A stretch of DNA of 64,000 nt from Mustelus asterias (taxonomy: Eukaryota), in contig NC_135804.1 of NCBI RefSeq assembly GCF_964213995.1, positions 68,200,001 to 68,264,000 on the forward strand. The letters are read 5' to 3'. Every line of letters starts with the position of its first letter. Within the stretch, counting starts at the first letter, position 1. A program made the translations under genes and the position numbers. This document shows, piece after piece, positions 1-64,000 of this stretch. The notes beneath the pieces were generated by a model. It ran no database searches, was not told where the DNA came from, and was given only the letters and a program-made list of their open reading frames with translations.

Positions 1-2617
1 CAAAACCGAAGGGAGGACATCGAAAAGAAAGCTGATATCAATATTTTGAAAGGAACTTCAAAAATCATTCCCTCAGTCAGAGTGGCTGTGTTTAGTAAAT
101 TATTTATATTTAATATAAGCCTTACGCACAATCACAGCATGTGTGACCAACGGAAAATGTGTCAACGTTATGCTGATTTTGGACAGGTTAGTGCACTTTC
201 CTACTTCCATGAGGTAAAAGTTACGCCTGGCTTTACATGACACTTCAGCGCGCGCACATGCCTTTTCCAAGCCGTGTGAATGCCATGGACAGTGACTTTC
301 AGTTTTCTTGTCCGTTCCTCCACAATTATCCAGGAAATAAAAGGCCGTCTCCCGTACCATGGCGGGGGATTTTGTGCCGCTCTGGCTACAATTAATTATG
401 AGAGCTATGATAAGCAAGTCTAATAATTATTATTATAAACAAGTCTGATTTTCGTTTCATGTTATAAAATCCCCACCCGATACTTGTTGCATAATTGTGA
501 AGTATTTCGTTCCTGATGAATTAGCAGAACGGAAACAATTTGACATAGGGAACGTTGTCTTCAAAATTTTATTCAATCGCAAGACCAATATTATAACGCA
601 TGCATCTTCAATAATAATTTAGCTGGATGTGTTTGTATGGGAACAGCGCGGAACACTAAATCAACCTATTAGACGTTAGTTTTAGCTGCACAATCAAAGT
701 AATTGAACCAGGAGCATTCGCAGTTGCTAAATTTTGGAGGTTGGACAGATTGGAAGATAAGCCGTTTGCAAGGCGATAACCGTAGGTTACTATAAACCAC
801 ATTGCGAGAACATGCTTGACGTTTTGAATCATTAGTTCTTTAATTTAGCTCATAGTTTAATTATGCAACAAACATTTTCTAAGAAGAGAGTCACAACGAT
901 GAACAAAATAGCAGCTTACTTTGACAATTATTCCAAGCAGCGATATTACATGTCACAAAGACGGTCACAATTTTTTCATATTACAGGCGACACAAAAATG
1001 TGCATCAAAGTTGAATGTGCACGAGACGGAAACACGACTTTTTTAATCAGTAAGGGGAAAAGGATTAATAGAATAGGCGGGAAAGTGGAGTTGAGTACTA
1101 TCATATCAGATCAGTTCTGATGTAATTGAATAGCAGAGAAGACTCGATGTGCCGAATGCAGTAATTCTGCCCGTCTGAATTATGATCTAAAGCTAAAATC
1201 AGGTAATCTTCAAGCGCAGTAATTAACTACGAATATGTAAAAGGACATTTGCAACATTAAACTTGGCACAATCAAGAGCTGCCAGGAATGGCAGTTTGGC
1301 TCATTGACAGTTTCGTGGTAGCCAGACTCGTGATAAGTGCGACATAGGACTAACCCCACAGAAGAAATCAAATGTATCATCGGGTAAGACAGCAATGTAG
1401 TGACTGTACCCACTTCATCCAACGAGATAAATAACTTTCTGTTACATGTAATCTGTTTTCAGGTTAGTTGTTTATTCCCTCGGTCGCAAGGCAGATGTTT
1501 TAGTCTTGACATTTGCTCCTTGGCAAGAAATTGTGCCTCCAGCGTCACAAGTCAATGAAAGACCCACACAATCTCATCAATATCTAAATCAACGAAAAGA
1601 GAAAAAAACAGCCTTGGATATGTTAAATCGTTTGAATAAGTTGTTTCATTTTAACCACTGCTACATCCGTTGTCTTGTTTTGTAACCAACAGCATTCCCG
1701 TGAATAACTGTCACATTACCAGTCACGAAATTGTCACCTTTACATCAGCATATGACATCACAATCTAGCTTTTAATTTTTAAGGCATGTTTCAGCAGTAG
1801 CTGTTCTAATTTTTTATGTGCACAATATTAGTATTTGTAATAAAAAACGATTACGTCAACTAATAAAATGAAATTAATATTTGTAGGTTTTTCGGCTTAT
1901 ACGAAATGAATAAACGTTAAATAATTCTAGGCCATGTCTATAAATGAACACGATTTGGTGATGAATTTAAATTGTTAGAAGAGAAGCTGTAGCGGCTAAG
2001 TAAATTGTGTTCTCAGCTTTTTACTTTAATTGGTTAAAACAGCACCTTTACGATGCTTTTCCTTTTTTGGAAGCTACGAAATTGAGTAAAGTATGTGTAA
2101 AGTGGACGATTCCACTAAAAGTGTTTTCCGAAATAGTACAGCAATTTTCACTGCTCCTCATATATTTCGACATTCTTCCTCACAACTACTTATTTATATA
2201 AGTACCTTGCTGTCACGCTATGAGGGATACTTCACAATCAATATGAATTTCTCCTCTAAGATAACATGATAATCTTTCATAGCGCAGGCAAATTTAGACT
2301 TGAAGCTTCCTCTTTAATGACGAGCAATAAACAATGCACGAGGATGTTCGTATGCAATAATTCTTTAAGAACGCATCTGTTTAATAACATTGTACAAAAC
2401 TTTGGCAAAAATAAGTTTTTCATTGTCAAACAGTATACATATTACATGGCGAGGGTGCCTCAAAGTAAATGGCGCTGCGCGAAACGAAGGAAACAATCAC
2501 TCAGGATTTACGTCAATGAAAACGTTCAACATGGAACGCGTTCAGATTCACTAAAGTTCAACTTTATTCCGAGCTTTGCGAATAATTTTCGGCATTTACC
2601 GTTAGCGCTTCACCTAA

Positions 2618-2923
2618 TTAGCACTGCTGCCACACAATGCCATGGACCTGGGTTCAGTTCCGGCATCGGGTCACTATCATTGTGGAGTATGCACATTCTG
2701 CGCCTGTCTGCAGGGGTTTCCTCCAGGTGGTCCAGTTATCTCTCACTGTTCAAAGATGTGGGTGCTCGGTTGATTAGCCAATGCTAAATTGACCGTTATG
2801 TTAAAGGGGACCAACAGGGTAAATACATGTGTTTAATGGGATAGGGGCTGGCTGGAATTGTTGTCAGTGCAGGCTCAATAGGCCGAATGGTCCCCTTCTG
2901 CATTGTAGGCACCCTATGATTAT
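2618..2923 (+). mobile_element. HE1-like tRNA-derived SINE (5' truncated)
   Basis: ttagcactgctgcc, B-box-like gggttcagttcc, V-SINE core tgtggagt..gcacattct, and a CR1-like tail. Confidence 0.85.
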
Positions 2924-2964
2924 ATGCGGTGTGCAAGCTGTTGTACAGTGAGTTTTTTAGTTGA

Positions 2965-3261
2965 GTTTATTGATTTGTGTCAAGTGGGGTTACATTAACC
3001 CTGCAATGAAGTTACTGTGAAAATACCCGAGTCGCCACATCCCGGCGCCTATTTGGGCACACAGAAGGAGAATTTAGCAGGGCTAATGCACCTAACCAGC
3101 ACGACTTTCAGACTGCGGGAGGAAACCAGAGTACCCGAAGGAATCCCACGCAGACACGAGGAGAATGTGCAGACTCCACACAGACAGTGACCCAAGCCGG
3201 GAATCGAACCCGGGGTCCCAGGCACTGTGAGGAAGCAGTGCTAACCATTGTAGCACCATGG
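2965..3261 (-). mobile_element. HE1-like SINE
   Basis: Reverse complement of the SINE head (gggaatcgaaccc; gcagtgctaacca) and core, with a different 3' tail. Confidence 0.85.
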
Positions 3262-4156
3262 GTAAAACGCGCAAATGTTCTACCCCATGCTCTGTGGTAA
3301 TATTTTTCTTACCTTTAAAACAGGCGCCTTTTGAAATGGTCCACAATGATAATTGTCAGAATGAGAATCACGAGGAATCCTAATACAAAACGAGGAATCA
3401 GAGCAACGTGGAGCCTGTGAACTAACATACAGGAATTACAGGAATAATCTGTTCATTATACGTGGCCTGTTTCGGCTATAATAAAATGAGACAGACAAAT
3501 TCAGAATTTAAGAACGGGAATGAAATAAGTTGACCCATAATTTCAGTGTCTCTAATTACAATAGGATCGGCACTCTGTATGTGAATTTTGAATCAAGAAG
3601 GGAGGAAAATATTTATGTTCCGCCATACGTTCCCATTGTATTAAAAGCGGGAGAGTTGAGTTAACATAGGTAAGTCGAAGGATGAAGAAATCAGTCTGCA
3701 TAAAATCACCGATGCTCCGCGATTTGCCAAGTTCAGCAAATCCAAGCAAAATGCAATTTTGCCTCAAAGTGATATCTTATTTATATCCAACAGAGTAATC
3801 ATTTGCTAGTTACCAAATTACAGGATCACTTTTTTGAACTTGAAATATTCGCTTGACCACCACACTACACCGCACAACGCCATGTAATATTCCTCACTTT
3901 ACCTTGAAAAATACAGCTGTGGAATACTTTATTTTTGGTGAGTAACGTTAATATTCCTGGAATTAAGGTCTCAGTAGACTTGCTGGAATTAGTTGTTTTT
4001 CCTTGCTATGCGCAATTTATGCGCATATTAGAAAATATAATGATTTTAGTTGTTATATGTTTTATTTTCAGCATGTGGATCAAATTATAGGCTTCCAGAC
4101 CTTTAATAAGAATGGTAAATTGTGTCTGCAAAATGAGACATGGTTAGTAAGTTTAC

Positions 4157-4544
4157 AGTGTACGCAAACCAGCCTCCCATCCATTGACTCTGTCTACACT
4201 TCTCGCTGCCTCGGCAAAGCAGCCAGCATAATTAAGGACCCCACGCATCCCGTACATTTTCTTTTCCACCTTCTTCCATTGGGAAAAAGATACATAGGTC
4301 TCAGGTCACGTACCAACCGGCTCAAAAACAGCTTCTTCCCTGCCGCTGTCAGACTTTTGAATGGACTTACCTTGCATTAAGTTGATCTCTCTCTACACCC
4401 TAGCTATCACTGTAACACTGCATTCTGCACTCTCTCTTTTCCTTCTATATGAGCGGTATGCTTTGTCTGTATAGGGCGCAAGAAAGAATTGTCACATGTT
4501 AATACATGTGACAATAATAAATCAAATCAGATCAAATCAAAAAA
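4157..4544 (+). mobile_element. Rex1/Babar-type LINE 3' end
   Basis: LPSIDSVYTSRCLGKAASIIKDPTHP...RTNRLKNSFFPAAVRLLN, then aataaa and a (aatca)n tail. Confidence 0.8.
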
Positions 4545-5660
4545 GTTATCTAGGTTTGCAACAGAATCTTGATCAATCGGGCCAATCGGCTGATGAATGG
4601 TAGATGGAGTTTAGTTTAAATAAATGCGAGGTGATGCATTTTGGTCGATCAGCTGTGGGCAGGACCTACTCAGTTAATAGTAGGGCGTTGGGGAGAGTTA
4701 TAGAACAAAGAGATCTAGGGGTACAGGTTCATAGCTCCTTCAAAGTGGAGTCACAGGTGGACAGAGTGGTGAAGAAGACATTCGGCATGTTTGGTTTCAT
4801 TGGTCAGCCCATTGAATACACGAGTTGAGATATCTTGTTGAAGTTGTACATGATATTAGTAAGACCAACTTGGGATACTGTGTACAGTTCTGGGCATATC
4901 ATCATAGAAAGAATATTAATAAACTAGAAAGAGTGCATAAAAGATTTACGAGGATGCTACCGGGACATGATGGATTTAGTTATAAGGAGAGGCTTGAGAG
5001 ACTGGGATTTTTTTCCTGGAGGAAGGAGGCTTAGGGGTGATCTTGCAGAGGTCCATAAGATGATGAGGGGCATAGATCAGCTGGATAGTCAACATATTTT
5101 CCCAAAAACAGTGGAGCCTAAAACTAGAGGGCATAAGTTAAAGTTGAGAGCGGAGAGATTCAAAAGTGCCCAGAGGGTGGTGTGTGTCTGAAACAAGCTG
5201 CCAGAGGTAGTAGAAGAGGCAAGTACAATATAAAAGTACGATAAGGAGAGGTTGGATGGATTGGGACTCTTTTCCCTTGAGCACCTGAGGCTTAGCGGTG
5301 ATCTTATAGAGGTCTATAAAATATTGAGGGGAATAGAGAAGGCAGATAATCAACATCATTCCCCAGTCTAAAACAGGAGGTCATGAGTTTAAGATGAGAG
5401 CGGAGAGATACAAAGAGGTTTACAGGGGCATTTCTTTCACTCAGATGGTGGTCCATGTCTGGAACGACCTGTCAGATGCAGTAGTCGTGGTGGTACAGTT
5501 TTGTCTTTTAAGGTGCAGTTAGACAGTTCGACAGCTACAAGTGTAAGATGGGTATAGAGGGATATGGGGCAAACATGGGAACTTGGAACGAGCTTAGGTG
5601 TGAAAGGCAAGGGCGGCATGGACAACTGGTGCCGAAGGGCCCGTTTACATGCTTTAAACC
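4545..5660 (+). mobile_element. CR1/HER1 LINE 3' fragment with internal duplication
   Basis: MEFSLNKCEVMHFG, YCVQFW, LERVHKRFTRMLPG and LRGDLAEV motifs. The segment at ~4980-5170 is repeated at ~5240-5420. Confidence 0.85.
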
Positions 5661-5999
5661 TCAAAATGAAATTCCAAAATGATTTCCAGGTGAAGATCCT
5701 TGCGTTAACTATTCACCTACCGTACATGAAGTGCAAGATATTTGTACTACATAGCTGATTACAGAGATGTGAATTGAGGCTTTAACTGAATTTATTTAAC
5801 GTCCTGAATAGCGGTATGCTGGCGATTTTGGAACATCGGGGCATAATAACAAACGTCCTGCTTTATTCGATGAACAGACTTATCAAGTTTTACAAATTAG
5901 CTTTGAGACGTCGTAACAGAAAAACATGACTTGCATTCTGGTTTTTGAGCATTATGAATGCGATAGGCAAGATTATCTTACATAAACATAGGCGTAGAA

Positions 6000-7120
6000 T
6001 ACATAAATAACAGGAATAGGAGTAGGCCATTCGGAACTTCAAGACTCTATCTCCATTCATTCTGAGCATGGCAGATCATCCAAGTCAGCAAACTGATCCG
6101 GCCTTCTCCCATATCCTTTGATCTCATTCGCCCCAAGAGTTATATCTATAACTCCTTCCTCAAATCGTGCAATATTTTTGGCTACAACTGCTTTCTCTGG
6201 TAGCGAGTTGTAGAGGCTTACCGCTCTCGAGGTGAAGAAACATCACCTCATCTCAGTGTTAAAAGGTTTACCCCGTATCTTTAGACTATGCCCCATGGTG
6301 ATGCGCTCCCCAACATTACACCAAACTTCTTTTACCATATTGTCTAGTCCTTTTAGAATTTTCAATGTTTCTATGAGATTCCTCCTGCTCATTATTTTGA
6401 ACTCCAGCGAATAAATTCTTATCCGAATAAATCTCTCCTCATAAGTGAATCCCTCCGTTCCGGCGATAAGTCTGGTAAACATTCGCTGCACTCCCTCTGT
6501 AGCAAGAACGTCCTTCCTCAGATAATGAGACAGAAACTGAATACAGTATTCCAGGCGTTGTCTCTCCAAAGCCCTGCATATTTACAGCAAAACATGCTTG
6601 CTTCTGTAATCGCATCCTCTCTCTATGGTGGCCACAATGCAGTTTGTCTTATTTATCGCCTGCTGCACATACATGCTTATCTTGAATGACTGATGTACAA
6701 TTTCAGCCAGATTTCGTTGTACATTCCTCTCTCAATCGAAAGCCACTCAGATCATATTTTGGCTTCCAGCTTTTGCTGCCAAAGTGGATAATGTCACATT
6801 TATCCACATCATCCTGCACCCGCTATGCATTTGCCCACTCAATCAATTTTTCCAAACCTTTGTATCCCCATCAAAACTCACCCTCCCACCCAGTTTTGTG
6901 TCATCTCCAAAGTTGGAGATATTGCATTCAGTTCCATCATTTAAATCATCCATATATTGTGAATACCTGAATTCCTAGCAGTGATCCCTGCTGTACTCCA
7001 CCAGTCAATGCATGCCTTTCGGAAAAAGACCAGTTTATTCTAACTCTTTGTTTCCTGTGCGCCAGACAGTTTTCTATTCATCTCAATATACTGTCCCCAA
7101 TCCGAAACGCTTTTATTTTG
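6000..7120 (-). mobile_element. CR1 LINE fragment
   Basis: LEYCIQFLS..EGVQRMFTRLI..RRNLIETLKILKG (ORF 6243-6569) and a typical CR1 3' tail. Confidence 0.85.
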
Positions 7121-7515
7121 CACGAGGTAATAAGCATAAGAAAATAAATGTCAACATTGAATAGCTATGGTCGATCTTTCTTGGACAGAAGAAAAAGTCG
7201 ACTAAGGAATCATGATTCATAGAATGGAAAGACATTACAGCTACTGTTCATGACATTCGAGAATATTTAAAGAGGAAGTATTGATTGAGGACTGCAGCTG
7301 TGGAGCAAACAGATGCAATTTCTGCAAGCAAATGTTATTTTCAATGGACAAGGGAACAGGGCTCTTTCCCATGACAAGTAATTTGATGCAGATAAAACAT
7401 TGGGCATAAAGGACCAGTGTTTTCGAAAGTTATTCCGGGAAATGGAACGACAGAATTGGAAACAGAAAATTCCACGGTCTTGGTCTAGATGGGCTTCTAC
7501 CATTTAGCAATGACT

Positions 7516-7677
7516 TTACTGCATACTCCAACCACAACGTCCGTTTGCAGAGTTGAAATGTGTCAGTGTGAGGAGAATGACAGTTGATTTTAAGAAAGTG
7601 GACGATACCCATGAGACGCCATATAAGGACATTACTTTCAGTATCGGTGAATCGTGGTCTCTCGTCTCGTTAATAAT
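7516..7677 (-). other. Candidate stalk/TM/short-tail segment, out of phase with the C1 exon
   Basis: After acceptor tttatttacag it reads, in phase 0, IINETRDHDSPILKVMSLYGVSWVSSTFLKSTVILLTLTHFNSANGRCGWSMQ*. The phase 1 required by the C1 donor gives D-Y-stop, and the intron would be only 51 nt. Confidence 0.3.
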
Positions 7678-7728
7678 CTGTAAATAAATAATCTTAATAA
7701 AACTTGTTTGCTCCACTATTTGGCTCAC

Positions 7729-8028
7729 CTTTCCAATTTAGAACATTGAAGCTGGCATTAACCGGAATAATAAGCGTGCGATGAGTTACTTGGCACGTTA
7801 CGTAACGGTCAGTTCGTGTGACAACCAAATAGCTGAAAAGTTCATAAAGTCCTTCGGAATTTAGATATTTAAATGTATTTATCCCAGTTGCAACACGAAA
7901 GCCATCCTTGTACCAAGTTACATTGATACCATCCGGGTAAAAAGCCGCCGTTTTACACGAAATAATTAGAGACTCGGGTGTCTTATTTGCAAGTAACTCG
8001 GACTTGATGCTCAACGGAATTGGAGGAA
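7729..8028 (-). CDS. Ig C1-set exon
   Basis: Acceptor tttattttgcag|TT and donor G|gtgagc enclose 300 open nt, phase 1-1. C1 hallmarks: ISCKTAAFYPDGINVTWYKDG, GLYELFSYLVV, VTCQVTHRTL. Read-through adds GEPNSGANKFY* (stop 7694-7696). Confidence 0.95.
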
Positions 8029-9564
8029 CTGCAAAATAAAGCAGAAACAGACGCATTACAACGACTATGTTCATCTCTGCTTTGTAACCAACATTTCGCC
8101 CAGTCATTAGATTTGCACTGTCCTTAAATTTACTGTGATACTTTGCACTGACGTTCACGACGATTAGAGAGCAATTTTCTATTGCACCCTTTAAAGGGTA
8201 TAGAGAAATAGTGTGAGGAGTGCAAACAGCTGGGCATCTCTTTTATGCATTAAGTTCAATACAAAGAAAACGTGTAATGTCTTTCTAAACCATGGAATAT
8301 TCGCTCGCATATCCAATTCAATGGAAACAGACAGACAAAGTCAAATTGCGAACAAATAAATGTATTATTAAGGAAAAGTGATGAATGAGGCAGAAAAAAA
8401 TCAAACATTTGCATTGTACTAATATCTTCCTAAATTGCCAACCATAAGTAAAATCTGGACAAATGCGACTATCGTTATATTAATCGTTGCAAGAGAGACA
8501 GCAGATTAAAAACATTCTTTGCTTGAGTTCTGAATTGTTTGGACGAATTCAGTAGTTACGATTTAATTAAGTATAATACACTAACGCCTTTCCAATGCTA
8601 TCTCGGAGAGCTACGGTTTCACCGAAACGGCTAGAGAAACCGCACTCTGCGAGAAAAAAAAATCCCGATATCGTTGTTTGACTGTTCTTAGCTGGTGGAT
8701 CAAATTTGCTCCAGCATTAACAAAGGGAAGTCCTATTATGCACCGCCGTCAAATGTAAAACGAAGTCGACTCTAAAGTGGTGAAGTTTCACAAGGGGCGA
8801 ATCGATAGAAAAGGGGACAACAATTAATATTTTAATCCAGGGCACCGAAAATACAATTATAACTAATTCTCGAAATTAATGTTTGATATAATCCTATCTT
8901 AAATATGTCGCAGTTGAGTGATTTTCGAGACACTGTTGGATTTTATTTTTCAGGACTGAAAGCCTGGTGTTCAATGCAGTCTATAAAGAATCGAGAGGAT
9001 AGTTTCAAGAACAATAGTTTTCCTTCCGAACGGCTAGATTTTCATGTTGGCCGATGCAGTGATGGAAGCCAATTGGTAGTTCCATTACACAACACTTCCC
9101 AATGCATTTTATTGACTTAAATTTAAATATAAACCACAAGAGCGTAAAACGTGCTCCCAATTCGTTACATTCCGCTTTGGCGGAAAGTCAGGATCGACAG
9201 AAACTTCTTCATCAATCGAATAGCAATGGTGTTGAATTTCAGTTCTCACACACAACCCTGGATTAATTGAATTGTTATCACAGTGGAAATCGCTTTATAT
9301 CGGCTTAATATTTTCTTGTGTCTACCACCTCCCCACCGCTCCCCCCCCCCACCCCCCGCCCTTGACTTTTTATGTTATTTTGCATCACCGCATTAAGACT
9401 TCGAGTATAATTTTCAATTGTAACGCAAAGAATGGATTGATTGCAAATGTTTCTCATCAGAGCTATTGGAAAACGATAAGCAATGAACATAGTAATTTCA
9501 TACATATGCGATTTCACCTGTTATGAATTATAAAATGAATGATGTGTGGGCGATTTTCGCTTAC

Positions 9565-9885
9565 CGTAGATAACAAGCTTTGACCCAGTTCCATTTGCAA
9601 AGAGGCGATCCAGATGTTTTACTCCGCAATAATAGACCCCTGAGTCCGCGGCGTGGACTTTCAGGAGCTGAAGAGTGGCTTCACCTTTCTTCAAAAGACG
9701 AATTACTTTTCTGCTGTCCGATCGTGACTGCAGAAAGTCAGTATCGCCCAGTTTCCACCAATATATATTCACATTCGAAATATCATTAAAAAGAGGAAAC
9801 GCGCAATAAAAGGTGACGTTTTCACCTGCCAGCCGGTGAGCACTTTCGGGGGCTTGGGACACTTTTCTCTGACCATCAGCAACAT
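9565..9885 (-). CDS. Germline-joined V-J type Ig V-set exon
   Basis: Acceptor ttcctcacag|AT and donor G|gtaagc enclose 321 open nt: DVADGQRKVSQAPESAHRLAGENVTFYC...NIYWWK...ATLQLLKVHAADSGVYYCGVKHLDRLFANGTGSKLVIY. It has the B-strand Cys, C-strand Trp, DxGxYYC and a J-like GxGSxLxI strand. Confidence 0.95.
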
Positions 9886-10066
9886 CTGTGAGGAAGAAAT
9901 GCAAACAATAAGATCATCTATGGCAAAAAAGGAGAAAAAAGGAAAGATTTCGAACCGATCGGAGAGATGAGGCATGGCTGAGGGGGGTGGTGGGGGGCGG
10001 GTGGTTAGGGTGGAAGGGAGGATGTGTTCGGAGGGGGAGTGCGGTGGTAAGGCGTCAAATACTTAC

Positions 10067-10124
10067 CTGCGTGAATAATGATGAGAACATTTACACATAG
10101 ATGCAAAACAGCGTCCAGAAGCAT
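10067..10124 (-). CDS. Leader (signal peptide) exon of a V-C1 IgSF gene
   Basis: ATG at 10124 reads MLLDAVLHLCVNVLIIIHA plus 1 nt (58 nt), followed by a consensus donor G|GTAAGT. Phase 1 matches the V exon acceptor 180 nt downstream. Confidence 0.85.
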
Positions 10125-10574
10125 TTCCAACAATAGAAACTATCAGTTCGCTACTCGGTGAAACTTGAGCCTAGTTTGTTCCGAAATAGAATACAAAATT
10201 AACTCGCCAAGTTAGGTCCATGTGCTGTCCGTGTAGCGGATGAGGCAAGGCAACCGATGTGGGAACGATTAGTCCTGAGCATCATACGTAGTCAGCACAT
10301 TTGAATAATTATTCGTGAATAACCGCAGAGCTTTGTTTCTGGGCTGATCAACCTAATGGTCGACGTGGAAAACGTGACAGGAATGGATAATTAAACTGAT
10401 ATTCATAATTAAATATAAGTGGCTGATAAAATTGAAAATATTATTTCAGCACTGAATTATATTTTAAATTAGTTTAACGGGTTCACCATCATTGCTCAAG
10501 GCTAAAGATGGTGAAGTGTGCGACAAATGAAAATTGACGTGCATTCATTAAACAAATCGCATCGGGAAGGTTAA

Positions 10575-12130
10575 GAACATATGTATTAGGAGCGGGAGTA
10601 GACAGTTCAGCCCATCGAGCCCGCTTCGCCGTTTACTATGGTCTTAACTTCGTCTCAACTGCACTCCCCTGTCTGCTCCCTATAACCCTTTATCCTGCTT
10701 TTTAGCAGAACTCAATCTATTTCTTTCCTGAAGCAGTTGATTGATTCTGCCTTCACTGCACTCTGGGGTAGTCAATTCCACAAATTCACGATCCTCTGAG
10801 AGAAGTAGTTTCTCGTCCTCTCAGTTTTGAATCTACCTGCCCTCACTCTATATCTGTGACATCTAGTTTTTGATTGTCCCACAAGGGGAACATCTGTTCA
10901 ACGTCCACCTGATCATTCCCCTTTAGCATTTTGTATATGTCGATCAGAACCTCCGTTCTGAACTCCAGCAGGAACAAGCCCAACTGGTAACAAACTAACT
11001 GCGCTGAGGCTAATGCACGTGGGTGCCTGTTCGTAATTTCTGCGAACCCTTCTCCATATAACAATAAAACCATAGATATGACCATTTGGCCCGTCTTGTC
11101 CATGCTGACCCATTGACATCTAGGTGTCCTTTCTAATCCCATCTTCCTGCACACGGCCCATGGTGCTGCAGAGTACAGCACTTACAGAGCAGAAATGCGT
11201 ACTTTTCGAGGGTTAAGGGTTTATGCTTCTACCACAAACTCATGCAGCGAGATCCAGACACCCACCATGTTCTGCGTAAAAAAAACATTTGCTGAAATGC
11301 CCTGTAATCCTGCTGCCACTTAGCTTGAATCTATGACCCTTAGTTATTGAACTCTCTGCTAAGGGAAAGAGGTTCTTCCTATCTAGTCTCTTCCTCTACC
11401 CCTCACAAAACACCTCAATCCTGTCACCACTCAGCCTTCTCTGTTCCAAGGAAAACAACCCCAATCTCTCCAATCTCTCCTCGTAGCCCTGGTAGCAAAT
11501 CGTCTTTGCAGTCTTTCCAGCGCAATTCTGTCCTTCCTTGAAAGTAGTGACCAGAACTGCGCACAATACCCAAATGTGGCCTCACCAGGGTCTTACACAA
11601 TCCCATCATTATATCCCGAGTTTTGTTATCTTTACTTCTGTCAATGAAGGAGAGTTTCATATATGCCTCCTTTACAACTTTATCTACCTGTGCTGCAAAT
11701 TCTAGTGACTCTGCATGTGCAAGCCAAGATTTCTCACTTCATCTACCACTCTCAGCATCTTCCGGTGTATTGTGTATTTCCTTCAGCTGTTTGACGTCGT
11801 GAAATGCACCACTTCGCACTGATCAGAGTTGAACTCTATCTGCCACTTTCCTGACCACTCCACCAACTCACCTTTGTCATTTTGGACAGTTATCCTCTAT
11901 CCGGCATTTTTTTGTTTCGCGTGCAAATTTCCCAATTGTCTCCCAAATCATTAATATATTTTTAAAAGTAGCTGGGGCTCCAGGACCAAGCTCTGTGAAA
12001 TACCACTTGAAACCGCTTTCCATCTGCAAGTCCACCCATCGACCATTATCATTTGTTTCCTGTTGTTCAGGCAATTTGCCACATTACCCTGTTTCCCATG
12101 ATTTTTTTATTGTTTTGACCAATCTACCGT
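10575..12130 (-). mobile_element. CR1 LINE fragments (nested)
   Basis: LIDIYKMLKGNDQVDVEQMFP and LCKTLVRPHL motifs; two 3' ends. Confidence 0.8.
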
Positions 12131-12739
12131 TGAATCTGCGTCCATCCAATATTTTTTGTTGTAGCCAATAGTTCCATCTAAAGGTTGCCTGAATGGCACA
12201 GCCAGGAAGTAGCTCCATATGAAATAAAACCTATCTGACAATTTCATCCTCTAATGTGCTGGGCAAAAAGCGCAGGAATGCAAATCACAAAGATTTGAGC
12301 ATTTGCATTTCCATTATTACTGCTTTCCAGCGCCATTGCTTTACAGAAGTTCACAATTCCTGCTTGAAACTGATGCATATCCAAAGCTAATCAGAGGGGA
12401 CATTCAAAACAGAGCACACAATTGTAAACGTAGCCATACTGGCTATCGTCAGCACACATTGAAAGTAAAGCAATTATGACATCACTTAGGTGTGGATGTT
12501 CAGTATTTAAATATTTCTTTCAACTTCTAGCATCTTGTATCTTTTCAATACAATCGCTTACCCATCCAAATGTCCCCGTGTAAAGATTGGCCAGCTGAAT
12601 ATAATTAAAACATGTCGCCATTTAGTCCAATTATTAACACAAGGTAGGTCAACATACAATGTTGGTCAGCTTTGCATAAATCATACATTTTCATTGAATT
12701 TTAATACACATTGATGCTCGAAAAATTATCTAGTTATCT

Positions 12740-13250
12740 GACGATACAATATGTAACTGATAGTTCAGGTAAAGGGGAGCCAGTCAATGCAACGTGTTTG
12801 GATTAGCAAAGCAATATATAAGATGCTAATCAAGAGCGCAAGAGGAGGTCTCACAGAATTAGTACAATGTATTAGCGTGAAGTGATGATGAGATAGGAAA
12901 AGGAAACACAACATTTTATGTCTTGGATTAAGTGGGGCCAGGATCAGTTAAGGGGATTTAGCTATTTGCAATCTATTTCATTCATCTGGACAAAAAGACA
13001 GAGCAAAGTGTACCAACCTGATTGATGTAAAGTTAGAGGGCAATATAACTTACAAGAAATGAATAGAGAGCACAAAATTGGTCTAGATGGTTAAGTGAAT
13101 GGCCAATAAGGTGAGAGGTGGAGCATAATGTAAACAATTATGTGGTTATCTTCTTTGATAGTAATAATATGAAAAGAGATTTTTTTTTACAAGAAAAGCT
13201 TAAAGTTTCAAAGTTTCAATGTTCAGAGAGATTTGGCGGTACTTGAGCAA
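12740..13250 (+). mobile_element. Degenerate CR1 RT fragment
   Basis: Degenerate RT-like sequence (GEPVNA.CLD; tttaatgt..aaatgtg-type motifs) with many stops. Confidence 0.5.
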
Positions 13251-13264
13251 TGAGTGCAAAAAGT

Positions 13265-13500
13265 TAGCCTCGAGACCATTCGCAGCATTTGCGTAATATT
13301 TGACACTGACATGAGCTTTAGTCTTCATATCTCCATGCTTGATAAGACCAATCAATTCCTCCTGTACAATGTCACTGGACTTCACGTCGGCCCCGGAGTA
13401 CTGATTTTGATTCAGTCATTCCCACATTCATTACCTCTTGAATTGTCTATTCTGGAACATTGCACTCAATCTTTTCCATGATACCTCGATAAACTTAAAG
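13265..13500 (+). mobile_element. L2 LINE relic
   Basis: TIRSICVIFDTDMSFSLHI..KT..FLLYNV resembles the L2 motif VRNLGVIFDxxLSFxxHI. Confidence 0.55.
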
Positions 13501-13959
13501 ACATCCACACCTGTTCCCGTTGTGCTTCCATGCACCATCTTCTGTTCATATTTCACAACTGTGTCTGCTGGTGTACAATAGCTGCACCACAAGCGATGCT
13601 TGCAGTTTGAAATTCGCAACCTTCCTTCCCAATCTCTCCATGGTTTAACGGTTCCACTATCTGTAATATTGTCCAGTATCACAAACTGTCGATATAACTA
13701 TGTTTATGCAACTAGAATACAAGAGGAAAAATAAATGTAAAAATAGACAGGAAGAATTTCTCCAAACGTAGACAAAAAAGAACGTAGCTAAGGCAAATAT
13801 TGCTCTTGAGCTGTTACGAATTAATAATACGAAACAGCGGAATGGCAAAGACTTCTAACACGTGGTTGTAACTGTCTCTGAATTAGGGGAGAAAGCAATT
13901 GTAGAATATTAAGAAAATAAAGAGTGGAAAGCTCTTCAGAAAAATTCATAACATTGATT

Positions 13960-15735
13960 GCAAAAAGTAAATGCTTGGTATGTTAATAAACCCCTGGCCC
14001 GCAACCTGATGGGCTGAATCCTAGGGTCTGGAGAAAATGACTGCGGAGATAGAGGAGACATTGTTTTTAATCTTCTACAATGCAAAGTGTTTGAAAAAAA
14101 CCCATGTTATTGGCAAGCACATTCATTTGAAGAAAGGATTAAGTCAGAAACCAGGGAATTATACCAGGAGAAAACCAGGAGGAAAATCTGTTTTAGAAGA
14201 CTTTATTACATACAGTTCGTTGAGGAAGTATCACACAGAGTGCATGAAGAGGAACATGTAAATGTAGTGTGTTTGGATTACCAAATGTCATTCAATATAA
14301 TTTGCGGGAAAAAATGTTGCAGACGAGGGAGGACATTTTGCTGCTGAGTCTATTGTTTTAGCATGGTTGGATGATTAGCTAATAAACAGAAAACAGCATC
14401 GAGATCGTTGCGTCATTTGTAAATTGGTAGCTTGTAACTATTACCATGGGGGCGGCACGGTGGCAGAGTGGTTCACACTGCTGCCTCACGGACCAGGGGC
14501 CCAGGTTCAATTCCAGCTTTGGGTAACCGTCTGTGTGGAGTTTGCACTTTCTCCCCGTGTCTGCGTGGGTTTCCTCCGGTGCTCTGGTTTCCGCCCAGAA
14601 GTCCAAATGTGAGTGGATTAGGTTGATTGGCCATGCTGAGTTGCCCCCTAGTGTCAGGGGGATTGCGACTGTGAATATGTGGGGTTACGGGGATGGGATC
14701 TGGTTGGGATTGTTGTTGGTGCAGGCTTGATGGGCAAAATGACCTATTTCTGTACCGTAGATTCTATGATTAAGTACTTCAAGGATCAGTGCCAGGGCCT
14801 CAACTGGTTACAATCTATATGAATGGCTTGGATGAAAGGTCCTAATATATTATACTCACATTTTCTGACAACGCAAGATAGGTATGAAAGTAATTGATGA
14901 GAATGATACAACAAATCTTGAAGTAGATATAACCGCCATCACTGAGTGGTCAAAATTTGTACATGGGGTTAAAAGTGAGTATGACCACCTGAATGGAAAA
15001 TCCATAAAAACAAAAAAGGAGAAAAACTTCAGAGTGTTGTGTCACAGATCGATCTGTCTTTGTGCATGTAGTCCGAACTGTAAGCATGCAGGGGCAACTA
15101 GTAACTATAAACGCAAATTCAATTTTGGTCTTTATTGCAAGGATGGACCATAAAATTAGGTAAGTCTTGTTACACGTGGGGCAAGTATTGATCAAACTAC
15201 ACCTGTGTTGGTGCGTAACCTTCTGTCCTCCTTATTTGAAAACGGATAATATTTGCTTTGGAGACAGTTCAGAGGAGGTTCCTTATTCTAATTCATGAGT
15301 TGAACATTTGTTCATATGAAACACATTCGACTCGTTACTTCTATAGTTACTGAAACTTGAAAAGCTGAAAGACGACCTTATGAAAATAAAAAAATATCAT
15401 GTGGGGTTCTGAAAGGAGGATGCCAACAGGACGTTTCCCTTCTTGAGCAATCTAGGATTAGGGGCACAGTTTCCAAATAAGAAGACATGAATTTGAGGTG
15501 GTAATGGGGAGGAATTTCTTCTCTCAGGCTATCATTTATCGCGGGAGTTCCCTGAAATGTAGCACACAGAAGGTTGAATTATGATATGGATTCGAGGCTT
15601 GAATTGGAGGGATTTTCAATTAGAAATTGTTTGTACCGGAGAAAAGTCAGGAAAGTTGAATTAAGACCAGTCACATCAGCAATGACCATATTGAATGGAG
15701 GCTGGAGGGCGAAATGGCCTGGTACTTGCTCCTAT
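13960..15735 (+). mobile_element. Degenerate CR1 LINE interrupted by a SINE
   Basis: FVEEVSHRVHEEEHVNVVCLDYQMSF, QGSVPGPQL, and a CR1 3' tail. Confidence 0.75.
14450..14772 (+). mobile_element. HE1-like SINE
   Basis: ggcggcacggtggcagagtggtt (A box), ggttcaattcc (B box), core and tail. Confidence 0.9.
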
Positions 15736-16574
15736 CATCTTCATATGCGCAGGTTCCCTTGAGCATTCATGGTTGACTGTTCTCCAACACTGATTGCCTT
15801 CCGTTCAGGTTCCTAGGCCCTGCACTCTGCATTTCCCACCCTAAATTTCTCCAACTTCCTAATTCTCTTTAATCTTTTAAGGGCACTACGAACTTAACTG
15901 CTCAGGGAAGCATTTGATCATCTGCCCTAATATTTCGTTCTGTAGCTTGATGACGGATTTGACCATGTAACTCAACTGCAAGGCATCCTGAGACATATCA
16001 TTACGTTAACAGCATAGCATTACTCGTGATATACTGAATTTTCAATGTTGTGCATATCAAATTTAGTATTTCTTCCACAAACTATTGCACAGAAGAGAAA
16101 ATACTGAGTTTGCATGAGCAACTTTATTGCCAAATTGCTCTCAGCGCAACAGTTTTGAGAAACTGGCAAAGGTATCAGCAGTTTTCAAATTTGTGTCATT
16201 TAGTGTTTTAGCAACTGGGTAAACAAAGATTTTGCCGATGATTGGGGAAGTATCCCTACAATTCTAAGTCTGCTGTGAGCCTATAGTTGTCAGCCCCTTC
16301 TGAAAAGCTATGATGCTTTAATGCATTCTTACAGTGTGACAGGAGGGCACAGGCATCCGCAAAACAGCAATTCCCATATCATCATTTGTGGTAATAGGTG
16401 AAAATTTCAATCGGCTCAGCTTAAAGAGATTACCATCTTTTCAGAATTTGGTGTATATTTCATAAAAATTCGCATCGAATGGCACAGAAAGCAGGGCAAA
16501 AATGAATATATTGAAGAAGACAGGGGCTATGACAGGCCTTGCAGCATGCTACTTGTTGCATAAAAGAGAAACAC

Positions 16575-17560
16575 GGAAACATAGAATATTGGAGCAGAAT
16601 TAGGGCATTCGGCCCTTCAAGCATGCTCCCTTCTCAATATGACCATGGCAAATTACCCAACTCAATAGCCTGATCTCACTTTCCACCAGACACCCGCCCC
16701 ACTCACCCCACCTCCCAAACACATATTTTGATTCCCGTCGCCCCAAGACTTGTATCTAACTCCTTCTTGATAGCATGTAAGGATTTGGCTTCAACGGCTT
16801 CCTATGATAGAGAATTCCTCAGATTTAGCACTCTTTTGGTGAATACATGTCCATTCAGCTCTGTCCTAAAAGGTTTACCTTGTATTCTTAGACTATGATC
16901 CTTCGTCACATATTCCCTCATCATCGGGAACATCCTTCCTGCATCTACTGTGCCTGCTTTTGCTAGAATTTTGTAGCTTTCTATGAGATCCCCATTCCTT
17001 CTTCTGAACTCAAGCGGATATAGTCCTTACCGACTTAATCTGTCCCCATTTGACAGTCCCGCCATCCGAGGAACAAGTCTGGTAAACCATCGCTGCACTC
17101 CCTCAGAAGCAATAACATTCTTTCTCAGATAAGCAGACCAAAACTGCGCACAAGGCGTGGCTTCACCAAGGCCCTGTATAATGAGCGCAAGACACTCCTG
17201 GTCCTGTACTCGAATCCTCTCACTCTGAAGGCTAATAAATCATTTACGTTCTTTAGCGTCTACTGTACCTACATCCTTACCTTCAGCAACTGGTGTGCGC
17301 GGTCGCTCTATGCGCATCCCCTGTCTCAAATATAACCATTCATATCATAATCTGCCTTGCTGATTTTGCTACCAAAGTGAATAGCCTCACATCATCCACA
17401 TTATAACACATCTGCCATGCATTTGCCTTCTCACTCAGCTTGTCCAAATCACAGAGCCGCAACTCTGCATTTTCTTGGCAGCTCTCCCTTCAATTCCGCT
17501 TCGTCTTGTGTGATAAATTGGAGAAATTACATTTAATTGCCTCTTCTAAATCATTGATGT
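16575..17560 (-). mobile_element. CR1 LINE fragment (same family as 6000-7120)
   Basis: Colinear similarity to 6000-6960, e.g. gtctggtaaac.atcgctgcactccctc. Confidence 0.8.
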
Positions 17561-17639
17561 ATATATACATATATATTTGAACTGTTTGTCAGGATATTTA
17601 AATCTTTCCAAAATACCTCTATGGCCTTATATACCCTCC

Positions 17640-17990
17640 TTTTTCCTGCCTGGGGAATATGTTCTACCCACTACAGATACAATAAGCAACGGGAAGGTTT
17701 ACGCAGGAGGTGCATTCGGTATATCATGGGAATTAAATTTCCCCCACACCAAAGTACTTCAAAAAGCGGATATGTATGTGTCATCAGGAATCAGTCCAGT
17801 CAAAGTGGACAGTTAGTATAGATAACTGGTGATAGAATCCCTTGGGCGACCAAGTATTCACGATGTTAACTTCTGTTCTACCTGCAAAGTGGATCGGTAT
17901 CAAAATTCGAGGTCTTATTTATGGTGAATGTCACCAACTATGGCATGGTCTGCACGCTTGGCCAAAAGTGCGCGAGGAAGTACTTCCTGG
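17640..17990 (+). mobile_element. RTE-like LINE relic
   Basis: RRRCIRYIMGI..KVLQKADM..GLIYGE resembles the RTE ORF C-terminus (RCLRRILxI..EVLxKA..LLYGEL). Confidence 0.45.
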
Positions 17991-18184
17991 CAAGTAATCT
18001 AAAATAATGGCATTGTCTCCTTCCAACAGCAAATAATTCACGAAGTTAAGGACATATGCATGAGAGATAGCGCTATCTGAAGAGAGATGTAATTATCTTA
18101 GTGGGACGAAAACTGTAGTGGAGACCACTTACGTAATACTGCGAGAAATACAATTGTGACTTTCTGCAACATAACGACAATTAA

Positions 18185-18273
18185 CGCACACAAGAAGAGC
18201 TGAACCAGTTTCGTTTCCTCTGTGGTCAGCAGCTTGGACCCAATCATTCAATACCTCCCAGATGTTTTACTTC
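18185..18273 (-). pseudogene. Relic of a V-exon 3' end followed by a second J-like strand
   Basis: 18258-18271 is identical to 9610-9623 (14 nt) and 18231-18242 matches 9576-9587 at 11/12. Translates as EVKHL..(frameshift)GSKLL, then GNETGSALLVC. Confidence 0.5.
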
Positions 18274-20956
18274 AAAACAGTTTAAAAAGGTATTTCCGGT
18301 TTTTAACGTTATTGCAGTCAGATATTTTAACAAAATCCTTGACCTACTTTTGATATTTTTACGATTTGCAGAAAGGGCAGCGACGGAGTTGACAGCTAGA
18401 ATGGTAATTTGAATGTCTGCAGAGATTCATATATAGCAAGATTTACTGTCTAAAGCTGAAGTGCAAATTGACAAAATTATGATATTATGGAGAGTCAGAA
18501 TATAGAAATAATCGTTATGTTCGTCGAAGTAGTTAGATCAAAATTTTATGCACCTTTATTACAATCTATTTCACATGGTGAATTAAGTAGACGTTTCTAA
18601 GTATCGACATTGTTGCTGTGGGCTGCCTAATATCTGTGCCTCATTTGTTCTTAACTTGCTCTACTTTTTGACACAGAGTGAAACAAGACCCTTCATTATT
18701 ATGTAATATTATTTCGATAAATCTTTAAGATTTCACAATTTATAAATATAGTGATACCTTCAACACCTGGAGTGTAAATTTGCGATTGTCTATTCATGAT
18801 CTTACTGCTGTCGCGTAGCTTCATTCAATGTAGTTTTTTTTTGTAAATGGGTAACAAGAAGTGAATAAGCTCACACGAGCTTATAGTGATCCATGAATTG
18901 CAAAGGCCACGTATCATTTCCCAAACACCGGCACGCTATCGTTCTTGAAATGCTATTCAGCAGTTGCCTTATTTTGTAATTCGTTACAGTAACATCTCCG
19001 TATTGATTATAACTTGTTTATTTTTTTTATCTAAGTTGAGTTCTCAACCTGTTCCTGTCAATTAAAATCTAGTCGTCGCAAATATAGCGGACACGTCCAT
19101 TTATCAATAATTTACATTTTTCCTCGTAATTTTGCTTTGCACTTTTCCAGTACGATCACCTGCTGTTTGTAATTGGCTGACGAATAAGATACCCAAAACT
19201 CTAAATTTGGAATACCCAGTGTTTGATCAATCTACAATAACCTCCATTCTTTTCAGTACTAAACACAATTATTCCCGATGTCTCCTGACAGAGCAGAATT
19301 TTACATGTTCCCGACCGTTGTCCTTTTTTTCTCTGGGGTGCTAGGGGAGGGGGAAGCAAAATGACATGGATGCCCATCTAAGTACCTACCCTTCCATCCC
19401 AAACTGACCCTCTAATTCTATGGATGGGCGGACGACAAAATCGCCATGTAAAAATGACAATTTAAAATCAATAACACGTCTTAGGAAGCCGACCAAACCT
19501 AATAATATAATGACCACACCATAAACCGTTAACCTCAATGAATAAAGGGCGGGAAGAAAGGGGTTGCCACTCTCCGGTGGCCGGCTTTTGCCGACAGCGG
19601 GTCGGCGCCTTTAGATTGATCACCAACTTCCTTCGTACCGCTCCTTTTCTTAGCCCCTTCCGCCCACCTCTAATCCCATGCCACCAACCCAAACCCATCT
19701 ACCCTCCCCCCTCCACGCCCCCCCCCCCTCCACGCCCCCCCCCCTCACCCACACTCCACCCCCGCACGCCATGCACTGCCCTTAACCTGAAGACTTACCT
19801 GAAAAGGGGAGTCCTCGGCTTCGGGCTCTTCTTCTCAGTTAAGGTGGCGGCAGCTGCCATCACCCCATTACCAGCGCTGCCAGGGCTGGTAGAACTGCCG
19901 GTCCATTGGATTAGTAGGTAGCTCCAGAGGGCGGGCGCAAAGATGCATTTGGTCTTCGTTAATGAACCTTCTAGTGCTTTAATGCTGAGGGATTTTTCGG
20001 CGTGTTGTCACTCCGCTTCACGCCGACAAGTTTTGAGGGAGGCGCGAGGAATGGGCACGTGCCTTCTGCCCACATAGCAATCGGGCACCGTTTGGAATTG
20101 GTCTCTCTCTATCCATTGCACAGGCGTGTTGGCATCACGTGCAACATTCATATATATTTCCGCTATTTTCAAGTGCAAATAATTGCTGCATAAGCCGATA
20201 AGGAAACGATCTCGTCGGAGCTCTGTGGAACCCCTATCGAAAGAACAATCCAGTCAAAATAAAATATCTTGCCAACCTTTGCTTATTTTCAGTGAGGGAA
20301 TAGTGCATCCCATTCCCCTGGGATTCAATGGTCTTTTACTTGTCTTGCCGGTCAAATGTTTCTTGAAATTAGGACGACTATATCAAACTCACCAATCTCT
20401 TCGACGTGTTGTTTTATTTCCTCGAAAAATTCAATCAAAGTCGTCAAACGCACAATTGTCTCAACCATCGCTCTGGGTACCCTTAATTAATCCGTGTCAT
20501 TCGAAAACACAATGAGTAACGCGCCACAAAATGACAAATTTATACACTGACGGGTCTGTCATTGCTGCCGCGAATGTTTTGTTTTAACAATACTACTATG
20601 ATAGAGGTACCATATTCCTTCTGAAAGACGCCTAAGGCGACAGAGAATTGGAAAATGATGTGCGGATCATTTGCTCTCTTCTCCGTTGTTTCTGTTTGTA
20701 ACCTTATAAATTTCATCCGCAGCATCACACCACGGTTATCTGCACAGCAAAAATGATATTTCATGTATTTCCATATCTCGTACTTCATCTGGAAAATTAC
20801 ACTACAGTCATCATGATGGCAGTGTGTCTGGATTTTACATTACTTGCACGATTTGAAATGTTTTTCCCAACGCAGGGCATGGCAAATGTAACATTAAAAG
20901 CAGCCGTCCTAAACGGGTTGTTGCGGGTCATTATTTTAGATATTCGTTTCGCAATC

Positions 20957-21750
20957 TGAGGAGGCGGAGTAAAGGAAAGAGATAGCGAATCCGATTAATT
21001 GGTACGACAACAATAATCTCTCCCACAATGCCAATAAAAGGAAGGAGATATTCATCGATTTCAGGAAGTGTGCGTTAATGGGGATGAAGTGGAAGTCTTC
21101 CACAACTTCAGGTTTCAAGGTTTTCAGATCACCAACAACCTGGCCTGGTTCCTCCAAGCCGACGCTATGGTTACGAAAGCCTACCAACGCATTTACTTTC
21201 TCAGGAGGCGAGGAAATTCGGCATGTCCGCTGCGAATCTCAGTAACGTTTACACATGCACCATTGGAAACATCCTTTCCGATTGTATCACAGCTTCGTAT
21301 GGCTTCTGCTCTATCCAAGACCGTAAGAAACTCCAAAGGGCCATGAAGAAGCCCAGTCCATCACGCAGACCATACTCACATCCATTGACTCCATCAACAC
21401 TTCCCGCTGCCTCGGAAACGCAGCCAGCTAAATCAAAGGCCGCGAGCACCCGCATAACCAAAGACCCCATGCATCCCAGACAAGCACTTTTCCACCAACT
21501 CGATTGGGAGCAAGATAGAAAAGTCTGAGTTCAGGTACTAACCGACTCAGAACAGTTTCTTCCCTGCTGCCATCAGACTTTGAAATGGACCTGCCTCCTA
21601 CTGAGTTGATATTTCTCCACTCCCTAGTTGTGACAGTTACACTACATTCTGCACCCTCTCTGTTAAAGGGGTGATTTGTCTGTGTACAGCGCAAAATCCA
21701 AAACTTTTCTCTTTATACAAACACAGGTGACAATACTAAAACAAATCAAC
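20957..21750 (+). mobile_element. Rex1/Babar LINE 3' fragment
   Basis: KEIFIDFRK, KAYQRIYFLRR, YTCTIGNILSDCITASYG; its 3' UTR is similar to 4320-4540. Confidence 0.85.
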
Positions 21751-22699
21751 ATGAAATAACAAATAATACAACGAATACCACTGTTTTCTGCTATCCGTAT
21801 ATTAGTTTCATGTCCATGTTGCCATTGTAACTTTAATGCGGTGGTTTTCAATGAATCTAGGAAAGTTAATATCTGGCATCTTATAATAAGTCTGCCAAGC
21901 GTTCTTATATACAACACTACCACCATGAACCAATTCATCGAAATGACTGGAATGTCATGATTTAGCAATAAAGTCTTGGAACTTGCTCTATGCTGATCCT
22001 ATCACCCTCATCCCAAGTGGTCCATTAATCACAGTGACGGTAGTGACTATAGTGACCATAATGACCAGCGAAACGTTATATTTTCTCACTTTTGTTAATG
22101 AAATCTTACGGAGCAGCTTTGAAGTCATTCCGACGGCCCAGTCCGTATTTTTTGTGCAATTCGGGTTATCCTTAGTCATGTTCATGACCGTCTGATGGAT
22201 GAAATGGTGCTTCCACACAATAAAGATGGCAGCATTTTGGTAACGTAAAGAGGACAACAACAGTAAAATGTTTTGTTTCGGGCAAGAGTTCAAATCCAGC
22301 CAAGGCAACCCTTGGAATTTAAATTCAGATAAGGAATCATGCTGCAGTTCAAAACTAATCATGAACATATATTCGGTTTGGGGGTTAGCAGACTGAGTGG
22401 AAAGTGAGAACTTGGTGCAATTATGAATTTCTTGGGGAGGCTTAATATGCACTTGTCAAGTTCGAGTGGAACTACCAACGATTCGGATTCTTAAATTAAA
22501 ATCGCTGTTCAGTATATAGATATCGAATATTTACTTTGTTAGCTCTGTTACGAAGGGTCGGTTGATCTCCTGTCCGAGAACGAACACTCAACCACACAAA
22601 GAGAAGTACCTCCCTTCACAATCTATTAAAGTCTGTATAAGAAGGGATAATGTCAGCATTTCAGCAGCCTGGAGTGACCAACTCGAAATAACTACCTGA

Positions 22700-25600
22700 G
22701 ACTGTCTTTGCCTCTCATACATTGTTTCAGTCTGTGTACCGCTTGCACCTACTTCTCTTCAGTACAGAACAAACACTATCTTTTCTAAAAGAGCGATGAA
22801 ATTTTACAATTTCTAGCATTTCAGAAGATTTTTTGATAATTTGGCAGATACTAATTTCACAATACCTTCACCACTTTAGAAAAGAATGAACCTTCATCAT
22901 GAAAAGTTGGCTTCATTTTTAAAAAACTCATGTTAAAACATATGCAATAACATTTTCATGACCCACAACATGTACAATCTGTAAGTTAAATGCTTGTAAC
23001 AAGTGACACTTTATTTATCTAATTAACAGTAAACAGGTTAACGAAACTATTAACAAACCAAATAAAACATTATGCTGACAGAATTCTGTTTAAATAAATA
23101 CAATTCCCACTTATTAAAAAAATGAAATATTTCGTCACACTCAAAATACAACTTGTTGTTATCTTCCGGAATCTTGTTTATTCTTTATCTTCACTTTTCA
23201 CTATCTTCTGTTGGCATCTTTGTAATTAAGATTAGGTTTTTGTTTAAGATATAAATGTGGCTATTACACTGTTAGATGACAGTTGCTGGCTATGTGCATT
23301 TCTCTCAGAGCAGAGCTAAGCTGTTACTCAGCAGGTGACAGGCGTTCTTCTACCGTTTGTGCCCTTGATCCTGTCTTTTATACTCCTAATGATATACCAA
23401 AATCCCTACAATAGGATTGGTTTGCAGGTTATCAAAACATCAAATTCAAATCTGATATGTTGCTGCTATTCAAATGCCTATCTCAAATTGATTGGTTAAA
23501 ATTCAAAAAGATGTTCTGATTCAGATGCCTGAAGTCTGTTACCAAGTCAACCCTGCTGTCTTTGCCTCTCATGCATTGTTTCAGTCTGTGTACTGCTTGC
23601 ACTTACTTCTCTTCAGTACAGAACAAAAACTACCTTTCCTAAAAGAACCATGACATTTAAAAAATTTCTAGCATTTTAGAAAACTTTTTCATCATTTGGC
23701 AAACACTAATTTCACAACACCTTCACCCCTTCAGAAAAGAATGAACCATCATCATGAAAAGTTGGCTTCATTTTTAAAAAGCTCACGATAAAACAAATGC
23801 AATAACATTTTCATGACCCACAACATGTACAATCTGTAAATTGTACATGTAACATGTAGCTTGTAACATAAGACTCCAACAAAATAGTCTGGCCATCTTA
23901 TCCTTTAATCTTTCCAGAAATGTCAAAGGATTCTGATCAGTATACACAATCAATTCTGATTAATTGTTTGTAACATAATCATTAAAATGTTGTAAAGATA
24001 TTACTAAAATTATTAAATACTTTTCAAAATTGAAATATTTTGTCAGGCAGATATTGTGGGGTTTTTTCGAAAATTAGGCGATTAGCATTTCAATTCAAAA
24101 ATTATTCTCCTGTAACAGCACAGCTCTAACACTTACATTGCTGACGTCAATAGTGACTTTAAATGTTTTCAAGAAGTTTGGTGTGGCTAAAACAGGTTCG
24201 GTGGTTAACACTGCTTTCAAATTCTGATATGCCTCTTGGTATTGTTCTGTCCACCAAAATTTCATGTTCTTTTTTAACAAGGTCGTCAACAATGCCACTG
24301 GCTGCTAAAATTTCATACGTACCTTTGTAGAAGCCGCTCAATCCCAAAACTCACTGCACTTTCTTCTTCAATGATGGTCTTTGAAATTCCTCGATGGCCT
24401 TCGTCTTCAGATTTCTCAGTCTCATCCATCCGTATCCCATATTGTGTTCTAAAAATATCACTTCTGCCTCCGCAAATTCTTTTTTGCCAAGTTTATGACC
24501 AATTTTGTGTTTCGTAGTCTCTCAAAGAACTCTGCCAAATGCTCCATGTGATCTTTCCAAGAACGATTAAAAATCACTAAGTCACCAATGTAAACATCGC
24601 AATTCGTCAATCTGGCAACAACTCTCTTCATAAAGGTAGCGGGTGCATTTTTCATCCCAAAGGGCATTACTTTAAATTGACATATCCCAATTGGGGTTAG
24701 AAAAGCAGAAACTTCTTTAGCTCTCTCTGACAAAGTTACTTGCCAATAACCGTGAACTAAGTCCAACTTTGTGATGTAAGTAGTTTGTCCAGCTTTTCCA
24801 CACAATCCTCCAGCCTTGGAATTGGCTATGAATCAGATTTAGTCATAGTGCTAACCTTGCGATAATCTATGCAGAATTGTTGAGTACAATCAGGTTTGAG
24901 GACCAACATTATCGGCTAAGTTCACTTGCTTTGACTTGGCTCTCTGATATCTTCATGTAGCATTGCTTTCACTTCCTTCTGAACCTGAACTGCTTTGGGA
25001 GGCATTCGCCTTTAGGGTATTATTTTATAGGAACAGCATTCTCTACATCAACCTCATGTACTATATCTTTAGTCCTCCCCATTGTCTTTTTACATAGGAC
25101 CTCATAGCCCTGTAACACGGCTTTAAATTCAGTTCTCTGGTCCTGAGGCAGGTAACTCACTACCCCTATTCCATTCCTTAAGTTCTTCTTCATTATTCAA
25201 TTTATTCTGAGGCACATCAAAATCTACATCATCTGGATTTGATTCCTCACTCTGAGTGGCAGTATCTAATACTTGTTTCTCCGGTTCCCTGTCCCTGTTA
25301 TAATAGTCTTTTAGCATGTTCACATGACATACCCTATGCATTTTTTTCCTATCTGTCATCTTTACCAGATAATTCACCTGACTATATTTCGCCTCAATCT
25401 GAGAACCACTGGCCACTAAACCTGGCCAACAAGGGATCTCCTGCCATTGGTAATAGCATGAATACTTTATCCCCATGGGCAGACGTAGAATTTTAGATTT
25501 CTTATCTGCTTCTTGTTTCATTAGTTGCTGTGCCATTCACAAATGTTGGGTAGCTAATTCATCCATTCTGTTTAATCTTTCTTTCACCTGAGCTATATAA

Positions 25601-26917
25601 TCCAACTGTGAGATCTCTGACTTTGGACCTACCAACTTTTCCTTGACGAATTTTAAAGGACCTCTTACTTCATGTACGAATATCAAATCAAATGGAGCAA
25701 ACTGAGTCGACCAAGTTGGACAATCTCTAATCGCAAATGATATAAATTTAAAGGATGCCTTAATCCCAATCAGTTGGGTAATCCTGGCAATAAATCCTCA
25801 ACATGGTCCTCAGGGTATGATGCCAACTTTCCAATGTTCCCTGGGATTCAGGATAGTACACACTTGAGATGAAGTGTCTGATACCTAAAGCAGCCATGAC
25901 GTCCTTAAATAATTTGGCAGTAAAATTGAACCTTGGTCTGACTGAATCTCCCTGGGTAATCCATAACAGGGAAAGAAAACAAGCAATTCCTCCACAACCT
26001 TTCTTGCCTGGATAGTCCTCTGGAATCCTGGTGGACACATCCATTACAGCGAGAAAATACTGGTTCCCACTTTTGGTTTTAGGGAGAGGATCTACACAAT
26101 CAACTATAACCTATGTAAAACGTTCTTCAAATGCAGGAATTGGCATCAAGGGTGCTAATTTTATCGCTGCCTCTGGTTTTCTTATCATCTGACATGCATG
26201 ATAGGTTTGGCAACGTTCAACCACATCTCTATGTAATCCAGGCCAATAAAAGTGCTTCTGTATCTTAACCGGAGTCCTCTTTCATTCTAGATGACCATCT
26301 GCAGGTAATTCGTATGCCACCCACAATACTTCCTTTTTGTATTCTACCAGCAACACAATTTGGTGAATTTCTGCCCATTTCCCACCTGCAGTTACCTGCC
26401 AAAGTCTGCAGTTTTGCCTTAAGATTTTATCCTTCAGGTAATAGCTTCCTGGAATACACTCTCATTCCTTTTCTGTATCGGCTTCATGATATAAATCTGT
26501 CATCATCTCATCTTTCTATTGTAACTCCATTAATCGTTCAGAACTAGATACCTCTGCCTCATCCTTTATCTGCTTAGATGTTTTCCTTTACCATCTCATC
26601 GAACATAGTGACATACCAAAGTTCCCACAATAGAATTTGCTTACATGTTCTCAAAATATCAAATGCTTTTCAAATTGATTGGTTAAAATGCCTATTTCAA
26701 ATTGATTGGTTAAAATGCAAAAATATGTTCGGATTTAAGTGCTTGAAGTCTGTGACAAAGGAAACCCTGCCGTTTTTGCCTCTGGTACATAGTTTCAGCC
26801 TGTGTACTGCTTGCACCTGCTTCTCCTCAGTACAGAACAACACTACCTTTTCGAAGAAAACCATGAAATTTCACAACTCTTAGCATTTTAGTAGTTTTAA
26901 AAATAATTTTACAATCA
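22700..26917 (-). mobile_element. Gmr1-like (Ty3/Gypsy) LTR retrotransposon, degenerate and internally deleted
   Basis: Minus-strand order is integrase (HFYWPGL; PLPKTKSGNQY..MDVSTR; YYPESQGTLESWH), then RT (KLDLVHGYWQV, MPFGMKNAPATF, YIGDLVIF), then RNase H (DVSNVSVRAVLLQE). A purine tract lies at ~23720-23740, with LTR-like repeats at ~22995-23719 and ~26620-26917. Confidence 0.85.
22995..23719 (-). repeat. Putative 3' LTR
   Basis: TG..CA ends, adjacent to a PPT-like ggggtgaagg on the minus strand. Part of it is repeated at 26620-26917 and 22700-22866. Confidence 0.6.
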
Positions 26918-26929
26918 CACTACACAGCA

Positions 26930-28080
26930 AAGAACAAAGAACAAAGAACAGTACAGCACAGGAAACAGGCCCTTCGGCCCTCCAAGCCTGTGCCGCTCCT
27001 TGGTCCAACTAGACCAATCGTTTGTATCCCTCCATTCCCAGGCTGCTCATGTGACTATCCAGGTAAGTCTTAAACGATGTCAGCGTGCCTGCCTCCACCA
27101 TCCTACTTGGCAGCGCATTCCAGGCCCCCACCACCCTCTGTGTAAAAAACATCCCTCTAATATCTGATTTATACTTCGCCCCTCTCACCCTGAGCCCGTG
27201 ACCCCTCGTGAACGTCACTTCTGATCCGGGAAAAAGCTTCCCACCGTTCACCCTATCTATCCCCTTCATAATCTTGTACACCTCTATTAGTTCTCCCCTC
27301 ATTCTCCGTCTTTCCAGGGAGAACAACCCCAGTCTACCCAATCTCTCCTCATAGCTAAGACCCTCCATACCAGGCAACATCCTGGTAAACCTTCTCTGCA
27401 CTCTCTCTAACGCCTTCACGTCCTTCTGGTAGTGCGGCGACCAGAACTGGACGCAGTACTCCAAATGTGGCCTAACCAGCATTCTATACAGCTGCATCAT
27501 CAGACTCCAGCTTTTATACTCTATACTCTTGTCCTATAAAGGCAAGCATAACATATACCTTCTTCACCACCTTCTCCACCTGTGTTGCCACTTTCAAAGA
27601 TTTGTGGACTTACACACCTAGGTCCCTCTGTGTTTCTATACTCCTGATGACTCTGCCATTTATTGTATAACTCCTCCCGACATTATTTCTTCCAAAATGC
27701 ATCACTTCGCATTTATCCGGATTAAAATCCATCTGCCACCTCTCCGCCCAATTTTCCAGCCTATCTATATCCTGCTGTATTGCGCGACAATGCTCTTCGC
27801 TATCCGCAAGTCCAGCCATCTTCGTGTCATCCGCAAACTTGCTGATTACACCAGTTACACCTTCTTCCAAATCATTTATATATATATCACAAATAGCAGA
27901 GGGTCCCAGTACAGAGCCCTGCGGAACACCATTGGTCACAGACCTCCAGCCGGAAAAAGACCCTTCGACCACTACCCTCTGTCTCCTATGGCCAAGCCAG
28001 TTCTCCACCCATCTAGCCACTTCTCCTTGTATCCCATGAGCCTTAACCTTCTTAACCAACCTGCCATGTGGGATTTTGTC
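26930..28080 (-). mobile_element. Young CR1/HER1 LINE 3' fragment
   Basis: Near-intact ORFs 27009-27500 and 27610-28059 (GVPQGSVLGP, KFADDTK, LVRPHLEYCVQFWSP) and a tandem agaacaa tail. Confidence 0.95.
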
Positions 28081-28444
28081 AGTTCAGTATCCCTGTGGAC
28101 TGGGACTTATTGCACCTGGAGGAGCGAGTGTTCTTTAGGGGAGGAATGTCTGCCTTCTAGCTTCCCTCCAGATGAACAGCACTGTGACTGGCTCTTCAGT
28201 GCCCTCTGAAGTGACGCAGAAAGCCATTCAGGGTAATACGTGGTGGACAACAAATTACTGTTTTCTCGACCAATGACCAGAACCCAGGCAAAAATTAGAA
28301 AAAAATTAACAAATGTCATGTATACTAATCTTGATGATGACGGGCTGTAATAAACTTTGAAATGGCTTCGTGATTTGCAGATTTCTGACTCGGAAGGCTG
28401 AGTAGGAGATGTGTCCTGCACCCCCAAGACAATGTTAGTTGATG

Positions 28445-29421
28445 GAGAGTAGGTTGATTAGAGGGTAATTGGACAGCTTGGATTTGTTCTGTGTTTTGTG
28501 CAAAGGTGTTAATACAAAGTAAGAAAGTGAGGTTCAGTCACGATGGGACGTAGGTTCAAGATGAGGGTCAGGAGGGTGAGGGGGATGTGAGGGAAGACTT
28601 TTTTTTACCCAGGGGGTAGTAACAGTCTGGAATGCATTGCCTGGGGGAGTCGTAGATGTGGGCTGCCTCATATACGTTTTTTTTAAAAATACCCGAATGA
28701 GCTCTTGGCAAGTCATAACATTAACGGCTTTGAGCCAAATATTGACAGATGGGATAAGTGAAAGTTTAAGCTTTTCTAACGTGTCGGTGTGGACTTGATA
28801 GACCAAAGAGCCTCTTCTGTGTTTCATGTTTCTATGATTCGAAGCTAAATATTACATATCACTGCACACAACTTAGATACTTAAGAAAAAGCAAGCTTAA
28901 AATTTGATGATTATAAATCTAACAGAAAGGTGCAATATGATTACCATGTGGGGCTAAAGAAATTGCGACTTTTTTCTTAAGTACCTAAATTGTGTGCAGA
29001 GATATGTAATATTTAGCTCCAAATCATAGAATCATAAAACACAGAAGAGGCTCTTTGGTCTATCAAGTCCACACCGACACGTTAGAAAAACGTAAACTTT
29101 CACTTATCCCATCTGTTAATATTTGGCTCAAAGCCGTTAATGTTATGACTTGCCAAGAGCTCATTCGGGTATTTTTTTAAAAAACGTATATGAGGCAGCC
29201 CACATCTACCACTCCCCCAGGCAATGCATTCCAAACTGTTACTACCCCCTGGGTTAAAAAAAAAAGTCTTCCCTCATATCCCCCTCACCCTCCTGACCCT
29301 CATCTTGAACCTATGTCCCATCGCGACTGATCCTCACTTTCTTACTTTGCTTATTAACACCTTTGCACAAAACACAGAACAAATCCAAGCTGTCCAATTA
29401 CCCTCTAATCAACCTACTCTC
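28445..29421. repeat. Long inverted duplication (arms 28445-28891 and 28969-29421)
   Basis: The arms are reverse complements with only scattered differences, e.g. gagagtaggttgattagagggtaattgg / ccaattaccctctaatcaacctactctc. The spacer is about 77 nt. Confidence 0.95.
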
Positions 29422-29459
29422 GATAATACATAAAGTAATATAACAATCCATCAACATTA

Positions 29460-30680
29460 CCATCAAACAGCATCTGCTCAGCAACAACCTGCTCAGTGAT
29501 GCGGAGTTTGAGTTTCGCCAGTGTCACTTAGCTCCTGACCTCATTAAAGACTTGGTTTAAAAATGAATGAACAAGCTGAATTCTAGAGTTGATGTGAGAA
29601 TGACAACCCTTGGAATCAAAACGGCATTCGACCAAGTGTGACATCAAGAAGCCTTAGGGAAACTGGAATCAACGAGTTTTAGGGGGCATACTTTCCTTTG
29701 GTTGCATCACTGAGCAAGTTGTTGCTGAGCAGGTGCTGCTTGATAGCGCTGTTGCTGGCAGCTTCCATGACTTGGTACAAAGGAGGATCATTTTGGTTGA
29801 GGGGGACGGCCATCTCAGCTCCAGGACATCCCTGCACGTCTACCTCAGGGGAGTGTCGAAGGCCAACCACCTTCAACTGTTTCATCAATAACCTTCCCTT
29901 CGTCATCAGGTCAGAAATGAAGATGTTCGCCGATGAGTGCACATATATTCAGAAATATCCCTGAATCTTCACATACTGAAGTAGTCAATTTCAAATGCAA
30001 AAAGGTCTGGGCAATACACAGGCTTGAGCTGAGAAACTGCAAGTAACGTTTGTGCCACACAAATGCCAGGCAATTACAATCACGAATAAGACACTATCTA
30101 ACCACTGCCCCTTGGCACTCAATACCGTTACCATCACTGAATCCTCCACTGTAAACATTCTTGGGGTGGCCATTGACGAGAGCAGGTCAGATGGTAGATT
30201 AACCGTGGCGAGTAACTCACCTCGTGACTCCCCAAAACCTGTCCACCTTCTAAAAGACAGAAGTCTTGGGTGGGATGGAAGACCGTCATGGGTCTGGATT
30301 GGCGCAGCTCCAACAACACTCACGCAGCTTGACACCATCTAGGAAATTACAGCCACAAATTGGCATCACAAACACAAACACCCATTCCCTCCACCACCGA
30401 CGTTCAGTAACAGCAGTGTGTACGATCTACAAGATGCATTGCCGAAATTCACCAAAGATCCTGAAACAACACCTTCCAAACCGGTCACCACTTTCATCTA
30501 GAAAGACAAGGGCAGCAGATACATCAAAAGACGACCACCTGCAGGCATTGTGTGTTATCCCAGAGCACGTGAACTGCCGAGTTTCAAAAAGGCAGCTCAC
30601 CACAGCCTTCTCAAGGGCAACGAGGAATGGGCAATATATGCTGGACTGCCAGCGGCGTTCATGACCCACGAATGAATAAA
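29460..30680 (+). mobile_element. CR1/L2-clade LINE fragment with a small internal inverted copy
   Basis: SNNLLSDAEF.FRQ, AFDQV, PTTFNCFINNLP..MFADEC. About 29704-29745 is the reverse complement of about 29461-29502. Confidence 0.8.
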
Positions 30681-31359
30681 AACAATCAGTGGATATTTGC
30701 ATCGTTAATTTTAAGGAACCAATAGAAAAGCATCAGTGTGGGTTAGTCTGTTGAAGCAGCATCTACCTCAAACACACACCGTCCTGTTTATGAGTTAATT
30801 TTAAGATTCCCGTTAGCATACAAGGCCTACTGGATCATGGAAACTTAAATTAGTGCGCCCCGTCGGAACCGCCGCATGCCCCATGATGCAAGTAGCCCGT
30901 TTCTTGCACGTGAATCAGTTGTTCAACCTCAATCTGAGATTGAGAGGAGAGAAACAAAAAGGTGTCAGGCTAAAAGTGCCAGTACCTGCAGCCGTATCCA
31001 ACAGGCATTTTAACATTCATGAGCTGGACAGACCAGTTTAATCTGAGAAGTCGCGGAGCCATGATAGTGCGAACCTTCGTAAAGTCAGTTTACATGTTTT
31101 CACAGCACCAGGAAAACGTTTCCCAAATTGGATATTCGGCCTTGTATTGTGTGGTAACTGCAAGCTGGATTGGTGTCATAGATTTATTTAATTTGAATGT
31201 TGTTTGGGTTTGGGGAAGTCTTACGATGTTCAGGGAACACAGATATATATCTTGGAACAAGGAGCAATTATAAATGTGTGTCTGATAATTAATATATGTA
31301 ATTATTTTACACTGCTAAGTTCCAGTCGTGTGTTTGTTTTCTTTCGTTTAATGATTAGT

Positions 31360-32080
31360 ATCTGGTGATTGCCACACGACGACTGGGCTGGTTATTCTCA
31401 ACGGGCTTTCATATGACCCCTCACACCCTTCTAAAAACCAAACCATAAACCACCACAAACATATGGTTCAATTTCTGACATGCTTGCGGGTACCATCCAC
31501 GTGGTGGTTGGCACATGATTTGGCCAATTTTCCCACGCAGCCCCAATATCTGAGAGCATTGTAATACCTCAAGGCCAAGCAAGATGAACACATTTGTAAA
31601 CCGAGCAAACAATTAACAGGTATCCTCACCAAGCATGTAATGATTATATCAACAGAATGCACGCCATTCTTACTCACAGTTCCAATTTCCCATCCATCCG
31701 GCCTGCCACTCAATGGGACAGGACAATCATGCTCCAAGGGAGACCAACAAACGCCTGTTGGACCAATGTGAGAACAAACTGTAAGATGCTATATATAATA
31801 TGCCTCGTGCTCATATCTTCCTGCGTCGGTGTATGGGCTGTTCAAGACAAATAAAGTGATGTACGCTGATGCGTTGTCTTACGTATGACAGGCATGAATT
31901 GATCAAATGGTTGGGTGAGTTCTTACAACCAGCTTTGAGCAGGTTTTTTTCATTTGATCTTGCTAGGCCATTCACCAAAGTGCCACTCAAAGAGGTCATA
32001 CACATTTGCACTGCAGTGCTGTGTGATAAGATCATAAGAACTTGGACACATGTAGCCCATCGAGTCTGCTGCGCCATTCA
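31360..32080 (+). mobile_element. Degenerate Penelope-like RT fragment
   Basis: KWLGEFLQP..SFDLARPFTKVPLKEVIHIC resembles the PLE motif SFDVxSLFTNVPxxE. Confidence 0.55.
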
Positions 32081-32295
32081 ATGAGATCGTGACTAATCAG
32101 GTATGATAATCCTCAAGTTCACTTTCCCACTTTATCCCCATGAACCTTGATTCCCTTGCCAATTAGAAATACGTCCATCTCAGCTTTGAGCATACTTAAC
32201 TCGTCGGCCTCTGCAGCCCTCTGCGGTAAAGAATTCCATAGATCCACTGCTCTCTGAGAGACCAAATAAATTCTCATCATCCCCGTCTAAAATGA

Positions 32296-32575
32296 TTAAC
32301 ACTGCTGCCTCACAGCACCAGGGACGTGGATGCAATTCCTAGCTTGGGTCACTGTCTGTGCAGTGTCTGCACTTTCTCCCCGTGTCTGCGGGGGTTTCCG
32401 TTACATGCTCCAGTTTCCTCCCACAGTCCAAAAGACACGCTGGTTCGGTTCCAGTGCCCATGCAAAATTCTACCTCCATGTACACGAGTGGGTGGCAGAG
32501 TGTGGCGAGTAGGGGACTGTCAGAGTTTCTTATTGCAGTATAAATAAAAGTCTACTTGTGATGCTAATAAATAAA
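32296..32575 (+). mobile_element. HE1-like SINE nested in a CR1 3' fragment
   Basis: SINE head/core; a minus-strand CR1 tail flanks it on both sides (32090-32290 and ~32590-32670). Confidence 0.75.
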
Positions 32576-32694
32576 CAAAAAAAAGACTTACTATGAAACT
32601 TTGCCTACTGGTCTTAGACTCTTCCACAAAGAGAAACGACCTGTCAGTGTTTACTCTTCAATCCCACTGATGAGCCAATGTGGCACAATGAAGA

Positions 32695-33400
32695 CAAAGA
32701 ACAAAAGAACAAAGAAAATTACATCATAGGAACAGGCCTTTAGGCTCTCCATGCTTGCACCAACCATGCTGCCCGTCTGAACTAAGACGTCCTACCCTTC
32801 CGGGGACCACATTCCTCCATTCCCATCCTATTCATGCATTTGTCCAGACGCCCGTTAAACGTCACTATCGTATCTGCTTCCACTACCTCCCCCAGCAGCG
32901 AGTTCGAGACACCCACCACCCTCGTAAAAAACGTGCCTCGTACATCTTCTTTAAACATTACCCCTCGCACCTTAAACTAATGCATCCTCATAAACGACTC
33001 TTCCACCCTGGAAAAAAGCATCTGACTATCTACTCTGTCTATGCCCTTCAGAATCTTGTAGACTTCGAACGACCTCCGTCGTTCCAGTGAGAACAAACCA
33101 AATTCCTCCACATCCTTCTGATATCCTTCAGGACGCCTCTCATTTTTCTAAACATATCGAACATACTCGTACTCTCCTCTTAAGAAAACCCCTCCACATC
33201 TGGGGCCACCCTAGAAATCGTGCTTGACTGCGTCCAACGCAATATATTTTTCGTTATATCAGGGGGCCACAACTGTTCACAGTGTTGCAGGTTTGATCTA
33301 ACCAATGACGAGTAGAATTCTGGCAAGACTTTCCTGTTATTATACTTAATTCCTTTCGAAATTGAAGCCAACATGGCCTTTGCCTTCTCTATTAGCTTTC
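32695..33400 (-). mobile_element. CR1 3' fragments
   Basis: FKEDVRGTFFTRVVGVSNSL; YSSLVRSNLQHCEQLW. Confidence 0.8.
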
Positions 33401-33558
33401 AATGTTTTATTTTGCAATACATGCATGAGGACATCTAAATCCCCCCCCTCTAAATCAACTCCAGCAAAGATTTATGTTGGGTGAGACGAGAAACTAGTCT
33501 TCAATGGAATCACACCCAACCAGTGAAACCTTGTACAGTTCTAATATGTTGATGATTT

Positions 33559-33842
33559 GGGGCAGCATGGTGGTACAGTGGTTAGCACTGCTGCCTCAGA
33601 GCACCAGGGACCCGGGTTCGATTCCCGGCTTGGGCCACCGTCTGTGTGGATTTTCCTCCGGGTGCTCCGGTTTCCTCCCACACTCCAAAGATGTGCGGGT
33701 TAGGTGGATTGGCCATGTTAAATTGCTCCTTCGCATCACGGGAACTAGCTAGGGTAACTGCTTGGGGTCATGGGACAGGGCATGGGTAACAGTGCTGTCA
33801 GTGCAGAGTCGATAGGCCGAATGGCCTCCGTCTGCACTGTCG
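33559..33842 (+). mobile_element. HE1-like SINE
   Basis: ggcagcatggtggtacagtggttagcactgc...gggttcgattcccggcttggg. Confidence 0.9.
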
Positions 33843-35689
33843 GACTCGAGGATACATTTGTTAGACTTGAATCCACAGCTAGAGAAAATAATTTAATTTT
33901 CTCTGGACATTAATGTGCCCCATCTTTCGCTCCCTTTCACCTTTGAAATTCAGCTTTCAATGGGTTTCCTTTCCTTGACATGCGATTTCAGTATTCGGCT
34001 GATGTTGCTTACTATCATCTGCTTCTAACACGCGATCTCTGATCAATATATGCGTTCGGATTCCTAGAATTCCATGCGCTAAAAGATTTGCTTCATCAAA
34101 AAATGTCAGAAATATGACCCAATTCGTTTGCTTGCTATGCACGCTTAATGGCAAAATTGGACCCATCAAAAGTAATCGAAGGGGTAATGGCTATGCTGAT
34201 TAAGCATTGCATATCATTACTCCCTGTAGATATAAAAGCATATGACTACGGATGCTGGAATCTGAAAGAAAAACATAAAATTCTGGAAAATCTCATGGAG
34301 CTTTGACAGCATCTGTGGAGAGGGAGCAAAGCTAACATTTCACATCTGGGTGGCTATGCGAACAGCCCTACAGTGTTCCGTAGGCTCATGAACGAGCCAA
34401 AGGCTGCCACTTCGTGTCCTGCAAATTGTCCTGAAAGGGACGGTAGCTCAGGGGTTTCAGCAACAGCTGAAATGAGCTGTTTCGCTCTGCTATTATGCAA
34501 TAGGAATAGGAGTGGTATTCGCCAAGACCAGCGAACTGCCAAGAAGCCAAAATATAACTCCACAGATACATAGACTCTGCACTTTGCGCCATCGGATCTC
34601 CATAAGCTAACGTCTGTAATTTCGTCATCTATGGAGCAAATCTGCAGGAGTTCTAATTATTAATTTCACTTGATTTCAACTCATAATCCAGAAATTTTGC
34701 ACTGTATTGGTTATATGAAATTGGAACCTTAAATTTTAATTCTTGCCCTCGCCGTGTTGATTTGACATTTATTACATTTCACAATATTAGCCGTTCACAT
34801 ATTACCAATGTGCATCAGCTTTTGTTTTAACATGTAAACGTGTGTGGGGTCATCGTCTTGTTGAACATAACTGGTTTTCAGTGCAATAAGTCTCACCGAA
34901 AAATGTCACTTTTGGATCACACGCCTTTCTTTAAACAAACTGTAGTGTATTATACTCTCCTTTTCCGCCTGCTTCGTCTAAACAATGTAAGTAATTCAAA
35001 TGTTACTCGAATGTTCTACGGTCCAATTCATATGATCCACAATGAATCAAAATTAATTCTGAGTTACATTTTTTCTAACAGCAATAGCGTTCATTATATT
35101 GTCCAATCACGCCTTCGGGCTCCCTGCAACGATCGGTGGTTCATCTTGGTAAGTCCCATCTGAAAACACTTTCTTCTTCACACATCTGCATATACAAAAC
35201 AGTTGGCATCCTCTTAGCTGCTACATCAGAATAAACGATATTTCACTCTCAATAACCAGTTCTCCTCTTTGCTAACTATCTTGTTACTTTGTCCTTAATT
35301 ATCTTAGCAGCCGCCAAATCTTGATGATCATGACGATATCTACTCGTGAATCTGTTTTTCTTTTCTGTTTGGTCTTCGTTTCATTTTCAGATCTATAAAA
35401 GCTGCGGTTTAGGCCTGTCGCGAATCTTACTGCGATATTTCCTTCTTGCCCTACCGGAAGATCGTTCTATCTATATAATTATTTTCTGGTAGAAGAATTA
35501 CTTCTGAACCTATCATCAATAATTACGGTCTACCGTTCTTGCTCTCCATTATTTCCTTCAATTTCCCCATCCCTTTTTGAACATTACCCTGAATATTCAA
35601 CAATATTTAGTGCTAAAATTACACAGGTAGGAAATGATGATCAAACTGTTGAAGCTCATTTGGTAGCCAAATGAACACCGCTCGACAGT

Positions 35690-36180
35690 CACCAGGCATG
35701 AGCATTCTCGTCCTGTCGAGGAACACTTCAACAGTCAAGGGCATTCAGCCTCTGATCTTCGAGTTAGCGCTCTCCATGGCTGCCTTCAGGACACACGTCA
35801 ACGCAGAATCGCTGAGCAGAAACTGATAGCCAAGTTCCGCACACATGAGGACGGCCTCAACCAGGGTCTTGGGTTCATGTCACACTATCTGTAACCTCCA
35901 CAACTTGCCTGGGCTTGCAAAATCTTACTAACTGTCCTGGCTGGAGACAATACGCATCTCTTTAACCTGTGCTTAACCCTCTCTGCGCTCACATTGTCTG
36001 TACCTTTAAGACTTGATTGTCTGTAAAGACTTGCATTCCAACCATTACCTTGTAAATTGAGTTTGTGTCTTTATATGCCCTGTTTGCGAACACAACTCCT
36101 TACTCACCTGAAGAAGGAGTGACACTCCGAAAGCTTGTGCTTCCAAATAAACCTGTTGGACTTTAACCTGGTGTTGTGAG
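35690..36180 (+). mobile_element. Penelope-like element 3' end / terminal repeat
   Basis: RRIAEQKLIAKFRTHEDGLN..LGFMSHYL* is a GIY-YIG C-terminus; it is followed by a terminal repeat with aataaa. Confidence 0.85.
36104..36139 (+). ncRNA. Minimal hammerhead ribozyme motif
   Basis: cac-CTGAAGA-A-GGAG(tgaca)CTCC-GAAA-GCTT-gtg: both core boxes, stem II, a palindromic stem III and a short stem I, inside a Penelope repeat. Confidence 0.6.
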
Positions 36181-36356
36181 TTAGCCTCAGGGTTAATGGC
36201 AATTAATTGAAAAATATTGGACGGGACTGGAAGGGACTGAGGTAACCTATACCGCAAATGCACACATGCCTTTTGAAAGAATGATCAAAAACTATAGGTG
36301 GTAACTCGGGGCAAAATGGTAGGAATCAGAGTAATGATGGCACACCTCATTATCAC

Positions 36357-36667
36357 AGAATCATAGAATCCCTACAGTACAGAAGGAGGTCATTCAGCAC
36401 AAGCCTGCACCGACAACAATCCCACACAGGCCCTATCCACGTATCCCCACGTATTTACCCTACTAATCAGCCTGACACAAAAGAGCAATTTTCAATGACC
36501 AGCTCGCCAGCACATCTTTGGGGAGGTGGACAGAAACCGGACCATCCGGAGAAAACCTATTCTGATAGGTGGAGAACGTGCAACTTCGACACAGCCACCC
36601 CAGGCGAAATTGCACCAGGTCGTTGGCACAGTGAGGCAGCAGTACTAATCACTGTACCACCTTGCCG
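36357..36667 (-). mobile_element. HE1-like SINE (diverged)
   Basis: agaatcatagaatccctacagt tail and gtgaggcagcagtactaatcactgt head. Confidence 0.75.
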
Positions 36668-39229
36668 GCTACATCAACGACCTATCACATCAAAAACGTA
36701 ATTGGCACACAGGGTAATGAAGCGAACGACTTTGCAGTTTGTTTACAGCAATTGTACGGGCAAGTTTCAATATCTACATTGGCCTCTAACGACCTGGCTC
36801 CCCAGCCGTGGATTTGGTGAGTTCTACGAACATGCACTGGGGAATCCTTTTCGGAATTCCAGGCTGGCATTGGAACCGAAATTGTCCAGATCTGCAAACA
36901 TCCCCGCATTTAGCCCTGTGCTGGGAAACATCCGAAAAAGTGATTATTCTGCTTGCGTTAACCTAAGAGTTATTCCGAAAAACGTTATAAGAAACAAAAG
37001 CATATCTAACTTCAACGTAACGTATTTGAATACCCAGAAAGATCTGGCCGTGCAGCAGCCGCAATCCCCTCCCCACCCCCGCAAACATCCTGCTCCCCCC
37101 CTTCCTTCGCCCCCACTTTCACCCTCACACTGGCCCACATTACTCCCTCTATATCTGCTGCAAACACCCATCCCCCATGATATCCATCAGCAAACTCCCG
37201 TGTACGGAGACCCACCCCTCCACATCAGAAGCCCACATCCTCGCCCAACGCACCGAAATACCCACCACGCAGCATGACCTACCCTCACGCCCCCCCATTG
37301 TATGACCGTCCGCCGTCCCATATCCCACCCCCATGTCCTATCCTCCACCTCCCAAATGCGAGCCTCCATACCTTCCGTTTGCATCTGACCCACCACATCC
37401 TCGATGTCTGACCCCAGCACCCACCGAGTGTTCGAACCCTACATTTCCGAACCAGCACCCGCGATATCCGACCACCCAATTACGTATCAGTTAAACTCCA
37501 ATCTACGCCGATGTGCCGCCCTCAGCACACTCCCACCACCACAACCCCCCCCCCCGCCCCCCCCCCCCCCACTTCTCCATGTCCATCGCATCCCCATATC
37601 CAAACCCACCCCAGCCCCATCTGCGATAACCCGCAGTGGACCGTCCTCATGTCCAAGCCCGCAGCTTCCAATTCCCATCCAATTCCCTTCGACCCTTAAC
37701 TTCCCGCCGGCCTGTTATTCGCAATGGGACATCTAAACTAAGCTGATTGATGGCCCTAAAAAGAGGGAGTTACTTGCTTCGCTGCAATTGTTTTTGGAAT
37801 ATGTCACTTGACCGCAGGACGCTCTGCGCTGCTTTGATCTCGTCCGGTCTGAGTCAGGAAAGTCGGGCAAGTCTGACATTCAACGGAATTTGAATAGTTA
37901 AGTAAACACTGATTGGCATTCCAACGCTGGTTACCACTCCAGGGAAGTTATAGTTTATTGAACTCCCCTTTCCATTCCGTACAACGCTTTCTTTTATAAT
38001 ACGCTATATCTGCAAAACGAAATTCTGATTTGAACGGTACATGTGAAAGCCCATCTTGCTGCATGTAAAGTAGTGGAGTGTGATGAGAAAAATGAAATGA
38101 CCCAAATTCTACTCTGTACCAGAGCAGGAGCACTATCGCACAGCACATCTTAACTGACAGTAACAGTGCCCAACCGTCCAGAGTGACTGTTTTGCATAAA
38201 TCGCCAATTACAGGACGGTGGTGCTCTGGTCCATTCATTAAAATGCCACAGAGCATTTGATAAATCTCAAGCTATGTATTTATTTTGTTCAACGATCTTC
38301 CAATGGTGATATTTACGAAGATAATTTCCAGAATTTCTCGTGCATCCCTAGAATTTTCATTAATAAAGTAAAGAATAATTTGTTGCTGTTATATGTTCGA
38401 TCCATGACCATTTCTCCCAAACGTTTCCCTTTTCATTTCATTACGGAAATACTTAATTTGTCGGACTTACCTCACACCATTCTTTTCCTCACAGCATTAG
38501 AACAATACTTAATTTCAATTAAAGTTATGTATCACTGAAAGGCTTGCAATAAGACGTGTATCGAACCTGTATCCATCTCTAGGAATTGCACGTAGGCCAG
38601 GAATTCCTGGTATTTTACGTCTCCTTAACGAACTTCATGTTCTTCACTCTTACTCGCCCCTGGTTACCATTTGTTGTGGGAGATTGCAGACAGGCACACG
38701 TGTACTGCAAATCTCTATAATTATCTTATTCCCCAAGGATTTCTTGTGTTTTTTTTCGACGGATGCGTTTCCTCATTCGTGCATTTTGTTAATTGCAAGG
38801 GATCTTAAACTTTATTGTTTTCCTTCCTAGACTTCTTACCAAATATTCTATTTCCCCTCTGTTCTCCAACTTTGGTTGCCTGTTCTTGGACTTTACGAAT
38901 CTTCTAGACTACTGTGAAATATTATTATTCATTTCTTACCTATTAAAATACTTCTGCTCCTTAGAAAGTCACAGATGGATCTTCCTTGTATAGGCTCTGT
39001 TATTAATAGACCATGTTTTCTTTGAAAATGTTGAATAATTTATTTAAATGTCCACTTCCTTTCCTTTGCTCAATCACTATTAGCCACATATTGCCCACAA
39101 TTTTTGTATTTTCTCTGTTCAAGGTTATGTTTTTTGTATTACGATATGATGTGCCGTTTTCAAATTTAATATGGTCTTCCACCCTATGATTTTACTTTTT
39201 CCAGTGGAATTTTCCGCTATCATTTTACT

Positions 39230-39831
39230 AAGGGGGTTGGAGTTTAAGAGCCGTGGGGTTATGCTGCAACTGTACAGGACCTTGGTGAGACCACATTTGG
39301 AATATTGTGTGTAGTTCTGGTCACCTCACTATAAGAAGGACGTGGAAGCGCTGGAAAGAGTGCAGAGGAGATTTAACAGGATGCTGCCTGGTTTGGAGGG
39401 TAGGTCTTATGAGGAAAGGTTGAGGGAGCTAGGGCTGTTCTCTCTGGAGCGGAGGAGGCTGAGGGGAGACTTAATAGAGGTTTATAAAATGATGAAGGGG
39501 ATAGATAGAGTGAACGTTCAAAGACTATTTCCTCAGGTGGTTGGAGCTATTACAAGGGGGCATAACTATAGGGTTCATGGTGGGGGATATAGGAAGGATA
39601 TCAGAGGTAGGTTCTTTACTCAGAGAGTGGTTGGGGTGTGGAATGGACTGCCTGCAGTTATAGTGGAGTCAGACACTTTAGGAACATTTAAGCGATTATT
39701 GGATAGGCACATAGAGCACACCAGGATGATAGGGAGTGGGATAGCTTGATCTTGGTTTCAGATAAAGCTCGGCACAACATCGTGGGCCGAAGGGCCTGTT
39801 CTGTGCTGTACTGTTCTATGTTCTATGTTCT
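39230..39831 (+). mobile_element. Young CR1 LINE 3' end
   Basis: ORF 39342-39749 (LERVQRRFNRMLPG..LRGDLIEVYKMMKG..FFTQRVVGVWNGLP) and a (gttctat)n tail. Confidence 0.95.
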
Positions 39832-41380
39832 AATTAACCAAGCCTCTATGCGCAACGTTTAACTTAATATAGCTTTGCCGAAAATTCGTGCCAGGATTGT
39901 TCTAGGATACTGATACACAAAAAAGCCAAATTCGTCTTCCAGATGCTCTTGTAATTGTCAATGAACCAATTTGAATAAAGGTGGAAATTTATGTGATTCT
40001 ATTATGCGAAAGAGCCTTAATGCTCTTTCCAGTAACATGCGTGCATTTATAGGAAATTTTAAGAATATCTTGCCTAATGCTCTGCCTATTAGTACAATTA
40101 TTTGTATAGGGGTTTTAGCATAGTCAGAGTTATGTTTCATAACCCATGATGTTATTAATATCCACCCATACGGATTCGGCTTTCTTCTGGACAGTCATCC
40201 GTTTCTTTTTCCGGATGTCATCCTTTAACATCAGCTCTGAGTTCCTTAATGTTCCTTTTCTTAATGTTTCCAAAAGTTGGAATAATTATTTCCTAAGCTT
40301 AATCACCTATCTGGAATCTATATCTCTATTCATCGTCAGCTCACCTGTCTTGTAATTGCTCCGATTTCTGGAAATAGCCGACGTAAATTTATTCATCATG
40401 GTACAAAAAAAATGCTGGGAAAACCTCTGGCCACATCTATAGAGCTGGGAACGGAGTTAACGTTTCGAGCCCCTGTGACATTTCGCCAGCGCTAAAGAGA
40501 TTTATTTATATCTGTTTTTTTTCACAGGAGGCAGATTCAATAATGCAATGTTACCTTAAAGCTGTCTCTCTCTTCTTGCCACACTCTGTCTTTACCAAAA
40601 TCGCTATAAAACCCTATTACCTATTTTTTTCTCTTTGTGTTCCTCAGACCTACTTCACTTTAAGCTTCATCTGCTTCTTATAGCTAAACACAGTACTCAG
40701 ACATGATTATATGATTCACCAGTACACAAGACGCCCACCCGTTTTAAACACAGCTCATCGCAACAGTCCAATCCCATTCTTTTCCAGCTCTCGGCAAAAA
40801 TTCCATGAATCGAGTGTCATTCTGCCCCCCAAATGTCTTTCAGACAGACATTTACTTATCTTGTCTTTTTGACCCGTTGGCAGGTGACGGTGGACTGAGG
40901 CATCAACGTCAAGAAAATGACTCAAATAAAGAAGCTAATTGGATTTAATTGGCTTAGTTCTTTCGACTTCAAAGACTGTTAAATACTGCAACTTAACGGC
41001 ATTTCATAATAATCAGAATAATTAATGAATAATGCAGATTTTGAAGGAAAGAATTCTGTACTCCGTATCTCCCATTGATTAAAGATAATTATAAAATTAG
41101 GATGCTTAACTTGGTTCTTTTGATCCAAAATCCACCATTTCTATATAACCTGCACAATGAGATGTATGAGTTCATCATCCGAACAATCAAAATCTGTGAG
41201 TTTTGATTCCAGGTCCCTAAGTATGACTTAAAAAGTAACATGTTTAATTAATATTAATAGTTTGCAGGATGCCAACATCGCTTGTTAGACCAGCATGCAT
41301 TGTGCATTAATTAGAATGGAGAATGTGGTGTTTAGCCGCATTCTTAAACTTCGGAAGTGCCCGTTGTGTCGGTACACCAC

Positions 41381-42483
41381 GGGCCCGATTTTACCAAGGC
41401 AAACTTGGTAAAGTCGGGCGTGAGGCCACTAACGCGATCCGCTCCCACGTCCGCGCAGATGCCCACTTTACCAAGGCCCGAAAATGGCCGCGAAACGAAC
41501 CGCGCCCGAAGCGCGCGCAACGGCGATTTGAATGCATTTGCATGCATTTCCCCCTTTACCATCGCGTTCGCCTGTCCAGGTTCTGCGCGAAACAGATATG
41601 CTCGGCAAAGGTCTGTTTCCGGCGTTCCAGCTTCTGAAGAGGTAAGTTCCCAGCTTCCAACGGCTCTCAGATTGGTGATGGAGTGGGGGAAGGGGGACGG
41701 CCAGATCATTCTCTGGTCAGGGGGGGAGGGGAGGGAGGAAGAGGCGGGTCAGATGTATCCCTGATGGGAGGGGGAGGAGGGAGGCCCGATCATTCTCTCG
41801 TGTGGGGAGGGAGGGAGGAGGGAGGCCAGATCGTTGTCTGGTGGGGGGAGGAGGGAGGCCCGATCATTCTCTGGCGGACGGGGTGGGGGCGGGGGGGGGG
41901 GGGGCGGTGGCTGGGGAGGGAGGCCATCATTCACTGGTGGGGGGAGGAGGGAGGTCAGGTCGCTCTCTGGTTGGGAGGGGGGAGGCCAGATGGTTTTCTG
42001 GCGAGGGGGGCGGGTGAGGGAAGGAGGGTGGCCAGATGGATTTCTGGTGGGGGGTGGAACCACTGCCACTCCACGGCAATCAATTTGGGGGGGAGGGGGA
42101 AGAGGGTTGTGATCGGTCTGGGTAGCGGGGAGGGGGGTTTGGTGGATAAAGGGGCCAGTAATTTTGTGGGGGTGGGGCGATGTCTGTGAGGGCCATCGCT
42201 CCCACCTTTCGCTCCCGGGCAGCTTTATCCGCTTTTTGCGGCTTGGGAGCGATGTGACAAGGGCACGTTTTTCAATGTTGTTCCCACTACTCAGCTCATT
42301 TCAAAGTTCCGATTGGAGCTGCAGCGTTTCAGGCGTAGCAAGCCCCGCCCACAGCGCAATTCAGACCCGCGAATTTTTTTCTCAGGCTAAGTGCCTATTG
42401 GGTAGACTGAAAGCAGTTTTCCAAGTCGGATCTGAATTGTGCCCAAGTTTAGCACTTGGAATCAAAATAGTAAAATCGGGTCC
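41381..42483. mobile_element. Non-autonomous Harbinger-like DNA element
   Basis: TIRs gggcccgattttac / gtaaaatcgggtcc with a 3-bp flanking duplication CAC; G-rich internal tandem repeats; no ORF of recognisable function. Confidence 0.75.
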
Positions 42484-42489
42484 CACCAG

Positions 42490-43560
42490 TTTTGTTTCTG
42501 CAGGGTATTCCAAACGGACATATATTTCCAGGTCAGGACTGTGTGTGGCTTGGGGGAGAACTCCATGGTGGTCTCATGTATCTGCTGTACCTGTTTGCTT
42601 TTTCTAGAAGACTGATATCGGTGCTGTTGAAGGAGCTTTGATGCGTTTCTGTAGTGCACGTTGTTGATGGTATACACGGCTGTCACTGTGCACCATTGAT
42701 GGAGTTGGAGTTTTTTTACGATGATAAATGGCGTTGCAATCAAGCGGGTTGATTTGTCCTGGATGATATAGAACATTTTAAGTGTTCCTGGAGCTGCACT
42801 CATCCAAACGAGTGAAGAATATACAATCATGCAATTGAAGTGTCCTTTGTAGAGGAAGAGCAGGCATTGAAGAGTGAGGGAATAAATGGAGGACGGTCGG
42901 GCCAAGACACTCCCGAAGGAACTCAGACAGTTACTGCGTGGAAAGGAAGAGACTGATGCCTAAAATCCAAAACGATATAAATCATATCAGGGGTTTCGCC
43001 CTAAGTCCCATTGACATCAGGTTTGCTCAGTTTCTTTGGTGAGACATTCGGTTAAATTTTGCCTTGATTTCAAGGGAAGTCACTCTGCCTCCAAGTATTG
43101 AGTTCAGCAGCTTTTCCTATGTTTGGGTGGGGGCTGTATTAGGTCAGGAACGGAATGGCTCTGGCGGGTCTGAAACCTGTCCTCCAAATTGGGGCAGGTT
43201 ATTGATTGCTAAATTAGCAATGATGATGGAGAATGGAATGATTGGACTGCAAATTGGCCGGGGTCGATTTGTGAGGTCTTATTTTTCCTGCAGCGAACAC
43301 ACCACATTTTTCAAATGGCAGTGTAACTTCCAGTTTGTTAGCTGTCGTTGGACACATTGGCTCGTGGCGCAACGAGTTCTGGAGCAGAAGTCTTGAGTAC
43401 TATTGACGGAATATTGTCAGGGGCCACAAACGTTGATGTAGCCAGTGCCTTCAGCCATTTATTATTACCACGGAGAGTGCATCGAATTGGCTTAAATTAT
43501 GCTGATGCCCTCATTTGGAAGGCGAGATGAATAATCCACCTTAATGCTGAAGATTGTTCT
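42490..43560 (-). mobile_element. CR1/L2-clade LINE fragments
   Basis: 42500-42860 is the reverse complement of the family at 30280-30540; degenerate LINE-like sequence continues to ~43560. Confidence 0.55.
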
Positions 43561-43939
43561 GAATGATCACTCCTCGGGAGAAAGGACGCACGTAAAGACA
43601 TACCGATGATAGAGTGACCAAGCATCTTGAAACATAATGCCATTCAGTCAATGTTTAACTTGCCGCCCGATTCTAATTATGGCGTTACCAAAAGTATGCA
43701 TGTGAATACAGCAGATTGAGTGAAACTGAAAACATAATCATAGTTTTTATGAAGGACGATCACTCGGGAAAATCTGTTTACTTTCTAGTCCACCGCAATT
43801 TATTTGAAGACAACCCAGTGTGGGAACTTAAGCGATCACATCTCGTGTTTGAAGTCAGTGGATAATGAAATTTCGCGAGGTTAGAGACCAGGGCAAATGG
43901 CCACTCAGCCGATATTACACGTGAGCAGAAGTTCAAGAT

Positions 43940-45505
43940 TCAAAGAACAAAGAACAGTACAGCACAGGAGACAGGCCCCTCGGCCCTCCACGCCTGTGCC
44001 GCTCCTTGGTCCAACTAGACCAGTGGTTTGTATCCCTCCATTCCCAGGCTGCTCATGTTGCTATCCAGGTAAGTCTTAAACAATGTCAGCGTGTCTGCCT
44101 CCACCATCCTACTTGGCGGCGCATTCCAGGCCCCCACCACCCTCTGTGTAAAAAAATCCCTCTAATATCTGAGTTATACTTCGCCCCTCTCACCCTGAGC
44201 CCGTGACCCCTCGTGATCGTCACTTCTGACCTGGGAAAAAGCTTCACACCGTTCACTCTATCTATCCCCTTCATAATCTTGTACACCTCTATTAGATCTC
44301 CCTTCATTCTCCGACTTTCCAGGGAGAACAATCCCAGTTTATCCAATCTCTCCTCATAGCCAAGACCCTCCATACCAGGCAACATCCTGGTAAATCTTCT
44401 CTGCACTCTCTCTAACGCTTCCACATCCTTCTGGATTGTGGTGACCAGAACTGGACGCAGTACTCCAAATGTGGCCTCACCAGCGTTCTATACAGCTGCA
44501 TCATCGGACTCCAGCTTTTATACTCTGTACCCCGTCCTATAAAGGCAAGCATACTATATGCCTTCTTCAGCACCTTCTCCACCTGTGTTGCCACCTTCAA
44601 GGATTTGTGGACTTGCACACCGAGGTCTCTGTGTTTCTATATTCTTGATGGCTCTGCCATTTATTGTATAATGTATAACGTATATCGTATAATGTATATC
44701 GTATAATGTATAACGTATATCGATACTCTTGATGGGCTCTGCCATTTATTGTATAACGTATATTGTATAACGTATAATGTATATCTACGTTATTTCTTCC
44801 AAAATGCATCACTTCGCATTTATCTGGATTAAATTCAATCTGCCACTTCTCCGCCCAATTTTCCAGCCTATCTATATCTTGCTGTATTGTCCGACAATGT
44901 TCATCGCTATCTGCAAGTCCAGACAACTTTGTGTCATCCGCAAACTTGCTGATAACACCAGTTACACCTTCTTCCTAATCATTTATATGTATCACAAATA
45001 GCAGAGGTCCCAGTACAGAGCCCTGCGGAACACCACTGGTCACAGACCTCCAGCCAGAAAAAGACCCTTCGACTGTTACCCTCTGTCTCCTGTGGCCAAG
45101 CCAGTTTTCTACCCATCTAGCCACCTCTCCTTGTATCCCATGAGCCTTCACCTTCTTAACCAACCTGCCATGTGGGACTTTGTCAAATGCCTCACTGAAA
45201 TCCATATAGACGACATCCACGGCCCTTCCTTCGTCAACCGTTTTTGTCACTTCCTCAAAAAACTCCACCAAATTTGTAAGGCACGACCTCCCTCTTACAA
45301 AACCATGCTGTCTGTCACTAATGAGATTGTTCCATTCTAAATGCACATACATCCTGTCTCTAAGAATCCTCTCCAACAACTTCCCTACCACGGACGTAAA
45401 GCTCACCAACCTATAATTTTCCGGGTTATCCCTGCTTCCCTTCTTAAACAATGGGACCACATTCGCTATCTTCCAATCCTCAGGGACCTCACCTGTGTCC
45501 AAAGA
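43940..45505 (-). mobile_element. Young CR1/HER1 LINE (RT through 3' end)
   Basis: VPEDWKIANVVPLFKKG, QHGFVRGRSCLTNL, YMDFSEAFDKVPH, GVPQGSVLGP; same subfamily as 26930-28080. Confidence 0.95.
44646..44790. repeat. Heptamer (GTATAAY/GTATATC) repeat expansion inside CR1
   Basis: Absent from the sister copy at ~27650-27680; gctctgccatttattgtataa occurs twice. Confidence 0.85.
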
Positions 45506-46520
45506 CACAGGTAGACAAAAAGGAACTACAGCTTACCTCATCATTGAAGTACAAATTTGCGAGGGATGTAAACTGTGCAATAGTTAAAGAACGGCTTCAT
45601 TTGTCGAGCGATATGTGATGTTGGTTTTCATTTAGAAATCTCGTTGAGAGGTTAGTACAAAAGAAAACATAAAAAATCGTAGAAGGTATTGATGCAACCT
45701 GGATGGCATATTTTTCAACATCTATCATCTAATCCCTGTTTTAAAACTGGCAGTTGATTTTTCAATGCCAAATGCTGAATACAAATGTTATTTTGGTTAT
45801 TACAAAGGTTTTGTTCCTGGCAAGACGTTTGTATTTTCTTAGCCAACGAAAGATCGAATAAAAAAGTAAATTTGTGTAACAAACAAATACTGATAACGAA
45901 AAGTTTTCAACACCATTATGAAAGCAAACGTTTAAGTGCTAAATATAATTACGTATTCCAAGTAATCAAATCGCCATATGCCAAAATCAAGGAGAGCCAA
46001 ATCTTTTACTCCACCTTCAAGACAGGAATAAATCTACTCCACGCTGTTTCTATCTAATAAACCATTAATCGACATTCTAATTAAACTGCAGATATCGTGG
46101 ACAATTGTGAAAATATAAATCTTCATAATTGGCTCGTCATATAGGGCTGGCCTTTTGTACATTGCCTTTCATACAGTTATTATGCATTCGACTTTTTTGA
46201 GTCAATTTCCTTCCAATCTTTTTTTTCATTTCTAAGAGTTGTTCCGTATATCTTCAATGTGAAAGAAACAACGATATACCCACTCTTACTAAGCGGCATA
46301 ACAATGGGTCAGGTTGAAGAGCAAAAACGATGATTTTGCGCCTACAGGTTGTTTCGTCTGCGTTACCTTGAAGAAATATATCATGAATTGTAACTTTCAG
46401 TAACAGTCCCACCTATCTATCGGGGGCTGATCATTGTCAGAAATCTAAACAAAAACATGAGACGTTTATTTAGATTATTGTTAAAGAAAGCTATACTGGG
46501 ATTGGAGGAAGTTCAGAAGA

Positions 46521-46866
46521 GAATCACAGAAAGATACCCTACAGTGCAGAAAGAGGCCATTCGGCCCATCGAATCTGTACCGACCACAATCCCACCCAGG
46601 CCCTATCCCCATGCCCCTACATATTTGCCCACTAACCCCTCTAACCTGCACATCCCAGGACACTAAGGGACAATTTTAGCTTGGCCAATCAACCTAACCC
46701 GCACATCTTTGGACTGTGGGAGGAAACCGGAGCACCTGGAAGAAACCCACGCAGACACGAGGAGAATGTGCAAACTCCACACAGACAGTGACCCAAGCCG
46801 GGAATCGAACCCAGGTCCCTGGCGCTGTGAAGCAGCAGTGCTCACCACTGTGCTTCCGTGCCGCCC
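46521..46866 (-). mobile_element. HE1-like SINE inserted in a CR1
   Basis: Full-length SINE reverse complement; CR1 sequence continues on both sides. Confidence 0.9.
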
Positions 46867-47345
46867 AAGAGGTTCGCAAGATTGATCCTTAATATGGAAG
46901 GATTGACTTATGGGGATAGATTTAGTAAATTGGACGTGTATTCATTGGGGTTTAGAAGAATGACAGGAGACCTTATTGAGCTATATACGATTCCGAAGGA
47001 GGAAGGGGGCTTGACAGGGTAGATGTTGAGAGGTTCCTTCCCCTTGTGGGACAGTCCAGGAGCAGCAGGCATAATCTCAGCGTAAAGGGGCGCACATTTA
47101 AGGCAGAGAAAAGGATGTGAATTTCTTCTCTCAGATGGTAGTAAATCCGTGAAATACTTTAGTGCAGAGGGCAGTAGAGGTTGAGTCGCTAAGTATGTTC
47201 AAGGCTGAGATTGACAGCGTTTGAATCAGTAATGAAATCAAGCGTATGGCGATAAGAGGGAAAATTGAGTTTTGGATTATCATATCAGTTCAGTGACGAT
47301 AATGCCGGAGCAGACTCGATGGGCAGATTAGCCTCGTTCGGCTTC
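46867..47345 (+). mobile_element. CR1 3' end
   Basis: RRMTGDLIELYTI..GLDRVDVER motif and a CR1 tail. Confidence 0.8.
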
Positions 47346-49149
47346 TAAGGCTTGTGGTCCTGTTCAATTTGCTGACTCTTAATATATTTTTCTTTTTTTT
47401 CAACTAAAATGCATTGTTCCAGTTTTGTTTTATATCAAGTGTCGATTTCTGTCGACGTCAGGGAAGATTGTTATAAGTAATTGCGGAGGTCCAAGCCGTA
47501 TTGTTTCCTGCATATAACAGAGTATATAGCTGTTAAATTGTACATTCTCAGCTTGGATACGAAACACGTCAACTCTAGCTGCAAATGATGCATCATCAAT
47601 CTGGCCTATCCTACAAATGTTACATCGATCTAAAATGATCATTTCCTCTTCCGGCACAGAAGTACACAGATTCTCATGTGGAATTCTACAGAAAGGGTTC
47701 GACTTATGAATACGGAGAGCAGTAGCTGGGCATTAATTGCAGATGTGTGAGTTAACCCTGATTCCCGCAAGCGAACCAGCAAAGTCAAGAAATAAAACAG
47801 AACCAGCAGAAACGGTCAGTTCATCTGCAGTTCCGAAAGAAGCGAGCTTTGCATTCTAACTCTTTTCACCAGTTGGGAGTCATTTGACCAATTGGGGGTT
47901 TACGCACTTTTCATCTCTGACTAACGTTAATAGTAAACCGATTACAATATGAACAAAATGTTTGAATTTGCCCTTAGCGAGCTTAATTTCACCCTTCCAA
48001 CAGTCTAATACAGAGGTTGGGCTGACATAGGATAATACCTCCGCCCGTTACAATTTAGTTTGCAAGTTTGTCCATGACAAATTTAATTGCTCAGTTGTCT
48101 TCCCAATATTCAATGTAAATTTCAAAGTCAACTACGGGAATCTCGAGGAAGCGAATCAAGCCGACAACATCAAAATGTACCGAATACATCAGCTGGAATT
48201 TGGAGAAAAAGTCAAATTCTTTGGAGCTATTTCTACGAGCTTTCTCACATTCATCTGATGTAAATGTGATAATTTACACAAGGTTAGAATTCACGCTAAT
48301 AGCTAGGCGGTTTCTTTGTCCGTCTAACGTCGAAATTTCGAAAGTCGGCAACCCTGGGATGTAGAGATGGATTACGGGGAAAGAAAAAAACACTAACTGG
48401 TGTTCGGTCTCTCGCACTTTAAACAGTTCTAAATCATTTCAGAGTGTTAACTGTTAGATATTGCCTGATTTCGCTGTTGTAATTCTGGTAAACTCTCTCA
48501 GTAACACCGTGAAACTGACAACTCTTTAGTGGCATTATCACATGTTTAGTCAAATGCATAAATCCAGAATGTATTGGCAGTCATTTCCTGTTGCTCTACA
48601 GGGGTACGGTTTTGCCTGTTATTTCATAAGATCGCACCTTTTCAAACGAATCGTTTTGAATTGATCCGCAAAGACAATGGCCAACGTCAAAATGATCAAA
48701 GTGGCCGATATATATCGGGTTAAATAACCAAACTGGGAAATCGTATACACCCTCTTAGGCGTAAATAAAACAGATTTAAATTGCTATTTGTTCTGCAGAA
48801 TATCCGCATAACAACTATATATGAATAAACGGATGAGTTGTTTTCATAACTATGAAGTCAGCTATTAATTCATTTCTATAGTACTTGATCATAATTTTGT
48901 AAAATGTCTACGGCACTACAATAAATATTATTTCATGGTCTTTACAAAATTCGTAACAGCATAATCGTCACAGCACCAGAATTTCGTGGTTTTACTGTTA
49001 ATATTAATTTATAATTATTCTACGGATTGCTTTCCAATTTAACAATGCTGTGGTACTCTCTGGGAAAACACAAAAAATACAAAACAAAATACTGAGGGGA
49101 TGTGTCAAAATTAATAAGCTCGGAAGACCTATGAAAAACCGCATCAATT

Positions 49150-49411
49150 ACCTGGTGAATTCACATCCTCGCAGTATTTTGGGAAACCTTACAAAGGTCA
49201 CTATGCCTTGCTGAAAGGACCCAGATGCCAAAAAATTCAGTGCTGTTATGACTTTCATCTCCACTGTTAAGGCAGTGCTGCAGTTAGAGTTGGGTTTCCG
49301 GTCTTCAGTCAACATTTCACGAACGTGTCCCATTTCTTTCTTGTTGAAGTGCAGTCTCCTGACGCACATCTCCTCTGACATCAATTCGTATGATGTCCTT
49401 TGCCTGTACAC
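49150..49411 (-). mobile_element. Harbinger (HARBI1-like) transposase N-terminal fragment
   Basis: YRQRTSYELMSEEMCVRRLHF..ALTVEMKVITALNFLASGSFQ. Confidence 0.85.
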
Positions 49412-49699
49412 TCTAACGGGTGAGCAATTGATTTGCCTCCTCGTTCGGCGAAGATGTAGCCTGACACTTGGTTCATGATGTCTGCCCCTACGCTGAAGTC
49501 ACAAAAGAGCAATAGTGATTCTTAAACTCATTGCTCATAACAGGAGGCTTGCATGCTTGTGGGCCATGGCACGAGATTTACAGTGGGCTCAGGATTCTAA
49601 ATATCTGTCAGACACATCGTTCCCATTAGTTTCAGGATATTTGCATACATCAACTAAGGCATTAAACTTTGCTAAAGCATTTAAAGTATTTACTTAAGC

Positions 49700-50410
49700 G
49701 TGTAAGAATCAACATAAACTACATTATTAACTTACTTATGTATTTCTGAACTTCGGCTTGTAAGAATCAACATAAACTACATTATTAAATTATTTGCGTA
49801 TTTCTTAATTTAGGTTTGTAAGCAGTGCCGGATTTAGGCATGAGCTAAACAAGCTACAGTTTAGGGCCTCACAATCCTCAGGGGCCTCACAAAATTTCAG
49901 AAGGTTTACAATGAAGAGAACATTTAAGAGCGGATACCAGAAAAGAAAAACAAAAAACACCAGTTTGAAGAGCAACTCCAAAAATTACCAAAATTACCAA
50001 AATCTATGAGAGATTAAGCCAGCCAAATGATAAATATGTAATCAGTAAATGCATTCATTTAAAAATAATTTGTATTTTTCACTTTAAATACCTTGCTATT
50101 CAATAATTAAAAGGCATAATTATGTTTTCAATTTTTTGTGGCGACCCAAGGTCCTGGTTTGGTACACACCTTTGTGAGACCTTTTGATGGACCTTTTTAA
50201 CTAGGGGCCTCCAAACGTTATATAGCTTAGGGCCTCACCAAGTCTAAATCCGGCACTGTTTGTAAGAATCAACATAATCTACAATATTGAATTATTTATG
50301 GATTTCCTTACTGAGCCTTGTAAGGTCACACAACGGAAGTTAAAATAAATGACTTTTCTTAATTCACTACTGAGGCTTGTCAGGATTAACATAAACTACA
50401 GCACTTCAAT
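49700..50410. repeat. ~58-bp minisatellite interrupted by a MITE
   Basis: Unit tgtaagaatcaacataaactacattatt... at 49701, 49759, 49817/50261, ~50319 and ~50378. Confidence 0.8.
49823..50258. mobile_element. hAT-type MITE
   Basis: Perfect 15-bp TIR cagtgccggatttag / ctaaatccggcactg and an 8-bp TSD tttgtaag (49815-49822; 50259-50266). Confidence 0.9.
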
Positions 50411-51547
50411 TAAAATGTTTTCAAACATGCCAACCTCAAAACTACTCGAAGCGAGATCTCCTGCTTGGCTGCTCGCTGATTGTGGATCCGAACAAAAAAG
50501 GTGTAATTTTTTAACTTAATACCTGACGTAATACCCGGGCCAGCAGACCAAGTCCGCCCTGTCTCGTGAACGCAGCTTCAGGATGACCCGTCAGGACCGC
50601 ACCCGAGGTTTTTGATAAGCGCGCTTTGAGGCCAAATGCGCATGCGCCGGGACTTACGGGACGTCCCGCGCGTATGTTCGGCGCTCCAACAGCGGAAACT
50701 GGCTGGAGGTTACGCCCGTATCTGCATGTATTCGGAAATATTGTAAGTTACTTATCTTGCAAAAGGAGCGAGAAAAGACCTGTTGGATATTTAACCTCAA
50801 ATCGAAAAGGTCCAATGGAAGTTAATGCTTCCCTAATAAATCAAAATTTCAGACTAGAGGAATGACATATGCTTTGACATTTGAGTGGAAGGCAATGGGA
50901 AATCAGCCCTGAAAAAAAAACTGCCAGGTTAACGGCTCAGGGTACGGTATCAACTGACAATTAGCCACTGACTTGTTGTCGGGCAGAGCAGGCAAAACTG
51001 AAATGCATGAATTCTGAAATATAGTCAAAATGCAAGTTCTTGAAAAGCAATGCGTTAGTCGCAGGAATGAAAATTATATGTATGGCAACACTTATAGAAA
51101 GTGTTCTGAACTTCACGATGTTATTAATTTTAGAAATATTTTAGGTCATTACACTTGGTAGTAGATTTTGCAACTTTCAAATCTGAAACTTCAAAAACAC
51201 ACGTTTACCAACACGTGGATAGCCAATTTGAACATATTGAAAGCAATCCAGCCGAAATGTTAAGAAACCGTGTTCAGATAATTTCGCAAATTCTATAACT
51301 TAGTTTGAACTTAACAAACAGACCTTTTCTAATGCAAAGTCATTCTTTATCGAATTTACGATTAAAATCAGAGTGCGAAACACACGTTATTTAGGGTTCT
51401 ATCGTGAATGCTGAGGCGTAATGTAAAACGCACACAATCAAAGGACCAATATAATTGTTAAATGAGGAATAAGTCATTCTATTGTGCTTACTTACATTTT
51501 TGGTTATTTGAAATATTACCAAGGAAACGTCCTACAGTCTTACCTAC

Positions 51548-51828
51548 CATGAATGGCAAGCATTCCATTTCTGTTTACGTCACTCCGATGTTTGACCCCA
51601 CAGTAATATACCCCAACATGTTGCAAACAGACATCAAGTGAAAGGAACCCTGGCCTTTCCACAAAAAATATCGCCTCCTCCTGTCTGAATTTGGCTGCAT
51701 AAATGTACTTTCGCCGGGTCTCCGCCAGTAAATATTCACTTCAGAATTAGTGGAAAAATGTGGGAGCGTGAAAGCGAAGGTACCATTTTCACCAATTATC
51801 ACAATCTTTTGATGGAGGGTTTGGAAGC
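51548..51828 (-). pseudogene. V-exon pseudogene paralogous to the 9565-9885 exon
   Basis: Reads GENGTFAF...EVNIYWRRPGESTFMQPNSDRR...KGQGSFHL, then a frameshift, then VGVYYCGVKHRSDVNRNGMLAIHG|gtag. GVYYCGVKH is identical to the intact gene. The first Cys is lost (TTC) and the J strand is shortened. Confidence 0.85.
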
Positions 51829-54459
51829 CTTGGAACAGGACAGCGATAATAACTCAAAAATGTAAGAGATCAGACTCCCAGGAAATCAAAGATATCTCTC
51901 CTAATGGAAAATTGATGCAAACCTGAGATAGGTGATAGAATAGGAATAGACAGAAACAATACCTGTGGGTAAATATCACGATACGCTGAAGTATGGCACA
52001 AGCAGCTGTATTCCGTAAGTAAGTTGCTATTTGCTGTAAACCAATAGGAAATGCTATTTCCAGCTCCCTTCGTGGGTGAACAATTTCGTCCAAATGGCTG
52101 CCAATTATGCAATAATGAAGGGCGCACGACATATTAAAAGCAACCATGCACAGTGACGAACGAAAAGATGGAATATCTAAGTTTTGCCCGGAGCATTGTA
52201 TGATTTGAACATCACACAATGCAAGTTTTCGCTGACGTACAATTGAGACCACACCGTTTTACCCGGAGTATCGGTTAGCGACATATTAAACCGCAATAAA
52301 TTACTTAAAAGACCGTTTCCTGCATTACAGCATGTGTAAAACTAATTGTTTTAGAACAATGAAAATGTTGAGACACTGAATGCAAAACGACTTGGTGATT
52401 AATAACATTATAGACTATTATACTGATTTTCATAGCGATTAAATTAAGCCCGAAGCTACCGTTTCAATGCGAGGCAAAGCAAACTGTCCAGATACGCTGT
52501 CATGCTCATACGTCCGTTCTTGGACTGGTACATTCTTCCTGAGAAGACCAACGCAAACTAAAGGAATGGTGTAACTTCCGGTCCGAAATGCCGGGGCACA
52601 TTGCATATACCTCAGACATGTCGGTGGGACAACACGGAAGTCCCGACGCATGCGCGTTTGGTCGAGGTTATGAAAGCGACCGGTCCTGAAGCGCTATACT
52701 GCAATTGTGCCAAAACCTCCAGCACCTGCGCTGTAGTTCGGTGAATTTTTGCGCTTATTTATTTGCACTTTTAGTTTTTGGCCCGGCAGCAGCGCATAAA
52801 GGCAGCAGACATTCTTTGGGTTTTTTTTTTCTTGTCCATGTTTCATAAATTGTTTGATAAGTAAAGCACAGAAAATGTAAATATTTTTTTACCTTTTTTA
52901 CAACATTGTCATGAAAACTAATTGCATTAAAATTTTTCGTCATATAAAACAAGTGGAAACAAAAGACAAAATGCTGGAAAGTCTCAGCAGGTCCGGCAGC
53001 ATCTGTAAGGAGAGACAAGAACGAACGTTTCGAGTCCAGATGACTCTTTGTCAACGCTAAAAGGCATAGAAAGTGGGAGATATTTATACTGCAGTGTAAG
53101 GGAATGAAAGATGATCCATAGCAATAAAGCAATAGGAAAGGCTGCTAATGGCAGTCCATAGAGAGAATGAAAGGTGTGCATGGCCAAACGGCAGAGAAGC
53201 TGAAATCAGAGGGTAATCTGTAACAGATGAAGAAGTGGGGAGAGCAGGGGGGAATAGGTGGGAGAGAGGTAAAATTGAGAAAAAGGAGGAAAGGGAAAAC
53301 AAAGCGGGAGAAAAGGTAAGGCTGAGCACCTGAGGTCTGTGCGCAATCAGGACCCTCACCTTCTCGTTGCCATTTTAACGCACGATCTTTCTCTCATGCC
53401 CACATATCTGTCCTTGGCCTGCTGGAGAAACAGCATCTCATCTTCTGGCTAGGCACATTACAACTTTCCGGTCTCAACATCGAATTTAACAACTTCAGAT
53501 GATTAGTTCTACCCCACCTCAATCCTTTTGTTTACATTTCACTTTATGTTTAACTGTTCTCTACCTTTTACTTGTTTACTGTTCTTTCCCCCACAAACGT
53601 TCCCCTATTTTAGCCCCCGTTTCCTTACGTTTTCTCCCCCCTTGCTTCCCCTTTCTTTCTTTTTCTCAATTTTACCTATCTCCCACCTATTCTCCCCCTC
53701 TCCCGCCCATATCATCATCTGTCACAGCTTACATCCGAGTTCAACTTCTCAGCCATTTGGCCATTCAATTTTATTCGTTCCATGGACGGCTATTGGCAGC
53801 TTTTCCCATTATTGTTGTGGCTATGCAATGTTTTATTCCCTCACCCTGCAGTATAGATATGTCCCACTTTCTGTGCATTTTAGCTTTGACAAAGGGTCAT
53901 CTGGATTAGAAACGTCAACTATTTTTTCTCATTACAGATGCTGTCAGACCTGCTGAGATTTTCCAGCATTTTCTCTTTTGGTTTCAGATTCCAGCATTCT
54001 CAGTAATTTGCTTTTATCCAGTGTTGAACTCACTGCTACTTCTCTTCCAGGAATGCCTACCCTGAAGGAGTACCGCTCTTCTTTCCGACAGGATTTTGGC
54101 ATGTCTCTACACAACACCAACCCCCCCCCCCCCCCCCCCCCACCCCGCCCCCCCCCCCCCCCCCCCACCCTGGCCCGCCACCCCCACCACCACCCTATCC
54201 ACCTTAATTGCTTTCCATTTATCTCTCAGTGTTGGAAAAGGTATTCACCAAGACTCGCTTCCACAGCATTTCCTTCCTCAGTGACTGTCTTCGCCTCTGA
54301 CTTACCCCAAGTGGATTTCAACTCAAATTCCACCCCACACGTAACCTCCAGGATTACAGATATCTCCAGGATATCCATCATTCTTCGAACTGCTGTTCTC
54401 GCTGCATCCTGAAAGCTACACTCAGTGCCATGCGTAACCACATGAAGACATTCGACATC

Positions 54460-54795
54460 GCGGCACGGTAGCACAGTGGTTAGCACTGCAGCTTCACAGC
54501 TCCAGGGACCAGGGTTCGATTCCCGGCTTGGGTCACTGTCTGTGTGGAGTTTGCACATTCTCTTCGTGTCTGCGTGGGTTTCCTCCGAGTGCTCCGGTTT
54601 CCTCCCACAGTCCAAAGATGTGTGGGTTAGGTTGATTGGCCATGCTAAAATTGCCCTTAGTGCCTTGGGATGCGTCGGTTAGAGGGATTAGTGGGTAAAT
54701 ATGTAGGGATATGGGGGATATTTGGGCCTGTTTGTGTTGTGGCCGGTGCAGACTCGATGGGCCGAATGTGCTGTAGGGTTTCTCAGATTCTAAGA
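54460..54795 (+). mobile_element. HE1-like SINE in Penelope
   Basis: gcggcacggtagcacagtggttagcactgc...gggttcgattcccggcttggg. Confidence 0.9.
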
Positions 54796-55278
54796 TCTCT
54801 CTTCAGCAGCATTATCTTACTCTCTCTCAAAACTGTCCCTGTCCCCAGTTTCATCTCAACCTCGCCATCATTTGACGTCTTAACAAAAAAACTTTTCCAG
54901 TTTCTTGCAGATGTTAAGGAAAACAAGCGTCAACAACTCATCAACACCACTGCACATCCTAGGCCCTCCACCAGACCCAGTTCCTCAACCCCATCTCTTC
55001 TAGCCCCAGCCCTCGCCGTGTGTTCACCAGACCCTCCAACATTCCCCTCTCCGAGTCTGAGAGTGTTGTTCTCAGCAAAGGACTCAGCTTACATTCTTAC
55101 GTCCCCACATCAATGAATTCGGGCCTCGATATGATGTTGAACTCTTCTTTTGTCACCTTCGTCTCCATGCCCACTTTTTTGGGTAAGAGTCCTCCCCCTG
55201 TTCCACCCAGGCCAGGACAATTACCTGCCCTCGGTCTTTTCATTGGGAATTGTCGATGGGACATTGGCCATCTTAATC

Positions 55279-55622
55279 TTAGAATCTTAGAATCCCTACA
55301 GCACAGAAAGAGGCCATTCGGCCCATCGAGTCTGCACCGTCCACAATCCCACCCAGGCCCTACCCCCATATCCCTACATATTTACCTACTAATCCTTCTA
55401 ACTTACGCATCCCAGGACACTAAGGGCAATTTTAGCTTGGCCAATCAACCTAACCCGCACATCTTTGGACTGTGGAAGGAAACCGGAGCACCCGGAGGAA
55501 ACCCACGCAGACACGAGGAGAATGTGCAAACTCCACACAGACAGTGACCCAAGCCGGGAATCGAACCCAGGTCCCTGGAGCTGTGAAGCAGCAGTGCTAA
55601 CCACTGTGCTACCGTGCCGCCC
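55279..55622 (-). mobile_element. HE1-like SINE in Penelope
   Basis: Full-length reverse complement, very similar to 46521-46866. Confidence 0.9.
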
Positions 55623-57913
55623 AATAATCTTTCTGCCCTGCTCACCCATTCCAGCCTCTCTCCTTCTGAACGTTCTGCTCTTTGCTCCCTCAGGTCCAAA
55701 CCCGACTTTGTCATCAAACCTGCCAACAAAGAGAGTGCTGTTGTCGTCTGGCGCACTGACCTCTACCTTGCACAGGCTGAGCGCCAACTCACAGATGCTT
55801 CCACCTACCTCCCCCGGACCATGACCACACTATTGAACAAGCCATTATCTCCAGCACCGTTACTGACCCCATTTCCTCCAAATGTCTTCCCCCACAGCTT
55901 CCAATCTCATAATCTCCCAATTCCAGGCAGCCCAGAGAGCTCTTTGCTTCTTTCTTGAAAAGAGGCTTGAACAATCCGCATCCACCACCACTCTCCTGTG
56001 CCTGGCTGAAATCGTTCTCTCTCTCAATAACTTCTCCTTTAACTCATCCCACTTTCTCCAAATCAAAAGTGTAGCAATAGGTACCCACATGGGTCCAAGC
56101 TGCACATATCTTTTTATGGGGTCTGTGGAACATTCCTTGTTCCACGCCTACCCGGATCCCATCCCACAACTCATTTACCGGTAAATCGATGACTGCTTTG
56201 GTGCCACTTCGTGCTCTCATTCGGACCTGGAAAAATCCATCATCTTCGCTTCCAGTGCCCCCCGCGCTCCCCCCCCTCCCCTCCCCCCTCCCCGCCCCAT
56301 CACCTTCACATGCTGCATCTCAGACACTTCCCTTCATTCCTTGACCTTTCTGGTCCAATTTCCAGCGATAGACTATCGGCCAATATCCATTACAAGCCCA
56401 CTGACTCCCACAGCTATCTGGACTGCAGCACTTCACATCCTACATCCTGTAAGGACTCGATCCATCTCGCTCAGCTCCGTCGCATCTGTCGCATTTGTTC
56501 CAATGATGCCACTTTCCAAAGTGGTGCTTCTAATATGTGTTCCTTCTTCCTCAACTGTGATATCCCACGTACAATTGTCGATCGAGAGTCCGGTCCATTT
56601 CCCGCACCACGACCTTCACCCTCTCCCCTCCCTCTTAGAACAAGGATGCAGTCCCCCTTATTCTCATAATTCACCCCACCAGCCTTCGCATGCAAAGCAT
56701 AATCCTCTGGCATTTTCGCCAACTCCAGCGTGATGCCACCACCAAACACATCTTCCCTCCATTCCCTCTGTCAGCATTCTGCAGAGACCATTCCCTCTGA
56801 GTAACCTAGTCCACTCCTCCACTGTACCCAACACCTCTCCAATCACCATGGCACCTTCCCATGCAATCGCAGAAGGTGAAACACCTGCCCCTTTAATTCT
56901 TCCATGCTCATAATCCAACGTTTAAAACACTCATCCCAGGTTAAGCAGCGTTTAACTTGCACATCTTTCAATTTTGTCCATTGCATTCACTGCTCCCAAT
57001 GTGTTCTCCTCTATATCAGAGAGACCAAACATAGGCTGGGTGATCACTTTGCTGAGCACCTTCGGTCTGTGCGCAGTCAGGACCCTGACCTTCCCGTTGC
57101 TTGCCATTTTATCACATGATTCTGCTCCCATGCACACACGTCTATCCTTGGCCTACTGCAATGTTCCAGTGAAGCTCAACGCAAACTGGAGGAACAGCTT
57201 CTCATCTTCGGGCTAGACACATTACAGCCTTCCGGTCTCAACATCGAATTCCACAATTTAAGAGATTAGCTCTACCCCGCCTCGACCCCTCTCTTTTCAT
57301 TTCATTTTATTTTTAATTGTTCTCTACCTTTTACTTCTCTATTTCTCTAGCTCCCCGCCCTATTTCTCGCTGTTTTATCCCCCTTTCCTTACTTTTTCTC
57401 CCTTTTGCATCCCCTTTGACCCCTTTTCTTTAATTTTATCTCTCTCCCACCCATTCCACCGCCCCCCCCCCCTAACCCCCCCCCCCCCCCTCCCCCCGCC
57501 CCCCCCGATTACATCGTCATCTGTCGCAGCTTGCTTTCTGATTTCAGCTTCTTGCCGTTCGGCCATTCACACCTTTTACCTTTTATTCTCCGAATGGAAT
57601 ACCATTAGCAACCCTTTCCCATTGTTTTTATGGCTATGACGCATCTTTCATTCCCTCACCCTGCAGTATAAATATCTCCCATTTCTGTGCTTTTTAGCTT
57701 TGACAAAGGGTCAGCTTTGTTCCCTCCTTACAGATGCTGCCAGACCTGCTGAGATTTTCCAGCATTTTCTCTTTTGGTTTCAGGTTGCAGCATTCGCAAT
57801 AATTTGCTTTTATAACAAAGTGATGTCGGTGTCTGGAATGAATTTCAGCATTTGGATTTTGCAATATATTTAATGCAGTTTTTAACCCTATTTTAAGCGT
57901 CTCCCTGATAAAA

Positions 57914-58111
57914 CATTGATTCTTGTTTAACTCAGCTAGTTCAAATGCTTCAGGAAAGTATATCACTTAAGATGATACAGGCAAGTCTCCCGTAATGTTT
58001 ATTCTAATTTTAAGATCTTCCTCATGCACCATTGATTCTTATGCAACTTGGCCAGTTCAAATGCTTTCGGAAAGCATATTTATCAAAATGGCATATTCAA
58101 TTCTCCTGTAA
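57914..58111. repeat. Old tandem duplication (~116-bp period)
   Basis: cattgattctt...agttcaaatgctt..ggaaag at 57914 and 58030. Confidence 0.6.
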
Positions 58112-59145
58112 GTTGATGTGAACTCGGCATTACAGAATTCAATGCTGCTTGAAAATCTAGAGTTATGTTTTCCACCGCTGGAACATCGCACTATTTCCCT
58201 TGATACTTAACTGAAGCTCTTTTTGAAATTTGATGTGGACATGGAAGAGTCATGCTGCATGTAAAATCCAAACACTCCCCGTCTCCTATTTCTCCCCCTC
58301 CCTCCTTGCCCCATCCTTTTCCCTCTCCTTTCCCCTCCCCTCCTTTCCCCCTCCTTCCTACCCCCTCTTTCTCTCCCCCCCCCCCACCTCATACCCATCC
58401 CTCACCTCCTTGTTTAGCGACAACATAATTGTTGCGCTAATGTATAGATATTTTATTGATTGTTGTTGGAGATATATGTTTTGTAAGAAACTTGAAAAGA
58501 CGAGGCAATAGAGCATGTCAGGGCAGCTGCTGAAGTAAAATGTTTAGTTAAATATTAACATGGTATCAAAGTTTTCTACTAATAATATTTTTGTTAATCA
58601 ATATTTTCCATTAAACTACAAAATTCTGCTGATGCTTTATTGAAACAGAACAAATATTTACATATGAAATTATATAAATACTTTACTTAAACATACAGTA
58701 CAGTTCAATGTAAGAATTATAAATAAAGTAAGAAAGGCAGAAGAATACTAATGATAAACACATCTAGACTTTCCATGGCCCAAAACGTGAACGCTCCTCT
58801 GATCGGTCTCATCCAGGCATCCAAATCGTGAACAACAAAGAACAAAGAAAGTTACAACACAAGAAAAGGCCCTTCTGCCCTCCAAGCCTGCACCGACCAT
58901 GCTGCCCGGTTGAACGAAAACCCCCTACCCTTCTGAGGACCATATCCCTGCTGATTCAAGAAATTCTGACCATATTCTAAATCAAAACACACAAGTTCTG
59001 ACAAACATGCCACACATATTAAAACATTACGTAATAATACTTATTATTATATTACGTAATAATTTGGGCCGGCACTGTGTCGCACTTTTGCCTCATAGTA
59101 CAAAGGACACGGGCTCAATTCCGGCCTTGAGTGCCTAGGTGCACT

Positions 59146-59230
59146 TCCTCGGCCATTTATGTTGGATGTATGTCACCTTATATATGATACACAACGGGCA
59201 ATGGATGCTGAGCTTGCCTGTGTGTCTATG
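59146..59230 (+). pseudogene. Possible degenerate V-J 3' end on the plus strand
   Basis: One frame reads SSAIYVGCMSPYI*YTTGNGC*ACLCVY-G|gtaaga, resembling ..ANGTGSKLVIY-G|gtaag. It has two stops, and a SINE fragment lies immediately 5'. Confidence 0.3.
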
Positions 59231-59739
59231 GTAAGAAGATCATGTGACTATTTCAGACTATCTTTTGTAGTAGATAACAGTTGATGTTACTTGTGGTACA
59301 TCTCAGTCTACCGCCAAGTTCAGAAATTTGTCATAAGATCAGGCAGAATCAATACAGCATTATTAAACGGTGCTTCCAAAGCTTTCACAGACCTTGAGGT
59401 CATTTTTTACTCGTTAAGACACCTTAATTAAATTTCATATATACACATTGCACCTTTTATAAGCAGCTCTGTAATGATGCTGAATGCAAGTTAAGAGCAA
59501 GTATTGGCTAGAGAATTGACAATGCAGTCCAGGTTATCAAAATCAGAACGATAAACTTTCAGCCACCATGTACTGCTCTGCTTCAGTAACGTGTCAGACC
59601 GTGTCAATAAAAGGCCAAAGGCAGTTTATCAGACTATACTGACCTCCCTATAAAACACGGTGAAATCCGGTGTTTGGCAGTTTTTTCCATAATTTCAAAC
59701 GGTGGAAAGCAAAGTGCAGACTTACGTATTTCCTCCCAA

Positions 59740-60670
59740 AATAGTGATTCCCAAGATAGGCAGTGAAGTTGTCAATAGGAGGCAGAAAATCTACAAAGGG
59801 ATACAAACAGTTAAGTGAGCGAACAAAAAATTGTCAGATGGAGTATAAAGTGGATAACTGTAAACAGTGCTCACTTTAGCAGGAAGAAGAGAAAAGCAAT
59901 ATGCTGTTGAAATAGAGAAAAATAGCAGTAAAGAGGGATTTGTGTGCCCTGGTACATGTATCATACAAATATGGTGTGAAGATACAGAAATTGATTAAGA
60001 AGTCTAATGGAATTTTAACGTTTAATGTTTAAGAGGCAAGGAATATAAAAGTAGTTTAGTTTAACTGTGACTTTATAGGACCTTGGTGAGACCGCATCTG
60101 GAGACTTGGGCATCTGGATAATAGGGTTAATAACCGCATGCAGATTTGGTCTATTTTTTAAGTGTAATTACTTTAGAAGAGCCTCATTTACGTTTTACTG
60201 AACTCATTCCTGGGAAGAATGAATTGTGTTAAGAACAAACGTCGAACAGGTTCGGCCTATACCCATTAGAGATTGAAAGAATGGTCGGCGAAATTACTGA
60301 AACGGATAAGACCATGGCTGGGCTTGATAGGATACATATCCGGTAGTAATTTCGTCTCGTGGGGGAGACTGAAACAAGAGGGCATAGTTTATAAATAATA
60401 GGTCTCCCTTTTAAGACAGGGATGAGAGGACATATTTTCTTCCAACGAGTCAGTACTGTGTGCATTTCTGTTCCCGAGAAAGTAGTGGACGCTGGGTCTT
60501 TCAATTTATTTAAGACAGAATCAGATATTTATCAGGCAAGAAAATTATGAATTATGGAGGACCGACTGGAAAGTGATTTTGAGGTCAAAACCAGACTAGC
60601 CAAGACGTTGTTAAATATGGCAGCAGGATCGAAGAATCGAAGAGTTTACTCCTGTTCCTAAATTCCTATG
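59740..60670 (+). mobile_element. Degenerate CR1 3' fragment
   Basis: LYRTLVRPHLE motif, agggcatagttta, and a CR1 tail. Confidence 0.75.
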
Positions 60671-61275
60671 GTCGTGCATTTATGCCTTCGGCCAACCGCA
60701 TGTAAACATACTCTTTGGAAAAACAATCGAGGTAGCCCAACTCACCCATTAGTCCCTAATACCTATAATTTTGTTTCATTTAAGATTTGATCTAATGCTC
60801 TTTTGAGTCATCCTCTCAGGCAATGCTTTATTCCATTCATAAAAAAGGTTTTCCCCACATTCTCTCTTTTCTTCCTCTCTCCTCTTTGAAAATTGTCATC
60901 AATCGATGTGCTCTGATTATAAACCACTCTGGCACTTGCAATTTCCCCTTGCTCACTCTATTTGCAGTTCATAATTTCAAACACCCCTATAAATTATTTG
61001 CTTAGTCATCTCATCTTTAAGAAGCACAGTTTGTCTTTTTGTCGATTTATTCAAAATACATTGAATGTGAAAAACATTCATATGGTTAAAAAAAGTCACA
61101 CAGTATCATGGAGCAGAGCGGGAGTCCATTTGGGCCATGGCATTTATGGCGGATGTTTAAAAAAAACAAATTCGTTTCACCCTTCTGCTCTTTTCCCACA
61201 ATTCTGCAGATATTTTTAGTATTATCATACTATTAAACTAGTTAATAGTATTATTAGTAGTATTTACTGTATAAT

Positions 61276-62317
61276 CGTGCAAGGAAAAGGTTACAAAATG
61301 TGGGGGATGTGAGAAAGAGTGGAAAGATTAGTGCATGACATTCGTGAACGTAATAATGAATCCAGAAGAATGTACAGTGCCTAATTCAAAGGTGAGATTC
61401 TGTTCTTTGACCTTGAGAAGCCCTTCACTGAGGGCACAGATATCGAAGTGAGAGAAATCTAAAGAGAGATATACTATTAAATATACGCAGAATTGTGGGT
61501 AAAGAGCAGAGGCGTGAAACGAATTTTTTTTTTAAAGATTCGCCATAAATGCATGGCCCAAATGGTCTCCAGCTCTGTTCCATGATTCTATGTGACTTTT
61601 TTAAAATAATACGATTAAATATACTCACAGGACGCTTCCGAATAGTACATACAAATGATAATAAGTCGGAGGGTGTGCTGTACATCTCAGTATTTCTCCT
61701 GATACTTTTGGCAATTATTTTACTTCTAGATTCTTTGGTTGATCATGCTACCTTCGAGGGAAATAACTTTATTCAAACACAATATATTTTACAAATCCCA
61801 CGCAAAAATGATGGGTATTCGAAGCAAGTGGAGGGATATCCTTTCAGTTGGTACCTTTCATCTGATGTGGGGGAAGTTAGCAATAGGCTTTAACGAGGTG
61901 GAATGAGGAATGTGGAAATGCAAAAACAAAATTAAAAACAAGTCTTTGGGTGAAAGGAAGCAGATTTTCAATGTCGAAAATGTTAGTGTTGCAGGGACAA
62001 AGCAAATCGAAATGACAGAAGGAAAGATATGAAACATCGGTACAGATCAGGTGTAAATGATAGAGTAATGAAAAATTGCCGAATGACACGAGCGAAAAAC
62101 ACGAGCGGAAGAACGTTGACATCGATACGTGCAAGGAAAAGGTTACAAAATGTGGGGGATGTGAGAAAGAGTGGAAAGATTAGTGCATGACATTCGTGAA
62201 CGTAATAATGAATCCAGAAGAATGTACAGTGCCTAATTCAAAGGTGAGATTCTGTTCTTTGACCTTGAGAAGCCCTTCACTGAGGGCACAGATATCGAAG
62301 TGAGAGAAATCTAAAGA
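61276..62317. repeat. Identical 190-bp direct repeat pair (61276-61465; 62128-62317) from a degenerate Penelope end
   Basis: No mismatch seen by eye. The minus strand reads EQNLTFELGTVHSSGFIITF (cf. PLE EQHLIFRLGTLQPSGLNIEF). Confidence 0.9.
61631..61760 (+). other. Candidate orphan transmembrane exon
   Basis: After ctcacag| in phase 1: GRFRIVHTNDNKSEG-VLYISVFLLILLAIILLL-DSLV. The 18-aa hydrophobic run is at 61675-61728. The 3' end is undefined. Confidence 0.3.
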
Positions 62318-63437
62318 ATTAAAATGGCAGGCAACACGGTGAGCAGGGTAATGGTTGCAGACCGATATAGGTGTTTGGCAAAGTGTTTGGCCAGCCAATG
62401 TCAAGGAAATGGCATTGTGAACAGCGAATACAGTATATTAAATTATAAGAGGTACAAATAAATCATCGCTCTCCCTGAAAGTTGTAACTGAGTCAGTCTT
62501 GAGAAAAGAGAAGTTAAAATGGAGTCTTAATACCTTCTGCATTTGCGTGGAAGAAACAATGGGAAGGGGGCAGTGTAATGAGGATGATAGAGTTGCGAAT
62601 AAGGTATTTCAGAATGAAATATTCTTTCGAAAGGCCGAAAGGGGAAGGGGTAGGAAGATCTGTTTGATGGTGCCATCGTGCTTCAGCAGTAGAAAATATT
62701 GGAGAATGGTGGGTGCAAGTTAAGCACGATGTGAGCAGTGGTAATGTATGGCAGTGATAATTAGGAGAAGGCTTAAGGGAAAAGTTTGGTATCAATGTCA
62801 GAAATGATCAAGCGCCCTGTGAAGAAAGACATTCCTGTTTGTGCATCATGGGAATAAAGAAGAAAAGGTTATTTATTTTCATTGTTGTTGTTTTTTCCAA
62901 GGCTCCCTTGACTTCATCTCATGTGGAGATTTTCCCAGCATGGCTTCACAACTCATCATCCTTCAGCTCTGAATACATTGCTTCTCTTCCTTTCCAAAGG
63001 TGTACCAGCATGACTGCCCTGTAAGGCATGTCATTTCGGGCCATTCCTACCAAATGATCTAATTTCGTCTGATCCTAATTATACTTTTTCTGCCTGCATC
63101 CGTTTTCCTCCATGTTCCATCTGTAACTTTTCTGATGCACCCTGTCACTTTAAAATACTACAAATTCCTAGGCCTAATGGTCCCATCTTCACCATGGACA
63201 TCTGATCTTTGCACATTTTAATCACCTTATTCACGCCTGAAAAGTGACAAAGTAATTTGTCGTCAAATAAATTTTAAGTCCAAATCAATTTGTGTTAAGC
63301 TAATGTAATGTCAAGAATAACAAGGAAAAAGCTGACTGCAAAGGAGAAGCACAAAAATGCCGTATTCTCATTTTAATGAAGAATATAGGTTTATTGAATA
63401 TTAAGCTGTTGGGTACAAGAGGAAGGTTTCAAACTAA

Positions 63438-63740
63438 TTATGGATTTTTCCAAAAAGTAATCTGTGTCGCTATTATGGCTAGAAAACGATTCATAAGACA
63501 AAGCAATACCAATTTCTGCATTTGTCTGCTCATGCACATTGTCATGTAAAATTTTGGCGACAGAATCACAATGAAGTTGTATTGGCTCACATGAGTTTTG
63601 ACACATTGATCCCTATATTTAGAAATGTTAGATGATGTTTCCTCTCGTCGTAGATGGTCTCTGCCGTTAGCTTTTAGATTATTCTCTGGTAACTGAACAT
63701 ATCCTGATCTCTGGTTCTTCAATTTAGCCGTTTCTTTTTC
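63438..63740 (-). other. Candidate cytoplasmic exon with an ITIM-like SGYVQL motif
   Basis: Good acceptor ttgttcgtctcttgcag|G. Phase 0 reads EKETAKLKNQRSGYVQLPENN..., a hydrophilic start. No upstream exon was identified in the window. Confidence 0.3.
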
Positions 63741-64000
63741 CTGCAAGAGACGAACAATTCTAATGCGGCATATGTGAGATCGGTGTCTACTGTGGCGTGT
63801 TTTATCTACAAAGCAAGTGGTGGGAAATCCAATTAGCCCGTTTGCGTCTTCTATTCTCTTGCTAATCAAAGAGTCAATTACAATTCAGAATGTTGACATG
63901 TAAAGCGAAATTTCTCCTGCCCCAATGATGAGCGTTTTATTATTGTTTCTTCTCTACTTACATGGGCATACACTGTCACATCCTCTTGGCACTTTAGTCC

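What the first reader, a model, noticed from the sequence alone, without database searches (positions are those of the whole stretch)
7516..63740. Window may be part of a birth-and-death cluster of paired VJ receptors
Seen: one intact gene, one clear V pseudogene, two weaker V/J relics, two TM-like segments containing Lys, one uncharged TM-like segment and one SxYxxL-containing candidate exon, all embedded in transposons. Known: paired receptor families (SIRP, NITR, LILR, CD300) combine charged-TM activating and ITIM inhibitory members in unstable clusters. Inference: this is a shark paired-receptor locus built on a TCR/IgL-like VJ-C1 ectodomain. Only the first two components are secure.
Basis: inference. 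Interest (0 to 1): 0.7.

Follow-up and report, generated by a model that had tools for sequence, protein, structure and literature searches.

The report
Shark paired VJ-C1 immune receptor cluster
This shark window holds one intact antibody-like but non-rearranging surface-receptor gene, one broken copy and the decayed tail of a third, inside a family of about 59 clustered copies whose members carry either a charged membrane anchor or brake-type tails, so they likely work as matched on/off immune receptors.

Summary
It has an outer Arg and an 8-residue tail. The 'Lys TM' at 7.7-7.5 kb is intron. Pseudogene B (51.9-51.5 kb) is real, with a likely Arg-TM relic at 48.7 kb. The tyrosine exon at 63.8 kb belongs to neighbouring gene C; two frameshifts have cut off its ITIMs, and the SxYxxL is out of frame. 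The genome has 59 related V loci in two C4 clusters. Of 52 examined, 10 have the Arg-type anchor, 31 a neutral-type anchor and 18 an ITIM-bearing tail exon. Seven Arg-type genes have neutral twins at 92-98% V identity. Relatives occur in sharks, rays and a chimaera. I found no positive selection (pN/pS 0.4-0.6). It works like SIRP/LILR pairs but fails SIRP, NITR and NKp30 membership features. Ligand, expression and adaptor are untested. Other scan reports describe the same family.

The parts
10067..10124 (-). Gene A leader exon (19 codons + 1 base, ATG at 10,124)
   Evidence: Sequence and GT donor; 11 of 20 residues identical to the catshark ortholog P0003 by eye. The NCBI model P0001 instead uses upstream pieces at 24.4 and 20.9-20.6 kb.
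9565..9885 (-). Gene A germline-joined VJ exon (V-set, J-like end)
   Evidence: Pfam V-set 31 bits; model pLDDT 86.9 with Ig V-like fold; single open exon.
7729..8028 (-). Gene A C1-set exon
   Evidence: Pfam C1-set 43.3 bits; 97% identical duplicate at C4:69.538 Mb.
3313..3421 (-). Gene A transmembrane exon: Arg near the outer end, Asp 17 residues later, 8-residue tail, stop at 3,317-3,315
   Evidence: 100% match to P0001, 58-84% to the five orthologs; splice sites; spacing.
51530..51854 (-). Pseudogene B: frameshifted VJ exon, first Cys lost
   Evidence: 122 bits DNA profile; 71% DNA identity to the V at C4:68.029 Mb; duplicate near C4:69.588 Mb also broken.
48640..48750 (-). Likely Arg-type TM relic of pseudogene B (acceptor out of phase)
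   Evidence: Same strand, 2.8 kb behind V; Arg-to-Asp spacing and distance to the GT donor as in gene A; the duplicate copy scores 5.5 bits on the Arg-TM profile. Not significant alone.
63962..64000 (-). 3' part of the penultimate tail exon of gene C (exon starts about 64 bases beyond the window; a frameshift gives an early stop)
   Evidence: Homology to P0007 residues 300-323 and a frame change after the first Tyr motif; same in the duplicate.
63638..63805 (-). Last exon of gene C: LTYAAL in frame with the acceptor (63,778-63,761), stop at 63,719, SGYVQL out of frame (63,707-63,690)
   Evidence: no indel in DNA-run contigs laid here.
18167..18221 (-). Doubtful J-like relic
   Evidence: 10.1 bits against null best 7.0; fails shuffle test.
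7516..7720 (-). Rejected: Lys-containing TM-like stretch; it is gene A intron
   Evidence: No TM profile match, wrong phase.

Best explanation
The window lies inside a large clustered family of non-rearranging VJ-C1 membrane-protein genes, and the family likely works as paired innate immune receptors, with gene A a predicted activating member. SHOWN: the exon anatomy; 59 V loci in two clusters plus one outlier on C4; a neutral-anchor class, many with ITIM tail exons, and an Arg-anchor class in which no ITIM exon was found; near-identical ectodomains across the two classes; pseudogenes and block duplications; genes for FcR-gamma-like and CD3-zeta-like adaptors in the genome. INFERRED: the V domain binds a cell-surface or microbial ligand; ITIM members recruit SHP-1/2 phosphatases; Arg members pair in the membrane with the Asp of an ITAM adaptor, most likely FcR-gamma (about 0.6), and signal through Syk-type kinases; the Arg exon has been moved between ectodomain lineages by duplication and conversion. 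Gene A is an old, conserved Arg-type lineage. Its neighbour gene C is its likely sister lineage and former brake partner, whose ITIMs are now cut off in this species.
For: Family size and place: 61 match rows of 111 candidates, all on C4, 59 loci after merging two split rows. Classes: of 52 loci examined, 10 Arg-type, 31 neutral-profile, 1 ambiguous, 10 with no TM found; 18 of 52 have an ITIM-consensus tail exon, 0 of the 10 Arg-type. Pairing: 7 Arg-type genes at 59.5-59.95 Mb have neutral-anchor twins at 92-98% V and 89-97% C1 identity, and those twins have ITIM tail exons. Tree of 91 rows: the Arg label needs 9 changes, at least 6 forced by well-supported branches. Gene A groups at 100/100 with single proteins from five other shark species; four keep the Arg. 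ITIM-tail relatives occur in rays and Callorhinchus. Adaptor exons found on C275 and C17. An outer-end Arg marks FcR-gamma-coupled receptors, tested by co-transfection for Xenopus XFLs (PMC2413239, passages read).
Against: No expression, ligand or signalling data. No positive selection: pN/pS 0.57 in CDR-like loops, 0.48 in framework (19 pairs), 0.39 in C1 (16 pairs). The Asn of the NxxR motif is absent from all Arg-type anchors listed, and the bamboo-shark ortholog has Gln for Arg. Gene A has no close inhibitory twin: 63% V identity to gene C, and the A/C sister grouping is weak (82/69). Tail exons of paralogs were found by profile; frames and splicing were checked only for genes A and C. Downstream DNA fetched per gene was 10-20 kb, so missing tails are not excluded.
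Confidence: 0.78

Rival explanations
1. The genes are the shark SIRP family proper (a two-domain form), and the ligand is a CD47-like self marker.
For: Human SIRP-alpha (2wng) is the top non-antibody, non-titin hit of the family profile in the PDB, 78.9 bits over V+C1. Many members are auto-named SIRP-alpha-like. Tail motif order resembles SIRP-alpha (recalled).
Against: One C1 instead of two. An Ig light chain scores 76.8 bits, nearly tied. Two markers recalled as SIRP neighbours (SEP, syntaphilin families) map to C20 and C7, not C4. The charged residue is an outer Arg.
Confidence: 0.2
2. The genes are mostly ligands or adhesion molecules of B7-H6/tapasin type, as the automatic names suggest, and the Arg is only an anchor-boundary residue.
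For: NCBI names such as 'NCR3 ligand 1-like' and 'tapasin-related'; purifying selection; many members show a short tail with no motif.
Against: Opposite signalling modules on 92-98% identical V domains; conserved J-like end. A multi-C1 locus near the RPS13 marker on C9 is a better B7-H6 candidate (the marker link is recalled).
Confidence: 0.1
3. Gene A is a germline-joined antigen-receptor chain (IgL- or TCR-like) that pairs with a second chain.
For: VJ-C1-TM layout with phase-1 introns; antibody and TCR domains among the fold matches.
Against: No Cys in gene A's stalk; 14-28% identity in fold matches, tied with NCAM, PD-1, CD79b and NKp30; ITIM tails in paralogs.
Confidence: 0.05
4. Much of the copy number is an assembly artefact (uncollapsed haplotypes).
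For: Some copies at 59.5-59.7 Mb are 100% identical in V and C1.
Against: The window's duplicate 1.3 Mb away is only 93-96% identical in most long blocks, with insertions; DNA-run contigs hold both forms at 63,869-63,986. Most loci differ by 40-65% in protein.
Confidence: 0.05

Closest known systems
SIRP family (SIRP-alpha/beta/gamma; PMC12975943, abstract and section 3 read)
   Same: Joined VJ-type V plus C1-set ectodomain; inhibitory, charged-anchor and short-tail members in one family.
   Different: One C1, not two; outer Arg rather than DAP12 coupling through a mid-membrane Lys (Lys recalled); about 59 loci; not beside the two SIRP-region markers tested.
FcR-gamma-coupled LRC-type receptors and Xenopus XFLs (LILRA, NKp46, GPVI; PMC2413239, passages read)
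   Same: Arg near the outer end of the anchor, short tail, paired with ITIM members, birth-and-death evolution with exon shuffling.
   Different: Ectodomain is VJ-C1; the Asn of NxxR is missing.
NITRs of bony fish (PMC2442602, passages read)
   Same: Clustered V(J) receptors, mostly inhibitory, few activating, birth-and-death.
   Different: Second domain is C1, not I-set; NITR activators use DAP12; that paper reports NITRs only from bony fish.
UrIg/UrIg2, NKp30, PRARP (PMC12227049 parts 1-3 of 8 read; PMC10751288 passages read)
   Same: Non-rearranging single-exon VJ genes discussed as relics of the antigen-receptor precursor.
   Different: UrIg has 3 and UrIg2 9 or more C domains, both dimeric and linked to the MHC or the antigen-receptor complex; NKp30 has no C1 (recalled). 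None is described there as a large paired family.

Membership tests
Paired receptor family (functional class) | Similar ectodomains with opposite signalling modules in one cluster | tested here: met
Paired receptor family (functional class) | Adaptor coupling and phosphatase recruitment shown in cells | not testable with these tools
   Needs co-expression and pull-down.
SIRP | V domain with joined J-like motif followed by C1 | tested here: met
SIRP | V-C1-C1 ectodomain | tested here: not met
   One C1 between V and TM in gene A and in nearly all paralogs; definition.
SIRP | Location beside NSFL1C/SNPH (link recalled) | tested here: not met
   SEP and syntaphilin hits on C20 and C7 only. Two markers; a translocation is not excluded.
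SIRP | Closest sequence relative is SIRP | tested here: inconclusive
   78.9 bits against 76.8 for an Ig light chain; no tree with tetrapod SIRPs was built.
SIRP | CD47 binding; DAP12 coupling of the activating member | not testable with these tools
   Biochemical.
NITR | Second domain of I-set type | tested here: not met
   C1-set above cut-off, no I-set hit for that exon.
NITR | Synteny with MAP4K2/MEN1/RTN3 or FGFRL1 | not tested
   Markers named were not searched.
NKp30/NCR3 | Single V domain without C1 (recalled) | tested here: not met
   C1 exon present.
LRC/XFL-type activating anchor | Arg near the outer end of the TM | tested here: met
LRC/XFL-type activating anchor | Full NxxR motif | tested here: not met
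   No Asn three residues before the Arg in any anchor printed.
Rearranging Ig/TCR | Separate V and J segments | tested here: not met
   V and J-like end lie in one open exon; no separate search for recombination signals was run.
B7-H6 (NCR3LG1) | Location beside RPS13 (link recalled) | tested here: not met
   Spliced RPS13 exon at C9:108.6 Mb; family on C4.

The most novel reading that the evidence does not exclude
This is a separate receptor family, older than the shark-chimaera split, built on an antigen-receptor-like VJ-C1 head and not orthologous to SIRP, NITR or NKp30. A mobile FcR-gamma-coupling Arg exon is repeatedly swapped onto inhibitory heads, and the family is the main on/off receptor system of shark NK or myeloid cells and a surviving branch of the pre-RAG receptor.
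Probability: 0.3. Interest if true: 0.78.

Novelty: new variant of a known kind. Interest (0 to 1): 0.55.

Why it matters
Paired activating and inhibitory receptors of cartilaginous fish are little described; a 2019 review notes that better genomes may reveal such receptors (PMC6795676, passages read). This family offers about 59 candidates with matched on/off pairs that can be cloned and tested. It also adds a large set of single-exon VJ-C1 genes to the search for the antigen-receptor precursor (PMC12227049). The window adds two points: an activating-type lineage conserved across six shark species, and a neighbour that has lost its ITIMs. The score is limited because paired receptors are a familiar design, function is untested, and at least six other scan reports already cover the family.

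Tried and rejected
Complex prediction of gene A's anchor with two FcR-gamma-like chains: no answer (score 0.10, mark 0.34). RNA runs: no RNA holder listed. PDB search with the TM exon: 0 hits. Fold searches did not single out a family: rows within 1-2 Z of each other; SIRP was not among the rows shown, which excludes nothing. Positive selection: not found by a coarse pooled pairwise count; site-level models were not run. The 7.5-7.7-kb, 18.1-kb and 61.7-kb hydrophobic stretches have no family match above chance. The NCBI model's first 100 residues (24.4 and 20.9-20.6 kb) match no other family protein and were rejected in favour of the leader at 10,124. In one search the locus at 67.717 Mb was wrongly labelled Arg-type; one search repeats the count without it, with the same result. 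Fine-scale synteny is unresolved: C4 carries RPL13 (27.4 Mb), an HNF4 paralog (17.1), a ZFHX-type gene (22.9) and an IRX-type triplet (43-45 Mb), then a Wnt gene (147) and a steroid receptor (142). I read this, from recalled human positions, as a 16q-like part joined to a 5q-like part; the clusters lie between 45 and 85 Mb, where I placed no marker. Nine paper searches found no description of this family. Ohta 2019 and Flajnik 2012 were not held; Dornburg and Yoder 2022 and Fu 2019 were seen only as titles; papers on shark NCR3 and skate MDIRs are recalled only. The elephant shark genome main text has no SIRP or NITR mention; its supplements were not read and may list these genes.
Full report
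Setting. The window is G000:C4:68,200,001-68,264,000. Its V exon is 100% identical to a protein named by NCBI as Mustelus asterias 'NCR3 ligand 1-like'.

Gene A. On the minus strand lie a leader (10,124-10,067), a V exon ending in a J-like stretch (9,885-9,565), a C1 exon (8,028-7,729) and a membrane exon (3,421-3,313), all joined in phase 1. The product would be 261 residues. Pfam gives V-set and C1-set above cut-off. The V model is confident (pLDDT 86.9) and Ig V-like without a clear nearest family. The anchor has an Arg near its outer end, an Asp 17 residues later and an 8-residue tail.

Pseudogene B. The V at 51.85-51.53 kb has lost its first Cys and its frame, and no C1 was found. The stretch at 48.7 kb is likely its Arg-type anchor, by position, spacing and exon end and because the duplicate copy is closer to the family profile. 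Alone it is not significant (E 0.42).

Gene C. The exon at 63,805 is the last exon of the next gene, whose V, C1 and neutral anchor lie 4-12 kb beyond the window. Its nearest long-tailed relative, P0007 from Heptranchias, has two ITIMs. In gene C a frameshift stops the penultimate tail exon early, and a second puts SGYVQL out of frame. Both are shared by the duplicate at 69.6 Mb, and DNA-run contigs of one sample show no indel at either place. Gene C therefore likely lacks ITIMs unless the damaged exon is skipped (inference).

The family. The V search gave 61 rows from 111 candidates, all on C4: 59 loci, 28 at 58.79-59.95 Mb, 30 at 67.67-70.02 Mb and one at 54.66 Mb; counts are lower bounds. 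I fetched 877 kb around 52 of the 59. Of these 10 have the Arg-type anchor (one in a broken gene), 31 a neutral-profile anchor, 1 is ambiguous and 10 had none in the DNA fetched; 18 have a tail exon with an ITIM consensus, none of them Arg-type. A few neutral-profile anchors also contain an Arg and were not counted as Arg-type. Seven Arg-type genes have neutral twins at 92-98% V identity, and those twins have ITIM tail exons. On a 91-row V+C1 tree the Arg label needs 9 changes, at least 6 on well-supported branches, which fits repeated exchange of the signalling exon (inference). The window's region is duplicated 1.3 Mb away at about 95% identity. A profile search returned 79 proteins, all but four or so from sharks, rays and Callorhinchus. 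Gene A groups with single proteins from five other shark species (100/100); its clade is weakly sister to the clade of gene C (82/69). Turtle and snake multi-V proteins scored about 50-60 bits on the V profile, without C1; their relation is open.

Selection. Pooled over 19 independent close pairs, pN/pS was 0.57 in CDR-like loops and 0.48 in framework; C1 gave 0.39 over 16 pairs. This is purifying. The method cannot see selection at a few sites.

Mechanism. By established knowledge, ITIM tails recruit SHP phosphatases, and outer-Arg anchors couple LILRA, NKp46, GPVI and Xenopus XFLs to FcR-gamma (PMC2413239, passages). FcR-gamma-like and CD3-zeta-like anchor exons exist in this genome. I infer that gene A is activating through such an adaptor (about 0.6) and that the family is paired (about 0.8). 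The NxxR Asn is missing and one ortholog has Gln. No ligand or expression evidence exists here.

Known families. It works like SIRP and LILR pairs but fails SIRP's three-domain ectodomain and the two-marker synteny test, NITR's I-set domain and NKp30's single domain. SIRP-alpha is still the best non-antibody, non-titin PDB match, nearly tied with Ig light chains, so distant kinship is open. Nine paper searches found no description; several key subscription papers and supplements could not be seen.

Earlier scan notes. Six unreviewed reports from other windows of the same clusters reach the same reading. They are not independent support. I had reached this reading before opening them.

Verdict. 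A real, large paired-type receptor family, a new variant of a known kind; interest 0.55.

Noticed in passing
window 24,429-24,322 and 20,910-20,612 (-): The NCBI model P0001 adds 100 N-terminal residues from these stretches, one next to retrotransposon sequence; no other family protein matches them, so the public annotation is likely wrong.
   Followed up: yes
window 24,461-26,110 (-): Decayed LTR-retrotransposon piece with reverse transcriptase and an integrase C-terminal match; LINE-type RT pieces at 27.6-28.1 and 45.0-45.5 kb.
   Followed up: partly
G000:C4 58.79-58.96 Mb versus 59.53-59.96 Mb: Four neutral-anchor ITIM genes on the minus strand face seven Arg-anchor twins on the plus strand; the inverted layout could favour gene conversion of ectodomains.
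   Followed up: partly
L086 (C4:68.54 Mb) and L039 (C4:68.10 Mb): A broken Arg-type gene 79% identical in V to an ITIM gene; in Heterodontus the same clade has an intact-looking Arg form (P0009), suggesting a dead activating partner in this species.
   Followed up: partly
L058 (C4:59.187 Mb), L059 (59.366 Mb) and copies: Neutral-profile anchors that carry an Arg near the outer end and show no ITIM exon in the DNA fetched: possibly a second, independent activating type.
   Followed up: no
P0061, P0079, P0086, P0161 (turtles), P0195 (viper): Reptile multi-V proteins with J-like ends come in ITIM-tail and Arg-anchor versions; the anchor of P0079 resembles gene A's.
   Followed up: partly
L118, L119 (C9:109.26-109.44 Mb): Two stretches with several C1-like exons about 0.7 Mb from RPS13; likely the true B7-H6-like locus (marker link recalled).
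   Followed up: partly
G000:C8 50.17-51.09 Mb: About 20 near-identical C1 exons in mixed orientation, probably an Ig light-chain or other multi-cluster locus.
   Followed up: no
G000:C71:7.176 Mb and C89:35.7 kb: Two intronless RPS13 copies with open frames, likely retrocopies.
   Followed up: no
L116, L117 (C4:67.63-67.64 Mb): C1 and Arg-type TM exons beyond the outermost V found, so the family is larger than the V count.
   Followed up: partly

What the first reader, a model, noticed from the sequence alone, without database searches (positions are those of the whole stretch)
7694..10124. Intact non-rearranging leader-VJ-C1 antigen-receptor-like gene
Seen: three open exons with canonical phase-1 GT-AG junctions; a V domain whose J-like diglycine strand (NGTGSKLVI) is already in the V exon; a true C1-set domain; no RSS. 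Known: C1 domains are largely restricted to Ig/TCR/MHC/B2M/tapasin/SIRP/B7-H6-type molecules, and germline VJ exons occur in NKp30, SIRP and non-rearranging shark receptors, which are discussed as models of the pre-RAG receptor. Inference: this is a member of a chondrichthyan VJ-C1 receptor family that may be uncharacterised. The V has unusual features (NIYWWK; Asn instead of F/W before GxG, creating an N-glycosylation site).
Basis: partly seen in the sequence, partly recalled or inferred. Interest (0 to 1): 0.85.

Follow-up and report, generated by a model that had tools for sequence, protein, structure and literature searches.

The report
Shark VJ-C1 receptor, short-tailed form
This is an intact shark gene for a cell-surface receptor whose outer part is built like an antibody light chain but needs no gene rearrangement, one member of a large and apparently undescribed receptor family of sharks, rays and chimaeras.

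Summary
On the minus strand lie a leader exon (10124-10067), a V exon with a built-in J-like strand (9885-9565) and a C1-set exon (8028-7729). All are open, phase 1 and have canonical splice sites, and there is no RSS. The gene does not end there: a fourth exon at 3421-3315 encodes an Arg-bearing transmembrane helix and an 8-residue tail.

A RefSeq model from Mustelus asterias, auto-named "NCR3LG1-like" (P0163), uses these VJ, C1 and TM exons letter for letter.

The gene belongs to a large family found only in chondrichthyans in my searches. Some paralogs carry long tails with ITIM-like motifs; others carry this short-tail Arg-TM form.

The family scores about equally against Ig light chains, SIRP-alpha and UrIg2 and is an orthologue of none.

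My reading is that this is the adaptor-coupled, activating partner of a SIRP-like paired-receptor family. That function is inferred, not shown.

Expression, dN/dS and MHC linkage could not be tested. Six literature searches found no description of the family. First readers of this scan flagged similar VJ-C1 genes elsewhere in this genome.

The parts
10067..10124 (-). Leader exon: ATG at 10124-10122, 19 hydrophobic codons plus one base (phase 1), donor GT at 10066-10065
   Evidence: 10 of 19 residues match the leader of the catshark orthologue P0164. The RefSeq model P0163 does not use this exon.
9565..9885 (-). VJ exon: V-set domain with both cysteines, the WWK motif, Y-Y-C, and a J-like N-G-T-G-S-K-L-V-I strand in the same exon. 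Sequons at residues 22 (NVT) and 97 (NGT).
   Evidence: Identical to P0163 over 107 of 107 residues. 70-75% identical to five galeomorph orthologues.
7729..8028 (-). C1-set exon, phase 1 at both ends, three sequons, no C-terminal cysteine
   Evidence: Identical to P0163 over the exon. 60-75% identical to the orthologues.
7694..7728 (-). Read-through of the C1 donor: 11 further codons, then TAA. This is a possible secreted tail if the intron is retained. The like stretch is coding in the two catshark models.
   Evidence: Status as coding in this species not shown.
3315..3421 (-). TM/cytoplasmic exon. The acceptor TTAG| gives a phase-1 junction codon Val. Then come a stalk, a helix with Arg near its outer end, Asp-His at the inner end, the 8-residue tail, and TAA at 3317-3315. 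A donor GT follows at 3312-3311.
   Evidence: 35 of 35 residues identical to the C-terminus of P0163. 50-76% identical to orthologues. Predicted as a helix in the orthologue model.
20612..24429 (-). Three upstream exons (24429-24322, 20910-20839, 20743-20612) that P0163 uses in place of the leader. They lie among transposon ORFs and add 100 residues without a signal peptide.
   Evidence: I take them for a model artefact or a chimeric 5' end; not tested.

Best explanation
This is an intact four-exon gene (leader, VJ, C1, TM/short tail) of the starry smooth-hound. It encodes a glycosylated type I membrane protein. The ectodomain has the V(J)-C1 layout of an antigen-receptor chain but is germline-encoded, so no rearrangement is needed. 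It is the short-tailed member of a multigene family that my searches found only in chondrichthyans. Other members of that family carry the same ectodomain on long tails with repeated ITIM-like tyrosine motifs. I infer that this form signals through a transmembrane Arg that recruits an ITAM adaptor of the FcR-gamma/CD3-zeta/DAP12 kind. That would make it the activating partner of the inhibitory paralogs, as SIRP-beta is to SIRP-alpha. The ligand is unknown. The family-wide N-G-T sequon sits where Ig and TCR J segments have the Phe/Trp of the V-V interface. This suggests the V domain works unpaired. Shown here: gene structure, domain types, family membership, and conservation of the TM exon and its Arg. 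Inferred: adaptor coupling, activating role, unpaired V.
For: Structure and domains. P0163 contains the VJ, C1 and TM exon products identically. Orthologues of 265-289 aa with the same short tail occur in Scyliorhinus (two species), Carcharodon, Cetorhinus and Chiloscyllium. Their identity to the window is 70-75% in V, 60-75% in C1 and 50-76% in TM. The TM Arg is kept in 8 of the 9 short-tail sequences I read: P0163, P0164, P0166, P0001, P0160, P0069, P0005 and P0168. P0162 has Gln there. A strict pattern finds the Arg-TM type in 7 of 84 signature-bearing stored proteins. In the AlphaFold model of P0164 the Arg lies in the fourth position of helix 244-268. Inhibitory paralogs: 20 of 54 family proteins examined have ITIM-like motifs after a TM segment. 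The long-tailed P0003 is nearest to SIRP-alpha clusters by language-model features, at 0.96 with 205 shared features. Family hallmarks in 31 aligned members: W62 and W63 are invariant, and N117 is at 90% or more.
Against: There is no expression evidence: no RNA run holds the stretch, and a RefSeq model is not proof of a transcript. That model starts at other upstream exons and lacks a signal peptide. The Arg sits at the edge of the hydrophobic core and may merely snorkel. One orthologue has Gln there, and the inner Asp is Val in the two catsharks. No adaptor gene was looked for. Short tail plus V-C1 is also the layout of ligands such as B7-H6, which ties for best structural match at Z 15.8. 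The role of the N-glycan is inference; the model's coordinates were not inspected. The second haplotype shows 3 non-synonymous changes to 1 synonymous in the C1 exon. That is too few to weigh but is not a sign of strong constraint.
Confidence: 0.6

Rival explanations
1. It is a ligand or non-signalling surface molecule of the B7/B7-H6 kind, read by a receptor on another cell. On this view the short tail simply means no signalling, and the Arg is a membrane-edge residue.
For: RefSeq names this gene and its white-shark orthologue 'NCR3LG1-like'. B7-H6 (4zso_E) ties for the best non-redundant structural match: Z 15.8, 190 residues aligned, 25% identity. PD-L2, B7-H3 and butyrophilins lie within about one Z unit. 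With the V exon alone, B7-H3 and PD-L1 are among the PDB hits at E 3e-05 to 5e-04. An NCR3LG1 cluster scores 0.95 in the Atlas.
Against: The V domain has a J-like G-x-G strand. From recall, not tested here, B7 V domains lack one. The C domain scores 45.4 bits on C1-set against 18.1 on CD80-like C2-set and 13.8 on the butyrophilin C domain. Paralogs with the same ectodomain carry ITIM-like tails, which marks receptors. The TM exon with its Arg is conserved across divergent members. The structural ranking is a tie among many V-C proteins.
Confidence: 0.17
2. It is a direct relic of the pre-RAG antigen receptor and belongs with UrIg/UrIg2. It would then work as a dimeric, antibody-like recognition molecule rather than as a paired innate receptor.
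For: UrIg2 V-C1-C2-C3 (9dmx) is the second-best PDB chain for the family profile: 130 bits in all, 56.4 bits for V-C1. It shares the single VJ exon, split leader and C1 domains described for UrIg and UrIg2 (PMC12227049, sections 4 and 7 read). Foldseek's best matches are all Fab light chains at E 2e-16.
Against: UrIg has three C domains and is secreted only. Nurse-shark UrIg2 has nine C domains (PMC12227049). This gene has one C1, and tblastn with this gene's own C1 exon found no second match in the window at E up to 10. The UrIg2 V-C1 stretch scores below Ig lambda (73.0) and SIRP-alpha (68.9). There is no membrane-proximal cysteine for a disulfide-linked dimer. The conserved sequon at the J bulge argues against Ig-like V pairing, though that is inference.
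Confidence: 0.1
3. The gene is intact by sequence but not used: a recently silenced copy in a decaying cluster, or one made only as a secreted form by read-through of the C1 donor.
For: The window also holds a broken V copy and a broken ITIM-tail exon of the same family. No RNA run was found. The read-through tail is open for 11 codons, and the like stretch is coding in the catshark models. The RefSeq model lacks the leader.
Against: All four exons are open with canonical splice sites. V identity to orthologues in three shark orders is 70-75%. The listed differences of the second haplotype include no stop or frameshift in exons; 23 further differences were not shown.
Confidence: 0.1
4. It is a germline-joined immunoglobulin light-chain gene.
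For: The leader-VJ-C1 layout without RSS is that of the germline-joined shark IgL genes (recalled). Ig lambda gives the best single V-C stretch at 73.0 bits, and light chains are the best Foldseek matches. Several paralogs are auto-named 'immunoglobulin lambda-1 light chain-like'.
Against: It has a TM exon used in the RefSeq model. Identity to light chains is only 21-28%. There is no C-terminal cysteine. WWK stands where light chains have W-Y-Q-Q, and Asn where J has Phe (alignment). Paralogs carry ITIM-like tails.
Confidence: 0.02

Closest known systems
SIRP family (SIRP-alpha inhibitory, SIRP-beta activating)
   Same: Non-rearranging V domain with a J-like G-x-G-T/S-x-L strand, followed by a C1-set domain. 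The family profile aligns end to end with SIRP-alpha d1-d2 at 68.9 bits, and d3 adds 50.0 bits. Members are paired: long tails with repeated tyrosine motifs, and short tails with a basic TM residue. SIRP-alpha clusters are the nearest named neighbours of the long-tailed P0003, at 0.96. A 'SIRBL' cluster ranks second for the short-tailed P0164, at 0.95. RefSeq names many members SIRP-alpha-like.
   Different: It has one C1 domain, not two. It has Arg near the outer end of the TM, where SIRP-beta has Lys (recalled). Its hallmarks are WW[K/R] and N-G-T-G. The Ig lambda score equals or exceeds the SIRP score, so there is no clean orthology. CD47 binding is untested. That the tails resemble SIRP-alpha's motif by motif is my recollection of the human sequence, not a test.
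UrIg and UrIg2 (non-rearranging shark VJ-C genes; PMC12227049)
   Same: Cartilaginous-fish genes with a single-exon VJ, a split leader and C1-type domains. UrIg2 is the second-best PDB chain for the family profile.
   Different: UrIg is VJ plus three C domains, secreted, and a disulfide-linked homodimer made in liver. Nurse-shark UrIg2 has nine C domains. This gene has one C1, a TM helix and no membrane-proximal cysteine, and it belongs to a multigene family with ITIM-like tails. The paper mentions neither SIRP nor ITIM (0 occurrences each).
Immunoglobulin light chains, including germline-joined shark IgL
   Same: V(J)-C1 two-domain layout and exon plan. Ig lambda gives the best single-stretch profile score at 73.0 bits, and Fab light chains give the best Foldseek matches.
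   Different: It is membrane-anchored, 21-28% identical, has no H-L cysteine and no rearrangement signals, and carries a sequon in place of the J-segment Phe.
B7-H6 (NCR3LG1), the name RefSeq gives this gene
   Same: V plus a C1-like domain, TM and short ectodomain. The structural match is Z 15.8 over 190 residues at 25% identity.
   Different: The match is a tie with Rst, Neph1, PD-L2, B7-H3 and butyrophilins. The J-like strand and the ITIM-like/Arg-TM pairing point to a receptor. No sequence test against B7-H6 itself could be run, as no stored B7-H6 sequence was available.
NKp30 (NCR3) and other Arg-TM activating receptors
   Same: Germline VJ-type V domain, short tail and TM Arg, so it may work alike through an ITAM adaptor. 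This comparison rests on recall.
   Different: NKp30 has a single V domain and no C1. It did not appear among the best 60 PDB hits of the V exon.

Membership tests
SIRP family | N-terminal V domain with a J-like strand encoded in one exon | tested here: met
   The family strand aligns with SIRP-alpha's S-G-A-G-T-E-L-S-V.
SIRP family | Three Ig domains: V followed by two C1-set domains | tested here: not met
   One C1 exon, then the TM exon. tblastn with this gene's own C1 exon finds no second match in the window at E up to 10. Family members of 224-377 aa have V-C1 only.
SIRP family | Closer to SIRP than to other V-C1 families (orthology) | tested here: not met
   Best-stretch bits are Ig lambda 73.0, SIRP-alpha 68.9, Ig kappa 68.8 and UrIg2 56.4. 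The Atlas ties SIRB-like, NCR3LG1, TAPBPL-like and Ig kappa-like at 0.94-0.95 for P0164.
SIRP family | Binds CD47 | not testable with these tools
   Needs a binding assay.
UrIg/UrIg2 | VJ followed by three or more C1-type domains; UrIg has a secreted form only | tested here: not met
   Features from PMC12227049. This gene has one C1 and a TM exon.
UrIg/UrIg2 | Linked to the MHC (UrIg) or to the IgH/TCR-alpha-delta complex (UrIg2) | not testable with these tools
Supplementary gene tables of PMC10751288 and PMC12227049 could not be seen.
Rearranging antigen receptors / germline-joined IgL | RSS flanking V, or, for joined genes, a secreted V-C chain with a C-terminal cysteine for the heavy chain | tested here: not met
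   No RSS. TM exon present. The C1 exon ends without a cysteine.
B7-H6 (NCR3LG1) | B7-type V domain without a J-like G-x-G strand (recalled) and specific similarity to B7-H6 | tested here: inconclusive
   The G-x-G strand is present. The structural Z of 15.8 is tied with many V-C proteins. No direct sequence comparison was possible.
NKp30 (NCR3) | A single VJ domain with no C domain | tested here: not met
   C1-set exon at 45.4 bits.
PRARP (chicken non-rearranging VJ-C genes; Fu et al. 2019, seen only as a reference in PMC10751288) | Sequence relationship to PRARP V and C domains | not tested
   The paper is not held (one search lists only the citing paper), and no PRARP sequence was available. 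None of the 20 non-signature hits looked up is from a bird: 19 are chondrichthyan, reptile or teleost, and the organism of P0131 was cut off.
Paired activating/inhibitory Ig-like receptors (functional class) | Near-identical ectodomain type on ITIM-tailed and on short-tailed, charged-TM members within one gene family | tested here: met
   Signalling itself was not tested.

The most novel reading that the evidence does not exclude
This family, rather than the secreted UrIg line, would be the surviving membrane-signalling branch of the pre-RAG VJ-C1 receptor. That ancestor would have been an innate, paired (ITIM / adaptor-coupled) receptor with an antigen-receptor ectodomain, present before holocephalans and elasmobranchs split. 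SIRPs would be its remnant in bony vertebrates. The charged-TM, adaptor-coupled way of signalling used by TCR and BCR would then have existed on a VJ-C1 chain before rearrangement arose.
Probability: 0.12. Interest if true: 0.85.

Novelty: new variant of a known kind. Interest (0 to 1): 0.52.

Why it matters
Single-exon VJ genes joined to C1 domains are sought as models of the receptor that the RAG transposon split. Two shark examples, UrIg and UrIg2, were recently reported on that ground (PMC12227049). This gene shows that sharks, rays and chimaeras also keep a large family of membrane VJ-C1 receptors. That family has inhibitory and putative activating forms and sits about equally far from light chains, SIRPs and UrIg2. 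If it is mapped relative to the MHC and the Ig/TCR complex and placed in curated V and C1 trees, it bears on two questions. One is whether the ancestral VJ-C1 chain was a signalling innate receptor. The other is when SIRP-like paired receptors arose. As a single gene it is one ordinary member. The family is the item of interest.

Tried and rejected
I rejected the TM proposed in another first-reader note at 7516-7728 (s1-894178, 'Lys-containing TM one base out of frame'). The real TM exon lies 4.3 kb further on at 3421-3315, is in frame, matches P0163 in 35 of 35 residues and matches the orthologues.

RNA evidence: the look-up of sequencing runs with kind rna listed 3 runs, none on record as RNA. 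The junctions therefore remain untested.

Profile scores against PDB chains stand in for it. Whole-chain E-values there favour chains with many C1 domains, so I compared single stretches only. B7-H6's score could not be read, as it was not among the 60 rows shown.

Structure: an AlphaFold model of the orthologue P0164 (pLDDT 88.0, pTM 0.73) gave light chains by Foldseek and a broad tie by VIA-align. Neither settles the family.

Literature: six searches found nothing on this family. The UrIg J Immunol 2023 paper and the B7H6/NKp30 2012 paper are not held. The shark NCR3 paper (recalled) and the PRARP paper were not found. Supplements were closed; the gene tables of PMC10751288 and PMC12227049 may list these genes.

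The joined step: I searched the window's gene exon by exon (V exon; C1 exon) and never joined the exons. Whole-protein analyses used database proteins by id.
Full report
THE OBSERVATION.

- The ATG at 10124 opens 19 hydrophobic codons plus one base, ending in the donor CAG|GTAAGT.
- The next exon, 9885-9565, is open for 106 codons. It has the two cysteines of a V domain, W-W-K in the C strand, Y-Y-C, and a G strand N-G-T-G-S-K-L-V-I before the donor ACG|GTAAGC.
- The third exon, 8028-7729, is open for 99 codons and ends in AAG|GTGAGC.
- All junctions are phase 1 and both acceptors follow pyrimidine tracts.
- Pfam scores the second exon as V-set (E 1.5e-07, 32 bits, cut-off 26). It scores the third as C1-set (E 1.1e-11, 45.4 bits, cut-off 21), well above CD80-like C2-set (18.1) and the butyrophilin C domain (13.8).
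- No RSS-like heptamer-spacer-nonamer and no exact heptamer lies in 9300-10200 on either strand.
- Contigs of run X1 match the window without a difference over 7646-8416 and 9439-10200. X1 and X2 are one sample and may be the assembly's source, so this checks the letters and is not an independent individual.

THE GENE IS LONGER THAN THE FINDING. A hydrophobicity scan of the minus strand below 7760 found one strong candidate near 3400. Read in phase 1 from the acceptor TTAG| at 3423-3422, it gives:

- a junction Val;
- a short stalk;
- a hydrophobic helix with Arg near its outer end and Asp-His at its inner end;
- eight further residues and TAA at 3317-3315.

The RefSeq protein P0163 (Mustelus asterias, auto-named 'natural cytotoxicity triggering receptor 3 ligand 1-like', 342 aa) confirms this. 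It contains the products of the VJ exon (107 of 107 residues), the C1 exon (identical over the exon) and this TM exon (35 of 35). So the window is from that species and the annotation pipeline joins C1 to this exon.

The TM suggested by another first-reader note at 7516-7728 is therefore not the one used.

P0163 does not use the leader. It starts in three exons at 24429-24322, 20910-20839 and 20743-20612, among transposon ORFs, and has no signal peptide. The catshark orthologue P0164 begins with a leader that matches the window's in 10 of 19 residues. I take 10124-10067 for the true first coding exon.

Read-through of the C1 donor adds 11 codons before a stop at 7694. The two catshark models include the like stretch as coding. 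A secreted or extended isoform is therefore possible but not shown.

RELATIVES. I searched exon by exon and did not join the exons. Whole proteins were used only as database entries.

- The V exon, scored against 1.84 billion representatives, found 231 proteins at E up to 0.001 and 82 at E up to 1e-10.
- Of the 150 listed, 68 have WW[K/R], 64 have WW[K/R]...C...G-x-G, and 50 have N-G-[S/T]-G.
- The 10 best single-V hits I looked up are all chondrichthyan: Carcharodon, Heptranchias, Mobula, Heterodontus, Mustelus, Hemiscyllium/Chiloscyllium and Callorhinchus.
- They carry five kinds of automatic name: NCR3LG1-like, SIRP-alpha-like, tapasin-related-like, Ig lambda-1 light chain-like and uncharacterised.
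- A profile of 31 members found 21 proteins among 8000 scored candidates, all chondrichthyan.
- In each species the members listed lie on a contig of one length, which fits one chromosome per species.
- In the 31-sequence alignment both Trp of WW, the four domain cysteines, the first Gly of G-x-G and the His of the C1 F strand are invariant. The Asn before G-x-G is kept in 90% or more.
- Of 20 hits without the signature that I looked up, 4 are chondrichthyan. Of the remaining 16, 12 are turtle or squamate proteins (many with several V domains), 3 are teleost, and one organism name was cut off. I saw no orthologue outside cartilaginous fish, within the reach of these searches.

TWO KINDS OF MEMBER.

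- Of 54 family proteins examined, 20 have ITIM-like motifs after a TM segment. These recur as L/V-x-Y-A-x-L and T-E-Y-A-x-L/I.
- A smaller set has the short tail and the TM of this gene. A strict pattern finds it in 7 of 84 signature-bearing stored proteins.
- By eye, 8 of 9 short-tail sequences keep the Arg; Chiloscyllium P0162 has Gln.
- The short-tail orthologues of this gene are 265-289 aa. Their identity to the window is 70-75% in V, 60-75% in C1 and 50-76% in TM, across Carcharhiniformes, Lamniformes and Orectolobiformes.
- For comparison, the paper on UrIg2 gives about 80% for UrIg V and 50-60% for UrIg2 V between elasmobranchs (PMC12227049, section 7).

WHAT IT IS CLOSEST TO. The family profile against all PDB sequences gives these scores for a single V-C1 stretch:

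| Chain | Bits |
| --- | --- |
| Ig lambda | 73.0 |
| SIRP-alpha d1-d2 | 68.9 (d3 a further 50.0) |
| Ig kappa | 68.8 |
| UrIg2 V-C1 | 56.4 |

Whole-chain E-values rank by the number of C1 domains and should not be read as kinship.

- The V exon alone hits kappa V domains (E 1.6e-07), then B7-H3, IgNAR V, PD-L1 and pIgR at E 3e-05 to 5e-04.
- The C1 exon alone hits Ig constant domains, best a lambda C at 26.7 bits.
- By language-model features the long-tailed P0003 is nearest to SIRP-alpha clusters (0.96, 205 shared features).
- The short-tailed P0164 ties among an unnamed V-C1 cluster, 'SIRBL', NCR3LG1, tapasin-related-like and Ig kappa-like at 0.94-0.96.
- An AlphaFold model of P0164 built on 50 aligned sequences (pLDDT 88.0, pTM 0.73) shows two beta-sandwich domains, a disordered stalk and a helix at 244-268.
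- Foldseek's best matches to that model are all Fab light chains (E 2e-16, 21-28% identity).
- Against 48,161 cluster representatives, Rst D1-D2 and B7-H6 lead at Z 15.8. PD-L2, B7-H3, butyrophilins, NCAM and others lie within one to two units.

The family is therefore a V-C1 lineage of its own. It works most like the SIRPs and is not an orthologue of any family I could test.

HOW IT PROBABLY WORKS. Shown: it is a type I membrane glycoprotein with five sequons, a germline VJ-C1 ectodomain, a conserved Arg-bearing TM and almost no tail, in a family whose other members carry ITIM-like tails.

Inferred: the Arg pairs with the acidic TM residue of an ITAM adaptor, so this form activates where its long-tailed paralogs inhibit. 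An Arg a few residues into the helix from outside resembles, as far as I recall, the FcR-gamma-coupled receptors.

The N-G-T sequon replaces the J-segment Phe/Trp that packs in the V-V interface of Ig and TCR, and no membrane-proximal cysteine is present. I therefore expect an unpaired V. The fairly high V conservation suggests a conserved ligand, perhaps a self ligand.

Against this reading:

- There is no transcript evidence.
- The Arg lies at the edge of the hydrophobic core and is Gln in one orthologue.
- A B7-like ligand role is not excluded.

POLYMORPHISM. Contigs of X2 carry a second haplotype.

- In the C1 exon it differs at four places: three change the residue (T47A, Y66S, N94Y) and one does not.
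- In the leader it gives I15V.
- It lacks 13 bases in intron 2 at 8050, some 20 bases before the acceptor.
- None of the listed differences breaks the frame, but 23 differences were not shown.

SURROUNDINGS. The window is mostly transposon remains. It also holds three relics of the same family:

- a V copy at 51860-51561 without the first cysteine and with a frameshift, closest to the Mustelus paralog P0022;
- an Arg-TM-like stretch at 48723-48655;
- an ITIM-tail exon at 63802-63638 with two stops.

First readers of this scan flagged VJ-C1 genes 0.17 Mb and about 9 Mb before this window and on other pieces of the genome. One note describes a tail-to-tail ITIM / Arg-TM pair. I did not check those notes.

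KNOWN OR NEW. PMC12227049 (sections 4 and 7 read) and PMC10751288 (passages read) describe UrIg, UrIg2, NKp30 and PRARP as the non-rearranging VJ genes of interest. Neither mentions SIRP (0 occurrences each), and the word ITIM is absent from PMC12227049. Six full-text searches found no paper on this family. Several relevant papers are not held, and the supplements were closed. The proteins are in RefSeq under automatic, mutually inconsistent names. I rate it a new variant of a known kind: a paired Ig-like receptor family on an antigen-receptor-type VJ-C1 ectodomain. This gene is one ordinary, intact member.

Noticed in passing
window 51561-51860 (-): Decayed V exon of the same family. It has no first cysteine (T-F-A-F-T-L), a frameshift before Y-Y-C-G-V-K-H, and no G-x-G. 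It is closest (62% over 60 residues) to the Mustelus paralog P0022.
   Followed up: partly
window 48655-48723 (-): Open stretch resembling the Arg-TM exon (9 of 23 residues identical, with Arg near the start and Asp-Gln-Phe-Lys at the end). It lies 3 kb downstream of the decayed V. No C1 exon was found between them by tblastn.
   Followed up: no
window 63638-63802 (-): Relic of a cytoplasmic exon with an L-T-Y-A-A-L-E-L motif and two in-frame stops, matching the tail of the long-tailed P0003. The rest of that gene, if any, lies beyond the window's end.
   Followed up: partly
window 7694-7728 (-): The 11 codons read through the C1 donor resemble the stretch that the two catshark models include as coding between C1 and TM. 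By my count from the sequences, about 7 of 11 residues match S. torazame P0166. That is more than I would expect of an intron, so there may be an alternative donor or a secreted tail.
   Followed up: partly
window 20612-24429 (-): The RefSeq model P0163 starts in three exons here, next to a gypsy-type reverse-transcriptase ORF (24458-24805), instead of the conserved leader exon. This is likely a chimeric or mis-modelled 5' end.
   Followed up: partly
window 8050 and 7747-7888; leader 10082: Second haplotype in run X2: a 13-base deletion about 20 bases upstream of the C1 acceptor, 3 non-synonymous and 1 synonymous differences in the C1 exon, and I15V in the leader.
   Followed up: partly
P0002, P0008, P0025, P0031, P0117-P0145 (one search hits; not in the window): Turtles and squamates have proteins with several tandem V domains, under assorted automatic names such as pIgR-like, titin-like and A33-like. 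Their V domains are the nearest non-chondrichthyan matches to this V exon (28-35% identity).
   Followed up: no
window 9320-9380: G-rich low-complexity tract in intron 2 that collects hundreds of unrelated contigs (depth over 1000). It is a repeat, not part of the gene.
   Followed up: no
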